DNA of 64,000 bases from an uncultured Bacteroidales bacterium. Lineage in GTDB: Bacteria; Bacteroidota; Bacteroidia; Bacteroidales; VadinHA17. The notes beneath the pieces are model-generated. The model was not told where the DNA came from, ran no database searches, and was given only the letters and a program-made list of their open reading frames with translations. Below are positions 1 through 64,000 of this stretch, one piece after another; positions within the stretch are counted from its first letter, which is position 1; every line of letters begins with the position of its first letter. Made by a program: the position numbers and the translations under genes. Location: the NCBI GenBank assembly GCA_963813405.1, contig CAWEYU010000004.1, positions 392,769-456,768 of the forward strand, read 5' to 3'.

Positions 1-190
1 GTTGTCTGTCATAATCGTAGTGGAACCATCTGAAAATAAAGGCATCCAGCCCTTTTACCTTTTCAAAAAAATCCTTATCGCTGATATGAAGAAACTGTGT
101 TTCAATATTATTATAGCTCAGAATAGCTTCATACTTTTTGACAAAACCAGATACCTCCTTATTACGATCAAGATGAATGCCGACTTTCAT
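1..190 (-). CDS. Partial CDS (5' part), probably a RimK-like ATP-grasp protein of polysaccharide loci
   Basis: Not in the ORF track. Read by hand from ATG at 190: MKVGIHLDRNKEVSGFVKKYEAILSYNNIETQFLHISDKDFFEKVKGLDAFIFRWFHYDYDRQ, open to the window edge and co-oriented 29 bp downstream of the DUF362 gene. The family call rests on N-terminal resemblance only. Confidence 0.55.
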   Translation of the reverse strand, partial: MKVGIHLDRNKEVSGFVKKYEAILSYNNIETQFLHISDKDFFEKVKGLDAFIFRWFHYDYDRQ

Positions 191-219
191 GCGGACTATT
201 GTTTTATTCTTGGTTGACC

Positions 220-1665
220 CTATAAATTTACTGCTTCAATATGGTTTTTCCACCCAGAGGATGGAATGAAATGTGCAACCGGCTCAATTTCATCCGCATT
301 TACAACACTGCCATTAAAGATTGCCGACGAAATTCCGTGATCTCCCGGTCTGAAACCGAAGAGTTTATTTTCGAGAGCTCTGGCGATCACCGTAATTTTT
401 CTGTAATCAAAACCAATCAGGGCAGCACAGGAAATATCAATCAGAACAGGATTCCAGCCTCCGGCGATTATTCCTGCAAACTTATTATCGGGTTTCAGAG
501 GACCCTCCTTTTCTCCGCATATTATACCATCGACAATATAAAATACTTTTCGGACAGGAGTTGTTTCAATCTCCCCTTTCAGGTTAGCATAGAACAGAAT
601 ATTGTTGATGTCCAGAACCATTCTCCAGAGTGTTTCATTGCCGTACCACCGCCCCTCGAAAACTGAATTTACACCGATCCTTTTTAATACACCGTCATTT
701 AATCCTATCAGGGTGGAGATAAAACGCTGGAATTTTTTTCTTCTGGTTTTTTCTCTCAGATCATAAAGAGCTTCATTAAGACATTTTAAAAGATTGAATC
801 CGGGATAAGCATCTCCACCTGCTAGTTTTCCTCCTTTCGTATGATGAACAAGGGCATCTTTCTGACAATTTATTCCTACGGTGTTCTTCATACAACAGGT
901 AATACCCGCCTTGCCGTGCGTCTTAAGCTTGGGTATCTGGATCACTACATCAGCTTCCAAAACCGACATATCTATAACATAGATATTGTCATTTCGATTA
1001 TGGAATTTCAACATTTTACGGGGATCATAATTTGTAACACGGAATTTTTTGAACCTGTTCCGCACCTCAAACAAAAAGCTCTTCTCCCTCAGATTGACTT
1101 CGACAGATTCCTTTTCCGGTAAAAGGATATTCTCGGATATTTCACCCGAAGAATTGTATCTTTTTATCTCCTTCCTGAAATCTTTTACTGATATTTTTAG
1201 CCCATTCACTCTGCCATAAAAACCTATAATTTCATCTATTTTCAGCTTTGACTTAAGGATCTCAATATCAGCAGACTGAATCGGAGCATCACCAATAATT
1301 ATTTCACCGTTACCTTTTAAGGCAATGACACAATAATCTATTACAGCTCTTATCACCGAGGGATGGGTCACCAATCCGTTGATATCAGGTGATAAGGGGT
1401 TTTTCTCCCTTACCCAATTCGGTTTAATTACGATTTTATTCCCCGGGCTGATAAAGCTTCCAAACGGATTCCATTGTGGTCTGTCGAAATTTTCAATGTC
1501 AAGTTTTAAATGTTTCAGGACATTCCGGACCTGATTATAAACGGAGTTGTTATGATCAGAGAGATTTCCAAAAGTGTATTCGGGGTATTTTTCAGAGGGA
1601 GAAAAGGGAGAAATAATGGGGTATTCTGCTGTGGGATTATATTCAATAGCAATATTATTCAGCAT
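220..1665 (-). CDS. DUF362 domain protein
   Basis: Motifs VIKPNWV, THPSVIRAV, IIIGDAP, PKLKTHGKAGITCCMKN, IVDGIICGEKEGP. Confidence 0.8.
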   Translation of the reverse strand: MLNNIAIEYNPTAEYPIISPFSPSEKYPEYTFGNLSDHNNSVYNQVRNVLKHLKLDIENFDRPQWNPFGSFISPGNKIVIKPNWVREKNPLSPDINGLVTHPSVIRAVIDYCVIALKGNGEIIIGDAPIQSADIEILKSKLKIDEIIGFYGRVNGLKISVKDFRKEIKRYNSSGEISENILLPEKESVEVNLREKSFLFEVRNRFKKFRVTNYDPRKMLKFHNRNDNIYVIDMSVLEADVVIQIPKLKTHGKAGITCCMKNTVGINCQKDALVHHTKGGKLAGGDAYPGFNLLKCLNEALYDLREKTRRKKFQRFISTLIGLNDGVLKRIGVNSVFEGRWYGNETLWRMVLDINNILFYANLKGEIETTPVRKVFYIVDGIICGEKEGPLKPDNKFAGIIAGGWNPVLIDISCAALIGFDYRKITVIARALENKLFGFRPGDHGISSAIFNGSVVNADEIEPVAHFIPSSGWKNHIEAVNL

Positions 1666-1684
1666 AAAAATGTATTATTGCCTT

Positions 1685-1701
1685 CAAAGGTACTATTTTT
1701 G
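1685..1701. promoter_or_regulatory. Back-to-back Bacteroidota -7 promoter boxes (TAnnTTTG) for divergent genes
   Basis: TACCTTTG on the minus strand (1685-1692) upstream of the DUF362 gene; TATTTTTG on the plus strand (1694-1701) upstream of the methyltransferase. Confidence 0.5.
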
Positions 1702-1748
1702 GGAGTAAATTACTGATTGTCACGATTGAAATTCAAAAGAGAAAGATT

Positions 1749-2549
1749 ATGCCTGACGTTGAAAAGTTGTCCTCAAAGGAATACTGGGATGATGTTCTTA
1801 AGAGTGTCAGGCTGCCGCTTCAGGTCAATAAAAAACAGTACAGTCCGTGGCTGATCAATTCTTTTTTAAGCGACTTTATTATTAGAAAAGGATACAGGAC
1901 TCTGCTTGAAGTTGGTGCAGGAAGCTCAGCTTGGCTGCCCTTTCTGGCCAGAGAGTATGATCTATTGGTTTCCGGTCTCGACTATTCAGAAGCAGGATGC
2001 AGGATATGTGAAGAAAACCTGAAGATCCTTGGGATAAATTACGATGAAATAATCTGCGAAGATGTTTTTAACTGGGAACCCGGGAAAAAATATGATATAA
2101 TCATCTCCCTCGGAGTTATAGAGCATTTTGAAAATCCGGGAGATATTCTGAAGATCATTCGGGACCATCTAAATGATAACGGACTGATAATGACGGTAGT
2201 GCCTAACTTACTGGGTATCAGCGGCAGACTTACCAGGATCTTCCTTCCTGACGTCTACAGAATTCACAAGATAATTTCTAAAAACCTTCTCAGAGAGCTT
2301 CATGAAACCAGCGGTTATTTAACTCTTAAAACTGATTATACCGGATTCTTTTATCCAATGATAATCCCCTGGTCAGTAAAAACTGACGGATTCCTGTTTA
2401 AAAAAGGTTCATCCATGAGAAGAATTACATTGAAATTACTTGAACTGAAAAATGCTCTGGTGACAAAAATTTTACGGGCATTTAAAGTAAAAGTCTCTTC
2501 TCAATACTTTTCTCCTTTTATTATTTATGTAGGTAAAATAATGAAATAA
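1749..2549 (+). CDS. Class I SAM-dependent methyltransferase
   Basis: LLEVGAGSS motif I, GLDYSE, YDIIISLGVIEHF, VPNL. Confidence 0.85.
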   Translation: MPDVEKLSSKEYWDDVLKSVRLPLQVNKKQYSPWLINSFLSDFIIRKGYRTLLEVGAGSSAWLPFLAREYDLLVSGLDYSEAGCRICEENLKILGINYDEIICEDVFNWEPGKKYDIIISLGVIEHFENPGDILKIIRDHLNDNGLIMTVVPNLLGISGRLTRIFLPDVYRIHKIISKNLLRELHETSGYLTLKTDYTGFFYPMIIPWSVKTDGFLFKKGSSMRRITLKLLELKNALVTKILRAFKVKVSSQYFSPFIIYVGKIMK

Positions 2550-2567
2550 GAAACCACTCCCTGACAG

Positions 2568-3782
2568 ATGAATAGATCAATTCTGATATTTACCGACAAT
2601 TATCCATTTGGAAAATCAGAACCGTTTTTTGAAACCGAGCTGCAGTTTATTCATCATTCCTTTGAAAGAATTTGCATTTTCCCCTTCGAAACAGGAAAGT
2701 ATAAGAACAGAAGGAAAATACCGGAGAATATAGAAATTATGAAGCCGGTTTTCAATGAGGTGAAGCATAAATCTGAACTGCTTACAAAAGGTCTTATTAA
2801 TACTTCAATGTTCCATAAGTTATTAATGGAAGGATTAAGGTCAAAGGTCTGGAAGTCGGGTACATTATTCCGGATCTGGGCAACTCATCTACTTGTTATC
2901 CGCAGAATTTTAAAAGAAGTAAAACAAAGAGATCTCATAAATTTCTTCAATCAATTTGACGTCCTTTACTTCTACTGGGGTTTGCGCTGGAGTCAGATCT
3001 TACCATTTCTTCCCCCGGATATTCATGCTAAAATTGTAGTACGGTTTCATGGTTCGGACCTTTATGAATATACCAATAATAATTATATCCCATGGAGACA
3101 TGATCAGTTATCAGTACTCACCAGAGCAGTCGTAATTTCTGAAACAGGAAAAAAATATATTGAAAATCACTATCCGTTTCTGAAGGATAGAATTACGGTT
3201 TCCCGTATCGGCACAAATGACCATGGCTTGAATCCATATGTTAAATCAGAAATCATCCGGATAGTATCCTGTTCGAATCTTGTACCTGTTAAGCGCGTTG
3301 AATTGATAGTTTCTACAATCGCATTATTAAAACTGAAAACAAGCTGGATTCATTTTGGTGATGGTCCGTTTATGAAAGAAATAAAAGAACTCTCAGAAAG
3401 CCTGCCGGTACACATAACTTCTGAAATGAAAGGTGCCATCGGACATCATGAGTTAATGGAATATTTCAGATCCAACTCCATTGACCTGTTTATTAATGTC
3501 AGCAGCTCTGAGGGAGTTCCTGTTTCGGTAATGGAAGCTATGTCATTTGGCATTCCTGTAATAGCTACAAATGTCGGTGGAACATCTGAAATTGTCTCTG
3601 AAAAAACCGGCCTGCTTATTGATGTTAACTTTTCTCCTGAAGTACTTGCCCGAAGTATTGAAACTTTTATTAAAAGAGATGATTTAATTGAAATCAGAAA
3701 AGCTTCCAGGGAGGAATGGGAGAATAAATCGATGGCAGAGAAGGTATACCCGGCATTTATAAATCAGTTATTATCATTCTGA
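2568..3782 (+). CDS. Glycosyltransferase family 4 (GT-B)
   Basis: RFHGSDLYE, SCSNLVPVKRV, SEGVPVSVMEAMSFGIPVIATNVGGTSEIV. Confidence 0.9.
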   Translation: MNRSILIFTDNYPFGKSEPFFETELQFIHHSFERICIFPFETGKYKNRRKIPENIEIMKPVFNEVKHKSELLTKGLINTSMFHKLLMEGLRSKVWKSGTLFRIWATHLLVIRRILKEVKQRDLINFFNQFDVLYFYWGLRWSQILPFLPPDIHAKIVVRFHGSDLYEYTNNNYIPWRHDQLSVLTRAVVISETGKKYIENHYPFLKDRITVSRIGTNDHGLNPYVKSEIIRIVSCSNLVPVKRVELIVSTIALLKLKTSWIHFGDGPFMKEIKELSESLPVHITSEMKGAIGHHELMEYFRSNSIDLFINVSSSEGVPVSVMEAMSFGIPVIATNVGGTSEIVSEKTGLLIDVNFSPEVLARSIETFIKRDDLIEIRKASREEWENKSMAEKVYPAFINQLLSF

Positions 3783-3852
3783 ACCGGCAACATTTATCCA
3801 ATATTTACATATTTTTGTCATTTACAAATAAACTTTATTCAAACCATCTCCG

Positions 3853-6339
3853 ATGCAGATCAAAACAATTTTAAAACCGGTAGTGCCTCATTTAGTGGCA
3901 GTTGTAATATTCATCTTAATATCGCTGGTATACTTTTATCCTGCACTTGAGGGAAAAGTACTTCATACAAATGACGGGACGGTTGCCCGGGATGCATCCA
4001 AGGAGATCAGCGATTTCAGGGCAAAATATGGAGAAGAGCCTCTCTGGACAAACTCCATGTTCAGCGGTATGCCTGCATATCTTATCTCGACAAAATACCC
4101 GGGGAATATTATGACCTATGCTGACAGAATCCTGAAATTCCTGAAACTTCCGGCAGCTTCAATTTTCCTTACAATGGTTGGCTTCTATATTTTGCTTCTT
4201 TTCTTCAAGGTGGATATCCGGCTGGCTGTCGCCGGGGCAATAGTTTACGGATTGTCGACATACTTCTTTTTCATTCTTGCAGCCGGGCATAATACAAAAG
4301 CATTTGCGATAGCATATATGGCTCCAATGATCGGAGGCATATATTATACCTACAGGATTCATGCCATCAAAGGGGCTTTGCTTACAACATTTTTTCTTTC
4401 ACTTGAACTTATTGCGAACCATCCTCAGATTACATACTATTCCTTTATATGTATACTGATATTTCTTATAACAGAATTTGTCCAGTCACTACGTAATAAA
4501 GAGCTGAATGGTTTCCTGAGAAAATCTGCAATACTCATTGTTCCATTAATACTTGCTGTCGGAATGAATCTTGCTTCGCTATATACTACCTATGAATATG
4601 GGAAATACTCGATAAGGGGCAAATCTGAACTAATTGTAAAAGATGCCAATCAGACAACCGGACTTGACAGGGACTATGTAACCTATTGGAGCTATGGCGT
4701 TGATGAGACACTTACCCTTCTGATCCCTAATTTCAAAGGTGGGGCCAGTATCCCTTTCGCTAGGAATTCGGGAACAGTTACTACATTAAGGAAAAATAAT
4801 TATGCACAATATGTGGATCAGTTTCCACAGTACTGGGGAACCCAGTCCAGTACTGGTGGCCCCGTTTATGTAGGAGCAATAATTGTATTCCTGTTTGTCC
4901 TCGGGCTGGTAATAGTTAAAGGAGGTGTAAAATGGTGGCTTCTTTCTGCTACTGTTCTGTCAGTAATGCTTTCCTGGGGCAAGAATTTTATGCCACTCAC
5001 AAACCTTTTTCTCGACTATTTTCCCGGATATAACAAATTCAGGGCAGTGACAATGACACTGGTAATTGCAGAATTCTGTATGCCACTTCTTGGTATACTT
5101 GCCCTGAAAAATATTCTCAATGGAACAACTTCTGCTAAAAACATCCTCAAGGGAATAAAGATTGCTGTCGGAGTGACCGGAGGTCTTGCATTGCTGTTTG
5201 TATTATTTCCAGGACTGGCCGGGTCTTTTCTTTCACCGGCTGAACAACAGGGGCAACTGCCGGAATGGCTTTCATCAGTACTTATCGCAGACAGAAAAAT
5301 GCTGCTGAGAGGTGATGCACTGAGGTCGTTCATCCTGATTTTGATTGCTGCATCAGTACTGCTGGCATTTCATTATAAAAAACTTAAGACGGGAAATGTA
5401 GTCATAGTTTTTGCGGTCCTATTCTTTTTTGATATGTGGCTTGTTGATAAGAGGTACCTTAATGCGGGCAATTTTGTCACACCGTCTGTATCGCAGAAAT
5501 TATCTGCACCCACCACTGCTGATAATTTAATACTGAAAGACACCACTTACTACAGAGTTTTTAATTTAACTGTCTCTCCGTTTAATGATGCATCAACTTC
5601 TCTTTTTCATAAATCAATAGGGGGTTACCATGGTGCTAAAATCAGGAGATACCAGGAGCTTATTGATAGCGCAATATTAAAGGACCTGATCTTCTATGAT
5701 AATGCAATCCGGACAGCAAAATCCCTCGAAGACCTGCAACCAGGGCTAAACAGACTGAATTCAAACAACGCTTTAAGAATGCTTAACACTAAATATTTCA
5801 TTATTGATGGTCAGCGGGCTCCGATAATAAATAAGAATGCTTTAGGAAATGCATGGTTTGCTGAAACACCTTTGATAGTTGCAAATCCCAATGAAGAAAT
5901 CTCGATGATTAATAAATTCAATCCTGCAACTCAGGCAATTATTGACATTCGGTTTAAAAATCAGATCACAGGTACAAGTTATCCCGGCGCTCCCGGAGAT
6001 ACAATAATGCTTACTTCATATAAACCAAATGAGTTGATTTATAAGTACACATCAAAAGGGGAACGACTTGCGGTTTTCTCTGATATATATTATCCTGCCG
6101 GATGGAAAGCATATATAGATGGCACAGAAAAGAGCTATTTCAGAACAAATTATGTGTTGAGGGGAATGATAGTTCCTCAAGGGAACCATGAGATAAAATT
6201 TATATTCAAACCAGCTTCTTACTATTCAGGGAACACGGTGTCGTTAGCCAGTTCTCTGATTTTTATATTGCTTATTGCAGGCTATTTTGCTTATTCAATA
6301 CGTAATAAAACCAGGCCGGAAAAGAATGACCCATCATAA
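3853..6339 (+). CDS. YfhO-family polytopic membrane protein (GT-C-like)
   Basis: PLWTNSMFSGMPAY, ANHPQITYY, SIGGYHGAK, C-terminal FSDIYYPAGWKAYIDG..TNYVLRGM..GNHEI; many hydrophobic helices; TATTTTTG box at 3810-3817. Confidence 0.85.
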   Translation: MQIKTILKPVVPHLVAVVIFILISLVYFYPALEGKVLHTNDGTVARDASKEISDFRAKYGEEPLWTNSMFSGMPAYLISTKYPGNIMTYADRILKFLKLPAASIFLTMVGFYILLLFFKVDIRLAVAGAIVYGLSTYFFFILAAGHNTKAFAIAYMAPMIGGIYYTYRIHAIKGALLTTFFLSLELIANHPQITYYSFICILIFLITEFVQSLRNKELNGFLRKSAILIVPLILAVGMNLASLYTTYEYGKYSIRGKSELIVKDANQTTGLDRDYVTYWSYGVDETLTLLIPNFKGGASIPFARNSGTVTTLRKNNYAQYVDQFPQYWGTQSSTGGPVYVGAIIVFLFVLGLVIVKGGVKWWLLSATVLSVMLSWGKNFMPLTNLFLDYFPGYNKFRAVTMTLVIAEFCMPLLGILALKNILNGTTSAKNILKGIKIAVGVTGGLALLFVLFPGLAGSFLSPAEQQGQLPEWLSSVLIADRKMLLRGDALRSFILILIAASVLLAFHYKKLKTGNVVIVFAVLFFFDMWLVDKRYLNAGNFVTPSVSQKLSAPTTADNLILKDTTYYRVFNLTVSPFNDASTSLFHKSIGGYHGAKIRRYQELIDSAILKDLIFYDNAIRTAKSLEDLQPGLNRLNSNNALRMLNTKYFIIDGQRAPIINKNALGNAWFAETPLIVANPNEEISMINKFNPATQAIIDIRFKNQITGTSYPGAPGDTIMLTSYKPNELIYKYTSKGERLAVFSDIYYPAGWKAYIDGTEKSYFRTNYVLRGMIVPQGNHEIKFIFKPASYYSGNTVSLASSLIFILLIAGYFAYSIRNKTRPEKNDPS

Positions 6340-7222
6340 AGTTTGTCCTCTTTGTTCAAGTCCCGATATTTCTCACTTTCTGAGTTGTACTGATCACTTT
6401 GTAACGAAGGAGATATTTGAGATCAGCAAATGCGTGAGGTGCGAATTTAAATTCACACAGAACTCTCCTGAAGAATCTGAAGCAGGACATTACTATGAAT
6501 CTGACGATTACATTTCTCACAGTGACTCTAAAAAAGGAATGATGGATAAAGCATATCATGCAATCCGTCGCATAATGCTTAGTAGGAAGTTGAAAATAAT
6601 AATGAGGCTGACAGGTCTGTCTAAGGGAAGCATACTTGATATCGGGAGCGGGACTGGATATTTTCTGAACACCATGAAGAGATCGGGATGGGATACAAAA
6701 GGGATTGAAATAAGTGCAAAAGCCAGGGAATATACCAGTTCCAGGTTTAATATCGATTCAATCCCGCCGGAACGAATAGATACAATCACTTCAGAAAGTT
6801 TTGATTGCATAACCCTGTGGCACGTGCTTGAGCATTTTCATGAGCCATTCAAATATATGAATGAGATCCGGCGTCTGCTTAAACCACTGGGAGTGTGCAT
6901 CATTGCACTTCCGAACAGCAGTTCTTTTGATTGCAGGCATTATGGTAAAGAATGGGCTGCTTACGATGTACCAAGGCATCTTTGGCATTTCAATCCGTCG
7001 ACTTTCTCTCTTTTCGCAACGAAGAGCAAGTTTATAATTACTGAAACAAGCAATCTTCCCTTTGACGTTTTCTATATTTCCATATTGAGTGAAAAATACA
7101 AAGGTTCCAGGTTCCCGTTCTTATCCGGTACAATAAATGGATTAATATTTTCAATCCGGAATTTATTCAATAGAAGAGGAAGCAGTTCGGTGATCTATAT
7201 CCTGAGAAAGACTGATACTTAA
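6326..7222 (+). CDS. Class I SAM-dependent methyltransferase with N-terminal Cys (zinc ribbon-like) motif
   Basis: CPLC...CVRC, ILDIGSGTG, ITLWHVLEH, YDVPRHLWHF; start placed at ATG 6326, overlapping the yfhO-like 3' end. Confidence 0.85.
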   Translation: MTHHKVCPLCSSPDISHFLSCTDHFVTKEIFEISKCVRCEFKFTQNSPEESEAGHYYESDDYISHSDSKKGMMDKAYHAIRRIMLSRKLKIIMRLTGLSKGSILDIGSGTGYFLNTMKRSGWDTKGIEISAKAREYTSSRFNIDSIPPERIDTITSESFDCITLWHVLEHFHEPFKYMNEIRRLLKPLGVCIIALPNSSSFDCRHYGKEWAAYDVPRHLWHFNPSTFSLFATKSKFIITETSNLPFDVFYISILSEKYKGSRFPFLSGTINGLIFSIRNLFNRRGSSSVIYILRKTDT

Positions 7223-8193
7223 TACCTGTCGAGCCAACGGTATCTCCTGGCACTGTCTCCGAATTTAACGGCTATGGTAATCTCATGGGTGCCATAGGTT
7301 ATACGTTGAATCTCCGTCAGTGTAAAATCAAAGGCATATCCAAAAAACATCTTCTGATACTTCACTCCGATGTTAGCAATTAATGCTTTGCTTGTTCTGT
7401 ACGCAATGCCAGCCCAGAAACCCTGGTTATAAATATAAGTAAGCCCAATATCTGCCTGAGGTCTGAACTGCTCAGACATTCTGAAAAGCAATGAAGGTTG
7501 AATTTCAGTGTAAGTGCCTCGTTCAAAGATATAAGTTCCAAAGATATAATACTGCCTGCTCATACTGTATTTGTTATAGATAGCACTGCCCATTTTTAAG
7601 GCTGCCTGAAATAACTGATCGGCAGAAAAACCGATACTGTATCTGGGATTCAGAAGATATGCTCCCACACTGGCATCGGGTACAAATATGCCTCTCCGGA
7701 GATCGCTGTACAGTAAGGGATCGTTCGGATCTTCCAAAGAAATTTCCTTTTCATTTATTTTAAAATGATACCCTGTGAAAGCGAGCCCAAAAGAGAGTTG
7801 TGTGCTGTTCTGCAACCAGAGATGATAAGAATATGTTGCCTGAAATCCTGTCCTCTGGACCAATCCGTGTTTATCACTGAAAACATAGCCCCCCAGACCA
7901 ACTCTTCCATCAGTACCGGGTCTGTAAACAGCTTTTCTGTTTGTCCTTTTCATAACGAAGCTTCGTTTCAATAGCCGCGTCTGGCCACTGACGGAGAAAG
8001 TTCGTGGTGCGCCATTATAACCTACCCATTGTTCCCTTGCCGTAAGGTTAAAACTTGTATAACCGTCGCTTCCGGCAACAGCCGGGTTGATCATGAATTT
8101 ATTGTAAAGGTACTGGCTGTATATCGGAAGCTGCTGTGCACGCAGTGTACTGCAGGAAATTATAAAAATCAATATATAAGAAAGCCTTTTCAA
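7219..8193 (-). CDS. PorP/SprF-family type IX secretion membrane protein
   Basis: QQLPIYSQYLYNKFMINPAVAG, REQWVG..GAPRT, C-terminal GYAFD...GTHEI; lies immediately downstream of a CHU_C protein. Confidence 0.9.
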   Translation of the reverse strand: MKRLSYILIFIISCSTLRAQQLPIYSQYLYNKFMINPAVAGSDGYTSFNLTAREQWVGYNGAPRTFSVSGQTRLLKRSFVMKRTNRKAVYRPGTDGRVGLGGYVFSDKHGLVQRTGFQATYSYHLWLQNSTQLSFGLAFTGYHFKINEKEISLEDPNDPLLYSDLRRGIFVPDASVGAYLLNPRYSIGFSADQLFQAALKMGSAIYNKYSMSRQYYIFGTYIFERGTYTEIQPSLLFRMSEQFRPQADIGLTYIYNQGFWAGIAYRTSKALIANIGVKYQKMFFGYAFDFTLTEIQRITYGTHEITIAVKFGDSARRYRWLDRY

Positions 8194-8214
8194 CGGATTT
8201 AAAAATATAAATTA

Positions 8215-11200
8215 TTATCGCATTATAGTGATAGTCCCTAAAATTGGTTTTGATCCGTTATGTAAATCTATAATATATGTATATGAATCGATGGGGAGTA
8301 AAGCCCCTTTGCTTCTGCCATCCCATGGATGACTATACCCTATATCTGACCTCCAGAGTAATTCACCCCAGATGTTAAATATTTTTACTTCGGCCTTCGG
8401 ATACAGGTCTATCTTGTCAATATTCCATAAATCGTTAATATTATCACCATTAGGTGTAATAGCATTAGGAATTGAAAGACAAGTTTCATACTGTGGCGCC
8501 ATCGTAACAGAATCATTAACAATGCAGTGATTTGCATCAGTGACAGTTACCCGGTATTTTCCTCTTAGAATATTTATAAGGTCCTGACTTGTGGAATTAT
8601 CCGACCATTTGAATGAGTAATCGGAAACTATGACTCCACCTGTCACCTTCAGTTGTATTATTCCATCCGGGCTATCCGGACAATATGCCTGCTTAATTGT
8701 AAATGAAGTCTTAATTGAATCGGGTTGAGTAAGAACAACAGAAGAATTAGCAGAACAATTATTCCTGTCAGTAATATTAACACTATACGTTCCTGCCCTC
8801 AGATTAGTCCGCATTCTGGATGTGTCTCCATCAGACCATATATTGCGTATTGTTCCGACATTGTTGACTGGAGTTATGTTTATCGTTCCTGTGGCTGCAC
8901 CGGCACAATTTATATTAAAGCCGCCATTGAGGCTACTTGATGGAGTAAGAGTCATACCTATTTTACCCGGTTCAGTAAGATTAAAATTACCGCTAACTGT
9001 ACACTGGTTTGAATCTGTTATTAGCAAATTATATAGCCCGGCTTTTAATCCTGAAATATTCTGATTCGTTGAAGTACCAAACGGTCCGGTCCAATTGAAA
9101 TTATATGGTGCTTTACCACTGACCGGTGTAATATTTATATAGCCGTCAGAAGCTCCAAAACAACGTATATTGTAACCCAGATAGTCTGATAAGCTACTCG
9201 TGTAAACCAGGTTGGGTGGCAGATTTATCCGTACCGAATCAGTTCTTGTGCAGAGGTTCATGTCTCTGATAGTTACTTTATAGAACCCCTCTGTCAGCCC
9301 GCTGATATCTTCAGATGTTGCCCCATTTGACCAGTTATACAGATATGGACTCACCCCACCGGTCACTGTCATATCAATCGAACCATTGCTGAAGCCTGCC
9401 GGGGAACAGGTGATATGTTTTGCAACCAGTGTGTCTGAGAGTCTCAGTGGTTGAGATAAAGTAATTTCTTTTGAAATATTACACAGATTAGAATCCACCA
9501 CCATAGCAGTATATTTACCAGCTGAAAGGGTGAATTGGTTTTTCTGGCCCTGAACAATTCCTGAACCATTTGATGTGCTCCACGAGTATTTGTAATTTCC
9601 GACACTTCCTCCTGTTACTGTCAGTTTTATGCTTCCATCTTTGTCTCCGAAACACCTGAGGTTATTTGACCCATCAGGTGCAAGTGACAATGAATCAATT
9701 AAGCTGAGGGCTGTCGGTTGAGTAAGTGTTGTATCCAAAGCTGCCAGATTACATCCGTTTTTGTCTCTAACACTTGCAGTATAATGTCCAGCCGTGAGTC
9801 CTGAGATATAGTTCACTGAAGTTGAATCCAGCAATCCGCCGGGTTTTGTCCATAGATATGTGTTTGATCCTGATCCTCCGGTAATATTCAGTGTGATCAT
9901 TCCATCACTTCCTCCATTACAGTTTATATTAAACTGGCCATCCGGACTCGTTTTTAGCAGCACACTTGAAAGCGACATACCAGGTGGTTCTGAGATATTA
10001 ACTGTATCGAGTGCGGTACATGCCTGGCTGTCAGTTGTCCGTAAATAGTATGTACCGGCACCAAGTCCGCTGATTGCATCTGTAGTACCAATAACGGTAC
10101 CACTGGAATTTGTCCATTGATAAGTGTAACCTCCATTTCCGCCCGTAATAGTTTTGATCCAGACTCTCGCGTCAGAATATGTCTTACATGAAACGCGGGT
10201 ACTGTCAAAAGTCACTGTGATAGGTTGAGGTTCATCTATAGGTTGAGTCAAAGCACCAAAACATCCATTTGCATCCCGTATTGTTAATGTATAGTCTCCT
10301 TTATAAAGGTTCTGATAAATCTTATATCCTGTGAAAGCTGCACTCAGCGTATCATGGATAATTGCAGTATTAGTATCGAGTGAATTCCGGGTTATCCAGT
10401 ATTCATAAACCGGTGTACCCCCTGAAGCCTGTACCCAGAGTACTCCATCATTGTATCCCGAACAGGTTATTCCATATCCTGTACTTTTAGGAAACGCAAG
10501 GAGATAAGGTTCAATCCGTGCACCCGAAACATCTATTTGTTTATAGTTGGAGCAGCCAAGATTGTCAGTAATAGTTGCCCGATATGCACCCTGCTTCAAA
10601 TTGTAAATGGTGAATGACAATGAATCTTTATATTGGTTGGGGCCCAGCCAGCGTACCTGCTGCGGATTTGTACCTTTAGATGTAATGATTCTCAGAGTAG
10701 CATCTGAACCTCCTGCACAGGTAAGCGGTTTTACGATCTGTATGTATCTTGCAGGCTCGGGATGTACTTTAATCTTGCTTACAACAACCGGACCCGGCTT
10801 GCAAGCGCCATTGTCAATCTTAGGTGTTATTGCAAAAAATACAGATTGAAGCGTATCGGAGATATTCCTGTAAGACCTGATAATCTGGTAACCCGGAATA
10901 CGGTTGGAATCACGTGTCATATTTCCTGTTACAACACCAGGACCGCCGGTAGCATTAATTCTATAATCGAAAACTATAGTACCATAACCTGCAGACATAC
11001 CAGAGTTCAATGGCTTTGTCAGAAGAATTCTGGTCGATCCTCCAAAACATATTGAAGAATCGGGTTTCAAATTATTAAGGTTAAGCGGAATTACTCTTGG
11101 TGTAGGATTAACCGTAACTGTAAATGACTTTGAAGGGCCATCAGCACAACCGGCAACAGGGCTCACCGGAACAATCATATATCTGACTATCCGGCAGGTA

Positions 11201-13770
11201 TCTTCATGATTTATCAACTTATCAGTTATGTAATGGTTGTTTGGTAAACCGGGAGAGAATGCGGTAAATCCTGTCACAATACCAGAAGTAGTAACAGTGG
11301 AATTGAACGTGATTAATCCGGTGGTAAATGTACTCGGACTCTGCAACAGGATACTGGTAGTTGTGCTGTCACATTGAGCAATATTTGAAGGTACGGGAAA
11401 GATCCTTGGGGTTGGGTTAACATTAATAGTGGCGGTTATACTGCTTCCAATACAAAATGTTGTAAGCGGTCCTGTGGGTGTGATTGTAAATGTTACGGTT
11501 ATCGGGCTATCTGTTGTATTCGAGAAGATTCCTGTAATCTGGTCACCAATTGCAGGACCTGACAATGGTAATGATGTGGTAATTCCTGCCGGATTTGTAC
11601 GCGTCCATGTGAATGTTGTACCAGTAACATCATTGAGTGTTGTGAGGACAATAGTCTGGAAAGCAACACCGGGGCATTCATCCTGCACTGAAGGAGTTGC
11701 AACAGCAACCGGGATTTTATTCACTGTAAGAAGGACATTATCGGTTATGTTGGGATTTCCCGCTCCGTCCCTGATAACGCATCGGTAAATTAATCCATTC
11801 ATTGAGTATGGTGCACCTGTTATTGTCACTCTTCTGGTACCGGTGCCGCTGTATACACCACCATCACTTAAATCATTGAAAAAGATTCCATTATTGGAGG
11901 AAACCTGCCACCTGTATGTAAGTGGTCCGGAACCCCCTCTTGCTGTAACCTGAAAATAGGCAGTTGATCCTTCGCATATATCCATATTAACAGGTTGTGC
12001 TACAATACGTGGTCTTCCTTTTCCAATGAAGAGATCAGTGGTAATTGCAGAAATTCCTTTAGATAATGAATCTCTTCTGATCTCGGGTATGATTGATATA
12101 CTATCATGTACTCCGTCAAGTTCAAAGCTGCCTCCGTTTGTTCGCTTAATTACCCTTGAAGACTTGTCAGATCCTGAAAATCCTGTGGTATCCAGTTTAA
12201 CACTGTAATTATTCGAAGCCATCGATGCAAAAGAGGTCAATGTCCAATATCCGGTGGGAACTCTGTCATATATTTCATCTCCATTATCATCAAGAGGCGG
12301 ACCTGTCCATCCTATATCCTGCTGATTAAATTCTGCAGTCAACGGACCTGAATTCAGACTCTGAAATTTTATCTTAAGCGGATTAAACTTTGCTGCAGAT
12401 CCTATTGGATAATAGTAATCCCCTGCCGTTGAAGCCACAGCTCTCTGAAGCTTACCAATCACTTTTCCGCTCGTTCTGATAATTGCATTTAAAGCACTGT
12501 TTGAAACTTTCAAAGTATTCCCGTTCGCGTTAATATCTCCGGAAGCCATTGTAAGAGTATCCTTGGCAGTAATATCAGCACTAAGGTTTTTTACTCCACT
12601 TCCTGTAATTTTCAGATTATTGTAATCATTGCTTGTGAATACTGCCTGATTCCCATTAAGAATATAGTTTACAGTACTCCTGGTTCCGGATGCATATGCT
12701 CCTATACTGTTTATTGTACCATTCAGGTAAAGAAGGTGTGAAAGGTTGCCAACACTCATGTCAATCGATCCTGTTCCCGTGAGACTATCGTTCAATGAAA
12801 CTACTTTATTCCATAATCCTCCAAAACTCAATGATCCGTTAACCGTTGTTGAACCCAGTACATTCAGAGTTGCTGTGGCAGTCCCCAGGTCAAAAGTTCC
12901 CCCGCTTACAAGAAGCCTGAGGTTAACAACAGAATTTCCCTGAAGGGTTTTTATTCCGGAGTTCGAAATAATCAGGTTCCTGTAGTTTGCTGCCGGGAAT
13001 ACGGTTTGTGTGGTACCATTATAATTTACTGTGCTGGAACCTGCGGGACTTGTTGTAAAAGTTCCGATATTATTGGCAGATCCGGCCAGGTTAAGTACAT
13101 GAGGACGGTTTCCCCCGCTCATATCAATTATTCCTGAGCCACTTAGAATATCGCCAATATTTGCAGTCTGAGTTCTGCTATTATCGTATATAATTGCTGA
13201 GCTTATCGCGGATATTGTCGCTCTTCCTCCCACTCTCAGTTTTGATGTAGTCGGACCAAGCCTCAGAGTGCCTGCTGTGATTGTAAGATCGTTATTTACT
13301 GTCAAGGAATCTCCGGGAAGAGCAACCTGTGTTACTATTCTGCCCGGGTTGTTTATTATAAGCTTATAAAACTTTTCACCGAATGACCAATGTGTAATGG
13401 TCTGATCACCAATTCCATTAAATGTAACTGTTGAAGTGCCCGGATTGAAAGAACCCAGGTCTGTCCAGTTACCCCTTATGTTATAAAAACCGTTCCCGTT
13501 TGTTGAACCGATATTCCCGTTCAAAAAATTACCGGTAAGATTTATGGTTCCATTATTGCCAAGCAGACCGGCTGTGTTTTCAACATCTTTACTATTAACA
13601 ACAACAATAGAGGAGACCGATATGGCTGCACCTGTATTATTGATGACCTGGGTAAAGAGAATCTGAGAACTGAACAACAGCAATGCAAAACAGAGAATAG
13701 TAACTCTTTTAATCAAAGAGCTGTTCTTTGTTATTCTGGTTTGCGATATTTTGCTGAGTCTGTTGGTCAT
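8215..13770 (-). CDS. Large SprB-repeat surface protein with T9SS type B (CHU_C) C-terminal sorting domain
   Basis: Signal peptide; SprB-type repeats (C.G..DG.I..TVTGG..PY.Y.WSNG...L..G.Y.V...D.N.C); C-terminus IPNAITPNGDNINDLW...IFNIWG...WDG...YTYII. Confidence 0.9.
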   Translation of the reverse strand: MTNRLSKISQTRITKNSSLIKRVTILCFALLLFSSQILFTQVINNTGAAISVSSIVVVNSKDVENTAGLLGNNGTINLTGNFLNGNIGSTNGNGFYNIRGNWTDLGSFNPGTSTVTFNGIGDQTITHWSFGEKFYKLIINNPGRIVTQVALPGDSLTVNNDLTITAGTLRLGPTTSKLRVGGRATISAISSAIIYDNSRTQTANIGDILSGSGIIDMSGGNRPHVLNLAGSANNIGTFTTSPAGSSTVNYNGTTQTVFPAANYRNLIISNSGIKTLQGNSVVNLRLLVSGGTFDLGTATATLNVLGSTTVNGSLSFGGLWNKVVSLNDSLTGTGSIDMSVGNLSHLLYLNGTINSIGAYASGTRSTVNYILNGNQAVFTSNDYNNLKITGSGVKNLSADITAKDTLTMASGDINANGNTLKVSNSALNAIIRTSGKVIGKLQRAVASTAGDYYYPIGSAAKFNPLKIKFQSLNSGPLTAEFNQQDIGWTGPPLDDNGDEIYDRVPTGYWTLTSFASMASNNYSVKLDTTGFSGSDKSSRVIKRTNGGSFELDGVHDSISIIPEIRRDSLSKGISAITTDLFIGKGRPRIVAQPVNMDICEGSTAYFQVTARGGSGPLTYRWQVSSNNGIFFNDLSDGGVYSGTGTRRVTITGAPYSMNGLIYRCVIRDGAGNPNITDNVLLTVNKIPVAVATPSVQDECPGVAFQTIVLTTLNDVTGTTFTWTRTNPAGITTSLPLSGPAIGDQITGIFSNTTDSPITVTFTITPTGPLTTFCIGSSITATINVNPTPRIFPVPSNIAQCDSTTTSILLQSPSTFTTGLITFNSTVTTSGIVTGFTAFSPGLPNNHYITDKLINHEDTCRIVRYMIVPVSPVAGCADGPSKSFTVTVNPTPRVIPLNLNNLKPDSSICFGGSTRILLTKPLNSGMSAGYGTIVFDYRINATGGPGVVTGNMTRDSNRIPGYQIIRSYRNISDTLQSVFFAITPKIDNGACKPGPVVVSKIKVHPEPARYIQIVKPLTCAGGSDATLRIITSKGTNPQQVRWLGPNQYKDSLSFTIYNLKQGAYRATITDNLGCSNYKQIDVSGARIEPYLLAFPKSTGYGITCSGYNDGVLWVQASGGTPVYEYWITRNSLDTNTAIIHDTLSAAFTGYKIYQNLYKGDYTLTIRDANGCFGALTQPIDEPQPITVTFDSTRVSCKTYSDARVWIKTITGGNGGYTYQWTNSSGTVIGTTDAISGLGAGTYYLRTTDSQACTALDTVNISEPPGMSLSSVLLKTSPDGQFNINCNGGSDGMITLNITGGSGSNTYLWTKPGGLLDSTSVNYISGLTAGHYTASVRDKNGCNLAALDTTLTQPTALSLIDSLSLAPDGSNNLRCFGDKDGSIKLTVTGGSVGNYKYSWSTSNGSGIVQGQKNQFTLSAGKYTAMVVDSNLCNISKEITLSQPLRLSDTLVAKHITCSPAGFSNGSIDMTVTGGVSPYLYNWSNGATSEDISGLTEGFYKVTIRDMNLCTRTDSVRINLPPNLVYTSSLSDYLGYNIRCFGASDGYINITPVSGKAPYNFNWTGPFGTSTNQNISGLKAGLYNLLITDSNQCTVSGNFNLTEPGKIGMTLTPSSSLNGGFNINCAGAATGTINITPVNNVGTIRNIWSDGDTSRMRTNLRAGTYSVNITDRNNCSANSSVVLTQPDSIKTSFTIKQAYCPDSPDGIIQLKVTGGVIVSDYSFKWSDNSTSQDLINILRGKYRVTVTDANHCIVNDSVTMAPQYETCLSIPNAITPNGDNINDLWNIDKIDLYPKAEVKIFNIWGELLWRSDIGYSHPWDGRSKGALLPIDSYTYIIDLHNGSKPILGTITIMR

Positions 13771-13773
13771 TAA

Positions 13774-14474
13774 TTACTTTTTACTTTTCACCTGCATAAG
13801 TGTAATATCAAACACTAATGCAGAATTGGGCGGTATAATGTTCGACAATCCTGCCGGGCCATAAGCAAGTGCAGAAGGAATAAAGATCCTCCATACAGAA
13901 CCCTCCTGCATCAGCTGAATTGCTTCGTTCAATCCCGGAATTAAAGATCCGGTCATAGTTGTTATGCTTTTCTTTTTCTGGAAGGTATCTTCAAAGACAG
14001 TTCCGTCGGGGAATATCCCTACGGCATTAATTTCCACACTGTCAGTTGCAGTCGGACGGATACCGGTTCCGGCCTTAACGACAATATAATGAACTCCATC
14101 AGGCAGTGCTCCTACGCCGGGTTTCCCTTTTAATGCTGCAAATAGCTGCTCTTCCATCTGCCTGTTACGTTCATTGAGTGTTGAAAGCTGGTATGCAGCA
14201 ACCCGTTTTACAATGTTAGTATCGTTTACAGCAATTGTTTTATTCTGGAGAACATCATCCATTCCTCTTTTGAAGAGGGTCTGATTGGTGACTGAGAAGC
14301 CGTTTTTGCCCAGCCACTGTCCAATAAAAGCGCCGAGGGTGTACTGGAGAGTATCGGCTGTGCTGGTTAGTTTTACCGGGGCAATGGGGACAGGTGCAGG
14401 TTTGTGCAGGGCTGCTGCGCAGAAAGGCTGAGGGTTATCAGCAAGGCTGAGAATGCTAATAGAGTGGTTTTCAT
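13774..14474 (-). pseudogene. FKBP-type peptidyl-prolyl isomerase, frameshifted between signal peptide and mature domain (or a sequencing error)
   Basis: FKBP motifs (GVHYIVVKAGTG, PDGTVFED, IPGLNEAIQLM, IPSALAYG, IPPNSALVFDITL). The frame stays open upstream of 14262 (ADTLQYTLGAFIGQWL) without a start codon. The signal peptide MKTTLLAFSALLITLSLSAQQP from ATG 14474 is in a different frame. Confidence 0.7.
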
Positions 14475-14605
14475 GTGTGTCATATTACATCTGCCATAAT
14501 AATTATTCATTTTAGACATATTTCTTTCGTATTATTTTCGTGAAGACTTATTCTTTCCCATCATTTTTATCCTTACCGTAGATTTCAAATTTTACATAGC
14601 AATTC

Positions 14606-17600
14606 TTAAGGCACAATTGGATTCATAATTTTAAAGTTAGCTCCATCATAAATCAATAGACAAACCATTCCATTTAAAATGTCATTAGCTACTAAAACTG
14701 TGTTTGCTCTTTTTCGAATGTTTCTATTACCAAGTCCGTTAATGTTTATTGTGCAATTAGCTGTATTGGAGCTATTTGCATAAAATGAAATTATCATACC
14801 AGCCACATAAGAAGTTGGTGCGGGGCTTAAATTAATTGCATAAGCATTTAAGGCTCCTACATCTACTCCATAGTTAAATGCACCATTTATAACTGCTCCT
14901 CCTGTTGAACTTATTGCAGATATGGCTGTTCCTCCTGAATTTCTCCATTCCTGAAGATTGCCTGTTTGACCTGCTGCTGCAGTAACAGTAAGAACTGGAT
15001 TGCCCGTTCGAGTACCAATAACATTAAGAGAAGCTTCAGTACCATCCCCTGGAACAAATGCAAGTGCGGAACCTAATCCCCTACTACCAGCGATATCAAC
15101 ACCATGATAGGAAACTATTTGCATATGTTGGCCATATCCATCTTGCAAGGCATTCCATGGATCGCCAAATGTATAACGAGCAGCATTCCCTGCCCCCCAA
15201 CCATTTATTCCGATTGTACGAGGAGATGCGGTTGTGGTTCCAGTGGCATTTATTGTAACGTCACCAAATACAGTTAAAGCAGTTGAAGGTGTCGTTGTAC
15301 CGATACCTAATCTGTGATTCCCACTGTCCCAGAAAAGGTTTGCATTATCTTCAGCAAGTGCGTTCCCTGCTCCAATATACGGGATTGAACCGATAGTAAG
15401 AGTTGAGAAAACAGGCAGCGCTGAGAAAGTTTTAACTCCGGATACAGTCTGAGCAGCAGCTAATATCATATCTCCAGATCCCGCATTCTGCCATTGAGGA
15501 GCAGTAGCGCCAGCATTCATAGCCAAGATTTGTCCTGCTGTACCCGGAGCAAGTCTTGTTCCAGTACCTCCGACTCCACCATAGATAATGTCTCCCTGGT
15601 TTGTCATAGGGGAGAGAGCATTGAAAGCATTTGATTTTGTTGTTGCGCCAGTCCCGCCATTTGCTATAGCAATGGTACCTGTAACATTTGCCGCCGTTCC
15701 AGTTGTATTTTGATTAAGTGTTGGGAAATCTCCAGCTACAGCAATGGTTAAAGTACCTGTACCGGTAGTTGATTTCAAGATCCCTGTTACTAATGCGGAA
15801 GTACCTGCAGAATAATCAATACCGGCAGATGCAATGCTTAGAACACCAGTTGTTGTGGTATTCTTTACCAAGCCTGTACTCAAACCACCTAAAAACTGTG
15901 CACCACTCAGACCAGCATCAGCTGTTCCCTGTACAATAAATTTGTTCGTAAAATTCACGTTTGTTGATCCATCAACACTATTCCCTGCCAGATTTCTTGC
16001 TGTAGTCCATTGTGCCGCATTACCTGTTGTACTTTGATTAAGAATTGGAAAATTGGTTAATGCGGCTGCACTTCCAGATGGAGTGAGATAATCTGTCCCT
16101 GCGACAGCTGCTGAAATCGTTGATCCGTCTGATTTTACTATACCACTTATAGCTCTTACAATTGGATCGGTCTCTGCTGTAACAATACCTGCTCCGGAGA
16201 GGGTTTTATTAACCCATGCTGTCCCGTTCCATTGTAAAATATCATTATTGGCCTTACCGGCAATTGTCACATTTGAAAGTCCGTCAACGGTATGATTATG
16301 ACTAGCCAATGCTGCATCAGTTATACCATATCCGGCTAAAGTTGTTGGTGTACCTGTAGTAATTTTTGCCCAGGCCATATTTGGAATATCATTTGATACC
16401 AGGGCACGGAAAACAGGAGAACCAGCACTCCCATTTGGCGAAGCAAAAACCATATTTGCTGACTGGCTGGCCAGAGTTCCTGTCAATGTACCCGATCCTG
16501 TTACAGGTGAATTGGAAACGGTAATAAATGAAGGAAGAGCTAATCCCACTGACGTCACTGTCCCTGTTGTCGGGGTCGTCCATGTCGGTGCTCCTGCTCC
16601 TCCTGATGTTAATACCTGTCCTGCCGCCCCTGCTCCCAGCATCGCTGTCGTATTTGCTGCTGACTGATACGGGATTGTCCCCGGACCACCTAAGGCAAGA
16701 TTCGTTGCTATAGTCGCTGTTCCGGCATTTCCTGTTACTGAACCGGTTATCGGATTGGTTACTGTAAGATTCGTTAATGTTCCTACGCTTGTCAATGATG
16801 ATGTAACTACATTGGATGCAAGTGTTGTACCAGTTAGCGTGCCTGCTGGTGCAATAACTGCATTTGTGGTAACAGCGGTTACCAGACCTTTGGCATTTGT
16901 AGTAATTGTTGGTATGGCTGTTGAGGAACCAATAGCTCCAGTGTTGGAATTAACCGTCGCCAATGTCAAAGCTGCACTACCTGGTCCACTCGCTGTTGCA
17001 TCTCCTGTTAAAGCTGTTATATAATTTCCTGCTGCCTGCTTGGATGCCAGATCTGCAACAAGACCTGTTACCTGGCTTTCTGCAATGTTAGGTATATCTG
17101 CTGCCTGTATCGCTGACATCAAAACATTTGTTCCATCACCCCGCAGATACTGTCCCACTGTTACTCCCCCTGCCAGCGCATTTATAGCTGCTTGTTGTGT
17201 AGTCTGACCCGTCCCTCCATTGCCAATTGCTATTGTTGTTCCATTCCATGCACCAGATGTTATTGTACCTAAAGTGGTAATTGAGTTCTGTCCAATATAG
17301 GTCCCTGCTATATCTACAACAGGATCCGATGCCGTGCCTCCAACTGTGATCCTGTTTGCCGTCCCGGTAACACTCGTTACTGTCCCAGTTGTTGGTGTCG
17401 TCCATGTAGGAGCTCCTGCTCCACCTGACGTCAATACCTGTCCTGCTGCCCCGGCTCCCAGCATCGCTGTAGTATTAGCTGCTGACTGATATGGGATTGT
17501 CCCCGGACCACCTAAGGCAAGATTCGTAGCTATCGTCGCTGTTCCGGCATTTCCCGTTACTGAACCGCTTATCGGGTTGGTTACTGTAAGACTCGTTAAT

Positions 17601-20600
17601 GTTCCTACGCTTGTCAATGATGAGGTAACTACATTCGATGCTAATGTTGTACCAGTCAGTGTACCTGCTGGTGCTATAACTGCATTTGTGGTAACTGCTG
17701 TTACCAAACCTTTGGCATTTGTAGTAATTGTTGGTATGGCTGTTGATGATCCAATAGCTCCGGTGTTGGAATTAACCGTCGCCAATGTCAAAGCTGCACT
17801 ACCTGGTCCACTCGCTGTTGCATCTCCTGTTAATGCTGTTATATAATTTCCTGCTGCCTGCTTGGATGCCAGATCTGCAACAAGACCTGTTACCTGGCTT
17901 TCTGCTATGTTTGGTATATCTGCCGCCTGTATTGCTGACATCAAAACATTTGTTCCATCACCCCGCAGATACTGCCCCGCTGTTACTCCTCCTGCCAGTG
18001 CATTTATAGCTGTCTGTTGTGTGGTCTGACCTGTGCCTCCATTGGCAACTGCAATTGTTGTCCCATTCCATGTACCTGTTGTTATTGTCCCTAAAGTGTT
18101 AATGGTGTTCTGTCCAACATAGTTCCCTGCTATATCTACAACAGGATCCGATGCTGTGCCTCCGATGGTAATCCGGTTTGCCGTCCCGGTAACACTTGTC
18201 ACCGTCCCTGTTGTCGGTGTCGTCCATGTTGGGGGAAGAAGACCTCCTGCCGATGTCAGTACCTGACCGGCATTACCATTTGCCAGCATCGCTGTTGTGC
18301 TAAGTGCTGTCTGATACGGTATTGATCCTCCTGCTCCTCCAAAAAGATGTGTCGCTGTTGTAGAAGTGGTTGCATTTCCCGATAAAGCTGCTGTAATTGT
18401 CCCTGCAATAAAATTCCCGGATCCGTCCCTGGCAACAATAGCATCCGGTGTATTGGCACTTGTAGCTGTTGTCGCTGAATTCAATACTTTCCCTGCAGTA
18501 CTGATAGTCGCTAACTTCGTATCTGCTATTCCTGCGGCCGGATCTATATCACCATTTATTATCTGACTCCATGAAGGATTGCCTACTCCACCTCCATGCA
18601 ATACAGAGCTGGCAGCTCCCTGGTTTGCAAATAATGCAGACGCCAGAATAGGACTAAAATATGTCGGTGGTGCCGGAGCATTGGTAAAATTCCCGAATAA
18701 TGTATAGGCTCCGGCATTTGAAAGCGAGAATGATAAAGCCGGAGTTGTAGCCGGATTTGTAACAGAAGTTGTGAACAGAGGTGATAAATCACCTGAAGAA
18801 AAGTTTGTAACTGTACCACCGAGACCCAAGGCAGTAAGTGTTGTTCCGGATAAAGCGAGCCCGGGTCCTAAGGATATTTCAGTTATTGCATTACTTGCAT
18901 CTGAACTGCCCAGTAACCTGCTGAAGGCGGATGCGGCTTGTATTTTGACATATGTGACAGCATTGTTTGCAAGCTTTACAGTTGATATTGCGTCATTTGA
19001 AATCAGTAATGCCCCGGTGTTATTTATCGTTGCATCACCTCCAAGGGTAACAACCTGTGGAGCCGCATTGAGCTTTCCAACAATGACCTGTCCATCCACC
19101 ATGGCCGGGGCTTCTATAATGCTTCCGCCGCCCGATATCATTAACCGGTTATTTGCCAATGGACCATTCCAGTTTGTACCGCCATTGGCAATGGGTAGGA
19201 TACCGGTAAGATGCTGTCCTAAATCTACTTTTCCCCATGCCGGCGGAGCTCCCGCTCCTCCGCTTATCAGTACATTTCCGGTTGCTGCATCTGCCAGGCG
19301 CGCAAAACCCGTGGCTGTCCCATAAAGCAGATCACCGATTGCCGGACTCCCGAGTGTCAGGTCCGTATTAGTACCTCCATAGGCCAGTCCCAGAATCGAG
19401 CCATTCCATGTTCCATTGGTTATGGTTCCCAGCTTTGTGATGTTATATTGTACCGCATCCGGCAGTATCGAACCGATAGATGGCACTCCCGTTCCACTGG
19501 TTATTAATACTCCATTGTTCGATGTCGTTAAACCAGTAATATTATCTCCTGTTGAAGAATATAACAACTCATTTATTGTTGTCGTTGTCGGATAGATCGC
19601 TGTCGAATAACTCGGATCCGCTCCCGATCCCCTGCTCTGTAAGACCTGTCCCGATGTTCCTGTCCCGGTTACTGCTACAGCATTTGTCCCCTGACCAACT
19701 ATGACACCATGATTCCCCAGTGTTGATGCTCCTGTACCTCCATTGGAAACCTGCAATATTCCTGATGTCACCGGTAATGTGTTCAATGTCAGCCATCCAG
19801 GTGCTCCTGAAACGGTGGTCGTCAACAATGCTCCCGTCGTTACACCCGGGGCCAGCAACGACACCGGGTTGGTACCATTTCCATAAATAAGATTATTTGT
19901 TGTTATATTGGATATTCCTGTTCCTCCGTTACTTACCTGCAATATATTATTTATCTCATTTGTTGAGGATAAGTCTATCTTCTGCCATGCCGGTGCTCCC
20001 GTACCATTGCTCCTCAGATACATACCTGTTGTACCTGCCGCTAAATTCGATACTGTTGTTGCATTCGACGTGTACATGATCTCACCACCTCCAGCAAATG
20101 TAGAAGGCATTACATAATTTGACCATGATGGCGTGGTGGATGCTCCGCTTAACAGCATCTTATTCGCTGTCGGTGTCCCTGCCAGTACCTGCATCTGCGT
20201 CGCATTTGTCCATACTATCCCGCCATTAGATACCGCTAATGATAGATCCGCATTCGTACCGCCATTGGCCAGCGGCAGGATACCTGTAAGATGCTGCCCT
20301 AAATCTACTTTCCCCCATGAGGGCGCTACTCCTGCTCCTCCGCTTATCAGTACATTACCCATAGCTACATCTGCCAGGCGCGCAAAACCCGTGGCTGTCC
20401 CATAAAGCAAATCACCGATTGCCGGACTCCCGAGTGTCAGGTCCGTATTAGTACCTCCATAGGCCAGTCCCAGAATCGAGCCATTCCATGTTCCATTGGT
20501 TATGGTTCCCAGCTTTGTGATGTTATATTGTACCGCATCCGGCAGTATCGAACCGATAGATGGCACTCCCGTTCCACTGGTTATTAATACTCCATTGTTC

Positions 20601-22540
20601 GATGTCGTTAAACCAGTAATATTATCTCCTGTTGAAGAATATAACAACTCATTTATTGTTGTCGTTGTCGGATAGATCGCTGTCGAATAACTCGGATCCG
20701 CTCCCGATCCCCTGCTCTGTAAGACCTGTCCCGATGTTCCTGTCCCGGTTACTGCTACAGCATTTGTCCCCTGACCAACTATGACACCATGATTCCCCAG
20801 TGTTGATGCTCCTGTACCTCCATTGGGAACCTGCAATATTCCTGATGTCACCGGTAATGTGTTCAATGTCAGCCATCCAGGTGCTCCTGAAACGGTGGTC
20901 GTCAACAATGCTCCCGTCGTTACACCCGGGGCCAGCAACGACACCGGGTTGGTACCATTTCCATAAATAAGATTATTTGTTGTTATATTGGATATTCCTG
21001 TTCCTCCGTTACTTACCTGCAATATATTATTTATCTCATTTGTTGAGGATAAGTCTATCTTCTGCCATGCCGGTGCTCCCGTACCATTACTCCTCAGATA
21101 CATACCTGTTGTACCTGCCGCTAAATTCGATACTGTTGTTGCATTCGACGTGTACATGATCTCACCACCTCCAGCAAATGTAGAAGGCATTACATAATTT
21201 GACCATGATGGCGTGGTGGATGCTCCGCTTAACAGCATCTTATTCGCTGTCGGTGTCCCTGCCAGTACCTGCATCTGCGTCGCATTTGTCCATACTATCC
21301 CGCCATTAGATACCGCTAATGATAGATCCGCATTCGTACCGCCATTGGCCAGCGGCAGGATACCTGTAAGATGCTGCCCTAAATCTACTTTCCCCCATGA
21401 GGGCGCTACTCCTGCTCCTCCGCTTATCAGTACATTACCCATAGCTACATCTGCCAGGCGCGCAAAAGTCGAAGGTGTATTAGCATAGAGAAGGTCTCCG
21501 ATAATTCCGGCTGACAGGTTAGTATTGGTTCCTCCGTTAGCTAAAGGTAAGATACCTGTGACTTTCGTGGTCAGATCTATTGTTGTATTGGCTATATCAT
21601 TATTAACAATCAGGCTTGAAGAAAGAATCCCTCCTGCACTGTTATGAACAACACCTGCATTTGTAAAGGCAGGAAGGGTAATTGTATTTAATGAATTACC
21701 TATCGTTACTGCTCCTGTCGATGTACCTGTATTTATGTTGGTCGCAAAATTCGATGTGTTGTTCAGATTTATTATACCTCCTGATATTGTTGCTCCCGAT
21801 AATCCTGTCAATAATCCTGCTGAAGTGATAGTACCGGTTCCACCAGTATAAATATTCCCGTTTGTAGTTATGGCATCTGTTATTGTAGTAGGAGATAATA
21901 TTCCGCCAAGCCGGCTCCAGTATCCAAGTATTCCACTTACAGGTGGAGAGGAAGTTAAAAAGCTATTAACATCTGTATATACGCCTGAATTAGGAGTCAA
22001 TCCGGTTATCTTGAGTCCTGCAAATGTAGGTGAAGCTGCAGGGTGAATATCCTGTGACGTAGTAAGGTTTATGTTGCCAGGTACAAAGGAAACCAGGATG
22101 TTTACACTTCCATTTAAAGTCTTGTACTCATTTGCATCTGCTGCCTGGTTCATTCCCAGAAGCTGATTTGAGGTACCCAGCGATGTAGCTGCAATTGCTT
22201 TCCAGCTGGTGTTTTCCCAGTAAAAGAAAGACTTTTTATCGGTATCATACACCAACAGTCCCTGAGCAGGTAACAATATTGCCAACCGTTCTGGTGTTGT
22301 CATTCTGGGGGCAAGAAATCCCCGAAGAGTTGACCTCAGCTCCAGGATCGATGAGCTTTGGGGAACTATCGATGATTCGCTGATCCCTACTCCCTGGCCG
22401 TAAGATATCCGGCCACCAAGAGTCCAAAATAGAATCACTATGAACAATACGATTCCGGAAGGTGCAACTATAAGCCGCTTTCCTGTCTGCCATCTTCTCA
22501 TACTCAATATTCCTGAAGATGAGTTTCGTGTCGTTTTCAT
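14606..22540 (-). CDS. Giant Thr/Gly/Ala-rich tail-fibre-like repetitive surface protein (2644 aa)
   Basis: Signal-like N-terminus, then SILELRSTLRGFLAPRMT...GLLVYDT; recurring GILPxANGGT and GQVLxSxG motifs; RLGIGTTTP; fibre-like C-terminus (D.G..NAYAI...Y..GM...NT...TININGLG...YDG); no type A or B T9SS CTD recognised. Confidence 0.7.
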   Translation of the reverse strand: MKTTRNSSSGILSMRRWQTGKRLIVAPSGIVLFIVILFWTLGGRISYGQGVGISESSIVPQSSSILELRSTLRGFLAPRMTTPERLAILLPAQGLLVYDTDKKSFFYWENTSWKAIAATSLGTSNQLLGMNQAADANEYKTLNGSVNILVSFVPGNINLTTSQDIHPAASPTFAGLKITGLTPNSGVYTDVNSFLTSSPPVSGILGYWSRLGGILSPTTITDAITTNGNIYTGGTGTITSAGLLTGLSGATISGGIINLNNTSNFATNINTGTSTGAVTIGNSLNTITLPAFTNAGVVHNSAGGILSSSLIVNNDIANTTIDLTTKVTGILPLANGGTNTNLSAGIIGDLLYANTPSTFARLADVAMGNVLISGGAGVAPSWGKVDLGQHLTGILPLANGGTNADLSLAVSNGGIVWTNATQMQVLAGTPTANKMLLSGASTTPSWSNYVMPSTFAGGGEIMYTSNATTVSNLAAGTTGMYLRSNGTGAPAWQKIDLSSTNEINNILQVSNGGTGISNITTNNLIYGNGTNPVSLLAPGVTTGALLTTTVSGAPGWLTLNTLPVTSGILQVPNGGTGASTLGNHGVIVGQGTNAVAVTGTGTSGQVLQSRGSGADPSYSTAIYPTTTTINELLYSSTGDNITGLTTSNNGVLITSGTGVPSIGSILPDAVQYNITKLGTITNGTWNGSILGLAYGGTNTDLTLGSPAIGDLLYGTATGFARLADVAMGNVLISGGAGVAPSWGKVDLGQHLTGILPLANGGTNADLSLAVSNGGIVWTNATQMQVLAGTPTANKMLLSGASTTPSWSNYVMPSTFAGGGEIMYTSNATTVSNLAAGTTGMYLRSNGTGAPAWQKIDLSSTNEINNILQVSNGGTGISNITTNNLIYGNGTNPVSLLAPGVTTGALLTTTVSGAPGWLTLNTLPVTSGILQVSNGGTGASTLGNHGVIVGQGTNAVAVTGTGTSGQVLQSRGSGADPSYSTAIYPTTTTINELLYSSTGDNITGLTTSNNGVLITSGTGVPSIGSILPDAVQYNITKLGTITNGTWNGSILGLAYGGTNTDLTLGSPAIGDLLYGTATGFARLADAATGNVLISGGAGAPPAWGKVDLGQHLTGILPIANGGTNWNGPLANNRLMISGGGSIIEAPAMVDGQVIVGKLNAAPQVVTLGGDATINNTGALLISNDAISTVKLANNAVTYVKIQAASAFSRLLGSSDASNAITEISLGPGLALSGTTLTALGLGGTVTNFSSGDLSPLFTTSVTNPATTPALSFSLSNAGAYTLFGNFTNAPAPPTYFSPILASALFANQGAASSVLHGGGVGNPSWSQIINGDIDPAAGIADTKLATISTAGKVLNSATTATSANTPDAIVARDGSGNFIAGTITAALSGNATTSTTATHLFGGAGGSIPYQTALSTTAMLANGNAGQVLTSAGGLLPPTWTTPTTGTVTSVTGTANRITIGGTASDPVVDIAGNYVGQNTINTLGTITTGTWNGTTIAVANGGTGQTTQQTAINALAGGVTAGQYLRGDGTNVLMSAIQAADIPNIAESQVTGLVADLASKQAAGNYITALTGDATASGPGSAALTLATVNSNTGAIGSSTAIPTITTNAKGLVTAVTTNAVIAPAGTLTGTTLASNVVTSSLTSVGTLTSLTVTNPISGSVTGNAGTATIATNLALGGPGTIPYQSAANTTAMLGAGAAGQVLTSGGAGAPTWTTPTTGTVTSVTGTANRITVGGTASDPVVDIAGTYIGQNSITTLGTITSGAWNGTTIAIGNGGTGQTTQQAAINALAGGVTVGQYLRGDGTNVLMSAIQAADIPNIAESQVTGLVADLASKQAAGNYITALTGDATASGPGSAALTLATVNSNTGAIGSSTAIPTITTNAKGLVTAVTTNAVIAPAGTLTGTTLASNVVTSSLTSVGTLTNLTVTNPITGSVTGNAGTATIATNLALGGPGTIPYQSAANTTAMLGAGAAGQVLTSGGAGAPTWTTPTTGTVTSVGLALPSFITVSNSPVTGSGTLTGTLASQSANMVFASPNGSAGSPVFRALVSNDIPNMAWAKITTGTPTTLAGYGITDAALASHNHTVDGLSNVTIAGKANNDILQWNGTAWVNKTLSGAGIVTAETDPIVRAISGIVKSDGSTISAAVAGTDYLTPSGSAAALTNFPILNQSTTGNAAQWTTARNLAGNSVDGSTNVNFTNKFIVQGTADAGLSGAQFLGGLSTGLVKNTTTTGVLSIASAGIDYSAGTSALVTGILKSTTGTGTLTIAVAGDFPTLNQNTTGTAANVTGTIAIANGGTGATTKSNAFNALSPMTNQGDIIYGGVGGTGTRLAPGTAGQILAMNAGATAPQWQNAGSGDMILAAAQTVSGVKTFSALPVFSTLTIGSIPYIGAGNALAEDNANLFWDSGNHRLGIGTTTPSTALTVFGDVTINATGTTTASPRTIGINGWGAGNAARYTFGDPWNALQDGYGQHMQIVSYHGVDIAGSRGLGSALAFVPGDGTEASLNVIGTRTGNPVLTVTAAAGQTGNLQEWRNSGGTAISAISSTGGAVINGAFNYGVDVGALNAYAINLSPAPTSYVAGMIISFYANSSNTANCTININGLGNRNIRKRANTVLVANDILNGMVCLLIYDGANFKIMNPIVP
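16549..18330. repeat. Intragenic 822-bp (274-aa) tandem duplication, ~2.1 units, with many synonymous differences
   Basis: PTWTTPTTGTVTSV anchors at 822-bp spacing (ends at 16583, 17405, 18227); boundaries approximate. Confidence 0.85.
19288..21467. repeat. Intragenic 1080-bp (360-aa) near-perfect tandem duplication
   Basis: Line-by-line comparison at offset 1080 shows 3 differences (19330/20410, 19747/20827, 20009/21089). Confidence 0.95.
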
Positions 22541-22895
22541 ACTATACCTCCTGATTCAATGTTGTGTAAGTATCTTAATGTTTTAATTATCAATTGTTTC
22601 ATAGGCCAAAATGCCTCATATCCGGTTAGTTTTAGTAACTTCAGACAATACAAAAAACACACTGCCCGGCTCTATCTCTTTTTTTTTTAAAGCCGATCAA
22701 TGTTTTATATATGTTTTTTGCCCGATTAGGTTAGTAAACGGACAAGTATTTTATCTTACTTCAAGACTCTTTGATGATAAACATGGTTGCATCTGGAGTA
22801 CTTTGATTTCACCAATTTAAAGATAATACTTATTTCAGTTTTTGCAGATTTTTTTTGACAAGCTATCGAAAAAATTAGACTATCATGATTTCTCT

Positions 22896-22929
22896 AAAAA
22901 AAAAAGCCGCAGAAACATCATACTGCAGC
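22896..22929 (-). terminator. Probable intrinsic terminator downstream of queA
   Basis: Minus strand GCTGCAG-loop-CTGCGGC followed by T10. Confidence 0.55.
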
Positions 22930-22976
22930 CCTAAATTATAGCATTAGCTTATCTAAATTTTGACAATGAATTACAT

Positions 22977-23091
22977 CCCCCTGGCCCCCTTCAAAGGGGG
23001 AATATTAGAAGTAGCCCCCTTCAAAGGGGGAATATTAGAAGTAGCCCCTTCAAAGGGGGAATATTAGAAGTAGCCCCTTCAAATTGGGAAT
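22977..23091. repeat. Tandem 30/29-bp repeat of a CCCCCTT-CA-AAGGGGG hairpin (REP-like), 3 full copies plus 1 degenerate
   Basis: GCCCCCTTCAAAGGGGGAATATTAGAAGTA at 22984 and 23014, one C shorter at 23044, degenerate at 23073. Confidence 0.9.
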
Positions 23092-23131
23092 TAAAAGAAT
23101 CATATACTTATGCCTGAAGCCTTTACGCCAT

Positions 23132-24181
23132 TTAAATTATCATCATTGCATCACCATAAGTTCCAAATCTGTACTTTTCCTTCACGGCTGTTCTGTATGC
23201 CTCAAAAAGCAAATCATAACCCGTAAATGCCGATACCATCATTAGCAGAGTTGAATAAGGCAGATGAAAATTGCTGATCATCATATCGGGTACCTTAAAG
23301 TCGTATGGAGGGAAAATGAACTTGTTGGTCCATCCATCAAACGGTTTCAGATAGCCGGCAGTAGATACTGAGCTTTCAAGTGTTCTGACAACAGTTGTTC
23401 CAACGGCACATATTCTTCGTTTTTCATCTTTTGCTTTGTTGACAATTGAGACAGCTTCGTCGGTGATCCTTATTCTTTCGGAATCTACTTTGTGTTTAGT
23501 GAGATCTTCCACATCGACACTTCTGAAATTCCCAAGTCCGACATGCAATGTTATTTCGGCAAACTCCACACCAATGATCTCCAGCTTTTTCAGCAGTTCC
23601 CGGCTGAAATGCAATCCGGCAGTAGGCGCAGCAACTGCACCTTCGTGTTTTGCAAAAATTGTCTGATATCTCTCATTGTCTTCAGGTTCTACCTTACGGT
23701 TGATAAACTTGGGAAGCGGGGTCTCTCCCAGGCTGTAAAGAGTTTGTTTAAACTCATCGTAGGTACCATCATAAAGAAATCTCAGGGTTCTTCCTCTTGA
23801 GGTTGTATTATCAATAACTTCCGCAACAAGAAGATCATCTTCTCCAAAATAGAGCTTATTCCCGATTCTTATTTTTCTGGCAGGATCAACCAGGACATCC
23901 CATAAACGCTGTTCGCGGTTTAGTTCCCTGAGCAGAAAAACTTCAATCTCAGCACCTGTTTTTTCCTTGTTTCCGTATAATCTGGCCGGAAAAACCTTTG
24001 TATTATTGAAAACCAGAACATCATGCTCGATAAAATACTCTGTGATTTCCTTGAAAACCTTATGCTCAAGCTCTCCCGTTTTCCTGTTAACTATTAATAA
24101 TCTCGACTCATCTCTGTTTTCAGAAGGATAAAGAGCAATGAGCTCTGGTGGAAGATTGTACCTGAATTGTGATAATTTCAT
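23132..24181 (-). CDS. queA: S-adenosylmethionine:tRNA ribosyltransferase-isomerase
   Basis: [67 protein letters not shown]. Confidence 0.97.
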
Positions 24182-24232
24182 AACTATTTTTACTTTATTT
24201 CAATTTAAACGAACCCTTTATACGTAGAAACA

Positions 24233-24943
24233 TCATGTTTGTTGCATTTGTTGTAAATATTTTTGAAATTTTTCCACATTCCAGGAATCCTTGAGCTGAT
24301 AAGGACCTATTGAACTTCTCTGCAGAGCTGAAAGATAGGCCCCGCTCCTTAGTGCTATTCCAAAATCTCTGGCAAAAGACCGTATGTAGGTTCCTTTGCT
24401 GCAGGTCATTCTTATTCTGACTTCAGGATGTTTAAACTCAATCAAATCAATATCCCTGAAAAAAACCTTTACCGGTTCGAGTTTCATATCAACTCCTTTC
24501 CTGGCATACTCATATGCTCGTTTCCCATCAATAAACTTGGCTGAATATAGTGGCGGAACCTGAAACTGTTCTCCCAAAAAGCTATTTATAACATTCTGGA
24601 TCATATCCAATGAGATGTGATCTGACGGATATTTTTCATCCGGTTCAGTTTCGAGGTCAAATGAGGGAGTTGTTTCTCCAAGATGTATCGTTGCAATATA
24701 TTCCTTATCAAGATTACTGAATTCTTCTATTTTTTTTGTGTATTTCCCGGTACAAATTATCATTAATCCTGTTGCAAGAGGATCAAGTGTTCCTGCATGA
24801 CCAACCTTGATCTTCCTGATCTTCAGGATACTTCTCAGCATACTCCTTACTTTATTCACAAGATCAAATGATGTCCAGTAGAGGGGTTTGTCAAATAATA
24901 AAACCTGGCCTTCTTCAAAAGAATTTCGTGATTCGCTTACCAT
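24233..24943 (-). CDS. truB: tRNA pseudouridine(55) synthase
   Basis: DKPLYWTSFD, KVGHAGTLDPLATG, CSKGTYIRS. Confidence 0.97.
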   Translation of the reverse strand: MVSESRNSFEEGQVLLFDKPLYWTSFDLVNKVRSMLRSILKIRKIKVGHAGTLDPLATGLMIICTGKYTKKIEEFSNLDKEYIATIHLGETTPSFDLETEPDEKYPSDHISLDMIQNVINSFLGEQFQVPPLYSAKFIDGKRAYEYARKGVDMKLEPVKVFFRDIDLIEFKHPEVRIRMTCSKGTYIRSFARDFGIALRSGAYLSALQRSSIGPYQLKDSWNVEKFQKYLQQMQQT

Positions 24944-24944
24944 T

Positions 24945-25724
24945 TTAAGCCAGCAAAATAGAAAGTAATCCGATTACAGTGCAATAGATTGCAAACCATA
25001 TCATTTTGCTATTTTTGACGAGATTTATCATCCATTTACATGCGAAATAACCTGAGATGAATGCAACTATAAAGCCCAGTACCAAAACAGTAATGTCTAT
25101 TTTCCCGGTATCAGTTTTTCCTTTTAGAATCTCCATCATATTTGCCCCGATAATCGGAATCAGTACCATAAGAAATGAAAATTTTGTAATTTCCTCTTTC
25201 CTGTTTCCAAGCAATAACCCTGTGGCTATTGTTGCTCCCGATCTTGAGATTGCAGGAATCACAGCAATTGCCTGAGCAATCCCAATAACAAATGAATCGA
25301 GATATGTTATATCTCTTTCTTTGGGTTTAATAAAATGGGCCAGGGCAAGCAATAATGCTGTAATAAGGAATTCGATTCCGGTAGCTGTGAGGTTACCGCT
25401 AAACATTCCTTCCACAAAATCCTTAAAAAAAATACCCACTATCACAACAGGGATCATGGAAACAATTATTTTGCCTGCATAGTTTGTTTCCTCATTCATC
25501 CTGAATTGAAAAGTCCCTTTTACCAATTTCAATATCTCTTTCCAGAAAACAAAGAGAGTGCTTAACACAGTTGCACCATGAACGACAATTATGAAATAAA
25601 AACTCTCAGCAGGCTTTATCCTGAAAATCGCATCCGCAATTTCAAGATGACCTGAACTGCTAATGGGTAAAAACTCAGTCAGTCCCTGAACGAGACCGAG
25701 AACTATTGCTTCGAACCAATTCAT
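24945..25724 (-). CDS. uppP: Undecaprenyl-diphosphate phosphatase
   Basis: GLVQGLTEFLPISSSGHL, PAISRSGAT. Confidence 0.95.
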   Translation of the reverse strand: MNWFEAIVLGLVQGLTEFLPISSSGHLEIADAIFRIKPAESFYFIIVVHGATVLSTLFVFWKEILKLVKGTFQFRMNEETNYAGKIIVSMIPVVIVGIFFKDFVEGMFSGNLTATGIEFLITALLLALAHFIKPKERDITYLDSFVIGIAQAIAVIPAISRSGATIATGLLLGNRKEEITKFSFLMVLIPIIGANMMEILKGKTDTGKIDITVLVLGFIVAFISGYFACKWMINLVKNSKMIWFAIYCTVIGLLSILLA

Positions 25725-25725
25725 T

Positions 25726-25983
25726 TTATTTATCGGCGTCTTTCGGCTTCTTCATAATAGCCCATATCTCAAAAATAAATCCTGCGAGAACTACGATTGG
25801 GGCAAGTGTAATTCTCCTGAAGCTGAAAATATTCTCGCTGAATTTAGACGGATCGTTAGATTTGCCACCCATCATGAGCAAAAATCCAATGACAATTATT
25901 ACAAATCCTATCGCCAGAAGTTTGTAATTTTCCGGGCCCAGGGCAAAATTTCCCTTTTCGTTGTTTTCGTTTTTTATAGCCAT
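25726..25983 (-). CDS. DUF3098 small membrane protein
   Basis: NYKLLAIG...GFLLMMGG...IFSFRRITLAP; typical position between ftsX and uppP. Confidence 0.85.
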   Translation of the reverse strand: MAIKNENNEKGNFALGPENYKLLAIGFVIIVIGFLLMMGGKSNDPSKFSENIFSFRRITLAPIVVLAGFIFEIWAIMKKPKDADK

Positions 25984-25990
25984 GATATAT

Positions 25991-26869
25991 TCAATAATAA
26001 AGTTTATCTTCTGAAATAAATAAGTATCTGTTTACAGAGAAAAATGTTGAAACAACATTAATAAATATTCCGATTAGAATAATCCCTGCACCCAGAAGGA
26101 AAAACAATTTTATATCCCGAAATGCTAAAAGCTGAAAGAATTCCTTTTCCACAAGATATAAAAGCCCTACAAGTAACATCATTGCTAAAAGTCCCGCAAT
26201 CAAACCGTGAAAAGCACTCTTGATAAGAAAGGGCATTCGGATAAAGGACTTTGTTGCACCAACAAGCTGCATTGTCCTGATCAAAAATCTTTTGGAATAG
26301 ACGGAAAGTCTTATGGTATTATTAATGATAGTTAATGCAATAAGAAAGAGTAACATACTTATCACAATAATGAACAGGCTAATTTTTCTTACATTTTCAT
26401 TAATTAAATAGAGGAGTGATTCCTGATAATAGATCTCCTTTACGAAAGGATATTCCAGAACATACTTTTCAATCTTTGAAACACTGTCTGGTTTAGTATA
26501 TTGTGCGTGCAGATATACATCAATTGAAGGGCTCAATGGGTTGTATCCCAGAAAGTTGACAAAGTCTTCCCCGAGGTCAGTTTTTAATTTTGCTGCCGCT
26601 GAGTCTTTTGAAACATATTCGGTTGATTTTACATACGGCTTATTATTCAGATTCTTCTGAAGCATAGTGATGTCAGTATCTTTTACATCTTCATTAAGCA
26701 TAATTGAAAATGAGAGGCTCTCCTTTAAGTAATCTGACAATCCCCTTGCATTTATTATGACCACCCCAAGAACACCAAGAAGAAAAAGAACAAGAGAGAC
26801 ACTTACAATAAGTGTAATGTAGGAACCTCTTAGCCTGGCCTTTGATAATCCTGTCTCTTTCTTATTCAC
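25991..26869 (-). CDS. ftsX: Cell-division permease-like protein FtsX
   Basis: SVSLVLFLLG, FLGYNPL, INNTIRLSVYSKRFLIRTMQLVGAT; GTG start. Confidence 0.92.
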   Translation of the reverse strand: MNKKETGLSKARLRGSYITLIVSVSLVLFLLGVLGVVIINARGLSDYLKESLSFSIMLNEDVKDTDITMLQKNLNNKPYVKSTEYVSKDSAAAKLKTDLGEDFVNFLGYNPLSPSIDVYLHAQYTKPDSVSKIEKYVLEYPFVKEIYYQESLLYLINENVRKISLFIIVISMLLFLIALTIINNTIRLSVYSKRFLIRTMQLVGATKSFIRMPFLIKSAFHGLIAGLLAMMLLVGLLYLVEKEFFQLLAFRDIKLFFLLGAGIILIGIFINVVSTFFSVNRYLFISEDKLYY

Positions 26870-26902
26870 ACTTACTTTTTTAATAACCTTCAGCAGAACA
26901 GG

Positions 26903-27922
26903 TCACTCAACAATAGTGATCCATCCGAAAGGATCCGGTTCATCACCATACTGAATGGCGATAAGCTTATTGTACAGTTTCATTGTTACCTTACCAGGTG
27001 TGCAATCTTTAATAAACTCATATATCTTATTTTCAGCCGGATCGAATATTTTCGCGATAGGGCTGATTACCGCAGCTGTTCCGCAGGCACCAACCTCCTC
27101 AAATTCCGCCAGTTCGGTAACAGGAATAGCTCTTCTTTCAGTTTTCATACCCATGCTCTCCGCTATCTGGATCAAACTCATATTTGTAATTGAGTTTAAA
27201 ATAGATTCTGATTTCGGAGTTATGTAAGTGTTATTTTTTATCCCGAAGAAATTGGCGGGACCACATTCATCAATATATTTTTTTTCTTTGGCGTCCAGAA
27301 AAATTGTACTCGAGTATCCCCCGTTTTTCGCTGCAACAATAGCCCTCAGACTTGCAGCATAGTTCCCGCCAACTTTGAAAGTTCCGGTTCCCAGAGGAGC
27401 GGCCCTGTCAACATCCCTGCTTATTAGCATATCAACAGGAACAACACCGCCTTTGAAATATGGACCCACAGGTGTAACAAAAATGAGAAATGTATACTCC
27501 TTTGCCGGTTTAACACCAACCTCAGCACCACTTCCGTAAAGCAAAGGCCTGATATAGAGAGTTGCGCCGGTGCCGTAAGGAGGAACATATTTCTTATTCA
27601 GCTGAATAACTTTGAACAATGCTTCTTTAAACAATTCGAAAGGAACTGGTTCCATAATAACTCCTCTGGCAGAGGCTATCATTCTTTTTGCATTTTCTTC
27701 CCAGCGGAAGAGCCTGATCTTTCCGTCCTTGCCTGTGTAAGCCTTAAGTCCTTCAAACGCCTCCTGCCCGTAATGAAGACCACTGGCTGCTATATGTATA
27801 TCAATATATTCCGATGATGACTTTTCAAGAGTGCTCCATTTCCCGTTTTTAAATACACTCCTCAGGTTGAAATCTGTTTTTATATATCCGAAAGGGAGGT
27901 TTTTCCAGTCTATGGTTTCCAT
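26903..27922 (-). CDS. ilvE: Branched-chain amino acid aminotransferase
   Basis: LHYGQEAFEGLKAY, LYIRP, KVGGNYAAS, CGTAAVISP; TACTTTTG box at 27945-27952. Confidence 0.95.
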   Translation of the reverse strand: METIDWKNLPFGYIKTDFNLRSVFKNGKWSTLEKSSSEYIDIHIAASGLHYGQEAFEGLKAYTGKDGKIRLFRWEENAKRMIASARGVIMEPVPFELFKEALFKVIQLNKKYVPPYGTGATLYIRPLLYGSGAEVGVKPAKEYTFLIFVTPVGPYFKGGVVPVDMLISRDVDRAAPLGTGTFKVGGNYAASLRAIVAAKNGGYSSTIFLDAKEKKYIDECGPANFFGIKNNTYITPKSESILNSITNMSLIQIAESMGMKTERRAIPVTELAEFEEVGACGTAAVISPIAKIFDPAENKIYEFIKDCTPGKVTMKLYNKLIAIQYGDEPDPFGWITIVE

Positions 27923-27988
27923 ATTACAATAATTAAATAGCGCTCAAAAGTACACTATTAATAGAAATGTTCAAACGATTTTTTCTTA

Positions 27989-29854
27989 TCATTTTATTTC
28001 TTTTACAAATGAATTGAAGGCTGCCATCTGATCTTCAGCAGATACTCCCCGTAAAAGTTTTGCAGCAGATGTAATGAATTCAACTTCAGAGAGTAGTTTA
28101 GTATTTTTCCTGATCCATTCCCTGGTATCCCCAACTTTGCCATACTCGGTCTCTTCCTTCAGAAGTTTTTCTGAAAGTTTTACGAAATCTACTCTTCCGA
28201 AATAATCATACAGGGCATCATGCAGAATATGATCCGGGATCGTTTCGAGGTTATGACAAAAAGAGTTGGTAATTAGTTTTTTAGCAGCATCAGCATTTTG
28301 TCTGGTAAAGCCATATTTCGGTATCACTTCTTCCATGATCTGGCAAGATCCTTCCATTGCCCTGTCATAATCAGATATAAAACCCGTGAATAAAAAGATT
28401 GCGGCAAGCTTAAGATCAATATAATCCTCATTGTCAAGTTTTTCTGCATTAGACAGCAGGTCCACCTGGTTGACTACATTTTTCGCATATGAAGCATTGT
28501 GAAAATAGAGGTTCGGAGGGGCCTCCTCATCGTACATTTTGAGGACAAATTCTTCCACATCCTGAAGTTTTATTAGCTGCATCTTAATAAGGAACTTCTT
28601 ATTGGGATTATTATTTTCATCTCTCAGATCATCGATAATCCCATTAACAAAGTACATGTCAAGTTCTCCTTTATATTTTACTGGCATTTTCCCCCTGTGC
28701 TCACAAATAAAAAAGTCTTTTACAAATTCGTAAGTTGTACCTGATATATTAATTTTCCCTGCGTCCCCCGAAGATTCCATTCTGCTTGCAGTATTGACTG
28801 TATCGCCCCAGATATCGTAGGATAGTTTCTTCTGCCCGACAACTCCGGCAACGACAGTTCCCGTATGAATACCAATCCTTATATCCCAGAATTTCATTCC
28901 CTCGATCTCTGAAGTCGTCTTCAGGTTTAACATGTACTGTTGCATTTCAAGTGCGGCAAGAATAACCTCAACCGGATTGGTCCTGTTTTTTTCAGGGATC
29001 CCCCCTGCACACATATATGCATCGCCGATAGTTTTAATTTTTTCAATTCTGAATTTTTCAACTACAGAGTCAAAATGAAAAAAGAATTTATCCAGCTCAT
29101 CTATAAGGATTTCAGGATTCATCTCCTCAGCAATTTTTGTAAATCCCTGTATATCAGAAAACAGAACAGTAACAAAGTTATATTTGATCTTCGTCGCTTT
29201 GCCCTTGGCCATAATTTCCGCTGCTGTATTCTTCGGCAGCACATTCGACAAGAGAGTCTCTGTTTTTTCCTTTTCACGGATGAGATCTTCAGTCCTGTTA
29301 TTAATAATCTGTTCAAGTGAGTACTGTATGCGTGCAAATCTGAAGTTTAACTGATCATACAATGCCCAGATAATAATCAAAACAAGCATAAAGTAGACTA
29401 CTATGGCCGGGAGAGAGAGGTACCATTTTGGTAAAACGGTGAAAGAGATGGAATCCATTGACCCAACCCTCAAATCAGGGCCCCTGTATCTCACATTAAA
29501 AACATAATGTCCGGTATATAAATTAGTATATTCCTTGAAAGTATATTTTTGCCATGGACTCCATACATCGCTAAATCCGTTGAGCATGAACTGGTATTCA
29601 AGTGGCCTGTCAGCTTCAATTTCAAAAGCAATATTATTGTTTTTGTGCCTGAGCCTGAGTTTATTCTGAAAAACAATCTGATTATCTTTGGTTAATGAAG
29701 AAGGAAGCAGAATTGAATCATTATTGATTATAATATAGGAGATAACAGGGACACTTTCCTGATGAAATACTGAATTTCCGGACAATTCCCACTGACTCAT
29801 TGCCATAAAGACAACAACTATGCAAAGAAGGATTCTTTTAAAAAAATCAAGCAT
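27989..29854 (-). CDS. Membrane-anchored class III (adenylate-type) cyclase: signal - Y_Y_Y - TM - cyclase - degenerate HD domain
   Basis: Y_Y_Y (YQFMLNGF...W..W...KEYTNL..GHYVFNV); TM LPAIVVYFMLVLIIIWAL; FSDIQGFT, EKIKTIGDAYMC, YDIWGDTVNTASRMES; HD-like tail lacking the HD dyad. Confidence 0.85.
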   Translation of the reverse strand: MLDFFKRILLCIVVVFMAMSQWELSGNSVFHQESVPVISYIIINNDSILLPSSLTKDNQIVFQNKLRLRHKNNNIAFEIEADRPLEYQFMLNGFSDVWSPWQKYTFKEYTNLYTGHYVFNVRYRGPDLRVGSMDSISFTVLPKWYLSLPAIVVYFMLVLIIIWALYDQLNFRFARIQYSLEQIINNRTEDLIREKEKTETLLSNVLPKNTAAEIMAKGKATKIKYNFVTVLFSDIQGFTKIAEEMNPEILIDELDKFFFHFDSVVEKFRIEKIKTIGDAYMCAGGIPEKNRTNPVEVILAALEMQQYMLNLKTTSEIEGMKFWDIRIGIHTGTVVAGVVGQKKLSYDIWGDTVNTASRMESSGDAGKINISGTTYEFVKDFFICEHRGKMPVKYKGELDMYFVNGIIDDLRDENNNPNKKFLIKMQLIKLQDVEEFVLKMYDEEAPPNLYFHNASYAKNVVNQVDLLSNAEKLDNEDYIDLKLAAIFLFTGFISDYDRAMEGSCQIMEEVIPKYGFTRQNADAAKKLITNSFCHNLETIPDHILHDALYDYFGRVDFVKLSEKLLKEETEYGKVGDTREWIRKNTKLLSEVEFITSAAKLLRGVSAEDQMAAFNSFVKEIK

Positions 29855-29957
29855 GAAAAAATGATGCTTTATTTAAACCAAATGTAATACTTAATAAAGT
29901 CAGGTCAAAAGGAAAGACCATTTTTGACTACTTTTACTGCAAAATCCAGGAAATGCC

Positions 29958-30560
29958 ATGCAGATAGTTTTCGCAACAAATAATGAACATAAATTGTCAG
30001 AAATTAGTGACCTTCTTGGAGACAGTTTTACTCTTTTGACGCTTGAGGATGCAGGCATTGCAGAGGATATTCCTGAAGATATGCCAACCCTTGAAGGAAA
30101 TGCTTTGTTTAAGGCAAAGTATATTTACAAAATAACCGGCCTGAATGTTTTTGCAGATGATACAGGACTTGAAATTGAAGCGCTGGGTGGCGAGCCGGGA
30201 GTTCATTCAGCCAGGTTTGCCGGGAAGGAAAAAGACTTCCATGCCAATACAGAAAAAGTGCTTAAACTTATGGAGGGCAAAAATAGCAGGAAAGCGAAAT
30301 TCAGAACTGTCATAGCTCTCATTATCAACGGATCGGAATTCCTTTTTGAAGGGACTGTTTCAGGGACCATACTTCACAATGAACGAGGGTCCGGAGGATT
30401 TGGATACGATCCGATTTTTGTTCCCGAGGGTAAAAAAAGGAGCTTTGCAGAAATGTCACTAAATGAAAAAAACCTGATCTCGCACCGTGCAAGAGCTTTT
30501 AGAAAATTAAAGTTGTTTTTATCCCAAAACCCGGCTACTGACAATAAAAAGATAAATTAG
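29958..30560 (+). CDS. rdgB: Non-canonical purine NTP pyrophosphatase (RdgB/HAM1)
   Basis: FATNNEHK, ADDTGLE..ALGGEPGVHSARF, GFGYDPIF, KNLISHRARA. Confidence 0.95.
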   Translation: MQIVFATNNEHKLSEISDLLGDSFTLLTLEDAGIAEDIPEDMPTLEGNALFKAKYIYKITGLNVFADDTGLEIEALGGEPGVHSARFAGKEKDFHANTEKVLKLMEGKNSRKAKFRTVIALIINGSEFLFEGTVSGTILHNERGSGGFGYDPIFVPEGKKRSFAEMSLNEKNLISHRARAFRKLKLFLSQNPATDNKKIN

Positions 30561-30574
30561 CTGTTTGTTTTTCA

Positions 30575-32863
30575 ATGGCAAGATACCTGTTAATCATATT
30601 ATTCCTTATCCCGGTAGAAGCAGTTTTTCCACAAGCTCCTGTCGGAGCCTGGACAGACCATCTCTCGTATAATTCTGCAAGAAATATTGCAATCGGAAAT
30701 AATGTGATCTACGCATCAACAGGATCTTCAATAATAATCTATAACAAGATTGATGATGAGCTTAAAAAACTTACACGCATTCAGGGACTTTCGGAAACGG
30801 GCATTGGTTCAATCGGCTACTCACAGGAATTTAACTCTCTTATAATATCCTACATCAGTGCCAACATCGACCTGGTTACAAATAATATTGTTTATAATAT
30901 TGCTGACATCAAAAGAAAATATATCCCTGGGAAGAAGGAGATCTACAGAATAAAAACAAAAGGCAAATATGCATATCTGGCAAGCAGTTTTGGAATTGTT
31001 GTTCTGGATATTTCAAAACAGGAGATATATGATACATGGAGGCCAGGTACAAATGGAGTGACTGCAGAGGTATATGACATATCTTTCGGGACAGATAAAA
31101 TTTATGCTGCTACCAGTTCAGGTGTTTATTTTGCCGATCCATTAAGTCCGGGTCTGTCATACTACGCCAACTGGAATAAAATAACCTCATTGCATGCCTC
31201 TTCAGGCACATATAATGCAGTTGTGGTTACCGGCAGCAAAATCTATGTTAACAGGGCTTTACAGTCTGCAAAAGGTGATTCAGTTTTTGTTATTGAAAAT
31301 GGTGCCTCACTATTTTCCTATCAGCCCGGAATAATTAACAAATCGTTTGACAATTACAATGGTGGTTTTACAATCTCTTCTCAGAAATCTGTAAGAATTT
31401 ATAACGATGCAGGATCGTTGTTAAAAACTATTTCTTCATATGGTTCCGGAACACCTGATGTTTCACAGGCTATTGTTGAGGGTGCAGACATCTGGATTGC
31501 AGATATCAGTGCTGGTTTTATTAAGGGGGAGAACATGACATCATTCACAAATCTGGTCATACCAGGGCCGTATACGAATAATGTGACAAATATTTCCAAC
31601 TCAAACGGGAAAACTTTTATTGCCGGAGGTGCCGTCGATAATTCCTGGACAAATCTCTGGCTTGATCTGCAGGTTTTTATCCAGGAGAATAATTCGTGGA
31701 AATCAATAATATCTGGCACAACCAAAGACGCTATGAGGGTTTTAGCCGATCCGGATAATAATAACCATTTTTTTGTATCCACATGGGGCGGTGGATTACT
31801 TGAGTATGACAATAATACGGAGATTAATAAATATGATGATTCAAACTCTCCTCTTAAGACAATTATTCCCGGTCAGCCATATTCAAGGATCTGCGGACTG
31901 GCAATGGATAAATCCCGTAATCTCTGGATAACACAGTCGGGGTTATCTACAGGCAGCATAAAAGTACTTAAACCAGACCGTACATGGATAACGTATCCGG
32001 TTACAATAAATGCACCAATAACAGGAGATATTGTTATTTCCAGATCGGGATATAAATGGATTAGTCTTCCAAAGGGGCCCGGATTGTTCATTCTTGATGA
32101 CAACAATACCCCGGAAAATTTTAATGATGACAGATATAAATTATTGCTTGTAAAGGATGCTGAAGGGAATGTTCTATCAAATGTTTACTCTCTCGCGGAA
32201 GATCTTGATGGAAACATTTGGATTGGTACTGACCAGGGACCTGCTGTATATTATAATACTGATCACATATTTGATCAGGATCCAAGAGCCTATCGTATAA
32301 TAATCCCAAGGAACGATGGAACGGGGTTGGGTGACTACCTGCTTAAATCTGAAATAATAACAGCAATCGCAATTGATGGAGCCAACAGAAAATGGCTTGG
32401 CACTTCCACCTCAGGAGCTTACTTGCTTTCAGCTGATGGCTTGCAAAAGCTGGTAAATTATACTGAGGATAACAGCCCGCTATATTCAAATAGCGTTGTA
32501 AGCATCGCAATTGACAGCAAATCAGGAGAGGTGTGGTTCGGGACACCCAAAGGTGTAATTTCCGAACGGGGTGATGCTACAGCAGGTGATGCAAAATTTA
32601 AAAGTGTTTACACATTCCCCAATCCGGTAAGATCAGACTACACAGGAAATGTAACTATAACGGGGCTAATGAGGGATTCCAGGATTAAAATCACAGATAT
32701 CAGCGGTAACCTTGTTTATGAAACAGTCTCTGATGGGGGCCAGGCAACCTGGAACCTTAAAACATATAATGGGGAAAGGGTCTCCACCGGTGTTTATATA
32801 GTTTTTTGTGCATCACCTGATGGATCTGCTTCTGCTGTTACAAAAATGCTGGTAATAAAATAG
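30575..32863 (+). CDS. porZ: PorZ-like T9SS beta-propeller protein with type A CTD
   Basis: GAWTDHLSY N-terminus, propeller repeats (DLDGNIWIGT, IDGANRKWLGT), C-terminal FPNPV...IKITDISGNLVYE...GGQATWN...STGVY. Confidence 0.8.
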   Translation: MARYLLIILFLIPVEAVFPQAPVGAWTDHLSYNSARNIAIGNNVIYASTGSSIIIYNKIDDELKKLTRIQGLSETGIGSIGYSQEFNSLIISYISANIDLVTNNIVYNIADIKRKYIPGKKEIYRIKTKGKYAYLASSFGIVVLDISKQEIYDTWRPGTNGVTAEVYDISFGTDKIYAATSSGVYFADPLSPGLSYYANWNKITSLHASSGTYNAVVVTGSKIYVNRALQSAKGDSVFVIENGASLFSYQPGIINKSFDNYNGGFTISSQKSVRIYNDAGSLLKTISSYGSGTPDVSQAIVEGADIWIADISAGFIKGENMTSFTNLVIPGPYTNNVTNISNSNGKTFIAGGAVDNSWTNLWLDLQVFIQENNSWKSIISGTTKDAMRVLADPDNNNHFFVSTWGGGLLEYDNNTEINKYDDSNSPLKTIIPGQPYSRICGLAMDKSRNLWITQSGLSTGSIKVLKPDRTWITYPVTINAPITGDIVISRSGYKWISLPKGPGLFILDDNNTPENFNDDRYKLLLVKDAEGNVLSNVYSLAEDLDGNIWIGTDQGPAVYYNTDHIFDQDPRAYRIIIPRNDGTGLGDYLLKSEIITAIAIDGANRKWLGTSTSGAYLLSADGLQKLVNYTEDNSPLYSNSVVSIAIDSKSGEVWFGTPKGVISERGDATAGDAKFKSVYTFPNPVRSDYTGNVTITGLMRDSRIKITDISGNLVYETVSDGGQATWNLKTYNGERVSTGVYIVFCASPDGSASAVTKMLVIK

Positions 32864-32866
32864 AGA

Positions 32867-32970
32867 AAGTGCCTAAAGTGACTAGAGTGCCTAAAGTACT
32901 TAGAGTTTTTTAACTTTAGTCACTCCAAACTCTAGCTCACTCCAAACTTCTTTTCACTCTAGGCACTCTA
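32867..32970. repeat. 9-bp-periodic inverted repeat between convergent genes
   Basis: AAGTGCCTA AAGTGACTA GAGTGCCTA AAGTACTTA followed by complementary units (ACTTTAGTC...ACTCTAGGC ACTCTA). Confidence 0.75.
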
Positions 32971-34359
32971 AACTTGTATAAGACTCTGTATTCTTTCAAT
33001 CTGAAGCTGTTTGTTTACTTCACGCAAACTTCTTGCTGTATTTGTAAAATATTGATGCCCGGTTATAAATTTAACCTGTATCTTATTCCAGTCGTTCAAT
33101 GTGCCGATCTTATTCTGCGCTTTCAGTTCCTCGTACAAAGTGTTGGAAACCGGTATGAAATCACTTCGCCCCAGGTAATCCAGGTCTGAATCACAAATTA
33201 TTTCTTCAAGAAGGTTGGTTGGCTTTGGAGGGAGCTTGGTTGACATAATTATTTCGCAGATCCGATCAATCTGTCCGGAAGTATAATTAAACTTCGGAAG
33301 CATCTCCCTCGCCAGCAGGGTACCATAATACTCATGATTGTCATATGCCACAGTGTGACCTGCATCGTGGAAAAGGCCGGCAGTTTTAAGCAGAAGTATC
33401 TCCTCATCACTGCAGCCTTCACCCCAGCCAATGAGCTCAACCTCGGTTACAACGTCTACTGTATGTTTCACATTATGGTAAAACAGGTTTTCAGGAAGTT
33501 CCTTTTCAAGCTTATCGAGTATTATTTCCTGGATATCAGTAAACTGGATAAGTCCGAATTTTATTCTGAATGACGAATTAGGTGTTTGTCCATCTTCGTT
33601 TTCAGAATATTCCGGTTTTATCCCCTTCACTCTGTACATCTGCAGATCGCCCTTATATTTTACAGGAAGCTTTCCAAAATATTCACAATCAAAAAACTCC
33701 TTTATAAGCTCATATGTCATCACTGAAATAAGAATGATCCCATTTTCCGAAACAGCCTCAATCCTGCTGGCAGTGTTAACCGTATCGCCTTTAATATCAT
33801 AAGTGATCTTTTTCTTTCCTGTAATTGAAGCAGTCACAGGTCCGGTGTGTATCCCAATTTTTAATTCCCAGATACGGTTTTCAATCCCCCGTTTCTCTCT
33901 TTCATACTTTTCGAGGAAATTTCGCATCTCAATTGCAGCCATCACTACATCAATGGGATTAGTGATATTCTTTTCAGGAATACCTCCTGCACACATGTAT
34001 GTGTCGCCGATCGTTTTAATTTTCTCAATTTTATATCTGCTGGAAATAATATCAAATTCATAAAGGATTTCATCAAGCTCATCCATAATAATAGTTGATT
34101 CCAGACCTTCAATAAGCTTTGAAAATCCGTGAATGTCAGCGAAGAGAACTGTGGTCATATTAAATTTCAATGACCTTTCTTTTCCCTCTTTTGCTAACTC
34201 TGCTGGCACCTTTTCGCTGACAGATCTGAATTTCTCAATATCCCTGGTCAGCTTTTCATTTATTTTCTCAAGTTTCTTTAATTGCTCCTCAAGATCCTGG
34301 TTTTGCTTAGCAAGCTTTGAAATCCGTTTTACAAGTTCTTCGTTATTGATAGCGATCAT
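32968..34359 (-). CDS. Soluble class III (adenylate-type) cyclase fused to an intact HD-domain phosphohydrolase
   Basis: N-terminal coiled coil; FADIHGFS, EKIKTIGDTYMC, YDIKGDTVNTASR; HD motifs YHNVKHT, LFHDAGH, NHE, CDSDLDYLG. Confidence 0.88.
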   Translation of the reverse strand: MIAINNEELVKRISKLAKQNQDLEEQLKKLEKINEKLTRDIEKFRSVSEKVPAELAKEGKERSLKFNMTTVLFADIHGFSKLIEGLESTIIMDELDEILYEFDIISSRYKIEKIKTIGDTYMCAGGIPEKNITNPIDVVMAAIEMRNFLEKYEREKRGIENRIWELKIGIHTGPVTASITGKKKITYDIKGDTVNTASRIEAVSENGIILISVMTYELIKEFFDCEYFGKLPVKYKGDLQMYRVKGIKPEYSENEDGQTPNSSFRIKFGLIQFTDIQEIILDKLEKELPENLFYHNVKHTVDVVTEVELIGWGEGCSDEEILLLKTAGLFHDAGHTVAYDNHEYYGTLLAREMLPKFNYTSGQIDRICEIIMSTKLPPKPTNLLEEIICDSDLDYLGRSDFIPVSNTLYEELKAQNKIGTLNDWNKIQVKFITGHQYFTNTARSLREVNKQLQIERIQSLIQV

Positions 34360-34461
34360 TTCTGGCGAGTTGATCAGTAAATATACATATTATAACTTAA
34401 ACTGTTCTGAACTTAATGAAACCTGAACCCAACATTTTGTATTTTTGAAAAAAGTCAGGGA

Positions 34462-35187
34462 ATGATCGAGAAGACAGGTGCAATAGTACTCCATCAGCTG
34501 AAATATACCGATAATGGTATTATAGTTCAGGTTTATACCCGAAAATTCGGGAGACTTTCAGTTCTGATAAAAGGTATACGGAATAAAAAAACCGGACGAC
34601 ATAATATTCATTTTCAACCCCTTTCTATACTTGATCTGGTTGTTTATTTCAAAGCATCCCGTGGAGTACAGATACTGAAAGAATTCTCAGTCGCATATTC
34701 GCCTGCAGACATTCAGAGTAATGTCAGAAAGAGCAGCATAGCGATATTCATAGCGGAGGTACTTAATTCTGTTCTTAAAGAGGAAAGTCCTCATGAAGAG
34801 TTATTTAATTATATAAATAATTCAATTATATATTTTAACGAATGTCATGACAGGTTTCTGAATTTTCATATTTCATTTCTGACAGGACTTTCACCTTTCC
34901 TGGGATTTGAGCCGGGAAAACGGGAAGATCCTGAACACACTTTTTTTGATATGATGAACGGATGTTTTGTACAGTTACCTCCGGTCCATGGTTATTATGC
35001 CAATGCAGATGTTTCTGAAATTCTTGCAAGATTCTTCACCACTTCCTGGGATAATATGGACAATATTAACCTTACCGGATCAAAGCGCAACGAAGTCTTG
35101 GAAACGCTTGTAAGGTATTATTCCCTTCATCTGCCGGGACTGAAAAAAATAAATTCTCTGGAGATTCTTAAAGAAGTTTTCCATTAG
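34462..35187 (+). CDS. recO: DNA repair protein RecO
   Basis: AIVLHQLKYTDNGIIV..YT..FGR, FQPLSILDL, C-terminal YYSLHLP...SLEILKEVF; TATTTTTG box at 34440-34447. Confidence 0.9.
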   Translation: MIEKTGAIVLHQLKYTDNGIIVQVYTRKFGRLSVLIKGIRNKKTGRHNIHFQPLSILDLVVYFKASRGVQILKEFSVAYSPADIQSNVRKSSIAIFIAEVLNSVLKEESPHEELFNYINNSIIYFNECHDRFLNFHISFLTGLSPFLGFEPGKREDPEHTFFDMMNGCFVQLPPVHGYYANADVSEILARFFTTSWDNMDNINLTGSKRNEVLETLVRYYSLHLPGLKKINSLEILKEVFH

Positions 35188-35293
35188 ATCACTGTCCCTT
35201 TTTTAGGACGAGTCAGTGAATCTTGAAATTGCGTATTAATAAATCTAGTCATCGTTTTTTATTATATTTAAGCTCTTATTCTACCAAGAAGTA

Positions 35294-36814
35294 ATGGCAA
35301 TTATCCCCGCTTTAGTAAACAGGCTGAATAACAAAAGAATAGGTCAAATAGAGTTATTCAAAAAGTATCCTGAGAAGACTCAGAATGAAGTCCTTTTCGG
35401 ATTACTTGCTAAAGCCTCTGATACTGAGTGGGGAAGGAAATACGACTACTCCTCAATTGGATCCATTAAAGACTTTCAGAGCCGGGTTAAGGTTCAGACA
35501 TATGAAGAAATAATCCCGTTTGTCGAGAGGCTCAGAAAGGGTGAACAAAACTTGCTATGGCCGGGGGAGACCAGGTGGTTTGCAAAGTCATCAGGAACTA
35601 CCAGCACAAAAAGTAAATTCATTCCCCTCAGCAGGGAATCACTCGAAGACTGTCATTACAGGGGTGCGAGGGATATGGTTGCAGTTTACACCAGGAATAA
35701 GCCTGACACTAAAATTTTTAAAGGGAAAAGTCTGATCCTTGGAGGCAGTCACAGGATAAACAATTTCAGCAATAATTCACTTTGTGGAGATCTTTCCGCG
35801 ATACTTTTAGAAAATGCTCCATTCTGGGTAAACCTTATCAGGACTCCCAGCACAAAAATAGCCCTGATGGAAGATTTTGAAGAAAAACTTAATCAGATCA
35901 CAAGGCTCACAGTTAATGAAAATGTGACTAATATTTCAGGAGTTCCTTCATGGTATCTTGTACTTATAAAACAAATCCTGGCATTCACAGGAAAGAAGAA
36001 CTTACGTGAAGTATGGCCCGGCCTCGAAATATTTTTCCATGGGGGAATTAGTTTTATTCCGTACCGGGAACAATTCATGAATTTTATACCCGGAGAGGGT
36101 ATGAACTACATGGAGTCATATAATGCTTCAGAGGGATTTTTCGGGCTGCAGGATGATCTTTCTACAAAAGACATGCTCCTTATGCTGGACCTTGGAGTCT
36201 TTTATGAATTCATACCATCGGATAAGATCAATTCAGATTCTCCTCCGGTTTATACTATAAGTGAAGTTGAGCCCGGCATAAATTATGCGATGGTTATTTC
36301 AACAAACGGAGGATTATGGAGGTATATGATTGGCGATACAATTGTCTTTACAAATCTCAGACCTTTCAAGTTTAAGATCTCAGGCAGGACTAAAGAGTTT
36401 ATAAATGCATTTGGTGAAGAGGTGATCTTTGATAATGTTGAAAAAGCACTTGAATTTGCGTGCAGTAAAACCGGGGCTCTGATAGCAGAATACACTGCAG
36501 GACCTGTTTTTATTGCAGCAAATACCAAGGGATCCCATGAATGGATAATTGAATTTGAAAAGGAGCCCGCCGATCTCTCAAATTTCACTGACCTTCTTGA
36601 CGAAGGACTTAAATCTGTCAACTCTGATTATGAAGCAAAACGATTCAAGGATCTGAACCTCATCAAACCTGTTGTAAGATCAGTTCCCAGTGGCACATTT
36701 TATAAATGGCTCAGAACAAAAAATAAACTGGGTGGCCAGAATAAAGTACCGAGATTATCAAATACGAGGGAATATATTGAAGACCTTTATTCTATAATTG
36801 GGAAAAATGACTAA
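35294..36814 (+). CDS. GH3 (auxin-responsive) family acyl-adenylating protein
   Basis: FAKSSGTTS.KSKFIP, YNASEGFF, GGLWRYMIGD, KLGGQNKVPRL. Confidence 0.92.
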   Translation: MAIIPALVNRLNNKRIGQIELFKKYPEKTQNEVLFGLLAKASDTEWGRKYDYSSIGSIKDFQSRVKVQTYEEIIPFVERLRKGEQNLLWPGETRWFAKSSGTTSTKSKFIPLSRESLEDCHYRGARDMVAVYTRNKPDTKIFKGKSLILGGSHRINNFSNNSLCGDLSAILLENAPFWVNLIRTPSTKIALMEDFEEKLNQITRLTVNENVTNISGVPSWYLVLIKQILAFTGKKNLREVWPGLEIFFHGGISFIPYREQFMNFIPGEGMNYMESYNASEGFFGLQDDLSTKDMLLMLDLGVFYEFIPSDKINSDSPPVYTISEVEPGINYAMVISTNGGLWRYMIGDTIVFTNLRPFKFKISGRTKEFINAFGEEVIFDNVEKALEFACSKTGALIAEYTAGPVFIAANTKGSHEWIIEFEKEPADLSNFTDLLDEGLKSVNSDYEAKRFKDLNLIKPVVRSVPSGTFYKWLRTKNKLGGQNKVPRLSNTREYIEDLYSIIGKND

Positions 36815-36862
36815 AGTCTCTATTTTTTTTTAATTTTATAATCTCTTTTAAAAAGCTTATTT

Positions 36863-37477
36863 ATGCATATAGCAATTGCCGGTAATATAGGATCCGGAAA
36901 AACAACACTCGCGGGTTTACTTGCAAAACAATATGGATGGGTGCCCCATTATGAAGATGTTGATGATAATCCTTATCTGAATGATTTTTACGAGGATATG
37001 CAACGGTGGTCTTTTAACCTTCAGATCTTTTTTCTAAACTCACGGTTCAGTCAGATACTCGATATAAGAAAATCCGATAAGACAATTGTCCAGGACAGGA
37101 CCATATATGAAGATGCGTACATTTTTGCACCAAACCTTCACTCAATGGGCCTGATGTCTACCAGAGACTATGATAACTATTTTACTTTATTCAAACTGAT
37201 GAGCTCCCTTATTCAGCCTCCTGACCTGATGTTGTATCTAAGGGCTTCTGTCCCCACCCTGGTAAATCAGATCCAGAAACGTGGCCGTGACTACGAAAGT
37301 TCAATAAGAATTGACTATCTCAAGAGACTGAATGAGAGGTATGAGGCATGGATAGAAACATATACTCTCGGAAAATTGCTTATTATTGAGGCTGATCATT
37401 ACAATTTTCCAAATAACAAGGACCATTTGAGTGAAGTCATCGATAAAATAAACGCTGAACTGCACGGACTGTTTTAA
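36863..37477 (+). CDS. Deoxynucleoside kinase
   Basis: IAGNIGSGKTT P-loop, QDRTIYED, IQKRGRDYE. Confidence 0.93.
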   Translation: MHIAIAGNIGSGKTTLAGLLAKQYGWVPHYEDVDDNPYLNDFYEDMQRWSFNLQIFFLNSRFSQILDIRKSDKTIVQDRTIYEDAYIFAPNLHSMGLMSTRDYDNYFTLFKLMSSLIQPPDLMLYLRASVPTLVNQIQKRGRDYESSIRIDYLKRLNERYEAWIETYTLGKLLIIEADHYNFPNNKDHLSEVIDKINAELHGLF

Positions 37478-37485
37478 AAAAAGTA

Positions 37486-37509
37486 AAGCGAAGTCCGGAG
37501 ACTTCGCTT
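37486..37509. terminator. Bidirectional hairpin terminator between convergent genes
   Basis: AAGCGAAGTC-CGGA-GACTTCGCTT perfect 10-bp stem with A/T-rich flanks. Confidence 0.7.
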
Positions 37510-37543
37510 ATCACTTTTATAGCAGATAGCACTCAATAATCTT

Positions 37544-40357
37544 CTATTTCGCTGCTGGTATCAAAGCCACCTCAACATAGTTTTTGGTATCGAGATATTT
37601 TTTTGCGACAGCTTTAATATCATCCTTTGTTATAGAATTTACAAAATTCTTAAACTCATCAAGTGACATAAGTTTGTCACCCACATAATAAAAGTTCTGC
37701 AAGGCTGTAAGCCAGAAACTGTTTTCTTTCATACGTGATTCACGTTCCCTGATCAAAGTTTCTTTGACTTTATTAATATCAATATCTGTAGGTCCGTCTT
37801 TTTGAATCTTTCCCATTTCATCCAAAACTGTCTGAGAGAGTTTCTTAATGTTGTCCGGACTACATCCCCAGCCGGCCTGTACAGTAAACATTTGTCTTGG
37901 GAATTTTTGTGCAGTACCTCCAATGCTTACACCATAAACCCCTCCCTGATCCTCACGCATCGATTCACGGCATTTTATTGAAAGGACATTCATCAGCATT
38001 GTAAAACACTGACGTTCTTTTTCGTTATAGGTAAAATCGCCTTTCCATACCATTGCCACCTGACTTTGAGGTTCAGAATTCTTCGGAACCTCAACATTTA
38101 CAAGTCCTTTAGGAAATTTAGGTGTTATATCTCTGAATGTTTCCTTTCTTTTTATTGAAGGAAGTCCTCCGATGTATTTCTCAAGCATCGGAAGCACGTC
38201 ATCAACTTTAAAATTTCCGACCATCAGGTAGGTAAAATCACTCGCATCCGCAAAACGATCCTTGAATATGGCTAATGATCTATCAAGGTTGATCTGGTTA
38301 AGCTGAGCTTCAGAGGGGACTGCAATAGTCCTTGGATTATTTTGAGTAATGATCTTTTGCAAAGTATCTGCAAAGATAACTCTGGGAACCGCACGCATTG
38401 GCTTATATGTGTTCTTCATCTGAGATACAAAAGCATTAAATGCATCATTATCCTTCCTGATCTTTGTAAAATAGAGATAATTCAATTGTAACATAGTTTC
38501 AAGATCTTTCGGAGAACAATTCCCGGTGAATCCTTCGCGCAAATCATATATATATGGATTAAGCTTAGCGGTATTTCCTGAAAGTTTTTTCTGCAAGTTG
38601 ATGAAGTCAAAATCGCCAAGACCACTTTGATTAATGATGCTGGTGGCAAATGTCGCCGACATAATGTCATTGTCGGGATAGAGAGATGTTCCTCCCAAAC
38701 TGTAAGCCGATAAAAGAATTTCGTCGTTCTTATAATCCGTTGTCTTTAGTATCATTCTGACCCCATTCCCGAAAGACAATTCTGTAAACACAAAGTCTTT
38801 GTTTTCTTTCCTGTCGATAACTTTGGTTCCTACAGGTTTCTCAGCTAAAATCGGTGCATCAGTAACATTGTCCTTATATGCAGTTATTTGTCTGGCTTTG
38901 ACAGATTTAATTATGTTTAAAATCTGACTTTCCGTTGGCACATTTACTCCCTCTTTTTGTGGTGCCATTACCAAACCGAACATGTTCTCCTCAGTAATCC
39001 ACTTTTCACCCAGTTTATTTATTTCATCCAGTGTAATCCCAGGCATGAATTCTTTAGTTATATCAAATTCTTTCTGTATTCCGGGAATGCATTCCTGATC
39101 GAGATAATTTCTCACATATTCGTCAGCATATTGTGCCGATTGAGTTTTATCAGATTCTTTGGCCATCGTTTCATACCTTGCAAGAATAGATTTTTTCTCA
39201 CGTTCAAGTTCAGTTGTCGTGAATCCATACTTCCGGACTCTTTCATTTTCAACAAGAACAACCTCAAGACTTTTATCTATTTGATTTTCTTTAGCCCCGA
39301 CCTGTAACATATAGGCATCGATAGAGCGGCCAATAAAGGGGCCATATTCTGCTGCCGCATACATGAATGGAGCATCCGGCTTCTGGGTTATCTCCTGGAG
39401 CCTGTTATTTAACATACCTGTATAAAGCGATCGCATCAGTTGATTCCGATAGTCTGTAAAGGTTATATTATCAGATTTCGGATGCTTGAAACCAATTATC
39501 GCGTTATAACCCGGTGCTTCTTTATCAGTTACAACACTTATCAGTGGTTCAACATTGTCCGGTACCGGAAATTCGATCCGTTTTTTTGGATTTACAGCTT
39601 TTGGTATCCGTCCGAAATACTCCTTTACTTTTTTCTCAGCAAGTGACGGATCAATATCCCCAACAATTACTACAGCCATCAGATCGGGTCGATACCAGGT
39701 TTTGTAAAAAGCCCTCAAGGTATCATACGGGAAACTTTTTATTACTTCAACTTTCCCGATGGGGAGTCGTTCCGCATATCGGGAGCCTTTAAGAATAACA
39801 GGCAAATACTTCAGCATCATCCTGTCATCTGCACCCAGTCCCAGTCGCCATTCTTCAACAATCACACCTCTTTCTTTATCAATCTCAGCACTTTCCATGC
39901 TTACCTGGTGGGCCCAGTCTTCCAATATCTGGAAACCCCGGTTGATCCATTCCTCTTTGTCGGTTGGTACCTTCAGCATATATACTGTCTGGTCGAAACT
40001 TGTACCCGCATTCAATTCAGCGCCAAACTTTACACCCATCTCTTCAAGCATATTGATTATCTTATTGGAAGGAAAATTTTTTGTTCCGTTGAAACACATA
40101 TGTTCAACAAAATGAGCTAACCCCAGCTGACCGCTTGTTTCACAAACAGAACCGGCATTTACTGCAAGACGTAATTCAACTCTCTGCTCCGGCTTTTTGT
40201 TCTGTTTGATGTAATAAGTCATGCCATTATCGAGTTTGCCGATTATTATTTTCGGATCAGGAGGAATTGATTTACCCGGATCTGCAATCTGAGCAGATAA
40301 GCTCATTATTACGAATCCCAGAAGAATAGCAATGAATAGCAATTTAGATTTTTTCAT
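37544..40357 (-). CDS. M16 family zinc protease (PqqL-like), secreted
   Basis: GKLDNGMTYYI, GLAHFVEHMCFNGT (HxxEH), ERGVIVEEWR, WYRPDLM. Confidence 0.93.
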   Translation of the reverse strand: MKKSKLLFIAILLGFVIMSLSAQIADPGKSIPPDPKIIIGKLDNGMTYYIKQNKKPEQRVELRLAVNAGSVCETSGQLGLAHFVEHMCFNGTKNFPSNKIINMLEEMGVKFGAELNAGTSFDQTVYMLKVPTDKEEWINRGFQILEDWAHQVSMESAEIDKERGVIVEEWRLGLGADDRMMLKYLPVILKGSRYAERLPIGKVEVIKSFPYDTLRAFYKTWYRPDLMAVVIVGDIDPSLAEKKVKEYFGRIPKAVNPKKRIEFPVPDNVEPLISVVTDKEAPGYNAIIGFKHPKSDNITFTDYRNQLMRSLYTGMLNNRLQEITQKPDAPFMYAAAEYGPFIGRSIDAYMLQVGAKENQIDKSLEVVLVENERVRKYGFTTTELEREKKSILARYETMAKESDKTQSAQYADEYVRNYLDQECIPGIQKEFDITKEFMPGITLDEINKLGEKWITEENMFGLVMAPQKEGVNVPTESQILNIIKSVKARQITAYKDNVTDAPILAEKPVGTKVIDRKENKDFVFTELSFGNGVRMILKTTDYKNDEILLSAYSLGGTSLYPDNDIMSATFATSIINQSGLGDFDFINLQKKLSGNTAKLNPYIYDLREGFTGNCSPKDLETMLQLNYLYFTKIRKDNDAFNAFVSQMKNTYKPMRAVPRVIFADTLQKIITQNNPRTIAVPSEAQLNQINLDRSLAIFKDRFADASDFTYLMVGNFKVDDVLPMLEKYIGGLPSIKRKETFRDITPKFPKGLVNVEVPKNSEPQSQVAMVWKGDFTYNEKERQCFTMLMNVLSIKCRESMREDQGGVYGVSIGGTAQKFPRQMFTVQAGWGCSPDNIKKLSQTVLDEMGKIQKDGPTDIDINKVKETLIRERESRMKENSFWLTALQNFYYVGDKLMSLDEFKNFVNSITKDDIKAVAKKYLDTKNYVEVALIPAAK

Positions 40358-40485
40358 GGTTTAGATTTTTAATATTCTGACCTCAGATACAGCTAATTTG
40401 GTATAGCAATTTATGAACAAAATCAGAGAAAATCAAAAAAAAATTCCGGCCTTTGATCCTCAGTCGATATTCAATGTAAAACGTT

Positions 40486-43299
40486 ATGAAAAACATCAAA
40501 ACACTTTTTGTACCGGTACTGGCTTTAATGATGTCCATTTCGACAAACGCCCAGACAAATCCGACAACTTTGGTGCCCCTTGACCCTGAAATAAAGACAG
40601 GGAGACTTGAAAATGGAATGACTTACTTTATCAGACACAACAATGAACCGGAAAAGAGGGCGAGCTTTTATTTCATACAGAATGTAGGTGCTCTCCTTGA
40701 AAATGATAACCAGAATGGCCTGGCTCACTTCCTTGAACACATGGCATTTAATGGAACGCTTCACTTCCCCGGCAAGGCCTTAATAAGCTCGCTTGAAAAA
40801 CACGGGGTCTCTTTCGGAACTAATATCAATGCCTATACCGGCCAGGATGAGACAATATATAATCTGAGCGATGTGCCTGTTGACTCTCCGGGATTAATGG
40901 ATTCCTGTCTCCTTGCATTGTTTGACTGGTCGCATTCTATCAGCCTTACAGAAAAGGAGATAGATGCTGAAAGGCCTGTTATCACCGAAGAATGGAGAAC
41001 AAGAAGAGATGCAGATTTCAGGATGAGTGAAAAGTATCTCCCGGTCATTCTGAAAGATTCAAAGTACGCAATAAGAGATGTGATAGGTGACACTGATGTA
41101 ATTAAAAACTTCAGTTACAACACTTTAAGGCAATTCTATTATGAGTGGTACCGTCCTGATCTGCAAGCTGTTGCAGTGGTGGGTGATTTTGATGTGAATG
41201 ATATTGAAAAAAAGATCAGGTCTCTCTTTTCACAATTAAAACCAGTTGAAAATCCACAACCGAGACCCGTATTTGAGTTACCTGCTCACAAGGAAACTTT
41301 TTATGTCCTGGCAACTGACAAAGAAGCTTCTCAGTCGTCTGTTGATATATTTATTATCCGGAAAGGAACAGATCCGTCCGGGAAAAATCTGGGTTATCTT
41401 CGTGAACAGCTCATGATACGGCTTATGAATGCAATGATGAGTACCAGGATAAATGATCTCCTTCAAAAAGGAAATCCCCCCTTCGTCTCAGGAGCGATAA
41501 GATACTCTGAAATAGTAAGGGGATATAATGGACTAAATATATCAGCCACTGCAAAACCGAATCAGGAGGATCTTGCCCTTCGTGCAGTCTATACAGAAGC
41601 AGAAAGGGCAAAAAGATCGGGATTCACTCCCGGGGAAATGGAAAGGGCAAAGGCAAATCTTATTACCGGATACGAAAACTATTATAAACAGAAGGATAAG
41701 GTCCCCAATGACCAGTACATCTCTCAGATTCAGGATTATTTTCTGACAAAGGAACCTTCACCATCGATTGATTTTGAGTATGACTTCGTTAAAAGTACTT
41801 TGCCTGGAATCACCACAGAGGATGTCTCACAACTTTTCAATAATCTTATGGGTGATGACAATCGTGTAATCGTTGTAATGGGCCAGGATGACAAAAATGT
41901 CAGACACCTGTCAGAATCTGAATCAAAAGAGATTATAAGGAAAGTCCAATCATCGGATATTTCAGCATATCAGGAGATTATGATCAAGGATTCGCTTATA
42001 GCTGAAAAACTCACAGGTTCTAAGGTTATCAGAACAGCAGAACTGAAACAGTTCGGAGCCATTGAATGGACTCTGGCTAATGATGCCAAGGTGATTTTTA
42101 AGAAGGTTGATTTTGAGAAAGATAATGTTATTCTTTCAGCATACAGTTTAGGCGGAACTTCATTATACGATGTTGACATGCTCCCCTCAGCAACCATGTT
42201 ACCTTCAGTGATCGGACAATACGGGATCGGGGATTTTGATTATATAACACTTCAGAAAATTATGTCAGGCAAAAATGCCGATGCCAACATAAACCTTGGT
42301 GAACTTTCCGAAGGGATCACCGGCTCTTCTTCAGTTAAAGATTTTGAAACAATGATGCAACTCCTTTATCTCCGTTTTAAAAAGCCAAGATTCGACAAAG
42401 AGGCATATAATGCCATTATGACAAGGTATGAAGCATTTCTGACCAATATGGCAAAAGATCCTTCAAAAATAATGCAGGATTCCGTTTCGCTGTTCCTTAC
42501 AAACTACAGCCCAAGAACAATGGTTATGAATCCTGATTTTCTTAAGCTTGTTGATTTTGAAAAAATTAAAAAGATCTATACTGAAAGGTTTAAAAATGCA
42601 TCCGGTTTTACTTTCTTCATTGTTGGGAATATTTCTGCGGATACAGCCAGACAGTTGGCTGAAAAATATATAGGATCAATAAAGGGAAAACGAGACAAAG
42701 AAAATTTTATTGACAGAAAGGTCATGCCCCCTAAAGGGAAATTTATAAAGGATGTGCAAATACCACTTGCAGTTCCGAAAGCAACAGTCTTTATAAGCCA
42801 TAACACACCAATGAAGTACACCTCTTATAATAACGTTGTTCTTAAAGTCATACAAGTGATCCTTGATATTGTCTTTACAGAAAAAGTCAGAGAAGAGGCA
42901 GGCGGCACTTACGATGTATCGATAAATATAGGTTCCCAGAAATATCCTGTTCAGCTAGCCACCGATCTGATTATGTTTGATTGCGATCCGGCAAAAGCAA
43001 ATGATCTTAAAGCAATAATTTACAGGGAGCTGAATAACCTCATCACAATAGGTCCGGGCAAGGAGAATCTCGGGAAAGCAGTAAGCAATCTTTTGAAAAA
43101 CAGGGAAGAATCCAGGCTTCACAATTCATACTGGAGTAATGCATTGTATGCTTATTACTTTACAGGAATTGATGTAAACGATCCCGGAAATTATGAGGAG
43201 ATCCTGAAAAAACTTACTACTGATGATATCAAAGAAGTTGCCATACAGTTTTTCACAAATGCAGATCTGGCAGATATTGTTTTCAGACCTAAAAACTAA
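40486..43299 (+). CDS. M16 family zinc protease (PqqL-like), secreted; paralog
   Basis: GRLENGMTYFI, GLAHFLEHMAFNGT, EEWRTR, WYRPDLQ. Confidence 0.93.
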   Translation: MKNIKTLFVPVLALMMSISTNAQTNPTTLVPLDPEIKTGRLENGMTYFIRHNNEPEKRASFYFIQNVGALLENDNQNGLAHFLEHMAFNGTLHFPGKALISSLEKHGVSFGTNINAYTGQDETIYNLSDVPVDSPGLMDSCLLALFDWSHSISLTEKEIDAERPVITEEWRTRRDADFRMSEKYLPVILKDSKYAIRDVIGDTDVIKNFSYNTLRQFYYEWYRPDLQAVAVVGDFDVNDIEKKIRSLFSQLKPVENPQPRPVFELPAHKETFYVLATDKEASQSSVDIFIIRKGTDPSGKNLGYLREQLMIRLMNAMMSTRINDLLQKGNPPFVSGAIRYSEIVRGYNGLNISATAKPNQEDLALRAVYTEAERAKRSGFTPGEMERAKANLITGYENYYKQKDKVPNDQYISQIQDYFLTKEPSPSIDFEYDFVKSTLPGITTEDVSQLFNNLMGDDNRVIVVMGQDDKNVRHLSESESKEIIRKVQSSDISAYQEIMIKDSLIAEKLTGSKVIRTAELKQFGAIEWTLANDAKVIFKKVDFEKDNVILSAYSLGGTSLYDVDMLPSATMLPSVIGQYGIGDFDYITLQKIMSGKNADANINLGELSEGITGSSSVKDFETMMQLLYLRFKKPRFDKEAYNAIMTRYEAFLTNMAKDPSKIMQDSVSLFLTNYSPRTMVMNPDFLKLVDFEKIKKIYTERFKNASGFTFFIVGNISADTARQLAEKYIGSIKGKRDKENFIDRKVMPPKGKFIKDVQIPLAVPKATVFISHNTPMKYTSYNNVVLKVIQVILDIVFTEKVREEAGGTYDVSINIGSQKYPVQLATDLIMFDCDPAKANDLKAIIYRELNNLITIGPGKENLGKAVSNLLKNREESRLHNSYWSNALYAYYFTGIDVNDPGNYEEILKKLTTDDIKEVAIQFFTNADLADIVFRPKN

Positions 43300-43445
43300 T
43301 TGCATGCGTTAAAAAAACATAAAACAGTTGTTACAGGTCCTCTCTTATGCCAGCACGTCGGATAATTAGATTATTCTTTTTATAACTTTGTTATCTTTAG
43401 TAACGTTCAAAAAGTTAACTTACTCTAAATTAAAATTATATTCTG

Positions 43446-44753
43446 ATGAGATCCACAAGAAGAACATTCATTAAATCTGCTTCACTTTTAGCAGCAGGAT
43501 CAGTTATTCCATTTGAATCATTCACTACCGGCCGCTCCAATGTACCTGCTAACGAAAAAATACGCATTGCTCTGATTGGCGCCAACAGCCAGGGATGGAA
43601 CAATCTGGTCTCCTTTATGAAAAATAAGGAGATTGATTGTGTTGCAATGTGCGATATTGATAAAAATGTTCTGACAAACCGTACAAATGATCTCCTGAAA
43701 ATGAACCTTCCTAAACCAAAGCTTTATGTCGACTACAGGAAGATGCTTGAGAATAAGGATATTGATGCTGTCATAATAGCCACACCAGATCACTGGCATT
43801 GCAGGATATTTGTTGACTGCCTTGAAGCAGGCAAACATATATATGTTGAAAAACCGATAGGCAATTCAATTGCAGAGATAAATATTATGCAAAAAGCTGC
43901 CAAAAAAAGCGGTAAGATTGTACAGGTGGGTCAATGGCAAAGAAGCCAGCCGCATTTTGTTGATGCCATTAATTTTGTTAAGTCCGGAAAGCTTGGAAGG
44001 ATCCGTGCCTGCAAGGCATGGTCATTTGTTGACTGGAAAGGAGCAATACCGAAAGTCCCTGATTCACCAGCTCCTGAAGGAGTTGATTATGATATGTGGC
44101 TCGGCCCGGCGCCGAAACGTCCCTTCAACAAGAACCGTTTTCATCAATCCTGGCGCTGGTACTGGGAATATGGTAATGGTGTGATGACCGACTGGGGTGT
44201 TCACCTCATAGATTATATATTATACGGAATGGGGAAATCTATACCCGAATCAGTAATGGCAGTCGGTGGTAAATATGCTTTCCCGAACGATGACATGAAT
44301 ACTCCCGACACTATGACAGCAGTCTATGACTTCAAAGAGTTTTCCATGATCTGGGAACACTCTATAGGGATCGGACTTGGCAATTGGGCAAGACCTCACG
44401 GAATGGCATATACAGGCGAAAATGGAACACTTGTTCTGGATAGGAACGGCTGGGAGGTAATTCCTGAAAAAAAGAAAATGGAAGCTCTGCCGGTACAGAA
44501 GAATGTCGGGAATGGACTTGATCTTCATACCAGAAACTTCCTGGATTGCATCAATAATAACACTCCTGCAAAACTAAATGCTTCAATAGACATCGGAAGA
44601 AATGTTGCACTTGTTGCCCAGATGGGTAATGTTGCCTACCGGTCAGGAGAAAAGGTTTTATGGGACAATACGAAACAGCAGTTCACCACTGCAACGGCAA
44701 ATAAATTTATTACACCTGAATATCATAACGGGTGGACGTTACCGAAATACTAG
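43446..44753 (+). CDS. Gfo/Idh/MocA oxidoreductase with Tat signal
   Basis: TRRTFIK, IATPDHWH, YVEKP, DYDMWLGPAP, DWGVHLID; TAACTTTG box at 43383-43390. Confidence 0.92.
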   Translation: MRSTRRTFIKSASLLAAGSVIPFESFTTGRSNVPANEKIRIALIGANSQGWNNLVSFMKNKEIDCVAMCDIDKNVLTNRTNDLLKMNLPKPKLYVDYRKMLENKDIDAVIIATPDHWHCRIFVDCLEAGKHIYVEKPIGNSIAEINIMQKAAKKSGKIVQVGQWQRSQPHFVDAINFVKSGKLGRIRACKAWSFVDWKGAIPKVPDSPAPEGVDYDMWLGPAPKRPFNKNRFHQSWRWYWEYGNGVMTDWGVHLIDYILYGMGKSIPESVMAVGGKYAFPNDDMNTPDTMTAVYDFKEFSMIWEHSIGIGLGNWARPHGMAYTGENGTLVLDRNGWEVIPEKKKMEALPVQKNVGNGLDLHTRNFLDCINNNTPAKLNASIDIGRNVALVAQMGNVAYRSGEKVLWDNTKQQFTTATANKFITPEYHNGWTLPKY

Positions 44754-44755
44754 AA

Positions 44756-44849
44756 CGGTGCGGCGGTGCGAAGGTGCGAAGGTGCGATGGTAAGAAACTA
44801 AAAAGATATCATATCCCGAACCGCCGAACCGTCGCACCGTCAAACCGTC
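44756..44849. repeat. 8-bp-periodic inverted repeat between convergent genes
   Basis: CGGTGCGG CGGTGCGA AGGTGCGA AGGTGCGA TGGT ... CCCGAACC GCCGAACC GTCGCACC GTCAAACC. Confidence 0.75.
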
Positions 44850-44850
44850 T

Positions 44851-45837
44851 TCAGGTCGTTGCCCTGATCTCTCCGATCATCTTCTTTATCTCTTGCCATT
44901 TTGTATGATCAAGTCTTGCCCCTGGTATTTCAATAACTTTTCCTGAAAGTATGGCACCGTAGAGGCCGCAATTCTCCAGTGAGTCATTCGTGGCAACGCC
45001 ATAAAGAAAGCCCGATGCATAAAGGTCACCGGCACCGGTAGTGTCTCTTGCGTTTACAGGTATGGTCCCAATCTTGATCACCTCTTCGCCTCTTTTCAGC
45101 CACGAACCCTGTGAACCAACTTTTACAACTGCTGTCTCACATAGTTCTGAAAGACGAAAAACGGCTGTTTCGGCATCAAGCCCTGTAAATGCTTTTGCCT
45201 CTTCCTCATTGGCAAAGATAATATCCACATATTTTTCAATAATCTCTTTAAAATCGGCGAGTTTAGCCTCCACAACATTATAGCTTGCAAGGTCAAGTGC
45301 AACCTTCATGCCGTTAGCTTTTGCAATTTTGCATGCAGTTTCAACAAGAGGCTTATTGATAATCAGATATCCTTCCATATAGAGGATATCATATTTTTTA
45401 AAATCTGATGGATTGAGATCCTTTTCAGTCAGTTCTACTGCGGCACCCAGATGAGTGGCAAATGTTCTTTCGGAGTCAGGAGTGATTAATGCAACTGCAG
45501 TACCTGTAGGAGTCAGGCGCCGGTGCAGGAAGGCAGTCACTCCTGCTTTTTTCAGGTCATTTTCAAAAAAATCACCTGTTTCATCCTTCCCGATTGAACC
45601 AATAAAACCGGTAGAAACACCCAGTAATGAGAGACCATGGATAGTATTGGCTGCAGAGCCGCCGGAAGCCATGGTTTTATTAAAACTCCCTGTTACGGTT
45701 TTTATTGATTCCGACTTATTACTATCGACAAGCTGCATGCTGCCTTTTGGAAGAGAGAACTTAAGTAAGATTTGATCGTCATCTAAAATTGTTACAACAT
45801 CGACAAGTGCGTTCCCGATGCCAATAATATTCTTCAT
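44851..45837 (-). CDS. PfkB-family (adenosine/nucleoside) kinase
   Basis: GIGNALVD, GGSAANT, DSERTFATHLGA, DTTGAGDLYASGF; start placed at ATG 45837. Confidence 0.9.
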   Translation of the reverse strand: MKNIIGIGNALVDVVTILDDDQILLKFSLPKGSMQLVDSNKSESIKTVTGSFNKTMASGGSAANTIHGLSLLGVSTGFIGSIGKDETGDFFENDLKKAGVTAFLHRRLTPTGTAVALITPDSERTFATHLGAAVELTEKDLNPSDFKKYDILYMEGYLIINKPLVETACKIAKANGMKVALDLASYNVVEAKLADFKEIIEKYVDIIFANEEEAKAFTGLDAETAVFRLSELCETAVVKVGSQGSWLKRGEEVIKIGTIPVNARDTTGAGDLYASGFLYGVATNDSLENCGLYGAILSGKVIEIPGARLDHTKWQEIKKMIGEIRATT

Positions 45838-45853
45838 CAGCAAAAATTTTCGT

Positions 45854-45892
45854 CAAAGATATTGCTTAATTCAGTAAAAGCCCTTACTTTTG
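45854..45892. promoter_or_regulatory. Divergent Bacteroidota promoters for the kinase (-) and tRNA-Asn (+)
   Basis: TATCTTTG on the minus strand (45854-45861); TTG at 45862 plus TACTTTTG at 45885-45892 on the plus strand. Confidence 0.55.
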
Positions 45893-45926
45893 GCACTCTT
45901 AAAACAAGAAAGTACATTTTTAAAAT

Positions 45927-46003
45927 TCCTCAGTAGCTCAGTTGGTTAGAGCATCTGACTGTTAATCAGAGGGTCGCTGGTTCGAGTCCAGCCTGGGGAG
46001 CCA
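45927..46003 (+). tRNA. tRNA-Asn (GTT)
   Basis: Acceptor TCCTCAG/CTGGGGA, D-arm GCTC..GAGC, anticodon arm TCTGA-CTGTTAA-TCAGA, T-arm GCTGG-TTCGAGT-CCAGC, discriminator G plus encoded CCA. Confidence 0.98.
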
Positions 46004-46007
46004 AAGC

Positions 46008-46044
46008 AGACAAGAGGTCAAAATCGATCTCTTGTCTTTTTTTT
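46008..46044 (+). terminator. Intrinsic terminator after tRNA-Asn
   Basis: AGACAAGAG...CTCTTGTCT followed by a T-run. Confidence 0.75.
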
Positions 46045-46105
46045 ACGACCTTCTGAAATCCACACCAAATATAGGAATAAGAAAAAGTGATTAACAATAA
46101 CTGAG

Positions 46106-46156
46106 GGTTGCAACTTTTAAATTCTTAAAATTGGATTTTTTGTCAGAGTTGCAACC
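46106..46156. repeat. Inverted pair GGTTGCAACT ... AGTTGCAACC just downstream of tRNA-Asn
   Basis: 10-bp perfect inverted repeats 31 bp apart; the same motif heads the downstream repeats. Confidence 0.65.
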
Positions 46157-46305
46157 ATTGGGCTACTTTCGTACTATACTTGAGGTGATTTGCACAAAAT
46201 ACCTGCCAGCCCTCTAACAGTTGCTTCTGGGACGCTTTTATGGGACAATTTCATAAGGTATTACTAAAAGAATTGTTTATTTGCAAAATCATAATCTTGG
46301 TTCAA

Positions 46306-48468
46306 TCAGTTTTTTGGAAGAGGAAGGTTCATTTTCTTACAAATGGCAATGAACCTGGGATTCCCGAACAGGGTATCATAAAAATGACCCGATCTGGCAA
46401 TATATGTCATTATCGGATCATGTAATTCAAATCCCTTTTCAATCCAGTCCATGGCTTTATCAGGTTGATTCGCTATAATGTACCTAACAGCCATTTCAGA
46501 AAAACCAATGTAATTGTTTTCAGCATATTTCTCCAAATGTTTCATTATTTCTTCATATGCTTTAGCAATTCCTGATTCGCTGTAAATTCTCTCTATATCC
46601 TTAAAAGCATCTTCTTCAATTTTAATTGGGAGTGAGTATTTTACCACTCTGATTACTTTGTCGTAATCCTTACTCTTGTATGCGGCTATTTCAAGCATTC
46701 CATTAATATTGATGTCCTCTGGATTAGTGGCCAACCACTCTTCCATGAGAGACAAGCTGGTCTTGAAATCACCTGCTTGCACCAGTGTCCCTATATACAT
46801 AAGCTTAGCAACAGGATTTAACGGATCGAGGCTGATTGCAAGCTCTCTCTGCGCCAATGATTCATCGTCCCTGTCCAGGATCAATAATAACTGTGCATAC
46901 ATCAGCCTGCAGAGGGCATTGTTGGGATTAATAGCCAGAGTCTTTAAGAACTCTTTTTCACTCTTTTCCCAGTTCCATTCCACCAATTGAGCAATCACGG
47001 CATTCTGATAATGAACTTCAGCAAGATCCGGATCCAGTGCCATCGCTTTATTAAGATTCTCGGTGATTTTTGGACCGGCAACAGAAGGTTGTTCCCACCC
47101 CGCTTGCTGTATCCATATCCAGACCTCTGCCAGACCTGCATAGAGAGGTGCCCAGTCAGGATTTTTCTCAATGGCACTGTTCAGATATTCTAGGGCTTTA
47201 TTCAACGATTCCCTCATGGGGTCAGTCAAATATGAGCGGGCCTTCAGATATTCATTATATACTTCAAGATCTGCGGCCGGAACTTTTTCAATAAGCTTTC
47301 TCTCGTCAGGGGATATGACAGCTTTGAGCTCTTTAGCTATTGATTCTGCTATCCGTATTTGGATATTAAAAATATCTTCAACTCCATTGATTTTTTGCTG
47401 GAACGACTCCCCCCAGAGATGTGACTCATGCTTTGCCATGATCAGTTGTACCCTCAGGCGAAATGAACTACCATATTTCTGCCCGCTGCCTTCCACAATA
47501 TAATTCACCCCAAGTTCTCTTGCGATCTCAGGAATTGATTTTGTCTGATTCCGGTACTGTTCAACTGAAGTACGGGAAATAACCCTGAGATCTTTAACCG
47601 TCTGCAGATTGGTAAGTATCTCTTCCATGACACCATCCATGAAGTAGGTGGTTGAATCATTAGGGCTGTCGTTTACGAAAGGTAAAACAGCTATTGATTT
47701 TTCAAGCAGTTCTTTTGGTTTGATTAGTTTTGGAAAGATGAAATACCCGGCCACAATTAATACCAACAATATTAAAGCGCCAATAATGATCTTCGTTCTA
47801 AAGTTTTTCCTTAATGAAGATTTTTCTTCTTTAATTACTAATGAGATCTTTTCCCCCTCCCTGTCTGGATTTTTTAATCCTGTAATAATCTCTTTAACGG
47901 CATTGGCTACCTTGTTGATCTGATTCCGGTAATAAGTTTTATTTAGATTATTATCCGGATGATCTTCATTAGACAAGAGAGGACGGTTCACTCCGGGTTC
48001 CTTGTAAATGAATTCAATTCCTCTTAAGAATCCTCCAAGTTCACTTTCAACAAGCTTCCTGTCTTCTGCATCAAGTTCGTGTATCTGAACGGGAAGTACA
48101 CGATTTGCCACATTGCCACCGGGAAGTTTAATCTTTAAGCCAAACTGATCGTATGATGCCTGTTCAATAAATGCCTTAAACTCATGTTCCCACGCGAATG
48201 ATTTCGGATCGCAATAAGTTCGTGAGATTATTGGAATGAATAAAAGACACTTGAGTTTCACCTTAAGTGATGCATCTACATCATGTGTCTCCAATAGTCC
48301 GTCGTGTGGATTAATATCAAAGTAAACACTGATTTCCTCTTTAAAGGTAGATTCGAGTTCCGTCTTCAGAGCATCAACAAACTCACTAACCCACCTGTCG
48401 CCTTTATTGTCTTTCTGACGGTAGCTGATGAAAATGTCGTAATTATAGCCTTCTAAAATGCTTGACAT
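46306..48468 (-). CDS. TIR - TM - TolB_N-like - TPR protein (paralog 1)
   Basis: YDIFISYRQKD...FIPIISRTYCDPKSFAWEHEF (TIR-like, Glu retained); TM IIIGALILLVLIVAGYFIF; SIAVLPFVN...LRVISRTS...GVNYIVEGS; TPR helices; start aligned to its paralogs (ATG 48468). Confidence 0.8.
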   Translation of the reverse strand: MSSILEGYNYDIFISYRQKDNKGDRWVSEFVDALKTELESTFKEEISVYFDINPHDGLLETHDVDASLKVKLKCLLFIPIISRTYCDPKSFAWEHEFKAFIEQASYDQFGLKIKLPGGNVANRVLPVQIHELDAEDRKLVESELGGFLRGIEFIYKEPGVNRPLLSNEDHPDNNLNKTYYRNQINKVANAVKEIITGLKNPDREGEKISLVIKEEKSSLRKNFRTKIIIGALILLVLIVAGYFIFPKLIKPKELLEKSIAVLPFVNDSPNDSTTYFMDGVMEEILTNLQTVKDLRVISRTSVEQYRNQTKSIPEIARELGVNYIVEGSGQKYGSSFRLRVQLIMAKHESHLWGESFQQKINGVEDIFNIQIRIAESIAKELKAVISPDERKLIEKVPAADLEVYNEYLKARSYLTDPMRESLNKALEYLNSAIEKNPDWAPLYAGLAEVWIWIQQAGWEQPSVAGPKITENLNKAMALDPDLAEVHYQNAVIAQLVEWNWEKSEKEFLKTLAINPNNALCRLMYAQLLLILDRDDESLAQRELAISLDPLNPVAKLMYIGTLVQAGDFKTSLSLMEEWLATNPEDININGMLEIAAYKSKDYDKVIRVVKYSLPIKIEEDAFKDIERIYSESGIAKAYEEIMKHLEKYAENNYIGFSEMAVRYIIANQPDKAMDWIEKGFELHDPIMTYIARSGHFYDTLFGNPRFIAICKKMNLPLPKN

Positions 48469-48513
48469 CAAAGGTCTATTTAATTCATAATCAAAATCAT
48501 AATCTTGGTCCAA

Positions 48514-50679
48514 TCAGTTTTTTGGAAGAGGAAGGTTCATTTTCTTAATAATGTCAATGAACCTTGGATTGCTGAATAAAGGATCAAAGGAACACATCCT
48601 GGTCGTTATATAAGGCATCCCTGGATCGTGTATTTCATATCCCTTTTCAATCCAGTCCATGGCTTTATCAGGTTTATTCGCCATAATGTATCTTCCTGCC
48701 ATTTCTACAGGAGAATAGGGATTATTTTCATCGATTTTCTCCAAATGGATCATTATTTTCTCAAATGCTTTGATAAAACCCTCTTCGTTGAAAATCCTTT
48801 CAATTGCTTTAATATCATCTTCTTTAACGCTAAATATGGAGAGGATATAGCTATAAGCTTTAATTACTTTATTGTATTCTTTACATTGAAAAGCTGCAGA
48901 TAAAATACAATTATTTGCAATAAAGTTCCGCGGATCATCAGCCAATACCTTTTCCATCTGAATCAGAGCATTTTGACAATCACCGAGACATAATAACGCT
49001 GCTGCATATTGTACCTGTAACAAAGGATTCTTTGGATCGAGGTCGATCGCCATGTTGGCCTGCATTAGTGCTTCACCAGGCCGCTGCAGGCTGCTTAATA
49101 ACTGTGCATATATTACCCTTGCGAAGGCATTATTCGGATTAATGGCCAGGGCTTTCAATAACTCCTTTTCACTCTTTTCCCAGTCCCACTCTTGCAAGAA
49201 AGCCATCTCTCCGCTCATAAACCTGGAATCAGAATTATCCGGATCCAGTTCAAGTGCTTTATTCAGGTTTTCAAAGATCTTCGGTCCGGCAACTTGCGGT
49301 GTTTCAAAACCCATTTGAGCGATTGATGCCCAGACCATAGTCAGTCCCGTATAGAGAGGCGCCCAGCCAGGGTCCTTTTCCACAGCATGGTTCAAATATC
49401 CCAAAGCTTTCATCAACGATTCCTTGTCAAGATCCTCCAGAAAGTAAAGACCTTTGAGGTAATTGTCGTAGGTTTCAAAATCAATTGTATGTATTTTCTC
49501 GATAAGTTTTTTCTCATCAGGAGACATAACTGCGCTTAATTCATTAGCAATTGCCTCGGCAAAACCTGACTGGGCTTTAAAATATTCTCTCATGTCAAGG
49601 TTTTCCTGTTCAAACGAGTTCCCCCAAAGATGTCTTTCATTCCTGGCTGCTATTAACTGAACCCTCATCCGTAATGAATTGCCTGATTTCTGGCCGCTCC
49701 CTTCTACAATATAGTTTACGCCTAACTCCTTTGCTATCTCTGAAATTGATTTATCCTGCCCACGAAATTGCTCTGCCGAGGTTCGCCCGAGAACTCGCAA
49801 AGATTTTACAGATTGAAGTTTATTCAGAAGCTCTTCCATTACACCATCCATAAAGTATTGAGTAGAATCCTCCGGGCTATCATTCCTGAAGGGTAGAACA
49901 GCAATAGATTTTTCGATTTCTTTTTTTAAGAAGTTTGTTTTTACTATGACAAAGACGACAGCCAGTACAATTATCAGAGAGAGGGAATATATCAGAACCT
50001 TTTTTGTTTTATTACGGGTTTTTTCTTCAGGAAGTGTTAGTTTAATAACTTCCTTTGGCTCGCTTTCAAATTCCAATGGTTCTCCTTTCAATCCGCTGAT
50101 ATTCTCTTTTATCGCATTGGCAACCTTATTAATCTGATCCCGGTAGAAGGTTTTGTATTGGTTTTTTTCAGGATAATCAGATGGAGTTAATGGTCTGTTT
50201 ACTCCTGCTGACTTATAAATAAAGTCAATACCACGAACTACTCCTCCTAAAACAGATTCACATAGTTTGATGTCAGTGTTCTCTAAATCGTAGATCCTTA
50301 TTGGAAGTACTCTGTTGGCAACATTTCCATTAGGAAGTCTTATTTTCAACCCAAATTGATCATTTGAAGCTTGTTCAACAAATGCTTTAAACTCATTTTC
50401 CCAGGCAAAGGATTTTGGATCACAATAGGTGCGAGAAATGATGGGGATAAAGATAAGGCACTTCAGTTTATCCTTGATTGAGGCATCAACATCATGAGTC
50501 TCAAGAAGCCCATCGTGCGGATTGATGTCAAAATAAACGCTTATTTCTTCTTTGAATGTCGCCTCCAGCTCCTTCTTCAGGTTGTCAACAAATTCTGTTA
50601 CCCAACCGTCATATTTATTGTCTTTCTGACGGTAGCTGATGAAGATATCATATTCGTAACCAGGAATGAGGCTTGACAT
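48514..50679 (-). CDS. TIR - TM - TolB_N-like - TPR protein (paralog 2)
   Basis: Same architecture; SFAWENEF; TM VLIYSLSLIIVLAVVFVIV; ends KKMNLPLPKN like paralog 1. Confidence 0.8.
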   Translation of the reverse strand: MSSLIPGYEYDIFISYRQKDNKYDGWVTEFVDNLKKELEATFKEEISVYFDINPHDGLLETHDVDASIKDKLKCLIFIPIISRTYCDPKSFAWENEFKAFVEQASNDQFGLKIRLPNGNVANRVLPIRIYDLENTDIKLCESVLGGVVRGIDFIYKSAGVNRPLTPSDYPEKNQYKTFYRDQINKVANAIKENISGLKGEPLEFESEPKEVIKLTLPEEKTRNKTKKVLIYSLSLIIVLAVVFVIVKTNFLKKEIEKSIAVLPFRNDSPEDSTQYFMDGVMEELLNKLQSVKSLRVLGRTSAEQFRGQDKSISEIAKELGVNYIVEGSGQKSGNSLRMRVQLIAARNERHLWGNSFEQENLDMREYFKAQSGFAEAIANELSAVMSPDEKKLIEKIHTIDFETYDNYLKGLYFLEDLDKESLMKALGYLNHAVEKDPGWAPLYTGLTMVWASIAQMGFETPQVAGPKIFENLNKALELDPDNSDSRFMSGEMAFLQEWDWEKSEKELLKALAINPNNAFARVIYAQLLSSLQRPGEALMQANMAIDLDPKNPLLQVQYAAALLCLGDCQNALIQMEKVLADDPRNFIANNCILSAAFQCKEYNKVIKAYSYILSIFSVKEDDIKAIERIFNEEGFIKAFEKIMIHLEKIDENNPYSPVEMAGRYIMANKPDKAMDWIEKGYEIHDPGMPYITTRMCSFDPLFSNPRFIDIIKKMNLPLPKN

Positions 50680-50799
50680 TTGAAATGTTTGTCAGATAAA
50701 GTTATGAAAGAGAAAGTTACTATTCAAATATAATAAGTAAGTGATTCATTTTTTGGAATATTGATAATTATCTTCTTTATCATCAAAAGTTACTTTCTC

Positions 50800-50841
50800 T
50801 GGTTGCAACTTTTGTCCGTTTGGGGTCCCGAACGGGACAAA
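50800..50841. repeat. GGTTGCAACTTT motif followed by an imperfect hairpin
   Basis: TGGTTGCAAC then TTTGTCCGTTTGGG-GT-CCCGAACGGGACAAA; GT and GGGG at the same spacing as in the larger repeats. Confidence 0.6.
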
Positions 50842-50920
50842 CTGTTTGCTTCCCTAAAATCCAGTTCAATAAAAATTACAATTTCGAAAACCGCTTTTTA
50901 TCATAAAAAAGTCTTTCATC

Positions 50921-51087
50921 TGGTTGCAACTTTCAGCGGTCAGGGGAGCAGAAAAAAGAGTGAGAGCGAGAGCGAGTATTCTCACTTCTTTTTTTGACTC
51001 ACTGCGTTCGTCGAGCTCACCCCGATAAATCGGGGTTCGGTTCTCGAGACTCACTCCCACACTCACTCTATTGGGGTGGTTGCAACT
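50921..51087 (+). repeat. Conserved intergenic element, copy A (att-like head plus long imperfect hairpin)
   Basis: TGGTTGCAACTTTCAGCGGTCAGGGGAGCAGAAAAAAGAGTGAGAGCGAGAG...inner ACCCCGATAAATCGGGGT...ACTCACTCCCACACTCACTC...TGGTTGCAACT. Confidence 0.8.
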
Positions 51088-51108
51088 ATTAATTTGCCTT
51101 TGTTTCAA

Positions 51109-51135
51109 TAAAAAAGGCCCCGCGATGGAGCCTCT
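51109..51135 (-). terminator. Probable intrinsic terminator of the Gly-rich protein gene
   Basis: Minus strand AGGCTCC-ATCGC-GGGGCCT followed by a T-run. Confidence 0.55.
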
Positions 51136-51164
51136 TGTATCAAAGTATTATTAAGGTCTAAAGA

Positions 51165-51734
51165 TTACTTCTTGTCATAAACCCTTTTGGTGGTAGTTGG
51201 ATCTCCCCCATTAAATCCAGGTCTGGTTGAAGTAATAGTAAGAGTACTGGCGTCAGCAAGTGTCCAGACCTCAGTAATTTTCATTGTCTGATCATTAAAG
51301 GTCCTGGTTGTGACAATCGTTAGAGATTTGCCATCTGCTGAATATGTAGCAACTGATGGCACCTTCATTGGGTCTCCCCCGCCGAAACCAGGAGTAGTGT
51401 TTATACTTTCCTTCCCGTCAAGAGTATATTTCATAGTTGTGGTCACTGGTGTGCCGTCCTGTCCGGTTCTTGTTGTTGCAACAGTAAGAAGGTTGGCTTC
51501 CTGCGTGGCAACAATATTGCCCCCGCCAAAACCTCCACGTCCGCCACCGCCGCCGCCACCACCGGCAGGGGGTTGAGTGCTTTTTGAAGCATTATAGGTC
51601 CAGTTACCGGCGAAATTAGCTTTCCCCTGTGCATTTGTCATTGCAGGCAATAAGAATGCCAGGATAACAGTTAAGGATAATATCCGCAGAATGCCTGTGC
51701 GGGTAAAACCAAAATTTTTTACATTTTTTTCCAT
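51165..51734 (-). CDS. Secreted hypothetical protein with poly-Gly linker (beta-rich, possibly lipocalin-like)
   Basis: Signal peptide ending TNA-Q, NFAGNWTYNASKS, GGGGGGGGRGGFGGG, YTLDGKES; TATCTTTG box on the minus strand at 51777-51784. Confidence 0.7.
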   Translation of the reverse strand: MEKNVKNFGFTRTGILRILSLTVILAFLLPAMTNAQGKANFAGNWTYNASKSTQPPAGGGGGGGGRGGFGGGNIVATQEANLLTVATTRTGQDGTPVTTTMKYTLDGKESINTTPGFGGGDPMKVPSVATYSADGKSLTIVTTRTFNDQTMKITEVWTLADASTLTITSTRPGFNGGDPTTTKRVYDKK

Positions 51735-52082
51735 AATCAATTAATTTAACTTGTTGCTTTTATAAAGAGCGTTTATCAAAGATATTTATTCTATTTCAAA
51801 TTTGGACTCTAGTAAGCCAAAAATATAATAATAGTTCTAAAGTGTTAATTGTAGACCCCACTATCAATCACTGGCGCTGAAAGCGGATGAATCTAAGCCA
51901 CTATCATATTATTGTATAGAAGTGGATGAAGGTTCGCTTGTTCAGGTAGCAAGTGAGGATGGTAACATTTTCGACATGAAGCCACAGTGATGAAGGCAAC
52001 ATCAAATTTTCTTCCTGGTTTTAAACAAGTTAGATTAAATCGAGAGATTTTTGTTCACCTATTCAGCGAAATTTGAAAAAAC

Positions 52083-52180
52083 CAGTTGCAACTTTCAGAA
52101 GTCAGGGGAGCAGAAAAAAGAGTGAGAGTGAGAGCCTGCCTGCCAGCAGGCAGGCGAGAGCGAGCACTCTTACACTCAAC
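52083..52180 (+). repeat. Conserved intergenic element, copy B
   Basis: CAGTTGCAACTTTCAGAAGTCAGGGGAGCAGAAAAAAGAGTGAGAGTGAGAG with inner perfect hairpin GCCTGCCTGC-CA-GCAGGCAGGC (52134-52155). Confidence 0.8.
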
Positions 52181-52233
52181 GCATCAGCTCGCGGGATTCC
52201 ATTACTACAACAATAGGTATTGTTCCATTTTGG

Positions 52234-53493
52234 TTATGCCGCAGGGATATAAATATCAAACTGTGCACCTCTATTTAATTCACTTGTTGCGATGATGATA
52301 CCGTTGTGGTTTTCTACTATTTTTTTTACTATGGCAAGCCCGATCCCCGTTCCTCCGTATAAGTCTTTGCTGTGAAGTTTTTGGAAAACTTCAAAAATAC
52401 GTTCACTAAAATGGGATTCAAAGCCTATGCCGTTGTCTTTGACAGTGATATGGCAATAATTTTTTTCGGATGAAAGCTTTTCGATATTCAAATTTATGCC
52501 CTTTACAATCCTGCTCTTTATTGTAATATGTGATGGTATATCAGGATTTGAAAATTTGAGTGCGTTGCTTATCAGGTTATACATGAGCTGGCGAAACTGA
52601 AAAGTGATGATATTGGCAGAACATAGTTCGGTAGCTTCAATTGTTGCATTCTTTTCCTGAATAGTATCTTTCAGTTCGGTTTTTACTTCTTCAATAATTA
52701 TATTTAGCTCTGTTTTTTCAAACTTATGATCGGTAGTGTTGATGCGGGAGAAGGCAAGTAAATCGTCGATGAGTTGCTGCATTCTTTTTGCTGCTAATTG
52801 CATTCGCTGGAAACTATATTTGCCGTTATCAGATAGATTTTTATCTTCATTTTCAAGTATGATCGATACGAAGGTTTGAATTTTTCGTAATGGCTCCTGC
52901 AAATCGTGACTTGATATATAAGTAAATGCCAATAACTCTTTATTAGCAATGCTTAACTCTGCTGCCCGCTTTTCTTTCTCTTCGTTTTGAAAGGCAAGTT
53001 CTTTATTTGCAATGATTAACTCTGCTGCCCGCTTTTCTTTCTCATCATTTTGAAAGACAAGCTCTTTGTTTGCGATGATTAACTCTGCTGCCCGCTTTTC
53101 TTTCTCATCATTTTGAAAGACAAGTTCTTTGTTTGCGATGATTAGCTCTGCTGCCCGCTTTTCTTTCTCATCATTTTGAAAGACAAGTTCTTTGTTTGCA
53201 ATGATTAGCTCTGCTGCCCGCTTTTCTTTCTCATGATTTTGAAAGACAAGTTCTTTGTTTGCAATGATTAACTCTGCTGCCCGCTTTTCTTTCTCATCGA
53301 CTTGAAAGACAAGTTCTTTGTTGGCAATGCCTAATTCTGCGGCCCGTTTTCCTTTCTCTTCTTTTTGAAACGCAAGTTCTTTGTTAACACTGATTAATTT
53401 TGCTAACAGTTTTTCATTCTCTTCTTTTTGAAGGGCAATTTCTTTGTGAGCAATAATTATCTCATCCTCATCTGATTCTTTTCTTTTAGTCAT
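52234..53493 (-). CDS. Cytoplasmic histidine kinase with N-terminal 21-aa coiled-coil repeats
   Basis: SHDLQEPLRKI H-box, NLISNALKF, VKDNGIGF, IFEVFQKLH, GTGIGLAIVKK; no TM or PAS recognised. Confidence 0.92.
   Translation of the reverse strand: MTKRKESDEDEIIIAHKEIALQKEENEKLLAKLISVNKELAFQKEEKGKRAAELGIANKELVFQVDEKEKRAAELIIANKELVFQNHEKEKRAAELIIANKELVFQNDEKEKRAAELIIANKELVFQNDEKEKRAAELIIANKELVFQNDEKEKRAAELIIANKELAFQNEEKEKRAAELSIANKELLAFTYISSHDLQEPLRKIQTFVSIILENEDKNLSDNGKYSFQRMQLAAKRMQQLIDDLLAFSRINTTDHKFEKTELNIIIEEVKTELKDTIQEKNATIEATELCSANIITFQFRQLMYNLISNALKFSNPDIPSHITIKSRIVKGINLNIEKLSSEKNYCHITVKDNGIGFESHFSERIFEVFQKLHSKDLYGGTGIGLAIVKKIVENHNGIIIATSELNRGAQFDIYIPAA
52935..53430. repeat. 63-bp (21-aa, EKEKRAAELIIANKELVFQND) tandem repeat, 7 clear units plus degenerate ones
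   Basis: RAAEL codons at exact 63-bp spacing between 52957 and 53346; outer boundaries approximate. Confidence 0.92.
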
Positions 53494-53623
53494 ATTTTTT
53501 CCCGATAATGTAGTTTTGTTTTAAAATTGAGGTTTAAAGGGAATTTTGGAATTGCTGTAAATATTTCTTCAGCTTAATTACTTTTTTATCCTGTCAGAGG
53601 CGTGACTAAATAATTACAATGTT

Positions 53624-54070
53624 TCACACAGTGATGACAAACTTTTCTCTTGTCGGTTGTGAAATAGTATCTTGCACTATAGCTACCAGCGATTGTTGAA
53701 TTATTATTTTGAATTGTGAAAAGTCTGAAGGCTTGCGAATGAAATATTGCGCACCGTTTTTGTACAGTAGGTTAACAACTTCCTTTTCAAAGGAGGTTGA
53801 TAAGATGATCACGGGAAGTTCTTTCAGCATTTCATTTTTTTTTATCTCAGATAAACATTCGAAACCGTTTTTTCGGGGCATATTAAGATCGAGGAAAAGG
53901 ATATGAGGAAGTTCGTTTGTTTCATTATTCAGTAGTTGCATGAGTTGTTCTCCATCATAAACGGTCGTAAGTTTGGTGGATAACAGCAATTCCCCCAGTG
54001 CTTCTTTGAAAAAAATGCAATCGTCAATATCGTCATCTGCAAGTAATATATTCAAGTGTTTTAAATTCAT
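53624..54070 (-). CDS. Single-domain response regulator
   Basis: ILLADDD, LFLDLNMPRKNG, ILSTS, FIRKP. Confidence 0.92.
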   Translation of the reverse strand: MNLKHLNILLADDDIDDCIFFKEALGELLLSTKLTTVYDGEQLMQLLNNETNELPHILFLDLNMPRKNGFECLSEIKKNEMLKELPVIILSTSFEKEVVNLLYKNGAQYFIRKPSDFSQFKIIIQQSLVAIVQDTISQPTREKFVITV

Positions 54071-54510
54071 GCGTTAAGGATATATTTTAGCGGGCTGTTT
54101 GAAAATATTTTTTCAGTAGCTATAGGAAGCGCATGATAAATAACCTGTTTGAGTTGCTCAAAATCACCTGGCTTATGAATATAAACATTAGCACCGATCT
54201 TGAAGACAATGCCTATCATGTCTTTCGAGTTTGATGTTGAAAGCAAAACCAGAGTAAGGTCTTTCAGATTTATATTTTGTTTTATCTCTGATAAACATTC
54301 TATGCCGTTCTTGCGGGGCATGCTAATATCCAGAAAAAGAATATCAGGAAGATTTTTGGTATTCTCGAGAAGGTAATTCATGAGTTGTTCTCCGTCATGA
54401 ACAATTGTAAGATGAGTTACAACTAGCAATTCTTCCAATGCCTTTTTAAAAAAAAGGCAATCGTCAATATCATCATCTGCCAGCAATATATTCAGTTGTT
54501 TTAAATTCAT
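54067..54510 (-). CDS. Single-domain response regulator
   Basis: ILLADDD, LFLDISMPRKNG, LLSTS, YIHKP. Confidence 0.92.
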   Translation of the reverse strand: MNLKQLNILLADDDIDDCLFFKKALEELLVVTHLTIVHDGEQLMNYLLENTKNLPDILFLDISMPRKNGIECLSEIKQNINLKDLTLVLLSTSNSKDMIGIVFKIGANVYIHKPGDFEQLKQVIYHALPIATEKIFSNSPLKYILNA

Positions 54511-54568
54511 GCATTTAAGGTATTGCGTAATTGATTGTTTTTAAATCATTCTTGCCGTTTTGTATATG

Positions 54569-55024
54569 TTAATCATAAATTTTCCCTTTGGCCATCAAGT
54601 GAATATTTTTCCCCACCAAGATAATCGTATTGTGAATGACCTGTTTGAGTTGTGCAAAATCCTCAGACTTACGAATGTAATCATACGCACCAGTATTCAG
54701 GAGTATCTTTATAATTTTCTCTTCATAATTCTTGTCCTGTGGGAAAGAGGTTGAAAACATGATCACAAGCAGATCTTTCAACTTTTTATTTTCTTTTATC
54801 TCTGTTAAACATTCGAAACCGTTTTTCCGGGGCATGCTAAGATCGAGAAAAAGAACATCAGGAAGATTTTTGGAATTCTTGAAAAGGTAAGTCATAAGTT
54901 GTTCTCCGTCATGAACAACTGTAAGATGAGTTGGAATGGGTATTCCCTTTAATGCTTTATCAAAGAAAGAACAGTCGTCAGTATCGTCATCTGCAAGCAG
55001 TATATTCAATTGATTTAATTTCAT
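54569..55024 (-). CDS. Single-domain response regulator
   Basis: ILLADDD, LFLDLSMPRKNG, MFSTS, YIRKS. Confidence 0.9.
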   Translation of the reverse strand: MKLNQLNILLADDDTDDCSFFDKALKGIPIPTHLTVVHDGEQLMTYLFKNSKNLPDVLFLDLSMPRKNGFECLTEIKENKKLKDLLVIMFSTSFPQDKNYEEKIIKILLNTGAYDYIRKSEDFAQLKQVIHNTIILVGKNIHLMAKGKIYD

Positions 55025-55510
55025 TTTTTAAATTTTCAAATATTTTTGACAATTAGTAATTAATGGCACTTTGAAGCCTGATTTTTAAACTTGCCGTGTC
55101 ACGAAAATGGACAGATTTTATATTGGACTATCCGTTTTCAGATAAATGGGATTTGTAATCGATAAAAAACTAGCTTTCGCACTGCAAGAAATGCATCTTT
55201 TAATAAAAAAGTGTTACACAATTGTACCCATAACTTACATAATTCACATATTTAGTTCATCTCTGGTCTGTCGGTTTGATTCATGATTTCATTCACGCGG
55301 GTAAGATGTTGATTGCAAAAGCTGTATACCCTGACCACATGCAGCCGCGAATTTTAATACTAAGATATATTACAATATTACTATTTAGAACCTGTTATTT
55401 ATGGTCAAGATTCCCCTGACAAATGTGTTCAAAGTGCCTGGCTTTTATAGTGGTAAATGATTCTTGCTATCTCATTTATAACCTGTATTAATTATCGGAA
55501 GTTTTGTAAC

Positions 55511-55652
55511 TGGTTGCATCTTTCAGTAGTCTGGGGAGCTGAAAAAAGTGTGAGAGTGAGAGTGAGTGTGAAAACACGAACGAACAACTCACTCTTTTTT
55601 CCTCGCTTCGTCCTTCGTAGCTTTAGCGGAGAAGGACTCTCACTCTCACACT
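55511..55652 (+). repeat. Conserved intergenic element, copy C
   Basis: TGGTTGCATCTTTCAGTAGTCTGGGGAGCTGAAAAAAGTGTGAGAGTGAGAG...inner GTCCTTC-GTAGCTTTAGCGGA-GAAGGAC...CTCTCACTCTCACACT; CTGGGGAGC is identical to tRNA-Asn 45993-46001. Confidence 0.8.
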
Positions 55653-55763
55653 ATTTTTATCAAAGGGTTCTGCAGTCTGATAGTCTGAGAGTCAGCAGGG
55701 AAATTGAAATAAATTTGAATTGTATCCTGCACTTTACTAACTTTATCACAATGAACAGCTAAT

Positions 55764-58148
55764 ATGCCAAGCCTCATCCCCGGATACAAATACGACATCT
55801 TCATATCCTATCGCCAAAAAGACAACAAAGGTGATCGCTGGGTTAGTGAGTTCGTCGAAGCACTGAAAACAGAACTTGAATCAACTTTTAAAGAAGAGAT
55901 CATCGTTTATTTTGATATTAATCCTCACAACGGTCTTTTAGAAATACATGATGTTGATGCCTCGCTAAAGGAGAAACTCAAATGCCTCGTCTTTATTCCA
56001 ATTATTTCGCGAACATATTGTGACCCAAAGTCATTTGCCTGGGAGCATGAATTTAAAGAATTTGTTGAACAAGCTTCTAATGATGAGCTTGGTATGAAAG
56101 TAAAACTGCCTGACGGAAATGTCGCCAGCAGGGTTTTGCCGGTTAAGATTCATGACCTCGATCCTGAAGATAAAACTCTTTTAGAAAATGAGTTAGGTGG
56201 TGTACTTCGTAGTATTGAGTTTATATATAAAGAGGCTGGAGTGAATCGTCCTCTGAAGCCAAATGATGATCCGAAAGAAAACCTGAATAAGACCAATTAT
56301 ATAAACCAGATCAATAAGGTTGCAAATGCAGTTAAGGAGATTATTACAGGTCTACACCAGTATGAAGAAAAAAATGAAGAAGCGCCTAAAGAAATTTCTA
56401 AACCAGAATTTGTCCCACAAAAAAAGAACAAAACAAAAATCCTTTTTGGGTCAATTATAGCGTTGGTATTGATAGTTTCAGGCTTGTTATTAATTCCCAA
56501 ATTATTTAAATCAGAAAAACAGATTGAGAAAACTATAGCAGTTTTACCATTTAGAAATGATAGTCGTGATATAGAAAACCAGTATATCATTGATGGGACT
56601 ATGGAGGCTATTCTGGACAACCTGTGCAAAGTTGCTGACCTTACTGTAATATCCCGAACCTCAGTTGAGCAATTCAGAAATACAACCAAACCTATCCCTG
56701 AAATAGCAAAAAAACTAAATGTCAATTATATACTTGAAGGGAGCGGACAGAAATACGGCGACAATATTCGTTTAACTGTCACGTTAATTGATGCTGCAAA
56801 TGACAAACAGATCTGGTCCTCCCCTTATGAAGGTGTAACAGATAATATCTTTAGATTACAAAGCCAGATTTCAGAAGCAATCGCATCCGAATTGAAAGCA
56901 ATAATTTCACCCGAAGAAAAACTTCTGATTGAAAAGGTACCAACTAAAAGCTTGATAGCATATAATTTATTTACTCAGGCCAGGAGCGAACACATGAAAT
57001 TCTGGTCGGACAATAAAAATATAACTGGTCTTAAGAAGGCTTTGATCCTGTATAAACAAGTACTGCAATACGATTCCACATATGCACAGGCTTATTCAGG
57101 CCTTGCCCTGGGGTATCTTAATAAAAGAGCTGTTCAGACTAACCTTAATACGAATTTTTTGGACTCGGTTAAATTTTATGCTGACAAAGCGATAAGTTGC
57201 AATGACAGACTGGATGAAGCTTTTTATGCAAGAGCGATTTATTACGATAGTAAAGGAGATTATGACAAATCCCTGAAGGATTGCAACACAGCCATTGAGA
57301 TTAATCCAAATTATTCTTCGGCATACTTTGCCAGAGGAACATTAAATTTGGTTAAATATTGGGATACCTATAATGCCTTTGAGGATTTAATAAAAGGTAC
57401 TCAACTCGAACACGGTCCGGATCGTCCAGGAAGAATGAGGACTTTAGGAGATCATTTTAAAAATTTTGGTTTTCCCGAAATCAGCAGGTATTATTCTGAA
57501 GAGGCATTTAAACTTGATACTGATACAATACTTTATTTCAATGCAATTGCGGGTTTGGAAGAATTCCAGGGAGATGCCATAGCTGTCGAATTTTACAATA
57601 AAGTTTTAGGAACAGATCCTTCCAACCTGACTGCTTTAATAAGAAGTCTTATTTGCTATGAACGATTAGGTAAGTACGAAGAGGCATATCGATCAGCTAA
57701 CAATATTATTCGGATATATGATAAAACTGGCTTGTCGCCTCAATATAACTGGGAATATATTGGGTATGCTTTTTTGAAAACAGGACACATAAAAGAAGCC
57801 AGATATTATTTTGACAAGCAGATAGACATATGTCAGGGAATACTAAAGTCAGATCCAAATACCGATGAAAGTATTTATCCTCTTATCTGTGTGTATTCTG
57901 CCCTTGGAGAATATAACAAAGGTCTTCAATGGTTAAATACACTTAATGAAGGAATTTTAGAACGTATTAAGAAAGGAAGAGTTATAGCTTCAAAAAATTT
58001 TCAAAATTATCTTAAATATGATCCACTTTTGGAGAATCTCCGCAGTGATTCTATGTTTATAAGAATACAGAAAGATCGGGCAGTAACATACAATATTACA
58101 CACGAGAAAGCTAAGGTCTGGTTAAAGGAGAAGGGTATAATAAAATAA
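55764..58148 (+). CDS. TIR - TM - TolB_N-like - TPR protein (paralog 3)
   Basis: YDIFISYRQKD...SFAWEHEF; TM ILFGSIIALVLIVSGLLLI; TIAVLPFRN...VISRTS...NVNYILEGS; divergent TPR region. Confidence 0.8.
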   Translation: MPSLIPGYKYDIFISYRQKDNKGDRWVSEFVEALKTELESTFKEEIIVYFDINPHNGLLEIHDVDASLKEKLKCLVFIPIISRTYCDPKSFAWEHEFKEFVEQASNDELGMKVKLPDGNVASRVLPVKIHDLDPEDKTLLENELGGVLRSIEFIYKEAGVNRPLKPNDDPKENLNKTNYINQINKVANAVKEIITGLHQYEEKNEEAPKEISKPEFVPQKKNKTKILFGSIIALVLIVSGLLLIPKLFKSEKQIEKTIAVLPFRNDSRDIENQYIIDGTMEAILDNLCKVADLTVISRTSVEQFRNTTKPIPEIAKKLNVNYILEGSGQKYGDNIRLTVTLIDAANDKQIWSSPYEGVTDNIFRLQSQISEAIASELKAIISPEEKLLIEKVPTKSLIAYNLFTQARSEHMKFWSDNKNITGLKKALILYKQVLQYDSTYAQAYSGLALGYLNKRAVQTNLNTNFLDSVKFYADKAISCNDRLDEAFYARAIYYDSKGDYDKSLKDCNTAIEINPNYSSAYFARGTLNLVKYWDTYNAFEDLIKGTQLEHGPDRPGRMRTLGDHFKNFGFPEISRYYSEEAFKLDTDTILYFNAIAGLEEFQGDAIAVEFYNKVLGTDPSNLTALIRSLICYERLGKYEEAYRSANNIIRIYDKTGLSPQYNWEYIGYAFLKTGHIKEARYYFDKQIDICQGILKSDPNTDESIYPLICVYSALGEYNKGLQWLNTLNEGILERIKKGRVIASKNFQNYLKYDPLLENLRSDSMFIRIQKDRAVTYNITHEKAKVWLKEKGIIK

Positions 58149-58247
58149 ATTGAACTAAAAAAGATAGATTTGTTTAATTACTTTTTATGAAGAGAAACCT
58201 CAGTAAAAAATCAGCAACTTCAATGCGGTCAATTTTAGAACAGCCTA

Positions 58248-60188
58248 ATGTGGTCAGATATTTTATATAACAATGACAATCTATCGGTTAATAACGCACT
58301 AGCTGACAGAAAAAAATATAAGAAATTCTTTACTGACACTATTGCAGAAGGACTTTTTAAAGATTTGAGGCGATCGGGTGACACCATTCTGATTTTTGCT
58401 GCTTCAGACAAAGATTTTGAAGATCTCACAAAAGCTGAAAAAAATTTCTGGCTCTCGTATGCTTCTGAGATTCCGGATAAATTCAAAGCAATAAATCTTT
58501 TCATCCGGCCATTCAGGGATTTTTGCAGAACTTGTTTAATAACTGATAATGAGATCGCAACATTTATAAGGTTTGATCTTGAAAAACATTTCATTAATAC
58601 AGAACAGGCAGGTTTAAAAAGCAAGTATCTAACTGATAAGAAATCTTTTCCGCACAGTAATAAAGACATCAATCGTTTCTTCCTGGAAATTAACTACTTA
58701 ATACCGTTGCAGCTAAAAAAGATCGGGTATGAGGTAATCAGGCATGAGGAAGCTGCAGAGATTAATATGCTCATGGTCAAAAAACTGGCAAGAGCAATAC
58801 ATACAGGTTACCTGAATGAAATCAGGAACCAGGACATAAGGGCAGATCATTTTTTTTACACTCCGGAAGATTACCCGAATAAGTATTCATCAGATTTTGA
58901 TGATCTTCCTGAGGAGATTAAAAACTCTAACCTGGATAATGCCGCCCATATTCCAACTAAAATGTTATCAATCGGGTACAAGATCAGACAGGTCGAAAAA
59001 GGGTATAAACCATATGCCCTTCATCTCGATGAAGCTGAAATTGAAACAATGGCAATAGTGGAACATTTGAGATGGAGCTGGGAAAAGAGGTTAAATGGCT
59101 GGATCCTGGGCAGCGTTAAAGATAGTGTAAAGAAAACCCATCCAGACTTAATCCCGTATCAGGAACTGAGTGAATCAGAAAAAGATAAGGACCGTCAGCT
59201 GGTAAAATTAATTCCGTCATTATTACAGGATATTAAGTTCGAAGCTTACCCTGTTTCGCCAAACCGGATAAGTAAATTATCTTACGCGATTAAACCTCAG
59301 AGCAGCATTCATAAAATTTTAGATGAAACCAGGGCATTAAACGATCAGATCAGAAAACTGGTAACACTGACTCCGGAAATTGAAGAAATTGTCGCGATAA
59401 GGAACAAGATGATTGAAGAGGCGATCAATGAGGTTGAGGAGAATTATAATTATGCTCAGCATATTCAGGAAACTTACCTGCCGGATGATCATGCAGTCAG
59501 AGAATGTTTTCCTGACAGTTTTATATTATTCAAGCCAAAAGACATTGTCAGCGGGGATTTCTATTTCTTCAGCAAGCATAGAGATTTAATTATATTTGCC
59601 GCTGCCGATTGCACAGGGCATGGGATCCCGGGGGCACTGCTGAGCACTCTGGGATACGGAATCCTCGACCAGGCTGTAAATGAAATAAATCTTACTGATC
59701 CATCTCTCATTTTACATCATCTTTATTCCAAAATACACAGGTTTCTCCGTAATGATGAGGCGGGGGCAGGACTCTCAGACGATCTGGATATTATCCTCTG
59801 CACTCTGGATATCAGGACCAATTTACTGACATATGCCGGGGTTAAAAATCCATTATACTGTATAACTAATTCCGAACTGGTGGAATACCGGGCAAAGATC
59901 TTCCCTGAAAATTGCATTGAGGGAGCAGACTGCAAGTTTACTTCAGAGAAAATCCAATTAAATCCGGGTGATACAATATACTTATGCTCTGATGGTTATG
60001 CAGATCAGTTTGGCGGAAAAAACCACAAAAAATATCAAACAGGAAAATTGAGAGACTTTTTACTTGGCATTAACGAAATTCCAATTCCTGAGCAATGCGA
60101 CAAATTATACGAGGAGATCACGATGTGGATTGAAGAAAATGACGAGGATCAGACTGATGATATCCTGATTATTGGCATCAGATTATGA
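58248..60188 (+). CDS. RyR-domain SpoIIE/PP2C-family protein phosphatase
   Basis: RyR motifs LARAIH, FDDLPEEIKNSN, MAIVEHLRW...NGW..G..KD..KKTHPDLIPYQELSESEKDKD; PP2C motifs VSGDFY, ADCTGHG, SDGYADQFGG, QTDDI. Confidence 0.82.
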   Translation: MWSDILYNNDNLSVNNALADRKKYKKFFTDTIAEGLFKDLRRSGDTILIFAASDKDFEDLTKAEKNFWLSYASEIPDKFKAINLFIRPFRDFCRTCLITDNEIATFIRFDLEKHFINTEQAGLKSKYLTDKKSFPHSNKDINRFFLEINYLIPLQLKKIGYEVIRHEEAAEINMLMVKKLARAIHTGYLNEIRNQDIRADHFFYTPEDYPNKYSSDFDDLPEEIKNSNLDNAAHIPTKMLSIGYKIRQVEKGYKPYALHLDEAEIETMAIVEHLRWSWEKRLNGWILGSVKDSVKKTHPDLIPYQELSESEKDKDRQLVKLIPSLLQDIKFEAYPVSPNRISKLSYAIKPQSSIHKILDETRALNDQIRKLVTLTPEIEEIVAIRNKMIEEAINEVEENYNYAQHIQETYLPDDHAVRECFPDSFILFKPKDIVSGDFYFFSKHRDLIIFAAADCTGHGIPGALLSTLGYGILDQAVNEINLTDPSLILHHLYSKIHRFLRNDEAGAGLSDDLDIILCTLDIRTNLLTYAGVKNPLYCITNSELVEYRAKIFPENCIEGADCKFTSEKIQLNPGDTIYLCSDGYADQFGGKNHKKYQTGKLRDFLLGINEIPIPEQCDKLYEEITMWIEENDEDQTDDILIIGIRL

Positions 60189-60541
60189 GGAATCCACTGA
60201 TAGCCTGACACTTATACTTTACTTTTTTCCTATACCATTCAGGGAGCGAGCACACTCGTTCTATTTTCCTCCCTTGCTCTCTAAATTCGTCAGACGGAGC
60301 CAACTATGTCGGACGAAGTCCGAAGCTTTCTGTTACTAACCCACAAGTCATGTGCAAATAAATTTTTTTTCTTAGCCGGCTTTTGTTTAAATTTGATAAT
60401 GACCGATTAACCTCCTGATGTCAAGTATCATTCCAGGATACGGATATAACTTCTTCATCTTCAATGTTCAGAAAGATACTAAACCTAATTTCAGTGCCAT
60501 GTTCTAATATAATTATTGAATTTCCCTTTATCCCAATCATT

Positions 60542-62341
60542 ATGAAAAAAATAAAGAAATTTCCCATCTCATTACCCGTAATTGTACTTCTATTGCTGGG
60601 GTATACTAATGTTCAGATTTTATCTGCTCAAAGTGTTGATATTACAAAAAAACTTAAAGGCTTTGACCAGACCATCGAAAAGATACTGAAAGACTGGAAT
60701 GTTCCCGGATGTGGTATCGGGATCATTGCAAAAGATAAACTGGTCTTTGCTAAGGGCTATGGTTATCGCGACCTTGAGAACAAGTTGCCTGTCACACCCA
60801 ATACATTGTTCCAGATCGCCTCAAATACAAAACTTTTTACAGCTACGGCGGTCGGATTCCTTGTTGAAGAAGGTAAGCTCGACTGGGACAAACCGATAAA
60901 AAATTATGTTTCTCAAATTCAGTTTTATAATGATGAACTGAATAACAATGTGACGATCCGTGACATGCTTTCACATCGGACCGGCATCTCGAGGCATGAT
61001 GCAATCTGGTATAAATCGGATTTCACACGTCAGGAGCTTTTTGACAGGATCAAATATCTGGAGCCAAGCATCCCTCTTCGACAGGGTTCACTTTATAACA
61101 ACCTGATGTATGCCGGATCCGGACAAATTGTTGAGATTCTGTCGGGAAAAACATGGGAAGCATTCATTACGGAAAAGTTATTCTCGCCTTTGAATATGTC
61201 ACATTCGATGTTTACTGTTAAAGAGATGCTGAAACAACCTGACTTCATGAGGCCTTATTACGAAAAAAGAGATACTACTATTCTCCTGCCATTACCTTTC
61301 TATACGCAGCAGCAGGGAATAGGTCCTGCCGGTTCGATAATATCCAACATCAACGACCTCTCTTTTTGGCTGATAGCCCAGATGCACGGCGGTAAGCTAA
61401 ATAATAAAAAGATTATTCCTGCATCCATTGTCAAAGAGACGCTGGTCCCGGCCATGGCCACCGCCACAGTACCTGATAAGTATTTTGAGAATCTTAATTC
61501 AATTTACGGAATGGGAAGGTCAACCTCAAGTTATAAAGGACATTATCTTACCCAACACGGAGGGGCCATAGGAGGTATTTATTCAAATATTTCGTTTATG
61601 CCTGCCGATAGTATCGGGGTGATAGTCTTTACAAACCGTATGTCAATACTCACCAGTATTATTACTTATAAGATCTATGATTTATTACTTGGACTTTCAG
61701 AAACTCCATGGAGCGAAAGAGCTCTGAAAGATTATTTTAAAAACAAGGAAACATCACGGGAATCGCGCAAGAAACCGGATACTGACCGCATCCTGGGTAC
61801 CAGTCCTTCTCATAAACTGGGCGATTACGCCGGAACCTATGAAGATCCTGCTTACGGGGTATTCCAGATAGCCCTCAAAAGAGACACACTTTTTTTCACT
61901 TTCAATAACACAACTCTGCCTCTCTACCATTATCATTATGACAGATTCATGTCAAAAGATGATGAGATAGATGGTAAATGGTCGATAACATTTGTTACCG
62001 ATGCTCAGGGAAGTATCAGTCAGCTAAAAGTTAGCCTTGATGAGAAAGAGGTCATATTCACCAGGATGGCAGACGCAAAGCTCAGGAATCCCGAATTCCT
62101 GAAAAAGCTTGCCGGGCAGTATGAGTTTAATAACTCCACAATAAATATTATTCTAAAGAATAATGAGCTGGTAATAGATATTGCTCCTCCGATACATCTT
62201 GAACCGTACAAAGGGAACATGTTCAGGTTCCGTGAATTCTCTGACCAGACAATAGAGTTTATCATAAACGAAAATGGAGAAGTAACAGGCTGTAAGACAA
62301 CATCAGAAGGCAATACAGTCTTCATAAACAGGAAGAAATAA
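60542..62341 (+). CDS. Beta-lactamase-family serine hydrolase with C-terminal DUF3471-like domains
   Basis: IASNTK (SxxK), LYNN, HGG, LSHRTG, YAGTYEDPAYG; signal peptide from ATG 60542. Confidence 0.88.
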   Translation: MKKIKKFPISLPVIVLLLLGYTNVQILSAQSVDITKKLKGFDQTIEKILKDWNVPGCGIGIIAKDKLVFAKGYGYRDLENKLPVTPNTLFQIASNTKLFTATAVGFLVEEGKLDWDKPIKNYVSQIQFYNDELNNNVTIRDMLSHRTGISRHDAIWYKSDFTRQELFDRIKYLEPSIPLRQGSLYNNLMYAGSGQIVEILSGKTWEAFITEKLFSPLNMSHSMFTVKEMLKQPDFMRPYYEKRDTTILLPLPFYTQQQGIGPAGSIISNINDLSFWLIAQMHGGKLNNKKIIPASIVKETLVPAMATATVPDKYFENLNSIYGMGRSTSSYKGHYLTQHGGAIGGIYSNISFMPADSIGVIVFTNRMSILTSIITYKIYDLLLGLSETPWSERALKDYFKNKETSRESRKKPDTDRILGTSPSHKLGDYAGTYEDPAYGVFQIALKRDTLFFTFNNTTLPLYHYHYDRFMSKDDEIDGKWSITFVTDAQGSISQLKVSLDEKEVIFTRMADAKLRNPEFLKKLAGQYEFNNSTINIILKNNELVIDIAPPIHLEPYKGNMFRFREFSDQTIEFIINENGEVTGCKTTSEGNTVFINRKK

Positions 62342-62384
62342 TCTAAAACAATTAAGTTAGCAATTCAACAATGCAGTTTGATAC

Positions 62385-63281
62385 TTAATTAAGCGACCGA
62401 TATTCATTAGGGGTCTGTCCGGTTTCGTTTTTGAACATACGGCTGAAGTGCTGCGGATGCTTGAATCCCAATTCATAAGCTATCTCACTGATAGATTTAC
62501 CCGTGTCAAATACTCTTTCTTTGGCAATTTCTATAAGCTTTAATTGAATGTGATCCAGTGCTGTTTTCCCGGTTTCTTTTTTTATCAGATCACCGAAATA
62601 GTTAGGAGAAAGATGAAGTTGATCGGCACAGTACCTTACGGTTGGTAAACCCAAAGTTTGGGTCATTTCTGATTTAAAATAATCATCAAGTAAATTTTCA
62701 AACCTTGCCAGAATGTCTTTATTGGCATGGCTGCGGGTAATGAATTGCCTGTCGTAGAATCTCATACAGTAATTGAGAAGAAGCTCGATATTATTCACAA
62801 TCAGTTTATTACTGTGTTTATCAATCGACTGCTTTAATTCATAGTCAATCTTTTTCATGCAGTCTATAATGATTTGCTTTTCCTTCTCAGATATATGTAA
62901 TGCTTCATTTGAGCTGTATGAAAAGAATGTATAATCTTTAATAATACGGCCAAGGGATGTTCCTTGTATTAATTCAGGATGAAAAAACAAACTCAAGCCT
63001 TTTGGATGAAAATTATCCTTTTCATTGTTTATACCAACTACCTGCCCGGGAGCAAAAAAAATAAGTGTGCCTTCCTGATAATCATAAAAATTGCCTCCAT
63101 ATTTCAAATCTCCACAGACCGCCTCTTTTAGTGAGACACTATATCTGTCAATATACACCCTGGCATTTTGAATTGGTTTTGATTTTGATAGATCAGCAAC
63201 GGTCACCAGGGGATGAAGCGTTTTATATCCTCTCAGGGTGTTGAATTGAGAGAAATTCTCAATTATCAGTAAATCATCCAT
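62385..63281 (-). CDS. AraC-family transcriptional regulator
   Basis: YDYQEGTLIFFAPGQ, LSPNYFGDLIKKETG, ISEIAYELGFKHPQHFSRMFK; start ATG 63281 supported by a TAAATTTG box at 63300-63307. Confidence 0.93.
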   Translation of the reverse strand: MDDLLIIENFSQFNTLRGYKTLHPLVTVADLSKSKPIQNARVYIDRYSVSLKEAVCGDLKYGGNFYDYQEGTLIFFAPGQVVGINNEKDNFHPKGLSLFFHPELIQGTSLGRIIKDYTFFSYSSNEALHISEKEKQIIIDCMKKIDYELKQSIDKHSNKLIVNNIELLLNYCMRFYDRQFITRSHANKDILARFENLLDDYFKSEMTQTLGLPTVRYCADQLHLSPNYFGDLIKKETGKTALDHIQLKLIEIAKERVFDTGKSISEIAYELGFKHPQHFSRMFKNETGQTPNEYRSLN

Positions 63282-63447
63282 GGCTAATCTGTTTTGATGC
63301 AAATTTACAGTTTATATCATATCAGATTCCGTCTGAAAATCAGATTCAGTAATCCGGGTACAAAAAACAGGATTCTGTGTACATCTATGGCCTTTTTATA
63401 TCTCAACTTTATACAGTAAAAATTTGGTGTGAAAAAAGTTATATTAA

Positions 63448-64000
63448 ATGAAAAAGATTAATCTACTCTTCACTGCAATTGTTTTTGTCACGTGCACGCT
63501 GAATATTAATGCACAGGATTGGCCACAATATCTTGGACCCGCAAGAAACAGCATGTCACCTCAGAAAGGGATTCTGCGTTCCTGGCCTAATTCCGGGCCT
63601 GAAGTCCTCTGGACAGCCGACCTTGGTGCTGGTTTTGGTGGTCCCGTCATCAAAGACGGTAAAGCCTATTTATTAGATAGAGATGATAAATACGGTGATT
63701 ACATGAGATGTTTTGATATGAAAACAGGAAAAGAGCTTTGGAAGTATGGATATGAAGCTCCGGGAACAGTTGAATTCCCCGGGTCAAGAAGTGTCCCTGC
63801 TGTTGATGATAAATATGTTTATTCCTGCGGCCATAATGGAGATTTATATTGTTTTGATATTAAAACTCACCAACCTGTCTGGAAGAAAAATGTCTGGACT
63901 GACTTTGGTGGGCAACCTGCCAGTAAATCCGAGGGTGGATTCAGTGGTTTACAGGGTGGAGGACGATTCCCGGTATGGGCAATAGCTCAATGTCCCTTGT
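63448..64000 (+). CDS. PQQ-like beta-propeller protein (runs off the window)
   Basis: Not in the ORF track. MKKINLLFTAIVFVTCTLNINA-QDWPQYLGPARNS...WPNSGPEVLW...GFGGPVI...CFDMKTGKELW...GSRSVP. Confidence 0.85.
   Translation, partial: MKKINLLFTAIVFVTCTLNINAQDWPQYLGPARNSMSPQKGILRSWPNSGPEVLWTADLGAGFGGPVIKDGKAYLLDRDDKYGDYMRCFDMKTGKELWKYGYEAPGTVEFPGSRSVPAVDDKYVYSCGHNGDLYCFDIKTHQPVWKKNVWTDFGGQPASKSEGGFSGLQGGGRFPVWAIAQCPL

Follow-up and report, generated by a model that had tools for sequence, protein, structure and literature searches.

A tRNA-Asn-anchored array of integrase-less gene cassettes in an uncultured Bacteroidales bacterium, probably bounded by att-type sites

In the window, that is, the whole 64,000-nt stretch of DNA that was analysed, a tRNA-Asn gene heads an array of gene modules punctuated by a direct repeat. 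The best explanation, to which we assign a probability of roughly 0.7, is that the repeats are att-type sites derived from tRNA 3′ ends, that they bound cassettes lacking an integrase, and that the whole is an additive genomic island anchored at tRNA-Asn. As to its kind, the array is best read as serial integration like that of tycheposons combined with cassettes like those of CIMEs, not as an integron. Integrase-less, repeat-punctuated islands behind tRNA genes occur in several streamlined or uncultured lineages; the present case offers a clean handle on them, namely one 28-nt site in two tRNA-matched variants, cassette-level breakpoints and a candidate integrase heading some arrays.

The array in the window

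The anchor, tRNA-Asn(GTT), occupies 45927-46003 on the + strand (ARAGORN; Rfam tRNA, 71.9 bits). Its nucleotides 45993-46001 (CTGGGGAGC), the last nine preceding CA, represent the 3′ acceptor strand, the discriminator G and C74. The tRNA gene is followed by a right-arm element of the type designated RA2 (46004-46263, +; terminator scan, blastn and sequence), which consists of a terminator hairpin with a T-run (46008-46037; terminator scan) and, past the hairpin, a conserved stretch containing GGTTGCAAC at 46106-46114 and GTTGCAACC at 46148-46156. By blastn, RA2 matches more than 40 loci at 70-82%, and in many relatives it lies 3′ of Leu-type repeats and tRNA-Leu. When 44000-64000 was searched against Rfam at E ≤ 1, the tRNA alone was matched; the repeat corresponds to no Rfam family.

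A repeat search of the window returned one direct three-copy family (50909-50977; 52071-52139, 77%; 55499-55567, 83%) and a second pair (50776-50832 and 50897-50953, 72%), all on the + strand and co-oriented with tRNA-Asn. An earlier note on this DNA had described three copies in the same orientation; these were confirmed, and the blastn figures within the own genome (94.1% over 51 nt for A vs B; 86.2% over 58 nt for A vs C) are close to its counts. The ∼55-bp head proposed there contains a 28-nt core, GGTTGCAACTTTCAGnnGTCWGGGGAGC (copy A starting at 50922, B at 52084 and C at 55512); its GAGAGT-rich tail belongs to a dispersed element of terminator type, also present 3′ of tRNA-Gln and tRNA-Met in the same genome. 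Repeat A (50843-50949, +) comprises a left arm of ∼80-95 nt, starting from CTTCCCTAAAATCC and conserved in two relatives (G004 and G019) and in metagenome contigs, and the core at 50922-50949. Its right arm, of the type RA1 (50950-51086, +; sequence; fold −46.5 kcal/mol, z −2.1), is composed of an A-run, a GAGAG-rich hairpin and a T-run, resembles a bidirectional terminator and ends in GGTTGCAAC at 51078-51086. Repeat B (52084-52185, +; blastn and pattern search; fold z −4.5) consists of the core (52084-52111) and an RA1 arm interrupted by an inserted REP-like palindrome (GCCTGCCTGCCAGCAGGCAGGC), which according to blastn is also dispersed in the genome. Repeat C (55512-55660, +; fold z −4.5) has a core with the exact CTGGGGAGC (55512-55539), again followed by an RA1 arm. 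The "partial copy" formerly placed at 50800 is indeed a member of the repeat family (50801-50828, +; pattern search), but it is degenerate and belongs to a second variant, that of the tRNA-Leu type (GGTTGCAACTTTTGTCCGTTTGGGGTCC), and a short hairpin lies behind it; this copy and repeat A, 121 bp apart, also occur as a pair in G004. Likewise, a remnant is present near 60238 (60238-60275, +; sequence; terminator scan 60243-60262), only that it is the 3′ half of the hairpin of a terminator-like RA1 right arm and not a head. The array's distal end, as far as recognisable in the window, lies at this remnant.

The correspondence between the repeat motif CWGGGGAGC and tRNA-Asn 45993-46001 was found as previously described (9/9 in C, 8/9 in A and B), as was the accompanying caveat: the 9-mer occurs 32 times in the genome, so that the match is weak by itself. 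In contrast, the degenerate 28-mer with up to three mismatches occurs five times in forward and not once in reverse orientation, and a reversed-pattern control yielded 0. The repeat is thus not a genome-wide REP. Four of the five copies in 3.5 Mb lie within 4.8 kb, on one strand, in the array of the window; the fifth is located outside the window on contig C9 (1386-1413), where it lies behind a gene with PQQ repeats and has no adjacent tRNA. It is plausible that the end of the window's contig adjoins C9. With respect to gene content, the PQQ genes at that contig end and on C9 are paralogs of 70%.

Three of the four modules in the window are antisense to the repeats. Cassette 1 (−) encodes two paralogues in which a TIR-like N-terminus is combined with TPR repeats (46306-48513 and 48514-50679; Pfam TPR, weak TIR_2), relatives of which are located within the tRNA-Leu array of another genome (G009, L034). 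Cassette 2 (51165-51740, −) encodes a 191-aa protein with no family match, and cassette 3 (−) a histidine kinase (52234-53493; Pfam HisKA/HATPase_c) together with three single-domain receivers (53624-54070, 54067-54510 and 54569-55024; Pfam Response_reg). Cassette 4 (+) contains genes for a TIR-like/TPR protein (55764-58148; Pfam) and for a RyR-domain SpoIIE/PP2C phosphatase (58248-60188; Pfam; NCBIfam SiaA-like, below cut-off). A fragment at 60418-60483 (+), which forms an inverted repeat with 50614-50679 (76%), resembles the 5′ end of a fourth TIR-like gene and overlaps the start of a gene of the beta-lactamase family. The assignment as TIR, made in the earlier note, is weak, with Pfam TIR_2 below cut-off (E 0.013-0.14) and 23 of 30 atlas hits in TIR clusters. 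PADLOC returned nothing above noise for eight proteins of the window.

Sites, tRNA genes and cassettes across the genus

When the window's genome (G000) and 150 relatives were scanned, clustered and co-oriented sites were found in 89 of the 151 genomes, with one to seven copies in each and none with the reversed control in any. Over half of the species sampled from this soil and wetland genus of Bacteroidales have sites. They fall into two variants with a common left part, ending in the last 9 nt of either tRNA-Asn (CTGGGGAGC) or tRNA-Leu(TAA) (TCCGGGTAC); in some copies of the Leu variant, up to 15 of 16 nt of tRNA-Leu(TAA) are reproduced. Most copies have a core with one mismatch to the tRNA. 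An upstream, co-oriented tRNA gene was present in the fetched DNA for 50 of 127 unique sites, and it always matched the variant: tRNA-Asn for Asn-type sites (7/7) and tRNA-Leu(TAA) for Leu-type sites (37/37). The remaining six sites, degenerate or chimeric, lie behind tRNA-Asn (2) or tRNA-Leu(TAA) (4), and the nearest tRNA was never another one. For 77 of the 127 sites no tRNA was found within the fetched DNA, in part due to the 10-kb flanks and to contig ends; in four genomes (G018, G094, G010 and G148), none was found in 17-19 kb upstream. Of 37 metagenome contigs with Asn-type sites, 10 contain a tRNA, which in all 10 is an upstream, co-oriented tRNA-Asn. The fact that a second variant copies tRNA-Leu(TAA) and sits behind that very tRNA turns the 9-bp argument from a weak into a strong one, and the origin of the att-like repeats from tRNA 3′ ends, as suggested earlier, is borne out by a core that tracks the tRNA. 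The repeats are restricted to arrays anchored at a tRNA and are not scattered.

Chimeric cores (Asn-left/Leu-end and the reverse) were observed in G001, G032 and G095, and more than one crossover position is therefore indicated; homologous or illegitimate exchange would explain the core mismatch and the chimeras no less well than site-specific cutting at a fixed position. Hybrid junctions of the kind that integration should leave were found: tRNA and right arm were joined at L024, L027, L029 and L057, and the left arm and core joined to the downstream flank of the window's tRNA-Asn at L030:2128 and in many RA2 copies. The non-coding unit is 87% identical over 178 nt in G004 and 92% over 102 nt in G019, whereas the genes for GFO and PfkB reach only 70-75%; identical 28-mers recur in many species. 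The motif GGTTGCAAC recurs ∼100-150 nt past the core in 40 of 95 cassettes (expected, 0.05 per 350 nt). With only 40 of 95 cassettes, the shortfall being mostly due to a degenerate site in the RA2 arm, a target-site duplication of GGTTGCAAC around the cargo is not general, and this interpretation was rejected. The papers listed by a literature search for GGTTGCAAC were unrelated.

Segments between sites have a median length of 3.2 kb and a median of two genes, and their contents vary among genomes; behind tRNA-Asn, for example, different cargo was found in G000, G004, G011, G012 and G032. The description as signalling cassettes is appropriate for the window, but in relatives toxin-antitoxin, STAND/conflict and metabolic genes are mixed. 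Within 95 inter-site segments gene orientation is random relative to the sites (145 co-oriented vs 130 opposite). As had been anticipated, module boundaries in relatives coincide with the repeats, at which the homology of shared cassettes breaks off. Both observations that would have refuted the earlier note, a repeat scattered over the genome and module boundaries away from it, were looked for, and neither was made. A 1.6-kb DUF4143-ATPase cassette is shared by L035, L045 and L073, the 3-kb flanks of which are unrelated; its homology begins at the upstream site and stops 5-8 nt beyond the downstream core. A second cassette family is shared across contexts by L105, L118 and L080, and in both families (three loci each) the right-hand breakpoint lies within 5-8 nt of the core end. 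In a global test, 12.9% of homology-block ends vs 4.9% fall within 200 nt of sites, a figure not counted as evidence because it is confounded by redundancy and by the intergenic position of the sites. Among contigs from four metagenome runs, each covering at most 21% of the sampled words, joints at the repeats were observed (46157 to 50798, 50823 to 50957 and 50826 to 60244; sides of 21-27 nt with at least 88% likeness). The last of these is weak, being found on one contig and running via 26 right-arm-like letters (side 27). No circular or excised form was seen among these contigs; since they are short fragments of relatives, the joints are uninformative on excision.

Integrases in and near the arrays

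No integrase had been in view in the initial inspection, and the PF00589 search agrees: the window's genome contains two such genes, on C13 and C14, both Xer-sized, and none on the window's contig. The same was true for 26 arrays, in which no integrase was detected by Pfam (281 of 364 ORFs), and for all ORFs of 103 loci searched with phmmer, apart from a 432-aa family in three of them. This family is a tyrosine integrase of the Bacteroidetes type with Arm-DNA-bind_5, SAM_5 and Phage_integrase domains. It adjoins an exact 21-nt copy of the tRNA-Leu 3′ end, heads Leu-type arrays in a few genomes, and, in all six cases in which both share one contig, lies upstream of the array in divergent orientation. 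It is intact in 7 of the 151 genomes, compared with the 89 that contain sites. On the integron/XerA model it scored 30 bits vs a cut-off of 220, and on the XerC/D models it was also far below cut-off. The site beside it has a different left arm, with AGGTGCAAA repeats; none of the integrases found has a GGTTGCAAC-type site as its own flank.

Other candidates were rejected. INT2, a tyrosine recombinase of 515-590 aa, was found next to Asn-type sites on 4 of 37 metagenome contigs, but at none of 22 loci of the genus is it near a site or tRNA-Asn, and its neighbourhood is not conserved. INT3 (∼300 aa, up to 11 copies per genome) adjoins a site in L200, but 0 of 14 loci of the genus have a site, and the other integrases of G004, G007 and G018 have no adjoining site. 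The anatomy of the sites, their tRNA specificity, their conservation across the genus, the cassette-level breakpoints and the lack of integrases in cis are thus seen directly; the enzyme, the exact crossover position and any present-day activity are inferred, and a recombinase acting in trans may be the agent. Because its genome lacks a cognate integrase, the array of the window is probably static unless the enzyme is supplied in trans. With regard to Xer-dependent modules (dif/pdif-like), two observations may be recorded here: the conserved core is 28 nt long, and the window's genome has two Xer-sized recombinases. The dif/pdif site, 28 bp with XerC and XerD half-sites around a 6-bp spacer, is recombined by the host's XerC/D.

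Interpretation and comparison with known systems

Three parts make up the repeat unit. The left arm is AT-rich and closes with GGTTGCAACTTT, a divergent T-arm copy; the core reproduces the tRNA 3′ acceptor strand together with the discriminator and C74; and the right arm begins with a terminator. Such units presumably result from serial integration of elements at the tRNA 3′ end by a tyrosine integrase, each insertion displacing the older ones outward and leaving a site composed of element arm, core and former downstream flank. The integrase genes would have been lost, or would never have been part of the cassettes, and the cassettes (median of two genes, with promoters of their own) may later have been gained, lost and swapped between arrays via recombination at the sites. 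Counting against this reading are the RA2 element directly behind the window's tRNA-Asn, the 77 sites for which the fetched DNA contains no tRNA, the rarity of the 432-aa integrase and the different left arm of its site, the two other recombinase families that are not associated with sites in the genus, and the core mismatch and chimeras. A more far-reaching version of the reading, which is possible if doubtful, is that the arrays are a working integron-like platform. The primary site would then be the tRNA 3′ end, or the exact 21-nt copy beside the 432-aa integrase, and the conserved 28-nt pseudo-tRNA would be the secondary site carried by the cassettes. Integrase-less cassettes of one to two genes would be inserted, excised and reshuffled by a tyrosine integrase of the Bacteroidetes type that only a few cells or species possess, and toxin-antitoxin, STAND and TIR-like conflict cassettes could thus move across the tRNA-Asn and tRNA-Leu arrays of a population. 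If the sites are active, they would represent a second, independently evolved route to gene-cassette arrays, with tRNA-derived instead of attC sites, and a route of circulation for conflict and signalling genes in Bacteroidales.

Alternatively, the sites could be dead att remnants on which no dedicated recombinase acts now, the shuffling being due to ordinary homologous recombination between units of 100-250 bp (site plus terminator arm). The failure to find a cognate integrase in the arrays and loci searched is in line with this, as are the chimeric cores and variable right arms, which suggest crossovers at several positions, and the generic nature of the right arms, terminator elements that also occur 3′ of other tRNAs. 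However, neutral scars should decay independently, whereas identical 28-mers persist in many species, the unit is 87-92% identical when housekeeping genes are at 70-75%, and the right-hand breakpoints of both cassette families are placed within a few nucleotides of the core end. We therefore consider fossil scars unlikely; even so, they would still show how accessory genes accrete at tRNA hot spots and why repeat-rich arrays break MAG assemblies.

A regulatory function is quite improbable. It would take the GTTGCAAC palindrome for an operator and the tail for a bidirectional terminator, which together isolate accessory units, the likeness to tRNA being incidental. The strong A-run/hairpin/T-run folds of the right arms (z −2.1 to −4.5), the exclusively intergenic position of the sites and the frequent recurrence of GGTTGCAAC past the core would suit such an insulator. 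Against it, the core covaries with the anchoring tRNA (7/7 and 37/37), site orientation follows the tRNA and not the flanking genes, the 28-mer does not fold significantly (z −0.6 and +0.2) and matches no Rfam family, and the one to seven copies per genome all lie within arrays. Because orientation is independent of the flanking genes, a reading of GGTTGCAAC as a sigma-54/ECF promoter, made from the letters alone, was dropped as well; a CRISPR-like solo repeat is at odds with spacing and context. That an ordinary dispersed REP or MITE is clustered here by chance is hardly credible. The GAGAGT-rich tail and the GCCTGCCTGCCAGCAGGCAGGC palindrome are indeed dispersed, but the head is confined to few, strand-uniform copies and has no terminal inverted repeats, flanking GGTTGCAAC duplications are limited to 40 of 95 cassettes, and scans of all 151 genomes returned clustered and strand-uniform copies only.

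The preferred reading, an additive tRNA-anchored island with integrase-less cassettes, is close to the tycheposons and tRNA-seeded islands of Prochlorococcus. These elements insert at tRNA genes, partial tRNAs flank them, each newcomer moves the older ones deeper into the island, degenerate remnants and additional partial tRNAs lie scattered through the islands, and elements bearing an integrase are much rarer than islands (10.1101/2020.12.28.424599). Like islands of this type, the arrays have an intact co-oriented tRNA at one end (50 of 50 sites with a tRNA, 10 of 10 metagenome contigs), directly repeated copies of the tRNA 3′ end, here short and with a diverged left part, and cargo that varies among relatives with breakpoints at the repeats. 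They differ in that no integrase is found in the window, on its contig or in the 26 arrays of relatives examined. In addition, the separators are not plain partial tRNAs but one diverged, strongly conserved 28-nt consensus (GGTTGCAACTTT pseudo T-arm plus 9-nt core), common to two tRNA targets and to the whole genus. Moreover, the modules, with a median of 3.2 kb, are small, none of the arrays examined contains an integrase, and the lineage is Bacteroidales. The genomic islands of Dehalococcoides reportedly form tandem stacks in which the ssrA 3′ end is repeated and every island has a recombinase of its own. They are specific for the ssrA (tmRNA) gene, at which they integrate (PMC3146451). The anchor here is, in contrast to the tmRNA described there, a tRNA.

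CIMEs, which arise in streptococci along with tandem accretion of ICEs and IMEs, are att-bounded, integrase-less segments, arranged in tandem with related elements at one tRNA, that a related integrase can in principle mobilise in trans; they are few, large and clearly derived from known ICEs. The present segments are similarly bounded by att-type sites without a recombinase of their own. Unlike CIMEs, up to seven sites per genome bound modules of one to two genes, and the searches revealed no parental element sharing the site arm. In integrons and CALINs, small cassettes are lined up in order, a conserved secondary site closing each of them, and most such arrays lack an integrase. Like an integron integrase, the candidate 432-aa integrase, where present, heads the array and is transcribed divergently. 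The label "integron-like", used in the earlier note, is nevertheless not supported in its strict sense: the anchor is a tRNA, no IntI-type enzyme is present (the 432-aa integrase has an Arm-DNA-bind_5/SAM_5 architecture), and the sites are not hairpins as attC sites are, the 28-mer with flanks folding no better than shuffled sequences (z −0.57 and +0.21), which also led us to reject a structured RNA. In addition, integron cassettes are mostly promoterless and co-oriented, whereas these are randomly oriented and have their own terminators. NBU1 of Bacteroides is a single mobilisable element of 10 kb with its own integrase and mobilisation genes, which integrates in the 3′ end of a tRNA-Leu gene; we know of no integrase-less cassette arrays described for it. 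NBU1 and the present system both involve a tyrosine integrase of the Bacteroidetes type, a target in the 3′ end of tRNA-Leu and a common core that is short.

Repeat copies and site variants

The sole tRNA of the window, according to ARAGORN and Rfam, is tRNA-Asn(GTT) (45927-46003, plus strand), and Rfam found no family besides tRNA in the repeat region. The att-like repeat described in the earlier note was confirmed as a family of three direct copies with a 28-mer core, A (50909-50977), B (52071-52139) and C (55499-55567); the repeat search of the window returned a further pair (50776-50832 and 50897-50953). Within the genome of origin (G000), A is 94.1% identical to B over 51 nt and 86.2% identical to C over 58 nt. 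The cores, here termed sites, lie on the plus strand and read GGTTGCAACTTTCAGCGGTCAGGGGAGC in A (50922-50949), AGTTGCAACTTTCAGAAGTCAGGGGAGC in B (52084-52111) and GGTTGCATCTTTCAGTAGTCTGGGGAGC in C (55512-55539). Their final 9 nt, corresponding to the 3′ acceptor strand, discriminator and C74, are identical to tRNA-Asn (45993-46001) in C and one base off in A and B. By itself, the 9-mer occurs 32 times in G000; the degenerate 28-mer (up to three mismatches) occurs five times, every time forward, and the reversed pattern, serving as control, not once. Four of the five copies lie within the window and the fifth behind a PQQ-repeat gene at the start of another contig (C9:1386-1413). What had been noted earlier as a partial copy is a degenerate Leu-type site (50801-50828), and the same pair of Leu-type and Asn-type sites, 121 bp apart, is present in the related genome G004.

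With a 66-nt query, full-length matches (76-91% identity) were obtained from many members of the same genus; against 24 genomes from the order's other families, its E values were no better than 0.04. Of 151 genomes sampled from the genus, 89 contained the 28-mer pattern, in one to seven copies clustered on a single contig and strand; none of the 151 contained the reversed pattern. Two variants of the site exist in the genus. The final bases of the Asn type are C(W)GGGGAGC; the Leu type, GGTTGCAACTTTTGTCCGTTC(G/C)GGGTAC, closes with the terminal 9 nt of tRNA-Leu(TAA), TCCGGGTAC, and in some copies GTCCGCTCCGGGTAC agrees with GTCCCGCTCCGGGTAC of the tRNA at all but one base. Chimeric cores were found in G001, G032 and G095. 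The noncoding unit is 87% identical over 178 nt in G004 and 92% over 102 nt in G019, which exceeds the 70-75% identity of the neighboring housekeeping genes GFO and PfkB; such identities imply that the unit is under selection or has spread recently.

The contig of the window (C4) ends, within 63448-64000, inside a paralog 70% identical to the PQQ gene on C9, and the array may continue over the assembly gap, taking in the beta-lactamase-family, AraC and PQQ genes. A 66-nt stretch (60418-60483), which overlaps the beta-lactamase-family gene at its start, is similar to the opening codons of the TIR-like genes (76% identity to 50614-50679, inverted) and is probably the remnant of a lost fourth one. 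Among the 33 tRNA genes that ARAGORN detected in the G000 assembly, tRNA-Leu(TAA), tRNA-Phe and tRNA-Gly(GCC) are absent; in relatives, these are grouped at the head of Leu-type arrays, and their locus was probably left out of the assembly.

Structure of the unit and its link to two tRNAs

The 28-mer is flanked on its left by an AT-rich arm, in copy A ∼80-95 nt long (from CTTCCCTAAAATCC) and there kept in G004, G019 and metagenome contigs. To the right follows a terminator-like arm of two main kinds. The first (RA1) consists of an A-run, a GAGAG-rich hairpin and a T-run, with fold z-scores of −2.1 (A), −4.5 (B) and −4.5 (C). It is generic, being found also behind tRNA-Gln and tRNA-Met in G000 and behind tRNA-Phe in G144, and appears to be the usual tRNA terminator of the lineage. 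Its GAGAGT-rich hairpin directly follows tRNA-Gln(CTG) and tRNA-Met(CAT) (C6:301969-302060 and C9:314200-314285, respectively) and recurs many times in the 302-334 kb region of C6. The second kind (RA2), a short hairpin with a T-run and then a conserved stretch with two GTTGCAAC motifs, is the exact sequence behind the tRNA-Asn of the window (46004-46263), and in relatives is found behind Leu-type sites and tRNA-Leu. The 28-mer itself gave no fold signal (z −0.57 and +0.21). Read directly, its left part resembles the T-arm of the tRNA (GCTGG TTCGAGT CCAGC CTGGGGAGC in tRNA-Asn versus TCTGG TTGCAAC TTTCAGC GGT CAGGGGAGC in the site). A REP-like palindrome, GCCTGCCTGCCAGCAGGCAGGC (52133-52154), is dispersed over several G000 contigs (C4, C9, C14, C7, C11 and C2); in relatives, it interrupts sites, being inserted between GGTTGCAAC...TCCG and the core (fetched loci L029:17519, L039:2251 and L039:354).

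The fetched loci contained 127 unique sites, 50 of which had an upstream, co-oriented tRNA. This was tRNA-Asn for all seven Asn-type sites and tRNA-Leu(TAA) for all 37 Leu-type sites; the remaining six, degenerate or chimeric, lay behind tRNA-Asn (two) or tRNA-Leu(TAA) (four), so that none of the 50 had any other nearest tRNA. The other 77 sites had no tRNA in the fetched DNA, where flanks were at most 10 kb and contig ends frequent; in G018, G094, G010 and G148, none was present in 17-19 kb upstream. A separate scan for the Asn-type pattern yielded 37 metagenome contigs, 10 with a tRNA, in each case an upstream, co-oriented tRNA-Asn, at times only 165-182 nt away. Because related genomes are not independent, all these tallies are counts, not probabilities. 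Hybrid junctions were also observed: in L024, L027, L029 and L057, the tRNA is joined directly to a right arm, which in L027 and L057 is nearly identical to that behind the next site, and at L030:2128 left arm and core are joined to the native tRNA-Asn flank of the window. Both kinds are junctions that integration would be expected to leave. No public sequencing run covered more than 21% of the sampled words. The contigs of four metagenome runs are short fragments of relatives, with a few joints at repeats whose sides span just 21-27 nt; these joints do not contradict integration and were given no further weight.

Directly behind tRNA-Asn or an Asn-type site, several loci outside the window (L023:3909-4205, L031:7653-7982, L192, L205 and L215) carry a gene for a 98-aa GIY-YIG nuclease, followed by a decayed tRNA-Asn 3′ part with a hairpin in place of the T-arm or anticodon stem. 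The arrangement in these relatives resembles a mini-element of the homing type that targets tRNA-Asn.

Cassettes and the origin of the arrays

The segments between neighboring sites, or between tRNA and first site (95 unique; median 3165 bp, quartiles 1666 and 4884, range 548-13958), hold a median of two genes, 34 of them a single one, and genes show no preferred direction with respect to the site (145 co-oriented, 130 opposite). Cargo in relatives comprises toxin-antitoxin genes (HigB, ParE, HipA, MNT/HepT and AbiEii), TOTE primase-helicase, Imm5, caspase-like, nSTAND-WD40, MalT-LuxR and DUF4143 ATPase proteins, two-component systems, and many glycoside hydrolases, esterases and reductases. 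That of the window, in which PADLOC found no match, comprises TIR-like/TPR proteins, a 191-aa orphan, a histidine kinase with three receivers and a RyR-PP2C phosphatase. Eight tandem 63-bp units (52811-53503; 60-95% identical) within the 5′ half of the kinase gene give the sensor region a repeat of 21 residues. The cargo behind tRNA-Asn is unlike among G000, G004, G011, G012 and G032, with PfkB and GFO syntenic upstream. A 1.6-kb DUF4143 cassette is shared by L035, L045 and L073 (86-91% identity); when 3-kb flanks are added to the comparison, the loci are homologous only between the upstream site and a point 5-8 nt beyond the downstream core. A second cassette (L105, L118 and L080) has the same limits. 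In these two cases, module boundaries in relatives coincide with the repeat, which was the check asked for in the earlier note.

The core varies in step with two different tRNAs, co-orientation is strict, hybrid junctions are present, and shared cassettes are homologous from site to site; together, these four observations argue for serial site-specific integration at the 3′ end of a tRNA. A regulatory element would leave all four unexplained, as would a REP, which was rejected. An integron was likewise rejected, integrase type, site structure and cassette orientation each having been tested and found to differ. Within the integration model, the shared, diverged left part (GGTTGCAACTTT) shows that the sites did not arise by separate decay of tRNA copies; they descend from one element-borne arm that met both tRNA-Asn and tRNA-Leu, to which the chimeric cores likewise point. 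Strand exchange would take place within the last 6-7 nt of the core, because with a crossover to their left the mismatches that cores tolerate would disrupt the acceptor stem.

CIMEs, integrase-less segments in tandem accretion, come close to arrays of this type. The closest described system is that of the Prochlorococcus tRNA-seeded islands and tycheposons, with serial integration, partial tRNAs and degenerate remnants (10.1101/2020.12.28.424599). The array would be a variant of an already known kind of system, the tRNA-seeded island with serial integration; new here is a conserved pseudo-tRNA site common to two tRNA hot spots across a Bacteroidales genus.

Recombinases

The earlier note had seen no integrase, and indeed the PF00589 matches in G000 (3.54 Mb, 92% complete) amount to two Xer-sized recombinase genes, both on contigs other than that of the window. 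A Pfam survey of 26 array loci (281 of 364 ORFs) found no integrase; an ISL3 transposase and an IS21-like pair lay outside the arrays. When all ORFs of at least 80 aa from 103 loci were screened by phmmer with 14 tyrosine recombinases of the genus, three loci matched, all with a single 432-aa family (Arm-DNA-bind_5, Phage_int_SAM_5 and Phage_integrase domains). Next to the gene, all copies read have in turn ∼215 nt containing AGGTGCAAA repeats, a 21-nt stretch that repeats the 3′ end of tRNA-Leu exactly or nearly so, and RA1 or RA2. Of the 151 genomes, 7 have an intact ortholog (at least 80% identity) and about four others have fragments. In six cases (G010, G148, G150, G036, G080 and G087), the integrase is on the same contig as sites, always between the tRNA side and the array, with its transcription directed away from the array; the order in G036 is tRNA-Leu, integrase fragments, 21-nt copy, RA2, site. 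The carrier of this integrase, an integrative element of the ordinary kind with specificity for tRNA-Leu, occupies the young end of arrays and shows that such integrases work at the tRNA-Leu hot spot. The arm of its own site differs from the GGTTGCAAC arm, and the integrase is therefore a candidate helper only.

Two other recombinase families near Asn-type sites in metagenome contigs were rejected as cognate after a genus-wide test, and no site adjoins any integrase of G004, G007 or G018. A tyrosine recombinase of 510-590 aa (51-68% identity) is present about once per genome; its neighborhood is not conserved among 22 loci of the genus (L053, L054 and L240-L259), and the gene is often close to a contig end. 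Another, of ∼300 aa, reaches up to 11 copies per genome (eight on contig C1 of G119, 11 in G128); its behavior is that of an insertion element, with no relation to the sites.
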